NCBI RefSeq assembly: GCF_017876815.1
Contig: NZ_JAGIOS010000002.1
Location: 1,560,001-1,592,000, forward strand
DNA: 32,000 nucleotides
Direction of reading: 5' to 3'
Source of the DNA: Sinorhizobium meliloti
Lineage (GTDB): Bacteria; Pseudomonadota; Alphaproteobacteria; Rhizobiales; Rhizobiaceae
Shown here: piece by piece, positions 1-32,000 of the stretch
Layout of the letters: each line of letters begins with the position of its first letter
Position numbering within the stretch: position 1 is the first letter of the stretch
Program-made: the position numbers and the translations under genes
The notes under the pieces: generated by a model
Told to the model about the DNA's origin: nothing
The model's database searches: none
What the model saw: only the letters and a program-made list of their open reading frames with translations

Positions 1-1358
1 ACGCCCTCGCAAGGATTCATCTGGACCATCGGCACATGTTTCAAAGCCGCGGCGTGAAAGACGAGCTCAGGCCGGTGCCGCTCGAATATCTCCTCGACCC
101 GCTGACTGCGGCGGACGCTGCAAAGATAGCTCCACCGCGGAAGTTCGGGGAAGCTTTCCGTGAGCGTCATGTCGATTGCGTAGAGATTGTATTCCGTGTT
201 GTCGATCAGGACGATCTCCGCCGGTTCGCAGGCGGCGACCTGGGCCGTCAACTCGCTGCCGATCGAGCCGCCGGCTCCGGTGATGAGCACCCGGCGCCCG
301 CGAACGAGGCGACCGATCGCCTCCCGGTCGAGCGCTGCCTGCGGCCGTTCCAGGAGGTCGGTCAATTCGATCGAGCGCAGCTCGTACGGGTTGTCACCCT
401 TGGCGCGCTTCAGCTCCGTCATCTGCGACAGGCGCGAAACGGCAATGCCTAGTCTTTCGGCCGATCTCAAAAGGCCGTCGGATGCCTCCTCTCCAAAGGC
501 CGCGGGGGCCTCGGTGAAGACGATGTGACGCGGCTGCTTGCCCTGTTGCTGCAACTCTGCAACCACCCGCTCGAAGTCTTGAATACGGCCGGCGATCGGC
601 ACGCCGCGCAGGCTCATGCCGGTTTGATCCTCACTCCTGTCGAGGCATGCGACGGGCGTATAGGTCGCGTTGGGATCGCGTGCGAGAGCCCGAAGGTAAA
701 GGTCGGCGGCATCGCTCGCGCCGATGAGCAGCAGCGGAATTCGCTTATCGTCCTGTGCGTCCTTGCTGCGCCCGGACTTGAAAACGGGCCGCCTCAGAGC
801 GAGTTCCTCAGCACGGAAGCTCAGCCGCGCAGCTGCCAGGAAGGCGATGAGCAGGAGCGACTGCATCGGGACGACGGTGCGCGGGATGTCGGTGAGCCTG
901 GTCGAGAAAAACAGCAGCGAGACGAGCAGCAGCGAGGTCAGCAACACCGCCCGCAAAATGATGAAAAGGTCGGAAATGGACCCATATTTCCAATTTCGGC
1001 TGTAGAGGCCGGAGAGGGGGAAAACGAGTGCGCATATGGTGAGGTATTGCGCACCCGACCATAGCAGCACCGAGGCGGTCTCTGGTCGTGCGGAAAGTTC
1101 TTCGACGCCGTAGCGTAGCAATAATGCCATCGCGAGCGCGACGCCGACCGATGCCAGGTCGGTGAGATAGAGGGCAGGATATTTCTGAACGCTGCGGACC
1201 GCTCCCCTTATCCGCCTGAAGCCGATATCGAGGGCGGCTCCGCAGATCGCCCAGAACATTCTGGCCGGTGCTCTGCTGCCCCCCTCTCTTCCCAAAATAG
1301 TCGGTAACGCCAGGAAATGATTACGAACTGCCTTCGCGGCGGCGTGTATACGCTGCAT
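1..1358 (-). CDS. Membrane-anchored nucleotide-sugar 4,6-dehydratase/epimerase of the CapD/WbpM/PglF type (Polysacc_synt_2); partial, C-terminus lies off the left edge
   Basis: It is absent from the ORF track because it runs off the window. Reverse-strand translation from the ATG at 1358 (GGAAGGGG Shine-Dalgarno-like run a few nt upstream) gives about four hydrophobic N-terminal helices. These are followed by IPLLLIGASDAADLYLRAL and the dinucleotide-binding signature GRRVLITGAGGSIGSEL (near 250-299). The frame stays open to base 3. The + strand ORFs at 36-1064 are its antisense shadows. Confidence 0.85.
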   Translation of the reverse strand, partial: MQRIHAAAKAVRNHFLALPTILGREGGSRAPARMFWAICGAALDIGFRRIRGAVRSVQKYPALYLTDLASVGVALAMALLLRYGVEELSARPETASVLLWSGAQYLTICALVFPLSGLYSRNWKYGSISDLFIILRAVLLTSLLLVSLLFFSTRLTDIPRTVVPMQSLLLIAFLAAARLSFRAEELALRRPVFKSGRSKDAQDDKRIPLLLIGASDAADLYLRALARDPNATYTPVACLDRSEDQTGMSLRGVPIAGRIQDFERVVAELQQQGKQPRHIVFTEAPAAFGEEASDGLLRSAERLGIAVSRLSQMTELKRAKGDNPYELRSIELTDLLERPQAALDREAIGRLVRGRRVLITGAGGSIGSELTAQVAACEPAEIVLIDNTEYNLYAIDMTLTESFPELPRWSYLCSVRRSQRVEEIFERHRPELVFHAAALKHVPMVQMNPCEG

Positions 1359-1428
1359 GACGGCCCCTTCCAATACTTTTAAGCCCTACAGCTCCGCCGA
1401 ACGACGAACGCACGACCCCCCAAAGCTC

Positions 1429-1431
1429 TTA
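1429..1431. repeat. Left copy of the 3-bp TTA target-site duplication flanking the IS
   Basis: TTA lies immediately outside the left inverted repeat. An identical TTA lies immediately outside the right inverted repeat (2365-2367). Confidence 0.6.
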
Positions 1432-1448
1432 GAGGCTGCCTCAAAAAG
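1432..1448. repeat. IS left terminal inverted repeat
   Basis: See the mobile element entry; it pairs with 2348-2364. Confidence 0.6.
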
Positions 1449-1498
1449 AATTGAGTGATTTCAGCCAGTTGTGATTCCGTCGGATTTGCAAAGATTCG

Positions 1499-2344
1499 AT
1501 GGAGATCACGATGGCCTGGACTGAAACCACCCGGCGCAATTATGTCCGGCGGACGAGCGGATATGCAAGCGATGTCACGGATCGCGAATGGGATTTTGTT
1601 GCACCGTTCATGCCTGCGCCACGGCGTCTGGGTCGTCCGCGCAAGACTGATTTGCGCGATGTTTTAAACGCCCTTCTCTATATCGCTTCGACAGGCTGCC
1701 AGTGGCGGATGCTGCCGAAGGACTTTCCGCCCTGTTCGACGGTGCAGCGATATTTCTATGAATGGCGGGCAATGGGTCTTTGGCCACGGATCAACCATCA
1801 CCTCGTCATGGAGGCGCGGGAATTGGAGGGGAAAGAAGCCTCGCCGACAGCGGGCGCGATCGACAGCCAAAGCGTTAAAACGACGGAAAGCGGCGGTATC
1901 CGTGGCTTTGATGCAGGCAAGAAGATTAAGGGCCGCAAGCGCCACATCATTGTCGACACGCTCGGGCTGATGGTCGGCCTCATGGTGCACAGCGCCGATA
2001 TTCAGGATCGCGACGGCGCTCCCGATCTCCTGAAATCCATCAAAAACCGGTGGCCGTGGTTGCTTCATGTCTTCGCTGATGGCGGCTATGCGGGCGACAA
2101 GCTCAAAAAGCGGCTGCAGAAAATCGGGAAATGGACACTCGAAATCATCAAACGTTCCGACAAGGCCAAGGGTTTTGAAATCCTGCCGCGCCGCTGGGTC
2201 GTCGAGCGGACCTTCGCCTGGCTGGGTCGATGCCGCAGACTGGCCAAGGACTTCGAAAAATCCGTCGCTTCAGCAGAAGCGTGGATCACCATCGCTCACA
2301 TCCGCATGCTCACCAGACGCCTTGCAAGATATGGATATCGTTGA
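1499..2344 (+). CDS. IS5-family DDE transposase
   Basis: The product reads MAWTETTRRNY...REWDFVAPFMP...LLYIASTGCQWRMLPKDFP...QRYFYEWR...DSQSVKT...HIIVDTLGL...FADGGYAG...VERTFAWLGRCRRLAKDFE. This has the N-terminal HTH and DDE_Tnp_1 hallmarks of IS5/IS1031-type transposases. The second ATG at 1511 (GGAG 6 nt upstream) is the more likely start. Confidence 0.95.
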   Translation: MEITMAWTETTRRNYVRRTSGYASDVTDREWDFVAPFMPAPRRLGRPRKTDLRDVLNALLYIASTGCQWRMLPKDFPPCSTVQRYFYEWRAMGLWPRINHHLVMEARELEGKEASPTAGAIDSQSVKTTESGGIRGFDAGKKIKGRKRHIIVDTLGLMVGLMVHSADIQDRDGAPDLLKSIKNRWPWLLHVFADGGYAGDKLKKRLQKIGKWTLEIIKRSDKAKGFEILPRRWVVERTFAWLGRCRRLAKDFEKSVASAEAWITIAHIRMLTRRLARYGYR

Positions 2345-2347
2345 AAC

Positions 2348-2364
2348 CTTTTCGAGTCCGACTC
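2348..2364. repeat. IS right terminal inverted repeat
   Basis: The reverse complement GAGTCGGACTCGAAAAG matches the left end. Confidence 0.6.
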
Positions 2365-2367
2365 TTA
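2365..2367. repeat. Right copy of the TTA target-site duplication
   Basis: TTA directly abuts the right IS end. Confidence 0.6.
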
Positions 2368-2577
2368 TGGTGGCTAAGAACAGTGCGTCTGTTGTGTGTC
2401 TATTCGACCTGCTCGAAAGGCTAGATAAAATGAATTCAACAAAAATAGGCGTTCGCGATCATTCCAACCGCAACGCAAAATTCCTTGGCATATTCGAATA
2501 CCGTAATAAAAAAGCACGTCTTTAGTGGGTTGTAAACAGTTTTCCAGTATTGGCCCAATTATAGTTTTCTACTGTTC

Positions 2578-3522
2578 TTATGTATTTTGCGTAGAAGCCT
2601 GAACCAGGTCAGACCCGCCGAGCTTGCCGTGATTCGGAGGCCGCCTGTCAGAGGCCCATGCCCATGCGTATGCCTCGATGCATTCCCCGTCACCGCAAAG
2701 CACGATGAACCCGCGCTCAGTATGCGCCTGAATCTGCCCTTTCAGGCCGATATATTGCCTGGAATTTTCGACCGGGGTTGCCGCATCAATGCGTATTTTC
2801 TGGCCTTTGTAGAATGTAAAGGCGCCCGGATAGGGATCTCCGACCGCGCGGATCAGCCGCAAGATGGATGCGGCCGGGTCATGCCAATCGATCCGGCCGT
2901 CCTCCGCGGTGCGCTTCGCGCAATAGCTCGCCTCCGCCTCGTTCTGTTCCGTACGCGCCGCGTTTCCGGCTTCGACCTGTGCCGCCGCCTCGACAACCAT
3001 CTCAGCTAGGTTTTCGGTGTGCTTTGTATAAAGACTGCGCGCTGTCTCGTCCGGGGCAACGGGAAATTGCCGCTGTAACAGGATCGGTCCCGAGTCGATG
3101 CCGTCGTCCAGCCAGAAAAGGGTCGAGCCAGTTCGTTCCTCACCCCGGAGGATGGTCCAGGGGATGACGCCGCGGCCCCGCAGACGCGGCAAGGCTGCCG
3201 GATGAAAACCAACGGTGCCCGCGCGCGCGATCTCCCGGAACGCCTGCCGGCAGACCTGCGACCAGCCTATGACGAGTGACAAATCCGGGGCGGCTGCTGC
3301 AACGGCCTCCAGCGTCGCCTGGGAATTTATGTCCGTCGTGTAATGGATCGCGCTTCCGGCCGCCCGGCCTATTTCCCCGAGGCCCACGAAATCGGAATGG
3401 CGCCCGGCTGCTTCGGGCGGCAGCGTTATTACAAGCACCGGAGTGCGCTTTGCCCTTATCAGCGCGTTCAAGGCGATTTTGGAACTCTCGACGGCGCCGA
3501 CGAATACGATGCGCATGGTCAC
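2578..3522 (-). CDS. Fmt/ArnA-like formyltransferase (N- and C-terminal formyl-transferase domains), probably a sugar N-formyltransferase
   Basis: The protein starts MRIVFVGAVESS. The segment GFHPAALPRLRGRGVIPWTILRGEERTGSTLFWLDDGIDSGPIL aligns by eye to E. coli Fmt INVHGSLLPRWRGAAPIQ...GLDTGD. His and Asp of the catalytic triad are present, but the Asn position reads Gly (see findings). A C-terminal Fmt-like domain follows (GDPYPGAFTF). Confidence 0.8.
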   Translation of the reverse strand: MTMRIVFVGAVESSKIALNALIRAKRTPVLVITLPPEAAGRHSDFVGLGEIGRAAGSAIHYTTDINSQATLEAVAAAAPDLSLVIGWSQVCRQAFREIARAGTVGFHPAALPRLRGRGVIPWTILRGEERTGSTLFWLDDGIDSGPILLQRQFPVAPDETARSLYTKHTENLAEMVVEAAAQVEAGNAARTEQNEAEASYCAKRTAEDGRIDWHDPAASILRLIRAVGDPYPGAFTFYKGQKIRIDAATPVENSRQYIGLKGQIQAHTERGFIVLCGDGECIEAYAWAWASDRRPPNHGKLGGSDLVQASTQNT

Positions 3523-3852
3523 ACCATAAAGCTGAATGTGAAATGAGTGACTGCCGGCGAGCCGACGGCATATAAATGCAAGAACAGTATCAGCCTATCG
3601 AACACAACTAAGGTGCGGAAGTCCAGTGCGGGATGAGGAAAACTGCGTGGGATTTCCGGGCCGCATTCCGGTCACGTCGTGTTTTAGGGCCGACCCGACC
3701 TAAAATCATCGTGATCTAACGCCGAAAATACGGCACCACCAGCTAACGTTGCAAATTGATGCGCCTCGGAAATTATGATAGGTCTTGCCTGAGCGGATGA
3801 TGCCGCCAGTCATTAGATTAGATTTTTGAATAGTAACAACGCATATTAAGAC

Positions 3853-3873
3853 GCCACGTCGTGGCAATTTTTT
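3853..3873 (+). terminator. Terminator-like hairpin plus T6 run in a divergent intergenic region
   Basis: GCCACG-T-CGTGGC (3853-3865) is followed by AATTTTTT (T run 3868-3873). The stem is short (5-6 bp) with a tiny loop, so this is a weak call. Confidence 0.25.
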
Positions 3874-3941
3874 AAGAGGGCGACTCCCGCCCTGCAACGG
3901 AACGGTATTTCAAGTTCTGAAAAATATTCGCTTTTGGTTGA

Positions 3942-4814
3942 ATGGATACGGATTCTCACGCCATGACCGTAAGTGCCAAGAAATTTTATTCATTGAATTC
4001 AAACACGATTGACCTGGTATCGGAATCAGCTTTTTTCGCCCGGTTGAAGATGCGCAATGGCACCTTCAAACTGACTCAGCCGTCCCGATTTCGGGAGTTG
4101 GAGGTCGCGTTCCGGCCGTTCATCGCGAAGCGCGCGACATCGCTCCATGACATCCTGGATGTGGGCGTCTCCACCGGATTGACGACGGTGGAACTGTCCA
4201 AGTTCCTCGAAAGTTGCGGCGCCACGGTCCACATTACAGCGACCGATCTCTTTGTAGAGGCCCACATCGTCGAATTTGCTCCCGGGGTCACGGTCTTTTG
4301 CGATCCGGAAGGCTGGCCGCTACAATATGATCTGCGCGGCGTCGCTGTTCGTCCTTGGATCAGAAGGCTGGACTATGTGACGCTCGCATTTGCCCCGCTC
4401 GTGTTGGCGCGTGTCCTGTTGCAACCGCGCCTGCGCGCCCGTGTACGGGCAGGCAAGAGCAGGCAGGTGCAGATGATCACGCGATCCTTACCCGAGAACG
4501 GCAAAATAAACTTCGTCGAAGACGATATTATGAGCCGGTCGCAGCACCTGGCCGGCCGGTTCGATCTCGTGAGAGCCGCAAACATTTTAAATACGAACTA
4601 CTTCTCGCTGGACCAGATCCGGATCGCAATCGAAAACATCCACTCCTATCTCCGCGGCCCGGGCGCCTTGGTCGTGGTGACCCGTACGAACCGCGCGCAG
4701 GAAAACGCCGGAACCTTGTTCGAACTCAAGGAGGATGGTTCGTTCGCCGCGCTGGAGCGCGTCGGGGGCGGATCGGAGATCGAAAAGCTTCTGCTGGATT
4801 TCCGTGCATCGTGA
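3942..4814 (+). CDS. Putative class I SAM-dependent methyltransferase-like protein (function uncertain)
   Basis: ILDVGVSTGLTTVEL resembles SAM motif I (h-D-h-G-x-G-x-G). ITATDL supplies an acidic residue at the end of the second strand. FDLVRAANILNTNYF resembles the CheR/MTase post-motif region. The 5-prime part is visibly more AT-rich than its neighbours. An alternative start lies at 3963. Confidence 0.55.
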   Translation: MDTDSHAMTVSAKKFYSLNSNTIDLVSESAFFARLKMRNGTFKLTQPSRFRELEVAFRPFIAKRATSLHDILDVGVSTGLTTVELSKFLESCGATVHITATDLFVEAHIVEFAPGVTVFCDPEGWPLQYDLRGVAVRPWIRRLDYVTLAFAPLVLARVLLQPRLRARVRAGKSRQVQMITRSLPENGKINFVEDDIMSRSQHLAGRFDLVRAANILNTNYFSLDQIRIAIENIHSYLRGPGALVVVTRTNRAQENAGTLFELKEDGSFAALERVGGGSEIEKLLLDFRAS

Positions 4815-4881
4815 GGCGGAGCCATACACGGCCGGAATGGAACGTCGCGGTCTCCCGAAGCGGAAATCAAACTTCTAGAGA

Positions 4882-5820
4882 ATGGAAGGCTTCATGATGC
4901 CCTCGCAACCAGTTCGCATCGCTTATATCGCAGGTTACGGACGCAGCGGGTCGACCATACTCGACATTGCGCTGGGGCAGCATGCTGCCGTGGTGGGAGC
5001 CGGAGAGATAACGTCGCTCACACGTCACGTCTGGCGTCACAACGAATATTGTGCATGCGGCAATGCAATTCGCGACTGCTCCTTCTGGAGCTCGGTCCGC
5101 AGGGAGTGGTCCGACGGCCAGGATCCCGGGCTGATGGAGGAGTATTGCGCCCTTCAGCAAAAGTTCGAAGGGCTGTCGATGATGACGAGACTGCTCAGCG
5201 GCATGGGTCTCGGAAAACAATTTTCTCTGTATATACTTCATACGAAGCGCCTGTTCAGCGCAATGCAGTCATGTTCGGGCCGGCAGGTGATCGTCGATTC
5301 CTCGAAGCTGCCGGGGAGAGCGATGGCCGTTGCGCAGATCCCCGGGATCGACATGCGCGTCATTCATCTGGTGCGTGACGGGCGCGGTGTAGCCTGGTCG
5401 TTGCTGAAGGGTTACGAGCGCGATGCCAAATCGGGCTTGCAGAAGGAAATCAAGCCGAAATCGGTATTCAGGACAGCCTTGCGCTGGAGCATGGTCAATC
5501 TTGCGGTTGAATATCTCTCGCGAAAATTGGGCTCTGAAAAGGTCATGCGTGTCAGATACGAGGATTTCGCCTCTGACCCTGTTGCCGTTATGCAGCAAAT
5601 CGGGACGTTCCTCGAGCTTGACCTGAGTCAGGTGGGTACATCGCTGCAGAATGGCGAGGCCATGGGGCCGGGACATCAGGTGGCTGGCAATCGGCTGCGC
5701 ATGAACGCATCGATCGCGCTCAACAAGGACGAAACGTGGCGAACACGGATGCCGGCCCGTCAGCAGGTTTCCTTCCAGCGGCTGGGCGGCTGGATGCTCC
5801 GACGCTACGGCTATCTGTGA
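4882..5820 (+). CDS. Sulfotransferase family protein (ST-A)
   Basis: It has a PAPS 5-prime-phosphosulfate loop IAGYGRSGSTIL and a 3-prime-phosphate motif HLVRDGRGVAWS. A Cys cluster, CACGNAIRDCSFW, follows the loop. The likely real start is the ATG at 4894 or 4897, downstream of GGAAGG. Confidence 0.85.
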   Translation: MEGFMMPSQPVRIAYIAGYGRSGSTILDIALGQHAAVVGAGEITSLTRHVWRHNEYCACGNAIRDCSFWSSVRREWSDGQDPGLMEEYCALQQKFEGLSMMTRLLSGMGLGKQFSLYILHTKRLFSAMQSCSGRQVIVDSSKLPGRAMAVAQIPGIDMRVIHLVRDGRGVAWSLLKGYERDAKSGLQKEIKPKSVFRTALRWSMVNLAVEYLSRKLGSEKVMRVRYEDFASDPVAVMQQIGTFLELDLSQVGTSLQNGEAMGPGHQVAGNRLRMNASIALNKDETWRTRMPARQQVSFQRLGGWMLRRYGYL

Positions 5821-5860
5821 AGGTCGGTGTCATATTTCTGCAGGATGGCGGCACAAGAGC

Positions 5861-7309
5861 ATGACGGTAATCTACCACTCGCGTGATGTGAGGGCATTTG
5901 GTTTCACGATAGCGCGTTGCCTGATATTGGCGGGGTTGGTCTGCGGATCATGGGTCGGCCTCTCGCGGCAAGCTCTGGCGCAGGCAGCACTGGCCGAGCC
6001 TCTTTCACCCAAGCTTCCAGACGGCAGACAACGCGCCTTTCCCACGGCCGAAGGCTTCGGCGCCGGCTCTCTTGGAGGCCGGGGGGGTAAGGTGATCTAT
6101 GTCGTCAACACGGACGAGTCAGGGCAGGGCTCCTTGCGTGCGTGCATCGAGGCATCCGGACCGCGCATTTGTATTTTCCGCACGGGCGGCACCATTGTTC
6201 TTCGCGAAAGATCGCTGGTCGTTCGACATCCATTCCTGACGATTGCCGGAGAGACGGCGCCGGGCGGCGGGATTGCCATCCGGAACGGTGAGACGCAAAC
6301 TCGCCCTTCGATCGAAATCGTGACCAATGACGTGATCATCAGGCACATTCGTCTTCGCCCCGGTCCGCATGCCGTGAAGGCTTGTTGTTCCGGAGGCCTC
6401 GGAATGTACTCCAGCTCGGCGAAGGACATCATGCTCGATCATATCTCCGCCAGCTGGGGATCAGACGAGACGATCGATTCGGAAGACGCGAGCAACTTCA
6501 CCTGGCAGTGGGGTATTACGAGCGAACCGCTGCTGCGGGGCGGCCCCGGGAAAGACAAGCGTGCGCGCAACATGTTGTTCACGAAGGGCGGCAACGTCTC
6601 CGTGCATCACTCTCTCTTCGCTTTCGGCCAGTTCAGAAATCCGCTGATAAAGATGAAGATTCCCGGCGCCGTCGCCGATGTCGTGAACAACGTGTTTTTC
6701 TCGCCGAAGTGGCAATATGTCCTAAGCTTCGGCGATGAATGGGCGCGGATCCAGGCTAATGTGGTCGGCAACTACAAGATCGCGGGGGAAAAGCTGCGAA
6801 ACGACCATTTGGTTCATCTCTTCGAAGAAAGCGGACGCGGGCACGCGATCTATTTGAAGGACAATTACGACGAACCATATCGCACTGGCGCCAGCGAGGA
6901 TGACACCCTCGTTCTGGCCGAGAAACAAAGAAGGTTCGTTTCAGTGTCGGCATTCGATGCACCGGCGGTCCGCGCTTCTGCGCCCGAAATTGCTTACGAG
7001 GACGTCCTGGCAGGTGCGGGTGCGACGAAGCCTCGGCGCGACGCCGTCGATCGCCGCATCACCGAGGCGGTCAGAAATCGCAGCGGACGGCTGCTCGTGA
7101 ACGATCCGCAGGACGTCGGCGGTTGGCCGCAACTCGATGCCGGGGTGCCGTACCCGGACAGCGACATGGACGGTATCTCGGATGACTGGGAGGTCGAAAG
7201 CGGCACCGATCCGGCAGATGCCAGCGATGGGCGACAGGACTTGGATGGCGACGGATGGACAAATCTCGAAGCGTTTCTCCATTTCATGGCGGGCGATACC
7301 GCGGATTAA
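5861..7309 (+). CDS. Secreted PL1 pectate-lyase-like polysaccharide lyase with C-terminal thrombospondin-type-3-like calcium-binding repeats
   Basis: The N-terminus looks like a signal peptide (...LAGLVCGSWVGLSRQALAQAALA). Beta-helix lyase motifs are present: AFPTAEGFGAGSLGGRGGKV, TIAGETAPGGG, IIRHIRLRPG, IMLDHISASWGSDETID and RARNMLF...VHHSLFAFGQFRNPLIK...VVNNVF. The tail reads DSDMDGISDDWEVESGTDPADASDGRQDLDGDGWTNLEAFL. Confidence 0.85.
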   Translation: MTVIYHSRDVRAFGFTIARCLILAGLVCGSWVGLSRQALAQAALAEPLSPKLPDGRQRAFPTAEGFGAGSLGGRGGKVIYVVNTDESGQGSLRACIEASGPRICIFRTGGTIVLRERSLVVRHPFLTIAGETAPGGGIAIRNGETQTRPSIEIVTNDVIIRHIRLRPGPHAVKACCSGGLGMYSSSAKDIMLDHISASWGSDETIDSEDASNFTWQWGITSEPLLRGGPGKDKRARNMLFTKGGNVSVHHSLFAFGQFRNPLIKMKIPGAVADVVNNVFFSPKWQYVLSFGDEWARIQANVVGNYKIAGEKLRNDHLVHLFEESGRGHAIYLKDNYDEPYRTGASEDDTLVLAEKQRRFVSVSAFDAPAVRASAPEIAYEDVLAGAGATKPRRDAVDRRITEAVRNRSGRLLVNDPQDVGGWPQLDAGVPYPDSDMDGISDDWEVESGTDPADASDGRQDLDGDGWTNLEAFLHFMAGDTAD

Positions 7310-7416
7310 GTCCCGTTGAGATTTGGATATCCGCCGCGGCTTGCTTGACTTCCTCATCCCTGTGCTCGTCACAGGTATCCGGCCAGACCAAGTCCGTTTG
7401 TCACAGAGATCCAGCA

Positions 7417-7434
7417 GCGCCGCGTCTGCGGCGC
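7417..7434. terminator. GC-rich hairpin between convergent genes (candidate bidirectional terminator)
   Basis: GCGCCGC-GTCT-GCGGCGC forms a perfect 7-bp stem with a tetraloop. On the + strand it is followed by GGGAAGAGTTTCTTTC. It lies 108 nt after the lyase stop and 30 nt after the PCP stop. Confidence 0.35.
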
Positions 7435-7463
7435 GGGAAGAGTTTCTTTCACCCTATGGTGTT

Positions 7464-9452
7464 CTAAGCGACATTCGACGGGCGCGTGATCGAAGGTCTC
7501 GCCGCGGGAGCATGAAGCGTGTTGACGTCCGCGTCCGCCCGTTCGGGGAATGCTCCATTGCCGCGGACGCGATGCCAGCGGCCAGCCGGGATGCGCTTGG
7601 ACGTGATGACGAAGCCGCCATAGTGGTGGCGCCTGTGGATTTCCGGATTGACCTGATTGATCACTGTGCCGATCAGATGCGCATGGTTCATCCGGAGCTG
7701 TGCAGCGGCTTCCAGCAACTGCTCTTCAGTCGTTTTACCCCAATTGGCTATAAGGACCACGCCATCGACAAAGGGTGCCAGCCAAGTCGCATCGCCGGAG
7801 GCGAGCACAGGCGGAGCATGCAGCACGATGAAGTCGTATCCACTTTGCTTGAGGTCCATGATGAGTTCGCAGAGCTTGTCAGAGTCCAGCGATCTGAATG
7901 GCTCCATCATCACATGCGTCGCGTCGATGAACCCGAAACCGGGCAAGGTCGGGATGGACTGCACGATCTCGCCAATGACCGCTTGATTTCTGAGATAGCG
8001 TTCGATTGGTTCCGGTGAACGTTCGATGCTTTTCAGATAGGGAACGTTGTGGCGATTGAAATCGAGATTGACGAAGGCGGTAGGGCGGCCATCCGCTGCT
8101 GCGGCTGTCGCGATGCCCCAAGCTGTCGACGCGTTTGCGATGTTGTGAACGCAGGAGGTGACCATCACGATGCGCCGCAGTTGCTTTGCGTCGGAATAGC
8201 GACCGGCCATATAGACCGCCCGCTCCGCTTCGGCGGACGTGAAATTGCTCCAGTCCGGAATGCACGAGGATCGCTTCGCGCCCGGAGAGGTGAGATGCTT
8301 CGGAATCTTCGGTACATAGCCAAGATTCGGGATCCGCAGCAGTTGCGCCGCGCGCTGTCCGCTACGGACACGGGTGTCGGTCGTTTCCAGCAGGAGCGCG
8401 AGCACGCAGGCCAGCAGCGTGGAGCCGGCGAATGCGGCCGGAATGATAAGTCCGGGCTTAGGAAACGACGGTGAATTGGGGAGTTCCGCTGTCGATACAA
8501 TTCGTGCGCTGGGTTTCAGGGACTCGGCTTCGAGATCGGACAGAATACGCTGAACTTCATCCTCGATCATGCTGCGGATGCCTGCTATCTGCGAATCCGC
8601 ATCGATCATCTGAGGATGATTCTTGCCGTATTTGGCAGCGAGTTCGGCCTTGCTCTGCAGCAACCGGGCCTCTTCGTTCCGCAACGTGATAAGAAGCGGC
8701 TGCGTCATGCTCTGCCGAAGAAAAGCCACTGCACCGCCGGTGTTGAGTGCGCGTTCCTTGTCCGCGACCCGCTCGTCCTGCTTGAATTCGAGCGAAGCTT
8801 CGACATAGAGGGTGGCGATCGTGTTTGCGATTTCCTGGGCGAGTTTCGGATTCTGGTTGGTTACGACAAGCCGCACGGCGAGGCTTTCGCCGGTCCGGCT
8901 CACCTCGAACTGGGACAACAGCGCGGAGATCGCGTGATCCCGTTGCGTCCTCACATCCGGTACGACCCGAACGGTTGTCGAAGAACTGCCAATACCGATG
9001 AATTCCTTGATGTCGTCAACCAGGCCCTGGTCGCCCGACTTGTCCCCGCCCGGCGCATAAGGATTGAAACTGGGATCACCGATGAGGTTCAACCGGTCCA
9101 CGATGCGGCCGGCGAACTTGCGCGACTGCAACACGTCCATCTCGGTTTCCGCCGCCGAACGGTCGCGGTCGATGGATGTCAGAGCTGCATCGGTGGCAAA
9201 TGGCCGGACATCTTTGCGCTCCAGCACCACTTCCGAGCTAGCGGTATAAGTTTTGGGGAGCGAAAAAGAAGCAACTGCAGACAGCAATGTGCAGCCGATG
9301 ATGATTGATGCAAGAAACCAGAACCGCCTCTTGACCACGGCCCAAAGGTCAAAGAGGCCGACCGTAGCCCCGCTCTGCTGAACGGCAAAATCAATGGTTT
9401 CTCGGTGATGAGCGCGGGCAGATAGGCTGCCATCGGGAACGAATGTCGTCAT
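7464..9452 (-). CDS. Polysaccharide co-polymerase (PCP-2a, ExoP/Wzc/GumC-like chain-length determinant) with a degenerate C-terminal BY-kinase-like domain
   Basis: The N-terminal Wzz region has a first TM helix (FWFLASIIIGCTLLSAVASF...YTASSEVVLE). A long periplasmic coiled-coil segment follows, then a second TM helix (GLIIPAAFAGSTLLACVLALLL). The C-terminal P-loop-NTPase-like domain has eroded Walker motifs (see findings). Confidence 0.9.
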   Translation of the reverse strand: MTTFVPDGSLSARAHHRETIDFAVQQSGATVGLFDLWAVVKRRFWFLASIIIGCTLLSAVASFSLPKTYTASSEVVLERKDVRPFATDAALTSIDRDRSAAETEMDVLQSRKFAGRIVDRLNLIGDPSFNPYAPGGDKSGDQGLVDDIKEFIGIGSSSTTVRVVPDVRTQRDHAISALLSQFEVSRTGESLAVRLVVTNQNPKLAQEIANTIATLYVEASLEFKQDERVADKERALNTGGAVAFLRQSMTQPLLITLRNEEARLLQSKAELAAKYGKNHPQMIDADSQIAGIRSMIEDEVQRILSDLEAESLKPSARIVSTAELPNSPSFPKPGLIIPAAFAGSTLLACVLALLLETTDTRVRSGQRAAQLLRIPNLGYVPKIPKHLTSPGAKRSSCIPDWSNFTSAEAERAVYMAGRYSDAKQLRRIVMVTSCVHNIANASTAWGIATAAAADGRPTAFVNLDFNRHNVPYLKSIERSPEPIERYLRNQAVIGEIVQSIPTLPGFGFIDATHVMMEPFRSLDSDKLCELIMDLKQSGYDFIVLHAPPVLASGDATWLAPFVDGVVLIANWGKTTEEQLLEAAAQLRMNHAHLIGTVINQVNPEIHRRHHYGGFVITSKRIPAGRWHRVRGNGAFPERADADVNTLHAPAARPSITRPSNVA

Positions 9453-9540
9453 GGAAACCTGCTAATATTAAAAAATTTTCTATATTTTGTTACGTTAGTA
9501 AAATATTGAATAAGGCGCAATGAATTAGTTCAATGCTACC
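9453..9540 (-). promoter_or_regulatory. Strongly AT-rich upstream region of the PCP gene (promoter/regulator-binding candidate)
   Basis: By my count 9461-9530 contains 15 G+C of 70 nt in an otherwise GC-rich window. Several -35/-10-like hexamers are possible and none is uniquely convincing. Confidence 0.3.
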
Positions 9541-9765
9541 CAGATCTACTTCGGCTGCACAAGCACGTTGTCTTTAACCAGCGCCCTCGGGCATGCCGCG
9601 GCGCAGATGAAGTCGCAGGTACTATGTCAATACGCCCGCATCAAAAACGAAGGGCGTCACGATCTTGACAATACCCCGGATTTCGCGGCACGGCCAGCAA
9701 AAATCGAGACCTGAATGTTCTCGGTTGCAGACGGCGCCCGTTGCTTGGGACGTCGCTTGCACGGT

Positions 9766-11058
9766 TCACGAGATTTGAACCTTGGTTGATCCAGCACCTC
9801 TCAGCTGCGTAAGGCCTAGTCCGAAACACAGAAGAATCGGCATGGTCCAATATCGCGCATACATATGCGGATTGAAGAGGGCGATTACCAGGAAGACCAG
9901 GATTGTCGTCACCACCGCCGCGAGCGCGCGTTTGTCTCCGCCAACCTTCAAGATCGCGAGCGCCAGCAGCATGCCGACGCCGGAAAACATCAACCAGCCG
10001 ACAAGCGCGAGCAATCCACCCTCGACCCAGAGGAGAAGATAAATATTGTGAACCGGGGCGCTTTGAACGCTTCTCTCACGGAATTGATCCGCACCGAGCC
10101 CCACGAGCCGGATCTGTTCCTCCGAGATTATATGAGCCGCTTCCTCCATCAGCGCGGCTCTGGAGAGGAACGTCCCCGCTTCGGATATGTCACCGGAGGA
10201 CAACGCGCCCAAAACCCGCGTCTGGAATGTCTTTGGCAGCATCTCCTTATTGCCGAATAGTGCCGCGCCGCCAACGACGATGCCGGCGCCAAGCGCCAGT
10301 CGCAAGAGCAGCCGCGGCGTCGAAATCATCGCAATGAAGACGGCAAGACATAGCGCGGTTGAAAACAGGCCGCTGTTCGAACTTGTCAGGACGACCGTGA
10401 CGATGACGATAACGAGGGCGGGCAAAGCGAGGTATGATTTCACGCGGCCCGAAGACCAGAAGAACAGCAGAATCGGCAGCGTAAGGGCGTTTATCGCCGC
10501 GGCAAGGTTCGGATTTCGCAACACGGTAGCCAGGCGCTTCCCGCCGGTCACGACGCCTTTACCTTCTCCGGGCACATACCCGACAGTATAGAACGTGATG
10601 ATACCGTGAATGTCGATGAGAATGACGCTGACCAGGAAGATGCCGGCCAGCCGATAGGCTTCCCTCGGGTCCTCACGGATGAGGATGACCATCAAGATCA
10701 GATAAGCGAAGAGATATTGCCCCATCACGATCAGTCCGCGCTGAGGACTGCCGTGGAACAGGCTGCCGAGCATGATCCCGATGAACAACAGCGTGAAAGC
10801 GCAGAGCCATATCGACGTCGTCTGTTCGAGCGGCCTGCTCCTGATACGCCCGGTGATCAAAAGAAGGAACAGGCTCAAGCAAAAGAAGAAATCGCTGAAT
10901 GTGAAGAAAAGTTCGGAAAACCGTAATGTCGCGTAGGGCGCCAGGAAGACGGCCAAATAGACGACGGCACGTTCGATCGCCGCAAGGCGAAGGTTTGTTC
11001 TGCTGGGCTGACTAGCAAAACGAAGTTGATGTGCCGTTGTCATACCGGTTTCTGACAC
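9766..11058 (-). CDS. Wzy-type polysaccharide polymerase / O-antigen-ligase-family membrane protein (ExoQ-like)
   Basis: The protein has about 10 or more hydrophobic helices. It carries the Wzy_C-type motif APVHNIYLLLWVEGGLLALVGWLMF after a larger hydrophilic loop. Confidence 0.85.
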   Translation of the reverse strand: MSETGMTTAHQLRFASQPSRTNLRLAAIERAVVYLAVFLAPYATLRFSELFFTFSDFFFCLSLFLLLITGRIRSRPLEQTTSIWLCAFTLLFIGIMLGSLFHGSPQRGLIVMGQYLFAYLILMVILIREDPREAYRLAGIFLVSVILIDIHGIITFYTVGYVPGEGKGVVTGGKRLATVLRNPNLAAAINALTLPILLFFWSSGRVKSYLALPALVIVIVTVVLTSSNSGLFSTALCLAVFIAMISTPRLLLRLALGAGIVVGGAALFGNKEMLPKTFQTRVLGALSSGDISEAGTFLSRAALMEEAAHIISEEQIRLVGLGADQFRERSVQSAPVHNIYLLLWVEGGLLALVGWLMFSGVGMLLALAILKVGGDKRALAAVVTTILVFLVIALFNPHMYARYWTMPILLCFGLGLTQLRGAGSTKVQIS

Positions 11059-11093
11059 GATTGCCTCACACCGTTATCTATTCCAAGTTTTGC

Positions 11094-12347
11094 TCATCCC
11101 GCTCTTGCGGAGCGCTGCATGGCGGCCATGCCGCCTGTGAGCTCTTCGTAGACCGATGTAATCGCATGAACGTGGCGCTCGAAACTGAAACGGGCACGTA
11201 CTTCGCTGCGCGCCGTTTCCACGATGCGATCGCGAAGCGCGGCATCGCTGAATAGTTTGAGGCAAGCCCTGGCGAATTCATCCGGATCGTCGGCGCGCAC
11301 GAGCATGCCGGTCCGGCCATCTTCAACCACTTCCGGATTTCCGCCGGAGTCGGCCGCGACGACCGGCGTACCGAGCAGCATCGCTTCGACAAGGGTTCTT
11401 CCGAGCGGTTCGCTGACCGCCGTCACCAGCAAAGCGTCCAGCCCTGCGATCCACGGCTCGCCCGGATAACGAAAGCCCATGAAGTGAATGCAATCGGCAA
11501 CTCCGAGCGCCTGGGCGCGCGATTTTGCGGCCTCGTCAAGACCGTTGAGCGCATTGCCGAAAAATAGGCCGGCAACCTTGGTCTCAGGCGACAGGCGCTT
11601 CAGCGCGGCAACCGCTTCGACAAACAGGATCGGCCGCTTGCGGTCCACCAGGGTCCCGACATAACCGAGAAGCTTCGTCTCCGGCGAACACCCAATCGCG
11701 GCCAGCACGTTGTTGCGGGCTTCCTCGCGCTCGAACCCCGCCATCTTCGTGACGTCGAAGGGGCTGTGCACGACGCTGCATTTGCTCGCGGCCGAGAAGA
11801 TCCCCGGGCGGGGCGATGCGAATTTCGACACGGCCACCAATCGGTTTGGAAGCCATGGCGCCACGCGGCGCAGACCGAACGAAGTCGCGTCGCCGCGATG
11901 ATGCCAGAGATGCTTCGCCCCTGCGACGCGCGCAGCGAGACCCCAGATGAGATGTGTGCGGCCATCATTCGTGTGTACGATCGAGGCATTGCTCGCTCGC
12001 AGGAATCGGACGAGCGCAGGAAGTGTGCGCATGACATTAACGACTGCGGCGCCATTGCGCGGAGCCGCTCGCGCCAGGCGGTTCAGAACCGGAGCGGCGA
12101 CAAAGTCGACGCCCTCGCGGCGAAACAAATCCGCGACCGGTCCATCGGTATCGTGCAGGACGACTAGCGGCACGAAGCGCGACCTGGGGAGATTCCGTAT
12201 CAGGCCGAGCGAGGACATGTGGCTCCCGCCGACGAGATCTCCAATGAAGGGGAGGCACACAATCACCTGATGACCGCCGGCTATGTTGGGCGTTTCCGGT
12301 TGGCGAAGATCAACTGCTGCAGAAGACGTCATTACCTTAGATCCCAA
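11094..12347 (-). CDS. GT4-family glycosyltransferase (GT-B fold)
   Basis: The C-terminal E-x7-E region reads VSEPLGRTLVEAMLLGTPVVAADSGGNPEVVEDGRTGMLV. The track start is a TTG; the ATG at 12332 is an alternative. Confidence 0.9.
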   Translation of the reverse strand: MGSKVMTSSAAVDLRQPETPNIAGGHQVIVCLPFIGDLVGGSHMSSLGLIRNLPRSRFVPLVVLHDTDGPVADLFRREGVDFVAAPVLNRLARAAPRNGAAVVNVMRTLPALVRFLRASNASIVHTNDGRTHLIWGLAARVAGAKHLWHHRGDATSFGLRRVAPWLPNRLVAVSKFASPRPGIFSAASKCSVVHSPFDVTKMAGFEREEARNNVLAAIGCSPETKLLGYVGTLVDRKRPILFVEAVAALKRLSPETKVAGLFFGNALNGLDEAAKSRAQALGVADCIHFMGFRYPGEPWIAGLDALLVTAVSEPLGRTLVEAMLLGTPVVAADSGGNPEVVEDGRTGMLVRADDPDEFARACLKLFSDAALRDRIVETARSEVRARFSFERHVHAITSVYEELTGGMAAMQRSARAG

Positions 12348-12393
12348 AGGAACTGATGAAAGACCCGGTGACCTGGCAAAGCCGGGCCAGAGG

Positions 12394-13320
12394 TCATTTC
12401 TCGGGGCTTCTGTTCCTCAGCCAGTCCGTCAGATCCCTTCCGACGAGGGCGCCGAGTTTTTCCGTTTCAGGCGCGAAGTAATCGGTCATCCGCGCGCGCA
12501 GGTCATGGCTGAGCGGTGCGTATTGAAGCTCGCCGGCAATCAGCGAGCGCAGTTTCTTGAAGCCGGTATTCTGCCGGAATGGAGCAGCCACCGGCTTCAA
12601 GGGACGCAGGAGCCGGCGCAGGGTCGGATTGACGACCGGTTCCGATTTGTCCTTCACCTTTTTTGCAAGCGGCTTCAGCGGAACATCGGCTTCGAGCCCG
12701 AGGAAGCCGCGAACGCGGGCGAGTTGGGCGCGGGCGTCGATCTTCAGGTCCTCGTAGAGGAGGACCAGAATCTGCTCCGCGGGGAAGCGGTCGAGATAAC
12801 CCTGCAACTGCTGATAATAAAGACCGCCGTTCAGGAAGCGCCCGCCGGCCCCTTGACGTGGGTCGAGGTACTGGGCGATGTCGCGCCCGACCTCGGCTCG
12901 GCGATAAAGCATGCAATAGTCGGAATAGGCCCGGTCCACCGGATTGCGAAGCTGCGCTATCAGGCGGGCCTCGGGCAGCTTTTCCTTTATTCTTTCTGCC
13001 GCTTCCGGCACATCCATGTAGGAGTTGGATTTTTCGCCATGCAGCAGCCGGTGCTCCTGGTCCGCGAAATGTTCCAGATACCATTCGTCGCCGCGCTCGT
13101 AATAGCGGCTGAAATAGTGCAGTTCCGGATCGGGCATGAATATGCCCGGGTCCTGCTGCAGCGATTGCTGAAGCCACGTCGTCGCGCTTTTCGTCGCTCC
13201 GATTATCAGAAAATCGATATCCCGCATTTCCATCTTTGGCCCTCTCTCGATCGCCTCACGGACGATTGCACCGAAACGATCGGTTCGCCGCCCCGCAACG
13301 GGCTTTTGTTCCTGGGTCAA
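12394..13320 (-). CDS. Sulfotransferase, Sulfotransfer_1-like (ST-B)
   Basis: It has a 5-prime-PSB loop FLIIGATKSATTWLQQSL and a 3-prime-PB motif IAQLRNPVDRAYSDY. The longest ORF starts at the TTG at 13320. The ATG at 13233 (MEMRDIDFLIIG, preceded by GAGAGAGGG) is the more plausible start. Confidence 0.9.
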   Translation of the reverse strand: MTQEQKPVAGRRTDRFGAIVREAIERGPKMEMRDIDFLIIGATKSATTWLQQSLQQDPGIFMPDPELHYFSRYYERGDEWYLEHFADQEHRLLHGEKSNSYMDVPEAAERIKEKLPEARLIAQLRNPVDRAYSDYCMLYRRAEVGRDIAQYLDPRQGAGGRFLNGGLYYQQLQGYLDRFPAEQILVLLYEDLKIDARAQLARVRGFLGLEADVPLKPLAKKVKDKSEPVVNPTLRRLLRPLKPVAAPFRQNTGFKKLRSLIAGELQYAPLSHDLRARMTDYFAPETEKLGALVGRDLTDWLRNRSPEK

Positions 13321-13522
13321 ACAGTGCTTCCGAAATTCGCTAACGTGAACGAGGTGCCGCTACGGCCGGCCGACGGTATGAATGTACAGGTTGAGGTTCC
13401 GCAGCGAAGCAGCACAATTTGCGCGAAGAATCCGGAAAAGGCGACCTCAGTTTAAGTGTTAATCCTGGCAATAGTTGAAATAAATAAAATCTGGTGGCGA
13501 ATTTCACAGAAAAACAGGCTGG

Positions 13523-13549
13523 AGGCAAGATGCATCTTTGATTTTGCCT
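13523..13549 (-). terminator. Bulged hairpin with a perfect 12-bp palindrome just downstream of the flippase stop (weak terminator/operator candidate)
   Basis: AGGCAA (13523-13528) pairs with TTGCCT (13544-13549). The inner AAGATGCATCTT (13527-13538) is a perfect palindrome. On the - strand a TTTTT run follows about 8 nt later. Confidence 0.25.
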
Positions 13550-13557
13550 TTCAAGTC

Positions 13558-14910
13558 TCACGGCGCAGGGGTTCGGCGGTAGCTCAGCATCATCGTCGAC
13601 AGCCAGATCGACGCCATGACGATGTGGGCGACGTTCGCCCCCATCGCGCCTATGACCGGAATGAGGGCGAATGCGGTGGCATGAAAGCCGATCGCAGCGA
13701 TCGTGACGCTGCGCAGTATTTCGTTTTCGCGTCCCATCGCGAGAAGTGCCGAGCGGATGACGGCGCCGCACAGGGTCATGGTCACTGCGACCGACTGCAC
13801 GACGACGAGGGGACCCGCGGCTGCGAAATCCGGCCCGGCGGCCCAGGTCAGCAGCGGGCCGATCACGAGGTAGAGACCACCGATCAGAAGCAGCCCGAAC
13901 CCCAGAAGCAATCCCTGCATCTGTGCGACCGCGCGGTGGAAGGCGCTAAGCGCCTTGGTAGCCCATGCCCGAGCGAGCTCCGGATAGAGGACCGCCTGAA
14001 CCTGCACGCCGGCCTGCTGCGCGATGCGGCCGATGCGTTTGGCGATGTGATACAATCCGGCGGAGGTCGGATCGGCAAGATAGCCGACGAGGAGCGTGTC
14101 GAGCTCATTGGCGCTTGAACGAATGGTGAGCGAGAGGTTCGCCGAGATCGCGAATTTCCACAGACCCGGAAACCGCTTGGTAATGCCGTGAAGCGGAGCG
14201 CTCATCAGGCCCGAAAGGACGCCCTGCCGGCGCAGTTCGGCCAGCGAAAAAAGCACCAGGACGACGGTGCCGATGATCTGGGCCGACATCCAGATCAGCG
14301 CGAATTCGAACAGGCCTGCGCCGGTGGCGACGCCGATGGCGCAAAGAACGACTCTCAGCACGCTCGTGACCACCTGGCCATAGGCGATCGCCATAAAGCG
14401 CCCGTATAGGCGCAGCACGGCGGTCGGCATGCCGGAGACCTGGAACGGCAGGACCGTGCAGTAGAGGATGGCAAGGTCCGCCCCGTCTCCCGATATGCCA
14501 AGCCAGGGCGCGGCCACCAGAATGAGCAGGACGGCAACCAGCCATCCCACCAGTGCCGCGGAGATATCGAGCAGCAGGCCGAACTTGAGCAAGGCCCGAA
14601 GTTCGGTCGCATCGTCGGCGTTCTCCGCGAGCGAATGCGCGCCGTACTTGATCAGTGGCTGCCACGACTGGAAGCTGACGATCCGCTCGACCGCGCGTGT
14701 GTAGGAGAAGCATAGCGCGAGAATGCCGTAGCCTGCCGGACCGAGTGCCCTGGCTGTGAGCGCAAAGCCGATAAGGCCGATGACCGAGCTCAAAATGTTT
14801 CCCGTGAGCAGGTGCGCAATGCTTTGCAGGCGCTCCAGCAGCGTTTTCTCGCGACTGAGAATTTGCCGCAAGCTGCCGATTTTCTTGAGAAGCTTCTTTC
14901 GGAACGCCAC
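13558..14910 (-). CDS. Wzx-type (MOP superfamily) polysaccharide flippase
   Basis: About 12 hydrophobic segments are visible. The N-terminus AHLLTGNILSSVIGLIGFALTARALGPAGYGILAL is typical of polysaccharide-biosynthesis (Polysacc_synt) transporters. It starts at a GTG. Confidence 0.85.
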   Translation of the reverse strand: MAFRKKLLKKIGSLRQILSREKTLLERLQSIAHLLTGNILSSVIGLIGFALTARALGPAGYGILALCFSYTRAVERIVSFQSWQPLIKYGAHSLAENADDATELRALLKFGLLLDISAALVGWLVAVLLILVAAPWLGISGDGADLAILYCTVLPFQVSGMPTAVLRLYGRFMAIAYGQVVTSVLRVVLCAIGVATGAGLFEFALIWMSAQIIGTVVLVLFSLAELRRQGVLSGLMSAPLHGITKRFPGLWKFAISANLSLTIRSSANELDTLLVGYLADPTSAGLYHIAKRIGRIAQQAGVQVQAVLYPELARAWATKALSAFHRAVAQMQGLLLGFGLLLIGGLYLVIGPLLTWAAGPDFAAAGPLVVVQSVAVTMTLCGAVIRSALLAMGRENEILRSVTIAAIGFHATAFALIPVIGAMGANVAHIVMASIWLSTMMLSYRRTPAP

Positions 14911-14992
14911 TGGAACCGCCTATGTTTTAAGAGATAAGTTAAAAGGTATATGCAAATGCTGTGTGCGGAGCCGGTAGTCGTACGCCGCTCAG

Positions 14993-15007
14993 GGCGGACC
15001 GTCCGCC
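14993..15007. promoter_or_regulatory. 15-bp palindrome GGCGGAC-C-GTCCGCC in a divergent promoter region (operator candidate)
   Basis: It has perfect 7-bp arms around a single central base. It lies between the divergently transcribed flippase and OPX operons. Confidence 0.25.
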
Positions 15008-15246
15008 ATGATTTCTCGTATAGGCTTAAGTGAATCTCGTCAGAGGAAGAGCCGGCGAAAACCGTGCAGACAAGCTCGCAAGGCGTCCGCATTTGTCGCA
15101 AGGTGAGTCGCCCTTTCCCCCGCCAACGCTCCTCTAAAAATGCAATAAGTTTCTGCAACCGTTTGAAATATTATAAACTTTTCATCCATGAGAGGGATGG
15201 CTCAAGGATCAAAGCCAACAATGAGGCTGCGAATATTTAAAAACCT

Positions 15247-15276
15247 TTGACGTGATAGCGCGTCGAAGAATATAGT
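15247..15276 (+). promoter_or_regulatory. Sigma-70-like promoter candidate for the OPX-PGT-deacetylase-aminotransferase operon
   Basis: The elements are TTGACG (15247-15252), an 18-nt spacer and TATAGT (15271-15276). They sit about 55 nt upstream of the ATG at 15330, which has a GGAGG 7 nt upstream. Confidence 0.3.
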
Positions 15277-15329
15277 CGCCCAATATTTTTTGGTAGAGTT
15301 TTCTTTATTCCTTTTTTGGAGGCTGTGAG

Positions 15330-16580
15330 ATGGGGATTTCACCGGCCGTTTATAGGACCATTTTGCCCCGTTGGAAGCTTGGGGCGTTCCTGCTGATGGT
15401 TCTTTGGACGCTTGCGTTCCCGATGATTACGTCTATGCCCGCTCAGGCCGGTGACTACCGGCTCAACTCGGGAGATGTTCTGACCTTCGACTTCCTTGAC
15501 GATGCCGAGCTGCCGGTTACCGCGACCGTGTCGGGCGCCGGCGTGGCGCAATTTCCACTCATCGGCGGGGTCGAGGTCGTCGGGCTCACGGTGCCGGAAG
15601 CACTGGCGAAGCTCCGTGGCGAGTACCGCAGGCGCGACGTTCTCGTCGATCCGAAAATCTCTCTCGATATTTCGACTTTTCGGCCGATTTTCGTGCTCGG
15701 AGAGGTCAAGACTCCGGGCTCGTTTCCTTTCTACAGCGGGCTGACCGTCGAGCAGGCCATCGGTCTGGCCGGGGGCATGCAGGTCGCTGCAGCGAGCGCA
15801 TCCGACCGGATCGTCGCACGCGCCCGTCTGCGTGCGGAGGCAGAGGCCGCCAACGCCGAGATCATCCACGAGGCCATCTATGCGGCGAGGCTCGTGGCTC
15901 AGTTGAAATCCAGCGACAAGATTGACCTCGCCGATGTGCCTGAGGTGGCACGCGACTATGTGACCGGCGTGCCCCTCGATGGCGTGATAGAGCTCGAAGA
16001 AAAGATTCTGAAGGCGGACCTCGCCGCAAACAAGTCGCAAGCGCAGATCCTGGCCGAGGGCATAACCCAGTCCGAAGGCGGCATCGAGATACTGAACCAA
16101 CTCATCCTGCAGCAAAAGGACGTGGTCCAGAACAGCAAGGAAGATGTGGAGCGTATCGCTACCTTGCGCAAGCGCGGGCTGAACACCGAGAGCGATCTTT
16201 CCCGCGCGGAGAACAGTGCTTCGGCCGAACAGGCTCAGCTTCTCGAGACCTTCGCCACACTTGCGCGATCGCGCCAGGAGTTGAGCGGGTTGAAGCTGCA
16301 GCTGGCAAAGCTTGCAGCCGACCGTGAGAAGGACATACTGACGCAGCTTCAAGCGCGTGAGATCGCTATCAAAAAGCTGATTTCTGGAAAGCACTCCGCC
16401 GAAGAGCAAATACTCCTCATGGCGGCGGTGGCCGAAGACGAGTCCAAGAAAAATCAGATTTCATATACCTATGAGATTCGGCGGAATCCGGTCGGCGGTA
16501 CGCCGGCCAGCATAAAGGCGTCCACCCTGACTGAACTCGTTCCGGGCGACGTGCTCATGGTGTCAATTGCCGGAATGTAA
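15330..16580 (+). CDS. Outer-membrane/periplasmic polysaccharide export protein (OPX; Wza/ExoF/GumB-like)
   Basis: It has a signal peptide (LLMVLWTLAFPMITSMPAQA). A Poly_export domain follows (YRLNSGDVLTFDF...VSGAGVAQFPLIGGVEVVGLTVPEALAKL...FVLGEVKTPGSFPF...LTVEQAIGLAGG), then a long coiled-coil region as in ExoF-type proteins. Confidence 0.9.
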   Translation: MGISPAVYRTILPRWKLGAFLLMVLWTLAFPMITSMPAQAGDYRLNSGDVLTFDFLDDAELPVTATVSGAGVAQFPLIGGVEVVGLTVPEALAKLRGEYRRRDVLVDPKISLDISTFRPIFVLGEVKTPGSFPFYSGLTVEQAIGLAGGMQVAAASASDRIVARARLRAEAEAANAEIIHEAIYAARLVAQLKSSDKIDLADVPEVARDYVTGVPLDGVIELEEKILKADLAANKSQAQILAEGITQSEGGIEILNQLILQQKDVVQNSKEDVERIATLRKRGLNTESDLSRAENSASAEQAQLLETFATLARSRQELSGLKLQLAKLAADREKDILTQLQAREIAIKKLISGKHSAEEQILLMAAVAEDESKKNQISYTYEIRRNPVGGTPASIKASTLTELVPGDVLMVSIAGM

Positions 16581-16642
16581 GACTTAAATTCAGAGATTTT
16601 GAAAACACGCTCTATGCGCTTCTGCGCCAAGGGAATATTGAG

Positions 16643-17323
16643 TTGAAAACCTATAGAGAACCTGCGGCCGTCAGCTTCGGCTTGCCTGCCTCCTTGGGAT
16701 TTTACCGTCTCAAGCGTTTCCTCGATTGCCTGTTTGCCGGAACCGTTTTCGTCCTGTGCCTGCCGCTGATGGTGGTCACGGCAGTGGTTGTTTGGGCTAC
16801 CCTCGGCTTGCCGCTGTTCTTCACCCAGGCGCGCGCCGGTGCGGGGATGCGCGTCTTTACCGTTGCCAAATTCCGCACGATGACGGATGCGCGGGCACCT
16901 GACGGCACGCTTTTGCCGGATGCGTTGCGGCAGACCGCCGCGACCGCTCTGTTGCGGCGGCTGCGCTTCGATGAACTGCCGCAACTCATTGCGGTGCTTT
17001 CCGGCGACATGTCGATGGTAGGTCCGCGCCCGCTTCCCTTGGCGACCGTCGCCGGCTTCGGCGAACTAGGCCGCATGCGCTGCCGCATCGCCCCGGGAAT
17101 GACCGGCTGGGCACAGGTAAACGGCAATACGCGGCTTTCGGACGAGGAGAAGATCGCTCTCGACCTCTGGTATGTCGCACATACCAGCCTCTGGCTCGAT
17201 GCGCGGATCCTCCTGTTGACCCTGAAAACGCTGGTCACCGGTGAGCGGGTTCATGCGCGGCATCTGCAAGAGGCCAGGGAGTTTCTTTCGCGCCGCCTTG
17301 GCGCAGAGACGCCGAAGGCGTGA
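16643..17323 (+). CDS. Small monotopic phosphoglycosyl transferase (Bac_transf; ExoY/PglC/WbaP-C-terminal type), initiating enzyme
   Basis: The sequence reads LKRFLDCLFAGTVFVLCLPLMVV...PLFFTQARAG...FTVAKFRTM...DELPQLIAVLSGDMSMVGPRPLP...PGMTGWAQVNG. It starts at a TTG. Confidence 0.9.
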   Translation: MKTYREPAAVSFGLPASLGFYRLKRFLDCLFAGTVFVLCLPLMVVTAVVVWATLGLPLFFTQARAGAGMRVFTVAKFRTMTDARAPDGTLLPDALRQTAATALLRRLRFDELPQLIAVLSGDMSMVGPRPLPLATVAGFGELGRMRCRIAPGMTGWAQVNGNTRLSDEEKIALDLWYVAHTSLWLDARILLLTLKTLVTGERVHARHLQEAREFLSRRLGAETPKA

Positions 17324-17375
17324 TGCGGCGGATGAGCGCGCGCCAAGGCGGCAATATTTTTGATCAGGAGGTTTC

Positions 17376-18062
17376 ATGGGTGGCGGGCAGATATCTTTCG
17401 GGCGCACTCTGGTCGTGGCGCCGCATCCCGATGACGAGGTGCTCGGCGCAGGCGGGACGATCGCGCGGCTCGCGGCCGAAGGTGAAGAGGTCTTCGTCGC
17501 GGTCGTGACGGAGGGAAAGCCTCCCGCCTTCGATCCGGAGGCAACTGCCCGGATACAGGCAGAAGCGAGGCAAGCGCACCGCGCCTTGGGCGTCACGGAA
17601 ACCATATGGCTCCGGCTGCCGGCAGCACAGCTTGCGGAAACGGCGCATGCGACCGTCAATGCCGCCTTGCTCGAACTCGTTCACCGGCTGTCGCCGCAAA
17701 CCGTCTTATTGCCCTTCGTGGGCGACATGCACATGGACCATCAGTTGACCTTCACGTCAGCGCTGGTCGCCTGCCGGCCGCACCAGGCGGAATTCCCAAA
17801 GCTCGTTCTCGCCTACGAGACCCTGTCAGAGACAAATTGGAATGCGCCCTATCTGTCTCCGGCGTTCGTGCCGAACGTCTTCGTCGATATCAGCGAGCAT
17901 CTCGAGGCAAAGCTCAAGGCGATGGAGTTGTTTGCTTCCCAGGTGCGCCAGCCGCCGCATGAGCGCTCGATCGCGACCCTCAGGGCGCTGGCGACCTTGC
18001 GCGGGGCGACCGTGATGCGGCAAGCGGCGGAAGCTTTCGTATTGGTCCGGCACGTCGTCTAG
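17376..18062 (+). CDS. PIG-L/LmbE-family N-acetylhexosamine de-N-acetylase
   Basis: It has the signature LVVAPHPDDEVLGAGGTIARL and a downstream HMDHQ metal-ligand region. An AGGAGG lies 4 nt upstream of the ATG. Confidence 0.9.
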   Translation: MGGGQISFGRTLVVAPHPDDEVLGAGGTIARLAAEGEEVFVAVVTEGKPPAFDPEATARIQAEARQAHRALGVTETIWLRLPAAQLAETAHATVNAALLELVHRLSPQTVLLPFVGDMHMDHQLTFTSALVACRPHQAEFPKLVLAYETLSETNWNAPYLSPAFVPNVFVDISEHLEAKLKAMELFASQVRQPPHERSIATLRALATLRGATVMRQAAEAFVLVRHVV

Positions 18063-18130
18063 GTTGAGGGACGGCGTCGCACGGAATTACTCACTATTGC
18101 CACAAGACCCAATTCAAATCGGAGGGACAG

Positions 18131-19321
18131 ATGGGACGCTGGCCGGTTTACGACGAGGAGCAGATCGAGGATGTCGTGTCGGTCCTCAGATCTGGCGAGG
18201 TGAATGCCTGGACGGGACCGCACGTCCGCAACTTCGAGGCTGCCTATGAGCGCTTTCTCGGCGTAAAATATGCGGTGGCTCTCGCCAACGGAACGGTGGC
18301 GCTGGACCTCGCGCTCTTCGCGCTCGGACTTGAGCCGGGCGATGAGGTCATCGTGACGCCGCGCAGTTTCATTGCCTCGGCCTCAACGGTGCCGATGGCG
18401 GGTGGAGTTGCGGTTTTCGCCGACGTCGATCGCGACAGCCAAAACATCACCGCGGAAACCATAAGGGCGAAGCTGACGCCGAGGACCAAGGGCGTCATCG
18501 TCGTGCATCTGGCCGGCTGGCCCTGCGACATGCCCGCCATAATGGCGCTTGCCCGCGAAAAGGGGCTGTGGGTGATAGAGGATTGCGCTCAGGCGCACGG
18601 CGCCGAAATCGACGGCCGGCCGGTCGGCAGTTTCGGTGACATAGCGGCTTTTTCCTTCTGTCAGGACAAGATCATCACCACTGGAGGCGAGGGCGGGCTC
18701 GTGGCGATGAACGACGACGAGCTCTGGAAAAAGGCCTGGAGCCGCAAGGACCATGGCAAGTCGTATGACGCCGTCTACAACAAAGAGCACCCTCCGGGTT
18801 TCAGGTGGCTGCATGAGTCCATCGGCACCAACTGGCGCATGATGTCGATCCAGGCGGTCATGGGATCGCGTCAGTTGCAGCGCCTGACGGAATGGCGCAG
18901 CATAAGAGCGCACAATGCGGCTATTATCGCCAGAGCGGCCGAGGAGATCGAGGCTTTGCGCACGCCCTTGCCGCCCCGTGGGATTCAGCACGCGTGGTAC
19001 AGGTTCTATACGTTTCTTCGGCCGGAGCGCCTGCGGCCCGACTGGAGCCGGGACCGGATCATTGCCGAAATCAACGGCGCCGGCGTCGCATGCTTCAGCG
19101 GCAGTTGCTCGGAAATCTACTTGGAAAAAGCCTTTACGGACATCGGTATGGCCCCGGCCCAGAGATTGCCCGACGCGCGCGAGCTCGGCGAGACGAGCCT
19201 GGCCTTCCTGGTCGACCCCGCGCTCGATACGGCGGCAATGGAGAAGGCGGCGCATGTCCTGCGGGAGGTGTTTGCAAGGGCCAGCATCGGCAGGCCAGCC
19301 CTCGATGCCGCGCGGCGTTAG
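18131..19321 (+). CDS. DegT/DnrJ/EryC1/StrS-family PLP-dependent nucleotide-sugar aminotransferase
   Basis: Family motifs are present: FE..YE.FLGVKYAVALANGTVALDLAL, VIVTPRSFIASA, VIEDCAQAHGA and AFSFCQDKIITTGGEGG, which contains the PLP lysine. Confidence 0.95.
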   Translation: MGRWPVYDEEQIEDVVSVLRSGEVNAWTGPHVRNFEAAYERFLGVKYAVALANGTVALDLALFALGLEPGDEVIVTPRSFIASASTVPMAGGVAVFADVDRDSQNITAETIRAKLTPRTKGVIVVHLAGWPCDMPAIMALAREKGLWVIEDCAQAHGAEIDGRPVGSFGDIAAFSFCQDKIITTGGEGGLVAMNDDELWKKAWSRKDHGKSYDAVYNKEHPPGFRWLHESIGTNWRMMSIQAVMGSRQLQRLTEWRSIRAHNAAIIARAAEEIEALRTPLPPRGIQHAWYRFYTFLRPERLRPDWSRDRIIAEINGAGVACFSGSCSEIYLEKAFTDIGMAPAQRLPDARELGETSLAFLVDPALDTAAMEKAAHVLREVFARASIGRPALDAARR

Positions 19322-19324
19322 AGC

Positions 19325-19340
19325 AGTTCCATCCGGAACT
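19325..19340. terminator. Short hairpin in the 37-bp gap between convergent genes
   Basis: AGTTCC-ATCC-GGAACT forms a 6-bp stem. There is no U tract, so the call is weak. Confidence 0.2.
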
Positions 19341-19358
19341 AGGCGCGCAGGTGCGGGT

Positions 19359-20201
19359 TCAGACGTTCAATCCCGTGTGGCCGACGAGACGTTTGGCGGA
19401 GACCGTCAGGTCGGCCGCGCACAAACCCTCGACCTCTGCGACCTGCGCCTCGTCCAGATAGTCCCTGAACCCACCTGCCTTACCACGGCGCATGCGCAGG
19501 CTTTCCACGTCGTTCCGATCGTAGTCATGAGCCGGAATGCCTTCTACCCGCTCCCTGTCCTGCATGGCCTCGAACCGGCCGGCCTCGACCGCTGCCCGGA
19601 GCGCCGTTCGATCGACCGGACAGCGGAGAAATTCCAGCACCGCCTCGGTTTGTCCTTCCGTGTCGGCGGAGAGGCCCTCGTAGCTCAGAACGAAGTGCGC
19701 GCGGTTGGACAGGCCGGCTGCCCAGCGATTGAGATAACCGATCATCTTGGGCATACCCTGGTCACGGTCCTTTATGAACTCCGTAAGGGTGCCGGCGAAA
19801 CGGTGTTTGTGCCGGGTCGCATGGAAATAGGCCGACACGATCACGTCGCGCGGGTCTCTTACCATCATGATGACCGGACGCCTGAGGAACAGGCTGGCGC
19901 GATAGTCCAGGTGGCTGACGAGGATCGTCGGAATTGCGTCTTGCGCCTCGCGGAAGCGGTAACCCGGCATTCCGCGCACCGGGTCGAGATCGAAATTCGG
20001 TACGATCGAGAACATGTTATGAAGGTCTATCGGTTCCGGCACGCGCGCGATCGTCGCGAGATAGTGGGAAAGAACGTACCGAAACCAGGTGCGGCCCGAT
20101 TTTGGATAGGAGATCAGGAAACTGTCGGCTTGAGCGGCATAAGTGGTAAGCCGTACCCGCTTCTCCACCCGACGCCATGCCCGCCTGAGAATACTTGCCA
20201 T
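19359..20201 (-). CDS. Sulfotransferase, cytosolic-ST-like Sulfotransfer_1 (ST-C)
   Basis: It has a 5-prime-PSB loop LISYPKSGRTWFRYVL and a 3-prime-PB motif MMVRDPRDVIVSAYFH. It appears monocistronic, with a long AT-rich upstream region. Confidence 0.9.
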   Translation of the reverse strand: MASILRRAWRRVEKRVRLTTYAAQADSFLISYPKSGRTWFRYVLSHYLATIARVPEPIDLHNMFSIVPNFDLDPVRGMPGYRFREAQDAIPTILVSHLDYRASLFLRRPVIMMVRDPRDVIVSAYFHATRHKHRFAGTLTEFIKDRDQGMPKMIGYLNRWAAGLSNRAHFVLSYEGLSADTEGQTEAVLEFLRCPVDRTALRAAVEAGRFEAMQDRERVEGIPAHDYDRNDVESLRMRRGKAGGFRDYLDEAQVAEVEGLCAADLTVSAKRLVGHTGLNV

Positions 20202-20339
20202 CGTCTGTCCCTCAAATTGAGATCACCGGCGCGAAGTGCACGCATGGGTAAACGTTGTTTTGGTTCGCTGATCGTGCAGAATAGAACAATATGTCGTTTC
20301 AGGAATAGTTCTACATTCCATTTCATGAAAGGATTTGGA

Positions 20340-20402
20340 ATGAAAAAAGAAATTCTTTGCGTGTGCAGTGGTCGCGCGACTTGTGTGGTATTGATTCTTT
20401 GA
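20340..20402 (+). CDS. Hypothetical 20-aa Cys-rich hydrophobic micro-ORF (MKKEILCVCSGRATCVVLIL); very speculative
   Basis: AAAGGA lies 6 nt upstream of the ATG at 20340. The ORF sits in the AT-rich 500-bp intergenic region, and its stop overlaps the (TTAA)3 palindrome. There is no homology evidence. Confidence 0.12.
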   Translation: MKKEILCVCSGRATCVVLIL

Positions 20403-20415
20403 ATTAATTAATTAA
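20402..20415. repeat. AATTAATTAATTAA tetranucleotide repeat; TTAATTAATTAA (20404-20415) is a perfect 12-bp palindrome
   Basis: It was read directly from the sequence and stands out in a GC-rich replicon. Its function is unknown. Confidence 0.5.
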
Positions 20416-20703
20416 GCTTACGGTTCCGGGTCGGCCGGCGGCTGGCAATTTCAGGCATTCGTTTTAGCAATTTGAATATGAAATGAAAAACAAGCATTCT
20501 GTCAATAACGTGCTTGCATACGGCGTGAGGCGCGCCCGGTAACATTCCAATCGGCATTGGTGAAGATCGTGGTGTTTTGCATCGCGAAGACGGAATGGAG
20601 GCACCAGATGATGTCCCTTGGGCGAAGAGAAACCGTTGCTGCGGCGGCAGCCACTACTCCTGTCCGTGACGCTCGCCGGGCTTCAGGGGAGGGGTATCTC
20701 GAA

Positions 20704-21885
20704 ATGAACGACAGTTCGAATTCCCCGGCGTCGAATATATCCGGAGCGCGTGTGACGATCGTCCTGCCGGGCCTCGGCGCCGGCGGCACCGAGCACGTGG
20801 TGAACCTGGTTGCCAACCATTGGGTTCGGCGCGGCTGCAAAGTGACGATCATCACCCTCGAACCGCCGGATGCGAAGCCCTATTACGCGTTGGATCCAAA
20901 GATCTCAATCGAGCGCCTCGGTTTGCCGCCGCAAAGGGCTGGGAAGATCGAGGCGGGCCTGCTTGTGCTCAAGAGAATCTATCGCTTGCGCTCCGCCATT
21001 CGCCGCTCGCAGCCCGATTTCGTGTTGAGCTTTCTGACCCGAACGAACGTGCTGACGCTGCTGGCGACGATCGGGCTGCAGGCTCCGGTGATCGTGTCCG
21101 AGCGCAACAATCCGGCGCTGCAACCTTTCGGCCCAGTCTGGAAATGGGTTCAGCGCCGCCTATATCCGCGCGCGTTCGGTCTCGTGACGATGACCAAGGG
21201 CGCGCTCGACTATTTTCCAGAGAAGATGCGCAGTAGGGGGTGGGTGGTCGCCAACGCCGTCGACCTGCCCGGCGAGTGGCAGAAAAGACGCGGCAACAAT
21301 ATCTTGGCCGCGGTTGGCCGGCTCACGCGTCAGAAGGGCTTCGATCTCCTGATCGAGGCCTTTGCGCGGATTGCCACGAGGCACCCCGAATGGAAGCTCG
21401 TCATCTGGGGCGAGGGCGATGACAGGAAATCGCTCGAGGCACTGCGGGACGCGCTGGATCTGAGGGACAGGGTTGAGTTGCCGGGCGTGACCCAAAGGCC
21501 GGGGCTGTGGGTGGAGACGGCCGACGTCTTCGTATTGTCGTCCCGTTACGAGGGATGGGGCATCGTCTTGCTCGAGGCCATGGCTGCAGGGCTCCCCGTG
21601 GTTTCCTTTGCATGCGAGTGGGGCCCCTCGGACATGGTGAAGCATGGTGAGGATGGGATCCTCGTTCCCAGTAACGATGTGGATGCGCTTGCCGAGGCAC
21701 TGTCCAGGATGCTCGGTGACGGTGAGCTCAGGAGCCGTCTTGCTGCAAATGCCGAGGCGAGCGCCAAGAGATACTTGCCGGAGCGCATACTTTCGCAATG
21801 GGACGCAGTCGCGTCGTCGGCCCTGAAACACTCGGCCCGCGAACATGCCAGGACGGTGTCGGCCGCCGAACCCGGTTCGGCTTGA
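20704..21885 (+). CDS. GT4-family glycosyltransferase
   Basis: The N-terminus reads RVTIVLPGLGAGGTEHVV. The C-terminal region reads SSRYEGWGIVLLEAMAAGLPVVSFACEWGPSDMVKHGEDGILV. The track ORF begins at 20557, but the ATG at 20704 follows GGGAGGGG at a good distance and removes a non-GT-like leader. Confidence 0.9.
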   Translation: MNDSSNSPASNISGARVTIVLPGLGAGGTEHVVNLVANHWVRRGCKVTIITLEPPDAKPYYALDPKISIERLGLPPQRAGKIEAGLLVLKRIYRLRSAIRRSQPDFVLSFLTRTNVLTLLATIGLQAPVIVSERNNPALQPFGPVWKWVQRRLYPRAFGLVTMTKGALDYFPEKMRSRGWVVANAVDLPGEWQKRRGNNILAAVGRLTRQKGFDLLIEAFARIATRHPEWKLVIWGEGDDRKSLEALRDALDLRDRVELPGVTQRPGLWVETADVFVLSSRYEGWGIVLLEAMAAGLPVVSFACEWGPSDMVKHGEDGILVPSNDVDALAEALSRMLGDGELRSRLAANAEASAKRYLPERILSQWDAVASSALKHSAREHARTVSAAEPGSA

Positions 21886-21928
21886 GCCGAACCATAATCC
21901 GGAGAGATTTGCGCCGGCCTACAGCGCC

Positions 21929-21948
21929 GCGCGTCTTATCGGACGCGC
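21929..21948 (+). terminator. GC-rich hairpin downstream of the GT4 gene (possible terminator/attenuator)
   Basis: GCGCGTC-TTATCG-GACGCGC forms a perfect 7-bp stem 44 nt after the stop. There is no U tract. Confidence 0.3.
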
Positions 21949-22086
21949 AAAGGTCGCCGTGGCTGGCGCTCCGGCGCGAGGCCGCGATCCATGCATCCTT
22001 CGGAGTGCACGGGATTGCCTTGTGACGCGTATGTGTTGATATGCCACTATCATCGCCGAGTGGTCTGGCGATCAGGGGGCTATCGC

Positions 22087-24207
22087 ATGGGTGCAGGTGT
22101 AGGGCGCGTCACAGCAGTCTTTATCTTTTTTCTCCAACTGATCTCTGCTCCTGCGGCTTTCTCGGCGGCTCAAGAGCCGGGGGCAGCGCCTCCGGCCAAG
22201 GTGCAGCAGCTTTTTCAGTTGTTGGATGATCCCGAGGTCCGTCACTGGATCGAGACCAGGCCGGGAATCGAGACCAGGCAGGCGTCCCCCGCGCCCGTCG
22301 CCGTCACACCGCCCCAGAGCTTCGCTTCACGCTGGATTGCCGAGGTCAGGAGACACCTTACCGCGCTTCTGAACGCCGCGCCGCGTGTGTTGCCCGAATG
22401 GCAGGCGGCGAGAGACCGCGTGTCCGGCGACATGCAGAGCCAGGGAAGGTTGCCGATCATCTGGGCTTTTGCCCTAGTTCTGCTGATCGGCTACGGCGCC
22501 GAGTTCCTTCTGCGCCGTCTCCTGCGACGCAGTGCCAGCCGCAACAACGCGCAATCAGGAAGCGGGCTGGCGGCCTTCGTACGCATCGCGCCGCTTATCG
22601 CCTTCGCCATCGCTGCCATTGCTGCTTTCGTGATCGCCGATTGGCCGAGCAACCTCGGGGCAGCGGTCGCGCCGCTTCTGATCGCCTGGATCGTGGCTCG
22701 TCTTTTGATCGCGATCGCATCGGCCGTATTGACGCCGGCTATCTCCGGGCGCGCGGCCACGGATCAGGCGAGGTCGTATGTATCGCTTACTCCGCATAGT
22801 GCCCGTTACTGGCTTAGGCGGTCCGTGCTCTTCATCTGTACCGTCGCTTTCGTATGGGCCATCGGCGATATGATGCGGGCGCTTGCCTTTCCCGAAGACG
22901 TGCGCAACCTCACGGGCGCGGTCCTGGGGCTTGTCGTTCTCGGACTGGCGATCGACACGACGTTGCGCCGGCCGGTTGCCGAGATGGCGCCCGCGCGCCG
23001 CATCCTGCGCAATGCCTTGATCGTTTCCTTCCTAATCTTGCTCTGGTTCTTCTGGGTTGCAGGCATGGAAGTGCTGTTCTGGCTCGGCGTCTATGTCCTT
23101 GGTCTCCCGCCTCTGCTGCGCTTCACCAGCGCCGCTACCAGAACGATGCTGGATGCTGCCGCGGCGGAGGACTTCCGCGTCCTGCGCAATGTTCTGATCG
23201 AGCGAGGGGCGAGGCTCGTGATCATCGCGCTCGCTGCCGTATGGCTTGCCATGGCCTTTCGCATCAACGGCGCGCAGATGATGCAGGACGACGCCTTCAA
23301 CCGCATCTTCCGCGGCGTGCTGGCCGGCATCGTCATACTGCTTGCGGCCGATCTCGTCTGGCAGCTTGCCAAGGAATCCATCAATGTGCGCATGGCGCGC
23401 GCCAGCCTGACCGTGCAGGATTCCGCCGAGCTCGCGCGCAATACGCGCCTGCGCACGCTGCTGCCGATCCTGCGCAATTTTCTCGCGGCCTTCATCGCGG
23501 TCGTCGCCGGCATGATGGTGCTTTCGGGCCTCGGCGTCGAGGTCGGCCCGCTGATCGCCGGTGCCGGCGTCTTTGGTGTCGCCATCGGTTTCGGCTCACA
23601 GACCCTGGTCAAGGATATCCTCAGTGGCGTGTTCTACATGATGGACGATGCCTTTCGGGTCGGCGAATACATCCAAAGCGGCAGCTACAAAGGCACAGTG
23701 GAATCCTTCAGCATCCGTTCGGTGAAGCTTCGGCATCACCGCGGACCGGTGTTCACCGTTCCTTTCGGCTCGCTCGGCGCTGTCCAGAACATGAGCCGCG
23801 ACTGGGTTATCGACAAGTTCATGATCAACGTCTCCTACGATGCCGACGTTGCCAAGGTGAAGAAGGTCGTCAAGGGCATAGGCGCCGCGCTCCTCGACGA
23901 TCCCGAACTCGGGCCGCTGATCATAGAAACGGTGAAGATGAAGGGCGTCGAGCAGTTCGGCGACTATGGCATCACCTTAAGTTTCGCCATGACGACGAAG
24001 CCCGGACACCAGACCCAGATCAGGCGCCGGGCCCAGGCCATGATCAAGGATGCCTTCGCGGCCAACAGCATCCACTTTGCCTCGCCGACCGTGCAGGTCG
24101 CCGGTGATGAAGCGCAAGCGACAGCGGCCGCCGCCGCGACACGCGACGCAATCGCCAAGAAGAACGCGGCGCTCGCCCAGGGCGGCGGGGAGGCAGCGGC
24201 GGAATAG
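22087..24207 (+). CDS. Large MscS-family mechanosensitive channel (YbiO/MscK-size class)
   Basis: It has a signal-like N-terminus (MGAGVGRVTAVFIFFLQLISAPAAFSA), multiple TM helices and an MscS core (GVAIGFGSQTLVKDILSGVFYMMDDAFRVGEYIQSGSYKGTVESFSIRSVKLRHHRGPVFTVPFGSLGAVQNMSRDW). The ATG at 22087 follows AGGGGG; the track start at 21991 is less likely. Confidence 0.9.
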   Translation: MGAGVGRVTAVFIFFLQLISAPAAFSAAQEPGAAPPAKVQQLFQLLDDPEVRHWIETRPGIETRQASPAPVAVTPPQSFASRWIAEVRRHLTALLNAAPRVLPEWQAARDRVSGDMQSQGRLPIIWAFALVLLIGYGAEFLLRRLLRRSASRNNAQSGSGLAAFVRIAPLIAFAIAAIAAFVIADWPSNLGAAVAPLLIAWIVARLLIAIASAVLTPAISGRAATDQARSYVSLTPHSARYWLRRSVLFICTVAFVWAIGDMMRALAFPEDVRNLTGAVLGLVVLGLAIDTTLRRPVAEMAPARRILRNALIVSFLILLWFFWVAGMEVLFWLGVYVLGLPPLLRFTSAATRTMLDAAAAEDFRVLRNVLIERGARLVIIALAAVWLAMAFRINGAQMMQDDAFNRIFRGVLAGIVILLAADLVWQLAKESINVRMARASLTVQDSAELARNTRLRTLLPILRNFLAAFIAVVAGMMVLSGLGVEVGPLIAGAGVFGVAIGFGSQTLVKDILSGVFYMMDDAFRVGEYIQSGSYKGTVESFSIRSVKLRHHRGPVFTVPFGSLGAVQNMSRDWVIDKFMINVSYDADVAKVKKVVKGIGAALLDDPELGPLIIETVKMKGVEQFGDYGITLSFAMTTKPGHQTQIRRRAQAMIKDAFAANSIHFASPTVQVAGDEAQATAAAAATRDAIAKKNAALAQGGGEAAAE

Positions 24208-24284
24208 TCGGGGCATTGCAGCCGCACGTCGTCGGGCTGCGGGCCTGTTGACATCGGGACGGGAGGCGGGATAGCTCGCGCCGA

Positions 24285-25382
24285 ATGAAGATCGCCTTTC
24301 ATGCACCGCTGAAATCGCCTGACCACCCTGTCCCTTCCGGCGACAGGCAGATGGCACGCATGCTGATCGAAGCGCTACGGGTGGCAGGTCACGACGTCGG
24401 CATCGCCTCGGAACTGCGCACCTTCTCGCGTGAAGCCTCGGATGCGGCATTTTCGGCGTTGCGCAAGGAGGCCGAGCGGGAGATCGCCCGGATTCGGCGG
24501 CTCTGGCAGTCGAAAGGCCCGCCCGACCTGTGGTTTTGCTACCACCCTTACTACAAGGCTCCGGATCTCATCGGTCCCGCGCTCTCGGCGGACTTCTCCA
24601 TTCCATACGTTACCGCCGAGAGTTCTTATTCCTTTCGGCGCAACTTGGGTGCATGGAAACTGGCGCAAGATGAGGTCGCCGCCGGTGCAAGGCAGGCTGC
24701 GGTCAACATCTGTTTCACCCATCGTGACCGCGAGGGTCTCGAAGAGGCGATACCGGAAGTGCGCTCTGCGCTGCTCGCCCCTTTCATCGATGTGTCGCCG
24801 TTTCGCGACCTGCGAAGAACAGAGGCCGGCGGGAACCGGCTGTTCGCCGTCGCGATGATGCGTACGGGCGACAAGATGGATAGCTATCGCATGCTTGCCC
24901 GCGCGCTCGCCCTCGTCGCCGATGTGCCCTGGACGCTTACGGTGGTGGGCGACGGCCCTGCACGGGCTGACGTATCGGAAGCCTTCTCGGCCTTTCCCGC
25001 AGGACGGCTGGATTGGCTTGGCGAGAGGCCGCCTCAGGCGATTCCGGAGATTCTCGCGGGCGGCGACCTCTATGTCTGGCCGGGCTGCGGGGAGGCCTAC
25101 GGACTATCCTATCTGGAGGCGCAGGCTGCCGGCCTCCCTGTCGTCGCGCAGCACACGGCAGGTGTTCCAGAAGTCGTACGAAACGGCGAAACGGGATATC
25201 TGACGACGGCCGGGGACATCGACGCGCTGGCGGCAGCGCTGCGACACTTCCTCGTGGACGGGACCTTACGCAGGCAATTTGGCGAGCGCGCGCGGCGTTT
25301 CGTTTTCGAGCAGCGCTCGCTTCCCGCCGCCGCCGCACGTCTCTCCGGAATCTTCGCCGAGTTCGTTGGGAGTGCGAAATGA
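24285..25382 (+). CDS. GT4-family glycosyltransferase
   Basis: The C-terminal region reads GCGEAYGLSYLEAQAAGLPVVAQHTAGVPEVVRNGETGYL. Its stop overlaps the next start (ATGA at 25379-25382). Confidence 0.9.
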   Translation: MKIAFHAPLKSPDHPVPSGDRQMARMLIEALRVAGHDVGIASELRTFSREASDAAFSALRKEAEREIARIRRLWQSKGPPDLWFCYHPYYKAPDLIGPALSADFSIPYVTAESSYSFRRNLGAWKLAQDEVAAGARQAAVNICFTHRDREGLEEAIPEVRSALLAPFIDVSPFRDLRRTEAGGNRLFAVAMMRTGDKMDSYRMLARALALVADVPWTLTVVGDGPARADVSEAFSAFPAGRLDWLGERPPQAIPEILAGGDLYVWPGCGEAYGLSYLEAQAAGLPVVAQHTAGVPEVVRNGETGYLTTAGDIDALAAALRHFLVDGTLRRQFGERARRFVFEQRSLPAAAARLSGIFAEFVGSAK

Positions 25383-26149
25383 CGATGGCATCGATCTGGC
25401 AAACGCTTGCCAACAGGCTCGATCGCCTGCAGGAGACAGGCGGATCGATCGACTTCTGGCTGCGGGACGACGATGCCGTCGAGCCGACGGCGGCCCTTCA
25501 CCGACTGCTCGACCTTACCGACCGCTTTTCGGTGCCGGTGAGCTTGGCCGTCATACCGGCACATACCGACGAGCGCCTCTCGCGCTGCCTCGCCGGCCGT
25601 CCGCATGTCGATGTTGCTGTCCACGGGTGGTCCCATCAAAACCATGCCCCTGTGACTGAAAAACGCCAGGAACTGGGAGGACACAGGTCGCGCGAGATGG
25701 TTGCGGCCGACTTGCGCGCCGGTTGGGCACGCCTGCGCGCGCTTTATCCCACCGCTATGGTGCCGCTCCTCGTTCCGCCATGGAACCGGATCGATCCGGG
25801 GCTGGTCGCCGGATTGCACGAGATCGGGTTTAGGGCCCTTTCGGTTTTCGGACCGGAGGAGGGGGCAAAATCCGCCGCATTACGCGTTCCCGGGCTGCAG
25901 CTCATAAATGCCCATGTGGATGTGATGGACTGGCACGGCACCCGCGGCTGTCGCCCTTATGGCGAGATCCTTCGCGACATCGATAGCCGACTGGATGAAA
26001 TCGAGAAGGGCGGCGGGACGGTGGGAATTCTCACCCACCACCTCGTTCACGACGAGAGCGTATGGGAATTCCTCTCCGGACTTTTCGACGTCACCGCCTC
26101 GCACGCGGCCTGCCGCTGGCGCAGGGTCGCCGATCTTATAGATCGATGA
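25379..26149 (+). CDS. CE4/NodB-like polysaccharide deacetylase family protein
   Basis: CE4-like motifs can be read: WLRDDDA (Asp-Asp), HGWSHQNH (H-x3-H) and LVPPWNR (R/P-P-Y/W). The start is set at the ATG that overlaps the upstream stop. The track ORF from 25013 is an out-of-context 5-prime extension overlapping the GT4 gene. Confidence 0.7.
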   Translation: MTMASIWQTLANRLDRLQETGGSIDFWLRDDDAVEPTAALHRLLDLTDRFSVPVSLAVIPAHTDERLSRCLAGRPHVDVAVHGWSHQNHAPVTEKRQELGGHRSREMVAADLRAGWARLRALYPTAMVPLLVPPWNRIDPGLVAGLHEIGFRALSVFGPEEGAKSAALRVPGLQLINAHVDVMDWHGTRGCRPYGEILRDIDSRLDEIEKGGGTVGILTHHLVHDESVWEFLSGLFDVTASHAACRWRRVADLIDR

Positions 26150-26966
26150 CCTGACGGTCGCACGCGGCGAAGGCGCCCGAGAAGAAAGCCTGGACTTCCT
26201 GTTCCATTGCGGCGAGTGCGGCGTCGGTGCGCGACGGATCGTGGTGGAACATGGCGAGGCGCGTGACGCCTGCGGCTTTGGCGAGCTGCGATCCATGCAT
26301 CCCGGTCGAGTGTCCGTAGCCGCGAAAGGTTGGCATTTCGCTTTCCAGGTAGGTGCAGTCATAGATCATGAGATCGGCTCCGGCGATGAAATCGAGGAGC
26401 ACGGGGTCGAGAATGCCGGGTTCGTGTTCCGTGTCGTAGACGAGCGCGACCGCCCTCCCGCCCCATTCGATACGGTAGCCGACGCATCCCCCGGGATGCA
26501 CGAGGCTCATGGTGCGAATGGAAACGTCCTTTCGCGGCGACAGTGTTTCACCCGGACGGAAATCGACTGTGTCGAGGCTCGCCTGACAGATGCCCGTTCC
26601 GACCGGGAACCATGGCGGCCTCATGAACTCGTTGATCATTTCGGCCGTGGACATCGTGCCGTGGAGATGGCCGGACCAGAAACGGACGGCGGAGCTGCAG
26701 CGGTAGATCGGCTTGAAATAGGGCAGGCCGATGATGTGATCGTAATGGGTGTGGGTGAAGAAAACGTCGAACTCGGAGACACCTTCGGACATCAGCGACA
26801 GCCCGGCCTCGCGCAGCCCCGATCCCGCATCGAAGATCAGCACCTCTTTTCCGCACCGAATTTCGATGCAGGGCGTATTTCCTCCGTAGTGCAGGAACTG
26901 CTCGCCGGATACCGGCAAGCTGCCTCTTACGCCCCAAAACTTCACTCGAAATGTATCGTCCTGCAT
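26136..26966 (-). CDS. MBL-fold metallo-hydrolase (PhnP / class II phosphodiesterase-like)
   Basis: It has an N-terminal KFWGVRGSLP...YGGNTPCIEI and the metal motif FFTHTHYDHIIGLP (H-x-H-x-D-H). Later His/Asp ligands are present (GYGHST, MFHHDP). Its 3-prime end overlaps the convergent deacetylase gene by 14 bp. Confidence 0.85.
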   Translation of the reverse strand: MQDDTFRVKFWGVRGSLPVSGEQFLHYGGNTPCIEIRCGKEVLIFDAGSGLREAGLSLMSEGVSEFDVFFTHTHYDHIIGLPYFKPIYRCSSAVRFWSGHLHGTMSTAEMINEFMRPPWFPVGTGICQASLDTVDFRPGETLSPRKDVSIRTMSLVHPGGCVGYRIEWGGRAVALVYDTEHEPGILDPVLLDFIAGADLMIYDCTYLESEMPTFRGYGHSTGMHGSQLAKAAGVTRLAMFHHDPSRTDAALAAMEQEVQAFFSGAFAACDRQVIDL

Positions 26967-27194
26967 TCCGTTCCGGCTTTATCCTGCCTGCCGTAGCACT
27001 TTGCCCGGGCGTAGTGATTAGACAAGCACAAATCATGAGGGTCCTGCAATGCCATTGGCGCCATCGCGCACGGATTGCATGGCGAGAAGAGAAATCTATT
27101 CATCGAAGCGAAGGTGCTTTATCCATCGTAATCGGGTGAAAATCGCTCCAGCCTGGAATCAGCGACAGATGTCACCTCTAGGAGTTTGGCAACG

Positions 27195-28397
27195 ATGGTG
27201 CAGCCGGCCGACAGGGAATTCTACGCGGGCCTTCCTCTTTTCGAGGCATTCGAAGGTGTCGCCGACGAGGCCAACTACCGGCCCTTGCCCGACGGCTGGT
27301 GGCTCGCCGTTGCCGATATCGTCAATTCGACGGGAGCGATCGCCGAAGGGCGATACAAGAGCGTGAACATGGCGGGCGCGAGCGTCATCTCGGCGCTCAT
27401 GAACGGCCTCGACGAGAGAAACCTCGCATTCGTCTTCGGCGGCGACGGAGCGCTCGCCGCCGTGCCCGGAACGCTGGCGGCAAAAGCAAGGGACGTGCTC
27501 GCAGCGGCGAAGACATGGGTGGCGGAGGAGCTGGGCCTCGAGCTTCGCGCCGCGATCGTCCCGGTTTCCGACGTGCGCGCCAGCGGGTTCGACATGCGTG
27601 TCGCGCGCTTCAAGGCGAGCGAGGAAGTCTCTTACGCTATGTTTTCCGGCGGCGGCGCCAGTTGGGCGGAAGCGGAAATGAAGGCGGGCCGCTACCAGAT
27701 CGAGGCCGCGCCGCCGGGCACGAGACCCGACCTGACCGGATTGTCATGCCGCTGGAACCCGATCGTCTCGCATCACGGAGCGATCGTCTCCATCATCGCG
27801 GTTCCGGGAGAGCGCGGCATCGGCCCGGAATACCAGGCGCTGATCGGCGACATCGTGGCCTTGGCCGAGGGGGAGGAGCGAGGCGGGCACCCGGTACCGG
27901 AAAAGGGACCCGAGCCGCACCTTTCCGTGCGCGGCATTACGGCGGAATCGCGCGCCGTCGCGCCGAGGGGCCGCCGCTTCCTGACCTGGTCCTTCGTCGC
28001 CGCGCAGAGCCTTGCACTGTTTCTCTGTTTCAGGCTCGGCATCAATTTCGGACCGTTTGACGTCAAGCGATATGCGAGAGACCTCGCCAGCAATTCGGAC
28101 TTCCGCAAGTTCGACGACGCGCTGAAGATGACGATCGACGTCAGTCTCGATCGGCTGGGCCGTATCGAGGAGCGGCTGAAGCAGGGCGCAGCGGCGGGCA
28201 TATGCCGCTACGGGCTGCACCGGCAGGATTCGGCGCTGATGACGTGTATCGTTCCGACCCCGATGAGCAGAGACCATATGCACTTCATCGACGGTGCCGC
28301 CGGCGGCTACGCGGTGGCCGCCCGGAACCTGAAGGCCGCTCTTTCCGGAGAGGACCTTTTGCGGACCGGGGATATTTCCCCTGCGGTCAAGCCTTGA
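27195..28397 (+). CDS. DUF3095-family protein with a nucleotidyl-cyclase-like palm
   Basis: The N-terminus FYAGLPLFEAFEGVADEANYRPLPDGWWLAVADIVNSTGAIAEGRYKSVNMAGASVISALMN matches my memory of DUF3095. ADIVNST and FVFGGDGALAAV mirror the two metal-Asp motifs of class III cyclases. The ATG at 27195 follows AGGAG by 10 nt; the track start is the TTG at 27186. Confidence 0.75.
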   Translation: MVQPADREFYAGLPLFEAFEGVADEANYRPLPDGWWLAVADIVNSTGAIAEGRYKSVNMAGASVISALMNGLDERNLAFVFGGDGALAAVPGTLAAKARDVLAAAKTWVAEELGLELRAAIVPVSDVRASGFDMRVARFKASEEVSYAMFSGGGASWAEAEMKAGRYQIEAAPPGTRPDLTGLSCRWNPIVSHHGAIVSIIAVPGERGIGPEYQALIGDIVALAEGEERGGHPVPEKGPEPHLSVRGITAESRAVAPRGRRFLTWSFVAAQSLALFLCFRLGINFGPFDVKRYARDLASNSDFRKFDDALKMTIDVSLDRLGRIEERLKQGAAAGICRYGLHRQDSALMTCIVPTPMSRDHMHFIDGAAGGYAVAARNLKAALSGEDLLRTGDISPAVKP

Positions 28398-29820
28398 CGA
28401 TGTGCTCGGCAGCAAGCCCGAGGCGCGCGAAGACGTTACGCGTGTCGACGATCAGCGGCGACCAGTCGGCAAGCGCGGCATAGTCGACGGCGTCGTGGTC
28501 GGTCGCGATAAGAACGGCATCGAAGCCGCGAACCGTCGCTTCGTCGAAGACGACCGACCGCCGGCCCTTCAAGGCCATGTGTTCGCGCGTCGAGGGGATT
28601 TCTTCCACATGGGGGTCGTAGAAGGCGGCCTTGCCGCCGCGCTCCTCGATGAGTTCTATCAGCTTCAGGGAGGGGCTTTCGCGAATGTCCGGAACATTCT
28701 TCTTGTAGGCGAGGCCGATGACGAGGACCGCCGAGCGGCTGAGCGCCTTGCCCTCCCGCCGGTCGAGCGCCTCGGCGAGCCTTGCCATGACGTGACGGGG
28801 CATTGCCGAATTGATCTCGCCGGCGAGCTCGATGAAGCGCGTCGGTAGCTCGTACTCCCGGGATTTCCATGTCAGATAAAAGGGATCGATGGGAATGCAG
28901 TGACCACCGAGCCCAGGCCCCGGATAGAAGGGCATGTAGCCGAAGGGCTTCGTCTTGGCGGCATCGATCACCTCCCAGACGTCGATGCCCATCGCCTCGT
29001 AGACGACCTTGAGTTCGTTGACGAGGGCGATGTTCACGGCGCGGAAGATATTCTCGGTCAGTTTTACCGCCTCTGCGGTCGCGTTGGACGAGACCGGAAC
29101 CACCGTCGTGACCACGGCGGCATAGAACCGCTCCATCAGCCCTGCGGCCATTGGGCCGTCTCCGGCCACGACCTTGGGAATGCTCGTGGTCTCGTAGGCG
29201 CGATTGCCCGGGTCTTCGCGTTCCGGCGAGAATCCGATGAAGAAGTCGGTGCCGGATTTGAGCCCCGTTTCCTCCAGGATGGAGCGCACGATACCGTCGG
29301 TGGTGCCGGGATAGGTGGTCGACTCCAGAACGACGAGCTGGCCCGGCCGCAAGCAGGCGGCGATCGCGCGCGACGTATTCTCCACGAAAGAGAGGTCGGG
29401 ATCGCGGTGCCTGGTGAGCGGCGTCGGCACGCAGATGATGATGACGTCGCAAAATCCAAGGTCCGAAAAGTCGGTCGTGGAGCGGAACCGCCCGGCGCCG
29501 GCTTCGCGCGCAAGCGCCTCGTCCGAAACCGCTTCGATATAGGAGCTCCCGGCGTCGAGCGCGACGATCTTGCCCGGGTCGATGTCGAAACCGGTGACAT
29601 GGAAGCCGGAGCGCGCGACTGCAACGGCAAGCGGCAGGCCGACATAGCCGAGGCCGATGACGCCGACGCGAGCGGTGCGGCCGGAGATCGATTCGAGCAG
29701 CCTGTCGTGATGCGGAGAGGTCAAGATTGGCGTCCAGTTCTGTTGCCGGGAGGGCCGCTTCAGCGATCCGGCTGCGGAGCCCGGTGTCGTTTTGTTGGCG
29801 GGAAAGCCACCGCAAGTCAA
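28387..29820 (-). CDS. Nucleotide-sugar 6-dehydrogenase, UDP-N-acetylhexosamine dehydrogenase type (WbpA/WecC/TviB/Cap5O-like)
   Basis: Family motifs are present: ARVGVIGLGYVGLPLAVAVA (Rossmann), DVIIICVPTPL and the catalytic-Cys motif GLGGHCIPIDPFYLTWK. The outermost start is the TTG at 29820. The TTG at 29724 (MTSPHHDRLLE...) gives a more typical N-terminus. Its 3-prime end overlaps the convergent DUF3095 gene by 11 bp. Confidence 0.9.
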   Translation of the reverse strand: MTCGGFPANKTTPGSAAGSLKRPSRQQNWTPILTSPHHDRLLESISGRTARVGVIGLGYVGLPLAVAVARSGFHVTGFDIDPGKIVALDAGSSYIEAVSDEALAREAGAGRFRSTTDFSDLGFCDVIIICVPTPLTRHRDPDLSFVENTSRAIAACLRPGQLVVLESTTYPGTTDGIVRSILEETGLKSGTDFFIGFSPEREDPGNRAYETTSIPKVVAGDGPMAAGLMERFYAAVVTTVVPVSSNATAEAVKLTENIFRAVNIALVNELKVVYEAMGIDVWEVIDAAKTKPFGYMPFYPGPGLGGHCIPIDPFYLTWKSREYELPTRFIELAGEINSAMPRHVMARLAEALDRREGKALSRSAVLVIGLAYKKNVPDIRESPSLKLIELIEERGGKAAFYDPHVEEIPSTREHMALKGRRSVVFDEATVRGFDAVLIATDHDAVDYAALADWSPLIVDTRNVFARLGLAAEHIVKA

Positions 29821-30171
29821 GCGCGGCGCGCCGTCAGCGGCGCCGCACGCCTCACGGCCTGCGTCGTTTTGTCTGGCCGGGCAGGCATGCGGTCGTGAGG
29901 GACCCCGGCAATTTCAGGGTGCAATGCGCAGGGCTGTTGCGTGTACGATCCGGCAACGATCAAAAATCGCTCGTGGTCTCTGGAAAAAGTCCTCCGCGGT
30001 GAATATCTGCAGGGGCGCAGCGGTGACCCGATCGCTGCACGAACGGCCGCGGGAGGCGGCGGGAGCCTTCTTTCACCGACGGGTACCCACTTCAGTGCTG
30101 CCGCGAGCGAGCGATCGCTGCTCCGCGGTCGGCGCTGGTGGCGACCGTTGCCGCGACGATGAGGATATGGC

Positions 30172-31521
30172 ATGAGCCCGATCAACGACAATGTTTCCGA
30201 AATCCTCCTGGACAAGGTCGCTGACTGGCTCATGCGAACCTCGCTCAGCGACGAAACGCTTGAAACCATCGTGCGCGGTTTCTGCGAACGGTTGGCGGCG
30301 GCGGGCCTGCCGCTCATGCGCGTTCATCTGTCTTTCTCGATGCTTCATCCGCTTTACGACGCCCTCGGCTTTACCTGGTGGCGAGGTCAGGGTGTCGAGG
30401 TGAGTGGTCTGCGTCATGAGGAACTGGCGCTCAATCCCGAGCGATTCCTGCACAGTCCGTATTATTACCTGCTCAGCAACAATCTCGACCATGTCAGGCG
30501 TCGGATCGATCCCGCCTTGCCCTCGGAGTTTCCGATTTTCGACGAGCTGAAGGAGCAGGGAGCGACCGACTACATAGCCTTCATGCAACCTCTTGGAGCC
30601 GAATCCGAACACGGAATGGTCGGCTCGTGGACGACGGACCGTCAGGGCGGCTTTAGCGACGACGTCATTGCGGCGCTCCTCAGACTTCAGAACCACCTGG
30701 CGATCGCCGCCAAAGTGGCCGTGCTCGGCAAGCTCGCCGACAATATGTTGACCACCTATCTTGGCGCCAATGCCGGGCGCCGCGTAATGAGCGGCCAGGT
30801 CCGGCGCGGCGACGGCGAGACGGTTCGCGCAGTTCTCGTCATGGCGGATATGCGCCAGTCGACGATGCTTGCCGAAAAGGAAGGCCGGCAGGCCTATATC
30901 GAGTCGTTGAACGGATTCTTCGACGCGATCGCCACGCCCTTCAACCGCAACGGCGGACAGATCCTGAGCTTCATCGGCGACGGCTTCATCGGCGTCTACC
31001 CCTGCGGCCGACACAAGGAGCCGTCGGAGATGGCCAGCCGCGAGGCGTTCGCCGCCGTGGGCGCGGCGACGGCGCGCATGGCCGCCCTCAACGCGGAACG
31101 CAAGAGGCAGGGCCGCGACCCTATCGGCTACGGCATCGCCCTGCATGTCGGAAACGTCATGTTCGGCAATGTCGGCCTGCGCGACCGGCTGACCTTCTCG
31201 GTGTTCGGCTCCGCGGTGAACGAGGTTCAGCGGCTGCAGAACCTGACGAAGAAATATGCCCACAGCGTCGTCGCGAGCGAGGCCTTCGTGAATTATTGCG
31301 GCGGGGAATGGCAAACGCTCGGGCAGGAGAAACTGCGCGGGGTTCGCCAGAAGTTCACGGTCCTCTACCCGCGGGATACCGCCCTTGCTGCAATTGCGCA
31401 GGAGCGGGCATATGATGCAACCGAGGATGGACTTTCCGAGGCGGAGCATGTCATGTTGCTCTACCGCAACAAGAAGCGGCCGCCTGGCCCGCGCGGTCTG
31501 ATCGACAAGATGCTTCAATGA
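30172..31521 (+). CDS. Class III adenylate/guanylate cyclase with an about 215-aa N-terminal sensor-like domain of unknown type
   Basis: The catalytic domain reads AVLVMADMRQST (metal Asp), ILSFIGDGFIGVY (second metal Asp), GIALHVGNVMFGNVG and FSVFGSAVNEVQRLQ (transition-state Asn and Arg). A GAGGA lies 7 nt upstream of the ATG. Confidence 0.9.
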   Translation: MSPINDNVSEILLDKVADWLMRTSLSDETLETIVRGFCERLAAAGLPLMRVHLSFSMLHPLYDALGFTWWRGQGVEVSGLRHEELALNPERFLHSPYYYLLSNNLDHVRRRIDPALPSEFPIFDELKEQGATDYIAFMQPLGAESEHGMVGSWTTDRQGGFSDDVIAALLRLQNHLAIAAKVAVLGKLADNMLTTYLGANAGRRVMSGQVRRGDGETVRAVLVMADMRQSTMLAEKEGRQAYIESLNGFFDAIATPFNRNGGQILSFIGDGFIGVYPCGRHKEPSEMASREAFAAVGAATARMAALNAERKRQGRDPIGYGIALHVGNVMFGNVGLRDRLTFSVFGSAVNEVQRLQNLTKKYAHSVVASEAFVNYCGGEWQTLGQEKLRGVRQKFTVLYPRDTALAAIAQERAYDATEDGLSEAEHVMLLYRNKKRPPGPRGLIDKMLQ

Positions 31522-31529
31522 GGGGACCG

Positions 31530-32000
31530 ATGTTTCGAATAGCTCTGCTGGCGGCGGCGATTGCCTTGCCGAGTCTCACCTATGCCCAGTCGGCGGACGA
31601 GCCGCCAATTTATGAACGGAGATTGTTCGACGGTTTCGAGGGTACGGATTTCGCGCCCGAAGGGGGACTCTACTACCGCGAGAATTTCGAGCAGAGCGCC
31701 GGCAGATACGAGTTCCAGAGCGCCGTCAAGCGCACCGGCAATGGTGGGCTGAAGCTCAGCATCGTGCCGAATTGCCCTGCGGATCACGACGGCTGCAGCG
31801 AACGCGCGGAGATCTGGGAAAAGACCGAGCTGCGGGTGCCCTACGACAAAGGGGTCTGGTACGGCTTCTCGGTAAAGTTCGCCGATCCGGTGCCGAGCGA
31901 CGACCACCGCTATCTCATCGCGCAGTGGAAGCGAGAGATCGATCCCGGTGCCGAGGGCGACTTCAGCCCCTTCCTGGCGCTGCGCATGAATTCTGGAAAG
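31530..32000 (+). CDS. Secreted polysaccharide-lyase-like protein (heparinase-I/glucuronan-lyase-type jelly-roll, PF14099-like); partial, continues past the right edge
   Basis: It is absent from the track because it is open at the edge. I translated it myself as MFRIALLAAAIALPSLTYAQSADEPP...SAVKRTGNGGLKLSIVP...CSERAEIWEKTELRVPYDKGVWYGFSVKFADPVPSDDHRYLIAQWKRE. It has a signal peptide, and the SERAE...WYGFS...IAQW pattern resembles that family. A GAGGGGA lies upstream of the ATG. Confidence 0.55.
   Translation, partial: MFRIALLAAAIALPSLTYAQSADEPPIYERRLFDGFEGTDFAPEGGLYYRENFEQSAGRYEFQSAVKRTGNGGLKLSIVPNCPADHDGCSERAEIWEKTELRVPYDKGVWYGFSVKFADPVPSDDHRYLIAQWKREIDPGAEGDFSPFLALRMNSGK

Follow-up and report, generated by a model that had tools for sequence, protein, structure and literature searches.

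Identity of the Locus

The interval 2578-20201 of the 32,000-nt stretch of Sinorhizobium meliloti DNA analyzed here (the window) spans SMb21235 to SMb21250, the middle section of the ~30-kb "nodP2-smb21248" polysaccharide cluster already known from S. meliloti pSymB. Our best reading of the whole, held at a probability of roughly 0.65, is that this known cluster combines a nodP2-nodQ2-cysQ head, a Wzx/Wzy assembly and three PAPS-type sulfotransferases (STs), and directs the synthesis of a predicted sulfated polymer. The interval exhibited 100% DNA identity with pSymB of S. meliloti USDA1157. The pSymB cluster of strain 1021 (Rm1021) is the same locus and differs only at the strain level, with 98.5% DNA identity to the window outside a 0.93-kb insertion sequence (IS), and likewise across 2362-32000, a shared gene order and 93-100% identity for all proteins. 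The strain-level differences are two: an IS5-family element occupies 1432-2364 in the window, where 1021 instead has an IS3-family element by the 5' end of its dehydratase gene, and there is a pectate-lyase-like gene that is intact in the window and frameshifted in 1021. The published SMb21240 upstream motif matched exactly at 9591-9611, at the tabulated distance from the start codon, and that of exoF3/SMb21245 had an exact match at 15253-15273, placed 77 nt ahead of its start codon as PMC12542648 lists it. The gene order also agrees with the product names of PMC5498481 (SMb21242 glycosyltransferase, SMb21243 sulfotransferase, SMb21247 deacetylase, SMb21248 aminotransferase).

Zou et al. 2017 (PMC5498481) had already named the three sulfotransferases SMb21237, SMb21243 and SMb21249 and proposed a sulfated surface polysaccharide for the cluster, to which PMC12542648 also refers. 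The novelty entertained in the initial annotation is hence lost; the synteny comparison with Sinorhizobium pSymB that it proposed led to a catalogued cluster, so that the locus is real but not new. A literature search found no published report of the cluster's polymer, its sulfate content or a mutant phenotype. What is new here is the occurrence of the same backbone locus with 0 to 3 sulfotransferases across Hyphomicrobiales, a gene content that points to a primer of N-formylated 4-amino sugar and a polymer of uronic acid, and a class I SAM-methyltransferase fold predicted by modeling for the methyltransferase-like gene.

Three Divergent Sulfotransferases

The assignment of three coding sequences as sulfotransferases was confirmed by a Pfam profile search, in which all three exceeded the gathering scores for sulfotransferase families. 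ST-A (4882-5820, + strand; SMb21237 by gene order) is a Sulfotransfer_3-type PAPS sulfotransferase that scored 56.0 bits against PF13469 (gathering cut-off 27 bits, as given for this protein) and 30 bits against PF00685. ST-B (12394-13233, − strand; SMb21243), a carbohydrate sulfotransferase resembling heparan-sulfate 3-OST/NST, scored 67.3 and 60.6 bits, respectively, and the cytosolic-SULT-like ST-C (19359-20201, − strand; SMb21249 by gene order) scored 85.7 bits against PF00685 and 38.7 bits against PF13469. Of the three profiles named beforehand, PF13469 and PF00685 were thus matched, while PF03567 was matched by none of the three proteins. Every PAPS motif quoted earlier was located in the window: GYGRSGST (4933-4956) and LVRDGRGVAWS (5368-5400) in ST-A, GATKSATTW (13174-13200) and LRNPVDRAYS (12922-12951) in ST-B, and YPKSGRTW (20085-20108) and VRDPRDVIVS (19833-19862) in ST-C. 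No transmembrane segment was detected in any of them, and the competing opposite-strand ORFs at 12283-13455 (+) and 18915-20402 (+) gave no Pfam match.

The mutual divergence of the three proteins also held, as pairwise BLASTP gave no alignment with E < 4. They belong to three subfamilies, CurM-like (ST-A), heparan-sulfate 3-OST/NST-like (ST-B) and cytosolic-SULT-like (ST-C), which, together with related loci carrying 0, 1, 2 or 3 sulfotransferases on the same backbone, supports the view that they are independent recruits and not duplicates. The PDB sequence relatives of ST-A are weak and comprise only CurM/OLS-type (polyketide "activating") sulfotransferases. ST-B matched 3rnl (E 1e-25) and 3-OST-3 (E 1.5e-16), with its Lys in GATKSATT, its Glu-x-His in PELHYF and its RNPVDRAYS aligned to 3-OST motifs, and ST-C matched SULT2B1b (E 1.4e-12), with YPKSGRTW, SHL (catalytic His), RDPRDVIVS and RRGKAGGFRDY aligned to SULT motifs. 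The alignments of ST-B with 3-OST-3 and of ST-C with SULT2B1b thereby cover the Lys of the PSB loop, the position of the catalytic base (Glu-x-His and His, respectively) and the Arg/Ser motif of the 3'-PB. Judged by intact cofactor motifs and, for ST-B and ST-C, by the alignment of catalytic residues, the three enzymes appear functional. They are under purifying selection; their dN/dS in the S. meliloti-S. medicae comparison is 0.10-0.11 and does not differ from that of neighboring genes.

The TTG at 13320, given earlier as the ST-B start, makes the protein ~29 codons too long. The start is most likely ATG 13233 (279 aa), because orthologues align only from residues 22-26, the Shine-Dalgarno-like stretch GAGAGAGGG precedes this ATG, and ST-B is annotated as an 840-nt gene in the record of strain ml28.

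Assembly, Export and Sugar-Tailoring Genes

The assembly and export set of the initial annotation was recovered by Pfam matches, and the interval encodes a complete Wzx/Wzy-type line consisting of a PglC-like PGT, GT4s, Wzx, Wzy, PCP and OPX. The initiating enzyme is a small monotopic PGT (16643-17323, +; SMb21246 by gene order; Bac_transf 169.7 bits), whose best PDB match was PglC (N,N'-diacetylbacillosaminyl-1-phosphate transferase; 137 bits versus 76 bits for WbaP). GT4 glycosyltransferases are encoded at 11094-12347 (−; SMb21242; PF00534 92.7 bits) and 20557-21885 (+; SMb21250; PF00534 153.7 bits), the latter with a later PGAP start at ~20701 in the ml28 annotation. Another GT4 gene (24285-25382) and a polysaccharide-deacetylase-like gene (25379-26149), both on the + strand, form the distal part of the conserved locus, the order of which is kept through S. 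medicae and S. fredii. The Wzx flippase (wzx1; 13558-14910, −; SMb21244 by gene order; PF01943 59.9 bits) and the Wzy-type polymerase of the Wzy_C/O-antigen-ligase family (9766-11058, −; SMb21241 by gene order; PF04932 43 bits) each have 11 hydrophobic segments; the latter could be a ligase instead of a polymerase, since the Wzy_C family also holds O-antigen ligases. The OPX is exoF3/SMb21245 (15330-16580, +; Poly_export 51.1 bits, with SLBB). The polysaccharide co-polymerase (PCP) SMb21240 (7464-9452, −) scored 38.7 bits against Pfam Wzz and matched the NCBIfam eps_transp_fam and tyrosine-kinase models, all below threshold. Its C-terminal kinase-like domain, which has no Walker A motif and no Tyr-rich tail, is degenerate.

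Further genes point to the sugars. The formyltransferase-like gene reported earlier (2578-3522, −; SMb21235 by gene order) proved to carry ArnA/Fmt-like N- and C-terminal domains (PF00551 76.6 bits, PF02911 63.1 bits); its best PDB sequence matches were the ArnA formyltransferase domain (E 5e-31), methionyl-tRNA formyltransferase and sugar N-formyltransferases, and its product is a probable sugar N-formyltransferase. The window start cuts a gene at 1-1259 (−), probably SMb21232, leaving the 5' part (419 codons) of a CapD/PglF-type membrane-anchored NDP-sugar 4,6-dehydratase/epimerase (Pfam Polysacc_synt_2 96.9 bits, with CoA_binding_3); the RCAM1115 and ml28 annotations contain the complete gene (699 aa). 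A primer of N-formylated 4-amino sugar is suggested by the PglC-like PGT, this dehydratase and the formyltransferase. The set is extended by a DegT/PglE-type sugar aminotransferase (18131-19321, +; SMb21248; PF01041 302.6 bits; PDB 7l7x 450 bits), whose best NCBIfam matches, PseC, LegC and ArnB, are all sub-threshold, and a PIG-L family de-N-acetylase (17376-18062, +; SMb21247; PF02585 87 bits), which PMC5498481 presents as a deacetylase of the GlcNAc type and a target of Clr.

A uronic acid in the polymer is suggested by two genes. The UDP-glucose/GDP-mannose-family nucleotide-sugar dehydrogenase (28387-29820, −; three UDPG_MGDP_dh domains of 151.8, 110 and 78.4 bits; later start in PGAP) may be the uronic acid source. 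The gene at 5861-7309 (+), frameshifted in ml28 as in 1021, encodes a secreted protein that resembles pectate lyases and carries a TSP3 calcium-binding repeat; it is a candidate depolymerase for the polymer. It matched NCBIfam PelZ at 133 bits (sub-threshold) and, in the PDB, pectate lyase 9buj (E 1e-18) and the Vi-antigen lyase VexL; by eye, its N-terminus looks like a signal peptide, with a hydrophobic segment and then an Ala-rich stretch (QALAQAA).

The methyltransferase-like gene (3942-4814, +; SMb21236 by gene order) fared less clearly: its Pfam score (21 bits) is below the threshold of 27 bits, while its structural model matches class I SAM methyltransferases among the matches listed. 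PGAP names the product "ATP-binding protein", and some of its 259 homologues, mainly from Hyphomicrobiales, are named SAM-dependent methyltransferase. The alignment-based AlphaFold model (pLDDT 90.7) gave 183 Foldseek matches in the PDB with E<=1e-3, the best 50 of which were all SAM methyltransferases or methyltransferase domains, with low TM-scores of 0.2-0.48. The protein is predicted to be a divergent member of the class I SAM-methyltransferase fold. This gene is missing in GR4.

PAPS Supply, Proposed Mechanism and Expression

The initial annotation had noted the absence of PAPS-synthesis genes, which is true within the window and false for the locus: in RCAM1115 and ml28, which are 99.8-100% identical to the window, this same cluster starts with cysD(nodP2)-nodQ2-cysQ, ~8.5 kb ahead of window position 1. 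Its corollary of a sulfate donor necessarily supplied in trans was therefore a window-edge artefact. By analogy with these near-identical strains, nodP2Q2 is presumed to lie upstream in the strain of the window itself. In Neorhizobium T6_25 and Rhizobiales AFS054504, cysD-nodQ-cysQ is closer to the ST-A gene, at a distance of 3-5 kb.

Assembly of the repeat unit would take place on undecaprenyl phosphate, on the cytoplasmic side, probably starting with an N-formylated 4-amino-4,6-dideoxy-HexNAc; the unit probably contains uronic acid. Because PAPS is found in the cytoplasm and none of the three sulfotransferases carries a signal for membrane insertion or export, they would act ahead of flipping by Wzx, on the lipid-linked repeat unit (or on a nucleotide sugar). 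Sulfation may reach up to three positions, as the initial annotation predicted. The cluster's own NodP2Q2 would supply PAPS, with the by-product PAP removed by CysQ; Wzy, PCP and OPX would then polymerize and export the polymer, which the secreted pectate-lyase-like protein may trim. Expression of the cluster is conditional. cAMP/Clr activates nodP2Q2, SMb21240, SMb21242, SMb21243, SMb21247 and SMb21248 (PMC5498481), a link of PhaR to cluster expression has been published, and cluster transcripts and proteins were detected and regulated (PMC5498481, PMC12542648).

Conservation and Insertion Sequences

Among Hyphomicrobiales, the number of sulfotransferases carried by the backbone locus is 0, 1, 2 or 3. 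An ST-B orthologue is embedded in a homologous locus in Prosthecomicrobium (56% identity) and flanked by glycosyltransferase genes within a Wzx/Wzy/PCP/OPX locus in Roseibium (50% identity), and ST-C is absent from the otherwise homologous locus of S. fredii. The IS5-family element (1432-2364, +; transposase 1499-2344; DDE_Tnp_1 135 bits and DUF4096 in Pfam) separates the formyltransferase gene from the dehydratase gene, with TTA duplicated at 1429-1431 and 2365-2367 and terminal inverted repeats matching at 13/17 positions. It is absent from RCAM1115, USDA1157 and 1021. The element lies outside the pathway, though it may be polar on the dehydratase gene.

Alternative Explanations

Several observations count against the best reading, namely the IS elements by the dehydratase gene, the lyase frameshifts (Rm1021, ml28), the PCP without Walker A, the likeness of ST-C to small-molecule SULTs, and that of ST-A to CurM-type enzymes acting on acyl intermediates. 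The genomic disturbances would fit a cluster that is cryptic or decaying, with intact ORFs whose polymer is not made in these strains. Independent IS insertions where the formyltransferase and dehydratase genes meet, one in the window strain and one in Rm1021, the methyltransferase-like gene missing from GR4 and the degenerate PCP domain agree with it. The pSymB sequence was reportedly published in 2001, and the product is unreported in the literature found since then. Nevertheless, we regard decay as improbable, since dN/dS was 0.05-0.14 for 17/17 genes tested against S. medicae and 0.06-0.2 against S. fredii, the locus is full-length in 61 of 87 matching plasmid records, and its transcripts and proteins are made under regulation. 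It is equally doubtful that at least one sulfotransferase, most likely ST-C or ST-A, is a passenger acting on a non-carbohydrate acceptor (a small metabolite, lipid or peptide). Cytosolic steroid/phenol SULTs are the best structural relatives of ST-C, polyketide "activating" enzymes are the only PDB sequence relatives of ST-A, and S. fredii dispenses with ST-C; however, sequence family does not determine the acceptor, and both genes are embedded among polysaccharide genes and kept there under purifying selection.

Interleaving and co-conservation of the sulfotransferase genes with the full PGT/Wzx/Wzy/PCP/OPX set across genera also argue against the idea that some or all of the three modify known surface glycans of S. 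meliloti (LPS or K-antigen) and represent the "missing" LPS sulfotransferase activity, which we consider unlikely though worth weighing. Cronan and Keating are said to have found in 2004 that lpsS mutants retain near wild-type LPS sulfation in vivo, which would imply additional sulfotransferases. Sulfated LPS and KPS in S. meliloti are cited in PMC5498481, O-antigen ligases are included in the Wzy_C family, and LpsS belongs to the Stf0 family (PMC12445080), whereas ST-A, ST-B and ST-C match only PF13469 and PF00685, making non-homologous back-ups conceivable. Against this, Clr co-induces at least SMb21243 with the glycosyltransferase, PCP and tailoring genes of the cluster (PMC5498481).

Comparison with Known Systems

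The sulfated-polymer reading has precedents. Vibrio sp. KMM 8419 produces a sulfated CPS from a cluster combining PAPS genes and sulfotransferases, which its authors called a hallmark of sulfated-polysaccharide synthesis (PMC11641403). As here, a second PAPS-synthesis gene copy and three sulfotransferase genes lie inside the polysaccharide cluster; this unrelated organism however uses an ABC-transporter (Kps) pathway instead of Wzx/Wzy and different sugars, and its polymer structure is solved. NodH, LpsS and KpsS of rhizobia are PAPS-dependent glycoconjugate sulfation enzymes supplied by NodPQ. A relation to NodH beyond the PSB loop was not detectable by BLASTP (E 0.001, 0.45 and 0.14 for ST-A, ST-B and ST-C). 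Eukaryotic heparan-sulfate 3-O-/N-sulfotransferases and cytosolic SULTs have a common fold family and aligned cofactor/catalytic motifs with ST-B and ST-C, respectively, but sequence identity is low and the bacterial proteins are predicted to be soluble. The early steps of Campylobacter Pgl use the same enzyme types (membrane CapD/PglF-like dehydratase, DegT aminotransferase PglE, PglC-like PGT); the present locus has a formyltransferase in place of the PglD acetyltransferase and an extra PIG-L deacetylase, and is predicted to yield a Wzy-polymerized exported polymer instead of protein glycosylation.

Synechan, whose sulfation has been demonstrated, is the product of a Wzx/Wzy cluster (xss) of Synechocystis PCC 6803 that is likewise plasmid-borne and contains several glycosyltransferases and more than one sulfotransferase subfamily (PMC8205485). 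It carries two sulfotransferases of distinct subfamilies versus three here, has no OPX gene, lists no PAPS genes and has a different sugar-tailoring set, without orthology to the present locus. A sulfotransferase encoded by a plasmid of a different Synechocystis strain shares 32% identity with ST-B across 63% of the ST-B length.

Identity of the Locus

The interval 2578–20201, which carries the three predicted sulfotransferase (ST) genes ST-A, ST-B and ST-C, matched pSymB of S. meliloti USDA1157 with 100% identity. At least 80% of this interval was covered in 61 of the 87 matching plasmid records, 86 of which belong to Sinorhizobium. When a 0.93-kb insertion is set aside, the window exhibited 99.8% identity to S. 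meliloti RCAM1115 and 98.5% to pSymB of Rm1021. The published sequences upstream of SMb21240 and exoF3/SMb21245 (PMC12542648, 2025) were located exactly at 9591–9611 and 15253–15273, at the tabulated start-codon distances. This identifies the co-polymerase (PCP) as SMb21240 and the outer-membrane exporter (OPX) as ExoF3 (SMb21245). ST-B is SMb21243 by gene order and the product names of Zou et al. 2017 (PMC5498481), and ST-A and ST-C are SMb21237 and SMb21249 by gene order alone. The locus hence belongs to the S. meliloti pSymB nodP2-smb21248/49 cluster by near-identical DNA, gene order and published landmark sequences.

This cluster was described by Zou et al. 2017 as a “ca. 30-kb cluster on pSymB between nodP2 and smb21248”, in which SMb21237, SMb21243 and SMb21249 were named as the three sulfotransferases and nodP2Q2, SMb21240, SMb21242, SMb21243, SMb21247 and SMb21248 were reported to be cAMP/Clr-activated (PMC5498481). 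The same authors suggested that a sulfated polysaccharide on the cell surface could be a signal that controls secondary infection (PMC5498481), and the cluster was mentioned again in a 2025 PhaR study (PMC12542648). The novelty that the initial annotation had considered for the locus is thus lost, since both the cluster and the observation of three sulfotransferases were already in print (PMC5498481). The sulfated-polymer prediction is likewise published, and the question about the polymer and the roles of the STs is not newly raised here. Our literature search found no paper that reports the polymer of the nodP2-smb21248 cluster.

Three Divergent Sulfotransferases

The window has a GC content of 54–65% and contains many spurious ORFs, so every candidate was tested against Pfam (cut-offs 27 and 22 for the families tested). 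Three CDS exceeded the curated thresholds in the PF00685/PF13469 profile search. ST-A (4882–5820, +) matched PF13469 with 56.0 bits, ST-B (12394–13233, −) matched both PF13469 (67.3 bits) and PF00685 (60.6 bits), and ST-C (19359–20201, −) matched PF00685 with 85.7 bits. A Pfam scan of the three proteins at E ≤ 0.01 detected no family other than these two, and opposite-strand ORFs overlapping ST-B and ST-C were rejected as genes because they have no Pfam match. The 5'-phosphosulfate loop and the 3'-phosphate R...S motif that had been quoted for each protein were all found (6/6). The start of ST-B had been placed at a TTG at 13320, and we favor the ATG at 13233, which is most likely the true start of a 279-residue product: orthologue alignments begin only at residues 22–26, a Shine-Dalgarno-like GAGAGAGGG stretch lies 5' of this ATG, and the ml28 record annotates 840 nt for the gene.

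The loop of ST-A contains Arg, not Lys (GRSGST), the RXG variant that has been described in PF13469 members, NodH among them (PMC11625862). A PDB sequence search gave CurM/OLS-type sulfotransferases as its nearest solved relatives, a weak match (E = 1e-5). For ST-B, the nearest were the bacterial 3rnl (E = 1e-25) and heparan-sulfate 3-O- and N-sulfotransferases (E = 1.5e-16), and its alignment with 3-OST-3 kept the loop Lys, the Glu-x-His of the 3-OST active site (PELHYF versus AEPHFF) and the R...S motif. For ST-C, they were cytosolic SULTs (E = 1.4e-12); alignment with SULT2B1b kept the Lys, the catalytic His (SHL in both), the R...S motif and an RKG-type C-terminal motif. None of the three proteins contains a hydrophobic segment, so all should be cytoplasmic.

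A recent duplication of the three STs was rejected on BLASTP E-values above 4 for every pair, which bears out the mutual divergence claimed from the sequence. Paralogy with NodH was examined using nodH (hsnD) from a pSymA record and rejected, as no meaningful similarity to any ST was obtained (E = 0.001 for ST-A, confined to the PSB loop, 0.45 for ST-B and 0.14 for ST-C); tblastn with the STs also gave no pSymA (NodH) match at E ≤ 1 among the matches listed. LpsS is an Stf0-family protein (PMC12445080) and is set apart from the three STs, none of which matched Stf0, indirectly and at family level. What the comparison of related loci supports is the recruitment of separate specificities put forward in the initial annotation, because the ST complement varies on a conserved backbone.

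Sulfotransferase Complement of Related Loci

ST-A, ST-B, ST-C and their neighboring genes are conserved in Rm1021, GR4 and S. medicae, except that GR4 lacks the methyltransferase-like gene (14945–15303 of its locus, L005). The dN/dS ratio was approximately 0.11 for each ST, the same as for the assembly genes. The homologous locus encodes all three STs in S. meliloti and S. medicae, and ST-A and ST-B in Neorhizobium, Rhizobiales AFS054504 and S. fredii CCBAU 45436, where the locus is rearranged. Prosthecomicrobium sp. N25 has only an ST-B orthologue (56% identity), which adjoins the methyltransferase-like gene. Kaistia sp. 32K has no ST within 10 kb of a backbone that keeps the methyltransferase-like, lyase-like, Wzy (polymerase), PCP, OPX, PGT (initiating phosphoglycosyl transferase), formyltransferase and PIG-L genes. 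In Roseibium, an ST-B of 50% identity lies among the glycosyltransferase genes of another Wzx/Wzy/PCP/OPX locus. No Mesorhizobium locus was detected when genomes were scanned with ST-A. Sulfation therefore looks like an accessory decoration that was added stepwise onto a conserved backbone. This comparative picture is new in this analysis, and the loci of different Hyphomicrobiales, with 0, 1, 2 or 3 STs on the same backbone, offer natural unsulfated or partly sulfated controls for assigning the positions modified by each enzyme.

In GR4, the products of ST-A and of the lyase-like, PCP, Wzy, GT4 (glycosyltransferase) and OPX genes are of a divergent allele (86–90% protein identity) with flanking genes 96–100% identical, a pattern suggesting that the central block was replaced by another allele.

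At the level of the whole system, the closest validated analogues are the synechan xss cluster and the Vibrio KMM 8419 CPS cluster. The former is Wzx/Wzy-dependent like the S. meliloti locus and has two STs of distinct subfamilies (PMC8205485), and the latter holds cysDNC together with three STs (PMC11641403).

Supply of PAPS

It had been stated that the window lacks PAPS-synthesis genes, which is correct, and that the donor must be supplied in trans, which is incorrect for the complete locus because nodP2Q2 lies in the same cluster in relatives. The cluster of RCAM1115 and ml28 starts with cysD(nodP2)-nodQ2-cysQ, followed by genes for a PHP phosphatase, an ATP-grasp protein, an NAD epimerase, an RTX calcium-binding protein, two glycosyltransferases and a CapD/PglF-like dehydratase, whose 5' half corresponds to window positions 1–1259 (−). 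The end of nodQ2 lies approximately 8.5 kb ahead of window position 1 and approximately 12.4 kb ahead of ST-A. The distance between nodQ-cysQ and the methyltransferase-like/ST-A pair is only 3–5 kb in Neorhizobium sp. T6_25 and in a “Rhizobiales bacterium” genome. The absence of PAPS genes from the window thus appears to be an edge effect, and we infer from the relatives that nodP2Q2-cysQ heads the cluster in the window's own strain.

Assembly, Export and Tailoring Genes

The remaining gene list of the initial annotation was also recovered, namely the formyltransferase (2578–3522), PCP, Wzy_C, GT4s, Wzx (flippase), OPX, small Bac_transf PGT, PIG-L deacetylase and DegT aminotransferase. PGT, Wzx, Wzy, PCP and OPX are encoded together, all five above the Pfam threshold and with consistent topology, the Wzy_C family also covering O-antigen ligases. 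No gene of the locus reached an NCBIfam equivalog cut-off, so that an exact function can be transferred to none of them. The PCP (7464–9452, −) has no Walker A motif of the form [AG]xxxxGK[ST], a single Tyr in its last 60 residues where a PCP-2a with an active BY-kinase domain would have a tyrosine cluster, and only sub-threshold matches to kinase models. The missing Walker A and the single Tyr make its C-terminal domain look like a pseudokinase. SMb21240 is annotated as a tyrosine kinase in the literature.

The methyltransferase-like gene (3942–4814) scored 21 bits in Pfam, under the 27-bit cut-off. Its AlphaFold model reached a pLDDT of 90.7 with a 35-sequence alignment, versus 36 from the single sequence, and all 50 Foldseek matches listed were class I SAM methyltransferases or domains, at TM-scores of just 0.2–0.48. 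The protein has a conserved LDVGVSTG motif. The DegT aminotransferase (18131–19321, +) is so close to PDB 7l7x (450 bits, E = 4e-134) that a solved structure of a near-orthologue exists, which was deposited as an aminotransferase under the family name only.

Predicted Polymer and Its Significance

The functional reading of the locus in the initial annotation is reasonable. The best solved relative of the PGT is PglC (137 bits versus 76 for WbaP), a PglF/CapD-like dehydratase and a DegT aminotransferase are encoded, and the formyltransferase most resembles the ArnA formyltransferase domain, Fmt and sugar N-formyltransferases. This gene content suggests that the primer is a sugar of the 2-acetamido-4-amino-2,4,6-trideoxyhexose type with an N-formyl group at C4. 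A uronic acid in the chain is suggested by a nucleotide-sugar dehydrogenase and by a pectate-lyase/VexL-like protein that apparently begins with a signal peptide. Since PAPS is cytoplasmic and the STs are predicted to be soluble, they would sulfate the lipid-linked repeat unit or nucleotide sugars before flipping.

These features can be joined into a more speculative picture. The polymer would be new to rhizobia and acidic, with N-formyl and up to three sulfate groups; the PIG-L de-N-acetylase would pair with ST-B, which resembles heparan-sulfate NST/3-OST, as a two-enzyme counterpart of the animal N-deacetylase/N-sulfotransferase, generating N-sulfated hexosamine; and S. meliloti would use this heparin-like polymer as its cAMP/Clr-dependent signal at the cell surface to restrict secondary infection of Medicago roots. 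We regard this combination as improbable, with a chance of somewhat less than one in ten.

Sulfated polysaccharides are uncommon in bacteria, and this locus sits in a model symbiont. LPS sulfation is reportedly residual in lpsS mutants (Cronan and Keating, in 2004). The polymer, if isolated, could explain this residue, and could turn out to be the surface signal under cAMP/Clr control that has been proposed to restrict secondary infection of roots. Both questions have been posed in the literature for this very locus, so that our finding adds confirmation and context, not discovery. The nature of the polymer and the role of each ST in the S. meliloti pSymB cluster make an attractive experimental question.

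Insertions, Frameshifts and Neighboring Genes

An IS5-family element (1432–2364, +; transposase 1499–2344) was identified by DDE_Tnp_1 and DUF4096, a TTA target duplication and terminal inverted repeats matching at 13/17 positions. It lies between the formyltransferase and dehydratase genes, approximately 170 bp upstream of the CapD/PglF-like dehydratase start, and is absent from Rm1021, RCAM1115 and, by coordinate arithmetic, USDA1157, so the window does not come from USDA1157 itself. Rm1021 has an IS3-family element (rve and HTH_Tnp_1) at the window-equivalent 1228–1235, within roughly the first ten codons of the dehydratase gene. Two independent insertions hence occurred within approximately 200 bp near its 5' end. 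The lyase-like gene (5861–7309, +), whose product apparently has a signal peptide, is intact in the window as well as in RCAM1115, GR4 and S. medicae, and is split by a frameshift near codons 48–99 in Rm1021 and ml28 (22152–23598 and 17282–18726 of the relatives' loci L003 and L017). Together with the PCP lacking Walker A and a tyrosine tail, these insertions and frameshifts leave room for weak expression or partial loss of function of the cluster in some strains, and the strong purifying selection argues against its general decay.

A class III adenylate/guanylate cyclase gene (30172–31521, +), preceded by a DUF3095 gene (27186–28397), lies at the distal end of the cluster reported as cAMP/Clr-activated. 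It is distinct from the Clr target cyaF2, a chromosomal gene (SMc03985). A Crp-type regulator gene (cNMP_binding and HTH_Crp_2) borders the homologous locus of Prosthecomicrobium sp. N25 (L019, 20520–20843). Coordinate transfer from the ml28 annotation places a “polysaccharide lyase” gene from 31524 (+) to beyond the window end at 32000, so that two lyases would be associated with the locus. A MscS-family mechanosensitive channel gene (21991–24207, +) lies between two glycosyltransferase genes and takes the same place in S. medicae and S. fredii. The Wzx region alone (13535–14963) has a copy of 93–95% identity on other Sinorhizobium replicons, namely a 1.19-Mb S. meliloti plasmid and 277-kb and 1.34-Mb S. 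medicae plasmids. Between the convergent lyase-like and PCP genes lies a 57-nt stretch (7398–7454) with approximately 93% identity to a 3.5-Mb replicon of Sinorhizobium sp. C101, a record with 36 separate matches to the queried interval. This stretch matches other Sinorhizobium plasmids too, and may be a dispersed intergenic repeat.

Follow-up and report, generated by a model that had tools for sequence, protein, structure and literature searches.

A PIG-L de-N-acetylase with a formyltransferase partner may unmask an amine of the priming sugar in the cAMP/Clr-induced nodP2-smb21248 cluster of Sinorhizobium meliloti pSymB

Introduction

The nodP2-smb21248 cluster of Sinorhizobium meliloti Rm1021, which is induced by cAMP/Clr, was proposed by Zou et al. 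(2017) to make a sulfated surface polysaccharide; in its naming the sulfotransferases are SMb21237, SMb21243 and SMb21249, the deacetylase is SMb21247 and the aminotransferase is SMb21248. Published transcriptomics showed that nodP2Q2, SMb21243, SMb21247 and SMb21248 are co-induced by cAMP/Clr, and that SMb21240 and SMb21242 are Clr targets. A literature search found no later work on the structure of the polymer made by this cluster.

The closest described enzymes and pathways are the following. NDST enzymes de-N-acetylate a GlcNAc-derived sugar first and use PAPS; their deacetylase is fused to the sulfotransferase and works on GlcNAc residues within a GlcA-GlcNAc chain, and in NDST1 it folds as a (beta/alpha)7 barrel resembling Agd3/CE4, with a His-His-Asp triad (PMC10864358). 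MshB, BshB and Orf2*/Dbv21 (mycothiol, bacillithiol and teicoplanin, respectively) de-acetylate a GlcNAc glycoside whose amine then takes another substituent. Bacillosamine-type pathways use PglF, PglE (Pcryo_0638), PglD and PglC. The Arn pathway combines a DegT aminotransferase (ArnB), a formyltransferase (ArnA), transfer to undecaprenyl phosphate (ArnC) and a CE4 amide hydrolase (ArnD) by which the formyl group is removed. Finally, a 2026 preprint (SugarBase) reports that the CMP-nonulosonic acids of Ca. Kuenenia stuttgartiensis have one free and one formylated amine, and assigns these sugars to a deacetylase and a formyltransferase of the leg cluster that act at the nucleotide-sugar level; in this case the formyl group is kept, the acetyl group is lost and a free amine is a documented end state.

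A first-pass annotation of the S. meliloti DNA studied here had likened, as a hypothesis from gene content, the deacetylase and sulfotransferases of this locus to NDST, with a sulfated hexosamine-uronate polymer as the product. We compare the locus below with all of these systems.

Results

The locus and its genes

The window (the whole 32,000-nucleotide stretch that was analysed) matches S. meliloti pSymB with 100% identity and is the right half of the nodP2-smb21248 cluster (Table 1). It is the same locus as that of Rm1021, except that an insertion sequence lies between the formyltransferase and dehydratase genes; this IS5-family element is intergenic, strain-specific and missing from other pSymB copies, and its breakpoints were located, with a CTCTTA overlap. 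Just beyond the left window edge are nodP2-nodQ2-cysQ (PAPS supply and PAP removal), and beside these, about 5–6 kb past the edge, are genes for a PylC-like ATP-grasp protein and a PHP phosphoesterase. All of the genes named in the first-pass annotation are present, at or near the positions it gave; it had omitted the formyltransferase, the PglF-like dehydratase, the CE4/DUF2334-type deacetylase and the insertion sequence.

Table 1. Features of the 32,000-nucleotide window (positions count from its first letter)
Feature	Position	Strand	Remark
PglF/WbpM-type membrane-anchored UDP-GlcNAc 4,6-dehydratase, 5' part	1..1259	-	Runs past left window edge
IS5-family insertion sequence	1432..2361	+	Transposase ORF 1499-2344; Pfam DUF4096 + DDE_Tnp_1
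FDH/ArnA-like N-formyltransferase, N- and C-terminal domains	2578..3522	-	Pfam
Conserved 290-aa protein, annotated 'ATP-binding protein'	3942..4814	+	Adjoins ST-A
Sulfotransferase ST-A, Sulfotransfer_3 type (SMb21237 by gene order)	4882..5820	+	Pfam
Secreted PL1-type (pectate-lyase-fold) protein, C-terminal TSP3 repeat	5861..7309	+	NCBIfam PelZ 133 bits
Wzz/Wzc-type chain-length/co-polymerase protein, SMb21240	7464..9452	-	Pfam Wzz
Wzy-type polymerase	9766..11058	-	Pfam Wzy_C
GT4 glycosyltransferase, SMb21242	11094..12347	-	Pfam
Sulfotransferase ST-B, SMb21243, heparan-sulfate 3-OST/NDST sequence class	12394..13320	-	Pfam
Wzx flippase	13558..14910	-	Pfam Polysacc_synt
Wza-type outer-membrane export protein	15330..16580	+	Pfam Poly_export + SLBB
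Monotopic phosphoglycosyltransferase, 226 aa, repeat-unit starter	16643..17323	+	Pfam Bac_transf 170 bits
PIG-L/LmbE (CE14) zinc de-N-acetylase, SMb21247	17376..18062	+	Pfam PIG-L
DegT-family sugar 4-aminotransferase, SMb21248	18131..19321	+	Pfam 303 bits
Sulfotransferase ST-C, SMb21249, cytosolic-SULT class	19359..20201	-	Pfam Sulfotransfer_1 86 bits
GT4 glycosyltransferase	20557..21885	+	Pfam; annotated start ~20704
GT4 glycosyltransferase	24285..25382	+	Pfam; stop overlaps next gene
Cytoplasmic CE4/DUF2334-type deacetylase	25376..26149	+	Weak Pfam DUF2334, Polysacc_deac_1
DUF3095 protein	27186..28397	+	Pfam; neighbouring module
Nucleotide-sugar dehydrogenase	28387..29820	-	Pfam; neighbouring module
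Adenylate/guanylate cyclase	30172..31521	+	Pfam; neighbouring module
PF14099 polysaccharide lyase	31530 onward (to 32000)	+	Pfam; neighbouring module

No ATP-grasp or HAD homologue was found within the window. The 290-aa protein beside ST-A was considered as the ATP-grasp of the conserved operon and rejected, since by comparison it is not that protein; its Pfam match is below threshold, it has a weak methyltransferase-like match, and homologues are present in seven of the related loci described below (which are cited by our own numbers; L002, L010, L085, L087, L100, L143, L155). The CE4/DUF2334-type protein, the second deacetylase of the locus, has DD and H-x-x-x-H motifs, is annotated as a 'polysaccharide deacetylase family protein', is kept in L005 and L006, and is of the metal-triad class to which the NDST deacetylase belongs.

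The deacetylase SMb21247

SMb21247 is an intact 228-aa open reading frame that matches Pfam PIG-L (PF02585) with 87 bits (E 1.9e-24; gathering cut-off 28.2 bits) and has no signal peptide. Across 16 orthologues, residues H17, D19, D20, H119, D121 and H122 do not vary; they belong to the AHPDDE and H-x-D-H motifs. Its AlphaFold model (pLDDT 87.8) has the LmbE alpha/beta fold, and Foldseek aligned it at TM 0.76–0.78 with BC1534, diacetylchitobiose deacetylase, BshB and TT1542, all of which act on small GlcNAc glycosides. The scores against the NCBIfam equivalogs BshB1 (83.8, cut-off 182.5) and MshB (35.9, cut-off 224) are far below their cut-offs, and NCBIfam has no dedicated model for the PIG-L, formyltransferase or sulfotransferases of this cluster. 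By these sequence criteria SMb21247 is a real amino-sugar de-N-acetylase in its predicted activity, and the claim that it creates a free amine is plausible. It has its fold and zinc motifs in common with MshB, BshB and Orf2*/Dbv21, and probably their logic of exchanging an acetyl group for another substituent, but it lies in a polysaccharide locus, where it probably acts on a diamino sugar bound to a nucleotide or a lipid.

The gene is the middle one of three on the + strand, separated by 52 bp from the phosphoglycosyltransferase upstream and by 68 bp from the DegT aminotransferase downstream, which bears out the operon that the first-pass annotation had described. No NDST chain was among the sequence hits of SMb21247 or among its 48 significant structural hits, from a library in which NDST1 was present.

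The predicted priming-sugar enzymes

The best PDB match of SMb21248 by far is 7L7X (E 4e-134; runner-up 2e-49), the Pcryo_0638 enzyme, for which UDP-4-keto-6-deoxy-GlcNAc 4-aminotransferase activity has been demonstrated (PMC8040287), and its S-F-C-Q-D-K motif retains the Gln that contacts the C2 acetamido group; SMb21248 is thus probably a UDP-4-keto-6-deoxy-GlcNAc aminotransferase. The dehydratase is 50% identical to that of Kaistia over window positions 3–1229 (tblastn), and its gene is annotated in strain ml46, whose full-length protein has Polysacc_synt_2 and CoA_binding_3 domains. NCBIfam matches of the phosphoglycosyltransferase span its C-terminal catalytic domain only. A bacillosamine-type set of UDP-GlcNAc 4,6-dehydratase, 4-aminotransferase and small phosphoglycosyltransferase is therefore present, with counterparts of PglF, PglE and PglC. 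Unlike the bacillosamine-type pathway, the cluster is without PglD (no hexapeptide-repeat protein, the left-handed beta-helix type of this N4-acetyltransferase, was found within the window, and the PglD-like protein cluster has no alphaproteobacterial member among the PIG-L loci); in its place are a formyltransferase and PIG-L, and the locus further includes sulfotransferases.

The formyltransferase and the conserved partners of PIG-L

The PDB matches of the formyltransferase include ArnA, Fmt and FDH at about 1e-30 (5e-31 for the ArnA formyltransferase domain), and relatives of sugar N-formyltransferases also appear among them. It is 60% identical to a Kaistia formyltransferase whose stop codon overlaps the PIG-L start codon, and by this sequence comparison we take it for the orthologue of the enzyme encoded right beside PIG-L in other genera. 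The two S. meliloti genes share a cluster without being neighbours, as 14.8 kb separates them. All 36 formyltransferases linked to PIG-L have a G[FY]H motif, and so does that of the window. A Gly replaces the catalytic Asn in the S. meliloti protein; inactivation as the meaning of this replacement was rejected, since 10-formyl-THF dehydrogenase, which gives the best core alignment, is also without the Asn.

Partners were counted in 83 related PIG-L loci. An FDH/ArnA-like formyltransferase gene is directly upstream of PIG-L, at most 300 bp away on the same strand, in 33 of them, and these 33 are from Alpha- and Gammaproteobacteria, Planctomycetota, Clostridia, Dictyoglomus, Longimicrobium and Actinobacteria. 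DegT is within 10 kb of PIG-L in 57 loci and a phosphoglycosyltransferase within 3 kb in 44, and of the 51 loci that have 8 kb or more of flanking sequence on each side, 25 have neither a formyltransferase nor a sulfotransferase near PIG-L. In Kaistia, Rhodoligotrophos and Prosthecomicrobium the order is phosphoglycosyltransferase, formyltransferase, PIG-L with overlapping start and stop codons, and DegT is 3–46 bp downstream. Apparent fusions of the phosphoglycosyltransferase to the formyltransferase or to PIG-L in stop-to-stop reading frames were rejected as frame coincidences or a frameshift in a metagenome-assembled genome.

Distant relatives of the formyltransferase/PIG-L pair are in legionaminic-acid-type clusters (L065–L074), which run via 2-acetamido-4-amino-trideoxyhexose as does the pathway proposed here for S. 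meliloti. Three of these nonulosonic-acid loci also have a PglD-like acetyltransferase (L066, L068, L074), and three formyltransferase/PIG-L loci have no DegT within 10 kb (L036, L041, L052); both arrangements would fit formylation of N2 after deacetylation. Literature searches for a formyltransferase with PIG-L/LmbE, for formamido sugars with a deacetylase and for legionaminic acid with LmbE returned nothing relevant. The Kuenenia leg cluster resembles that of S. meliloti in having a deacetylase and a formyltransferase in a 2-acetamido-4-amino-trideoxyhexose route, a likeness of pathway, and its sugar goes on to a nonulosonic acid whereas that of S. meliloti would go to lipid via the phosphoglycosyltransferase. 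A protein search from the PIG-L of a planctomycete nonulosonic-acid cluster returned metagenomic proteins only.

The sulfotransferases

ST-A has a single, weak PDB match (the CurM sulfotransferase), ST-B matches 3rnl (1e-25), 3-OST-3A (1.5e-16) and NDST1 (4e-11), and ST-C, whose gene is convergent with that of SMb21248, matches SULT2B1 (1e-12). The true start of ST-B is probably near 13233. The Kaistia and Rhodoligotrophos loci each encode one sulfotransferase, with which ST-B has 55–58% identity; ST-B also has the E-x-H-[YF]-F motif seen in the O-sulfating 3-OSTs. The Sulfotransfer_1-type ST-B and ST-C of the first-pass annotation are thus present, and ST-A makes three. Of the 83 loci, 19 have a sulfotransferase near PIG-L; all 19 are from Alphaproteobacteria, where ST-B orthologues accompany PIG-L in 15 of 31 loci; none was found near PIG-L in the 52 loci from other groups, even at HMM sensitivity. 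ST-B orthologues also occur in long metagenomic loci, roughly half of which are without PIG-L, formyltransferase and DegT. The conserved partners of SMb21247 are the formyltransferase and the enzymes of the first sugar, not sulfotransferases.

The lyases and the neighbouring module

Both lyase genes of the first-pass annotation exist, but only one of them is in the cluster. The PL1-type protein has a signal-peptide-like N-terminus, matches PDB 9buj (a pectate lyase, 1e-18) and VexL (1e-5), and is conserved in the locus of other Alphaproteobacteria (protein cluster 15, 10 loci). The right-hand lyase (PF14099; the full-length ml46 copy scores 134 bits) had no sequence homologue in the PDB, so that 'heparinase-I-like' describes its Pfam family membership alone. 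The dehydrogenase gene, put forward as the source of a uronic acid, is also in place; the best equivalog matches of its product are UDP-ManNAc and UDP-GlcNAc dehydrogenases, all below cut-offs. The arrangement DUF3095-dehydrogenase-cyclase-ABC-GT is conserved on Rhizobium leguminosarum and R. etli plasmids in which the PIG-L/sulfotransferase cluster is absent, and by this comparison the dehydrogenase and the right-hand lyase (27186–32000) appear to belong to a separate module outside the polysaccharide cluster. All five glycosyltransferases in and beside the window are GT4 and a heparosan-type synthase is absent among them, which, together with the separate module, speaks against a hexosamine-uronate backbone.

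Discussion

The results above show what the genes are, which partnerships are conserved, the fold and the intact catalytic motifs; from this we infer the substrate of PIG-L, the order of the steps and the nitrogen that is formylated as follows. The PglF-like dehydratase and the DegT aminotransferase would convert UDP-GlcNAc to UDP-2-acetamido-4-amino-2,4,6-trideoxy-D-glucose, the FDH/ArnA-like formyltransferase would formylate one nitrogen, PIG-L would strip the GlcNAc-derived 2-N-acetyl group, and the small phosphoglycosyltransferase would transfer this sugar to the lipid carrier, where it would begin a Wzx/Wzy repeat unit. The substrate of SMb21247 would then be a monosaccharide-level precursor, nucleotide- or undecaprenyl-diphosphate-linked, and not the finished polymer. 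The resulting diamino sugar would have a single formamide, and its other amine would be unmasked or carry a different substituent. The unmasked amine might remain free and cationic, be N-sulfated, or receive an acyl group from the ATP-grasp ligase of the cluster; by analogy with the Kuenenia data, a product with a formamide and a de-acetylated amine may be expected. That the cytoplasmic PIG-L unmasks N2 of a 2,4-diamino-2,4,6-trideoxyhexose priming sugar at the precursor stage is our best explanation, and we consider it somewhat probable.

The formyl group might instead replace the acetyl group on the same nitrogen, PIG-L freeing N2 and the formyltransferase re-acylating it, with N4 left free or handled by the ATP-grasp ligase or a sulfotransferase. 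The tight translational coupling of the two genes, the pairs that have no DegT within 10 kb, and the nonulosonic-acid loci in which a PglD-type enzyme, the pair and a single DegT give two acyl donors for one new amine all favour such an exchange. The Kuenenia data cannot separate it from unmasking of N2 with the formyl group elsewhere, because both give one formamide and one free amine. We nonetheless think it rather unlikely, since to our knowledge all characterised sugar N-formyltransferases (ArnA, WbtJ, VioF, WbkC, PseJ) act on amines made by an aminotransferase. Considerably more doubtful is a transient formylation as in the Arn pathway, in which the 4-amine would be formylated to pull the aminotransferase equilibrium and PIG-L would be a deformylase, the analogue of ArnD, after transfer to lipid. 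The cluster's DegT enzyme, formyltransferase, lipid-phosphate transferase and amidohydrolase do parallel ArnB, ArnA, ArnC and ArnD, and none of the formyltransferase's matches is closer than the ArnA formyltransferase domain; but ArnD is a CE4 enzyme and not PIG-L, characterised PIG-L enzymes are de-N-acetylases, and the formyl group is kept and the acetyl group lost in Kuenenia, the sole organism with chemical data.

N-sulfation of the amine freed by PIG-L or made by DegT, by a PAPS-dependent sulfotransferase, would give a sulfamate like that of heparan sulfate, in keeping with the NDST logic. ST-B is of the 3-OST/NDST sequence class and thus kin to the NDST sulfotransferase domain, its orthologues accompany PIG-L in about half of the alphaproteobacterial loci, and Clr co-induces PIG-L, ST-B and nodP2Q2. 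Moreover, in a minimal sphingomonad locus (L024) PglF, DegT and sulfotransferase genes overlap codon to codon, with the sulfotransferase in the place of PglD, and the adjoining GT4, formyltransferase and PIG-L genes make two amine-producing enzymes for one N-acyl donor. Against this are the absence of sulfotransferases near PIG-L outside Alphaproteobacteria, the many ST-B loci that have no PIG-L, formyltransferase or DegT, the ST-B motif typical of O-sulfation, and the free amines of Kuenenia; in addition, ST-B is kept in six loci that have both a formyltransferase and an ATP-grasp protein (L002, L003, L012, L031, L100, L101), which together could cap both amines. We know of no N-sulfated bacterial polysaccharide. 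We regard it as unlikely that an ST-B-type enzyme N-sulfates N2 or N4 of the 2,4-diamino-2,4,6-trideoxyhexose, and were it to do so, it would act with a non-homologous deacetylase and at the precursor stage, not on polymer. The comparison with NDST itself breaks down at three points, the fold, the fusion and the level of the substrate: the S. meliloti deacetylase has the LmbE fold and is a separate, cytoplasmic protein tied to the priming-sugar pathway (its aminotransferase neighbour being close to 7L7X), the sulfotransferases are encoded by separate genes and accompany PIG-L in a minority of loci, and Wzx/Wzy polymerisation is periplasmic. The NDST-type coupling of deacetylase and sulfotransferase in the first-pass annotation is thus not borne out, nor is deacetylation of chain GlcNAc. 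N-sulfation along the lines of heparan sulfate, though conceivable, lacks support, because the conserved partners of PIG-L are the formyltransferase and the first-sugar enzymes.

A sulfated polysaccharide as the product of the cluster is reasonable, given its three sulfotransferases and the nodP2-nodQ2-cysQ genes; on this the first-pass annotation agrees with the proposal already published in 2017. To this the analysis adds the predicted priming sugar and the partnership of formyltransferase and PIG-L. This pair shows itself to be a widespread, uncurated editing module, found across many phyla in both priming-sugar and nonulosonic-acid pathways. Should the unmasked amine of the S. meliloti sugar prove to be N-sulfated, the polymer would be, as far as we know, the first sulfamate-bearing bacterial polysaccharide. 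For the cAMP/Clr-induced pSymB cluster, which is implicated in controlling secondary infection of Medicago, the analysis predicts a 2,4-diamino-2,4,6-trideoxyhexose priming sugar that would have a formamide and a de-acetylated nitrogen, and names the four enzymes that would make it.

The deacetylase and its gene cluster

Window positions 15000–22000 match Sinorhizobium meliloti pSymB at 100% identity, and this segment is found in 84 plasmid records, almost all from Sinorhizobium or Ensifer. The window covers the right half of strain Rm1021's ~30-kb "nodP2-smb21248" cluster. The cAMP/Clr-induced genes of this cluster include nodP2, nodQ2, SMb21240, SMb21242, SMb21243 (a sulfotransferase), SMb21247 (labelled "sugar (GlcNAc-containing) deacetylase") and SMb21248 (an aminotransferase), and the same authors pointed out three sulfotransferases (SMb21237, SMb21243 and SMb21249; here ST-A, ST-B and ST-C) and put forward a sulfated surface polysaccharide as the product, describing its structure as "under investigation" (Zou et al. 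2017, PMC5498481); the general claim of such a product in the first-pass annotation was thus already published. A 2025 paper still terms the cluster uncharacterised, and no later structural work on its polysaccharide was found in the literature. The deacetylase ORF (SMb21247, hereafter PIG-L) is a real feature within a known, annotated, uncharacterised cluster.

Features of the window
Feature	Position	Strand	Remarks
PglF-type UDP-GlcNAc 4,6-dehydratase, 5' part	1–1259	-	Not in first-pass annotation
IS5-family element	1432–2361		~925 bp; transposase ORF 1499–2344; not in first-pass annotation
Formyltransferase	2578–3522	-	Not in first-pass annotation
290-aa protein	3942–4814
ST-A	4882–5820
PL1-like protein	5861–7309
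ST-B	12394–13320
Phosphoglycosyltransferase	16643–17323	+
PIG-L	17376–18062	+	228 aa
ST-C	19359–20201
MscS-family channel	21991–24207		738 aa
GT4 glycosyltransferase	24285–25382
CE4/DUF2334-type deacetylase	25376–26149		Start overlaps GT4 stop; not in first-pass annotation
DUF3095/dehydrogenase/cyclase module	27186–32000
Nucleotide-sugar dehydrogenase	28387–29820
PF14099 lyase	31530 onward

The placement of PIG-L beside the initiating phosphoglycosyltransferase and the aminotransferase holds: all three genes are on one strand, with PIG-L 52 bp after the phosphoglycosyltransferase (of the small Bac_transf type) and 68 bp before SMb21248 (DegT). Also confirmed are the three sulfotransferases, the dehydrogenase, the PF14099 lyase and the PL1-like protein, and the window otherwise encodes a Wzx/Wzy system (Wza, Wzx, Wzy, a Wzc-like protein and three GT4 glycosyltransferases). 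The mechanosensitive channel gene lies between two cluster glycosyltransferase genes, and the conserved, uncharacterised 290-aa protein, which has a weak methyltransferase-like match, accompanies ST-A and turns up again at the margins of several related loci. The IS5-family element, missing from other pSymB copies, is inserted 211 bp past the formyltransferase stop and 172 bp ahead of the dehydratase start; in this strain it could exert a polar effect on the dehydratase and GT4 genes.

The ORF belongs to the PIG-L family (87 bits, cut-off 28.2), and its AHPDDE and H-x-D-H motifs (H17, D19, D20, H119, D121, H122) are invariant in 16 orthologues of 62–92% identity. Its AlphaFold model (pLDDT 87.8) has structural matches only to LmbE-fold enzymes (TM up to 0.78), namely BC1534, diacetylchitobiose deacetylases, BshB, TT1542, Dbv21/Orf2* and MshB, all of which have small GlcNAc glycosides as substrates; its scores for the BshB and MshB equivalog models fall far short of the cut-offs. 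No signal peptide was found in PIG-L, so in a Wzx/Wzy pathway it can have access only to nucleotide-linked or lipid-linked precursors.

A predicted priming-sugar pathway

The best match of SMb21248 is PDB 7L7X (E = 4e-134; second-best match 2e-49), which is Pcryo_0638, shown biochemically to convert UDP-4-keto-6-deoxy-GlcNAc to UDP-2-acetamido-4-amino-2,4,6-trideoxy-D-glucose (PMC8040287). The S-F-C-Q-D-K motif of SMb21248 retains the Gln whose hydrogen bond to the C2 acetamido group is seen in 7L7X. By homology, the aminotransferase, PglF-type dehydratase and small phosphoglycosyltransferase are a predicted bacillosamine-type priming-sugar pathway, differing from the known one in that the S. 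meliloti version is missing the PglD acetyltransferase, which was found neither in the window nor in any alphaproteobacterial locus examined.

More distant PIG-L relatives (30–40% identity) sit, often directly after a formyltransferase, in legionaminic-acid-type clusters with NeuB, a hydrolysing 2-epimerase, a CBS-nucleotidyltransferase, a CMP-transferase, a LegB-like dehydratase and a PglD-like protein (by Pfam). These loci (L063–L083; e.g., L066, 5800–15300) come from Halomonas, Paenibacillus, Clostridium, Pelagibacteraceae and others. The intermediate common to both contexts is an NDP-2-acetamido-4-amino-trideoxyhexose. In Ca. Kuenenia stuttgartiensis, CMP-nonulosonic acids with one free and one formylated amine are reported, with "a deacetylase and a formyltransferase" placed between the legB/legC and neuB genes (SugarBase preprint, 2026); in gene order this matches the architecture of our legionaminic-acid-type loci, and the Kuenenia deacetylase may be a PIG-L of this subfamily.

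Neighbors of PIG-L across loci

Neighbors were scored by tblastn and HMMs in 83 loci around PIG-L relatives (29–83% identity) from genomes of many phyla. A formyltransferase lies within 300 bp on the same strand in 33/83 loci, a DegT aminotransferase within 10 kb in 57/83, a phosphoglycosyltransferase within 3 kb in 44/83 and a sulfotransferase within 10 kb in 19/83. Alphaproteobacteria account for 17 of the loci with an adjacent formyltransferase (of 31 in the set) and other groups for 16 (of 52), the latter including Gammaproteobacteria, Planctomycetota, Clostridia, Dictyoglomus, Longimicrobium and one actinobacterial MAG. In Kaistia, Rhodoligotrophos and Prosthecomicrobium the order is phosphoglycosyltransferase, formyltransferase, PIG-L, DegT, ATP-grasp, HAD, with start/stop codon overlaps extending through PIG-L. 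Identity between the S. meliloti formyltransferase and the PIG-L-adjacent one of these loci is 60%, which indicates that the pair is kept in S. meliloti though split over two operons. In cyanobacteria and Bacteroidales (L019–L021, L046, L042; about 9300–11800) a WbqC-family gene precedes PIG-L, and in the cyanobacterial loci a GNAT/FemAB-like acyltransferase, a different acylating partner, follows it.

Polymer backbone and the right-hand module

The first-pass annotation envisaged a glycosaminoglycan-like hexosamine–uronate polymer, citing the dehydrogenase as a possible source of uronic acid and two lyases as enzymes that act on uronate-containing polymers. The PL1-like protein is a conserved locus member (10 loci) with similarity to pectate lyases and to the Vi-antigen lyase VexL, and a polymer containing uronic acid would be compatible with this. 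The dehydrogenase, however, is flanked by DUF3095 and adenylate/guanylate cyclase genes. This trio, with the same ABC-transporter genes after it, recurs as a conserved module in many Rhizobium plasmids, among them R. leguminosarum and R. etli plasmids with no PIG-L/sulfotransferase cluster beside it; the S. meliloti PF14099 lyase gene falls within the module, 8 bp past the end of the cyclase gene. Given this synteny, and their absence from the reported Clr targets (Zou et al. 2017, PMC5498481), the dehydrogenase and PF14099 lyase are most likely part of another pathway, an outcome that the first-pass annotation had itself named as counting against its hypothesis and that is indicated here by synteny rather than expression data. 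After the module, R. leguminosarum (L166) has genes for three glycosyltransferases and for a cyclic-nucleotide-binding protein.

Fate of the amine

Heparan-sulfate-like (NDST-type) chemistry, in which the amine freed by PIG-L is N-sulfated, had been suggested from gene content. Our results do not support it, and we consider N-sulfation improbable, whether of that amine or of the one made by DegT. ST-B does fall in the 3-OST/NDST class (1.5e-16 and 4e-11), but its E-x-H-[YF]-F motif is that of the O-sulfating 3-OSTs. A minimal sphingomonad locus (L024) also favors N-sulfation, as its PglF, DegT and sulfotransferase genes overlap by codons and adjoin GT4–formyltransferase–PIG-L, so that two enzymes making amines are accompanied by a single formyl donor and a single sulfotransferase. 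(In this locus, spanning L024 2656–10663, the former group continues to Wza with overlapping codons and is divergent from the latter, and its sulfotransferase stands where bacillosamine operons have PglD.) Against this, all 19 sulfotransferase-bearing loci are alphaproteobacterial, and no sulfotransferase was found near PIG-L in the 52 others, HMM sensitivity included. In reverse, among 80 metagenomic loci around ST-B orthologues (~40 of at least 9 kb, ~26 with full 10-kb flanks), PIG-L is nearby in 13 of the ~40 long loci, and in about half of the ~40 PIG-L, formyltransferase, DegT and dehydratase are all absent, so PIG-L and the sulfotransferase are not obligate partners in either direction. 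ST-B is orthologous (55–58% identity) to the single sulfotransferase of the Kaistia/Rhodoligotrophos loci, and its orthologues remain in loci whose formyltransferase and ATP-grasp ligase could in principle cap both amines. S. meliloti too encodes a PylC-like ATP-grasp ligase together with a PHP phosphoesterase, directly next to cysQ-nodQ2-nodP2, a parallel to the Kaistia-type ATP-grasp/HAD pair; in strain ml46 (L165, 8326–14679) they lie with an NAD-dependent epimerase ~4.6–11 kb past the window's left edge. Finally, the NDST1 deacetylase adopts an Agd3/CE4-like (beta/alpha)7 barrel fold, and PIG-L is at best its analogue. The cytoplasmic CE4/DUF2334-type protein (DD and H-x-x-x-H motifs) is nearer in enzyme class, and if any enzyme of the cluster deacetylates a chain sugar, this GT4-coupled protein would be the closer counterpart.

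In 36/36 PIG-L-linked formyltransferases (that of S. meliloti and those of 35 loci) G-[FY]-H replaces the canonical catalytic N-x-H. We do not interpret the replacement as inactivating, since 10-formyl-THF dehydrogenase is missing the same Asn and gives the best alignment over the catalytic core; overall the S. meliloti protein is equally close to the ArnA formyltransferase domain, Fmt and the 10-formyl-THF dehydrogenase N-terminal domain (each ~1e-30). Most likely, PIG-L would take the 2-N-acetyl group off a 4-amino or 4-formamido-4,6-dideoxy-HexNAc precursor, the formyltransferase would cap one of its nitrogens, and the phosphoglycosyltransferase would then transfer the edited sugar to the lipid carrier. 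To our knowledge every characterised sugar formyltransferase acts on an aminotransferase-made amine, which favors N4, whereas some loci favor formylation at N2 after deacetylation, namely formyltransferase–PIG-L pairs without DegT (L036, L041, L052) and legionaminic-acid-type loci also holding a PglD-like acetyltransferase (L066, L068, L074). The Kuenenia sugars keep their formyl group, which makes it unlikely that PIG-L serves as an Arn-like deformylase. To the published picture of the cluster we thus add the assignment of its deacetylase to a conserved formyltransferase/PIG-L pair predicted to edit a bacillosamine-type priming sugar.
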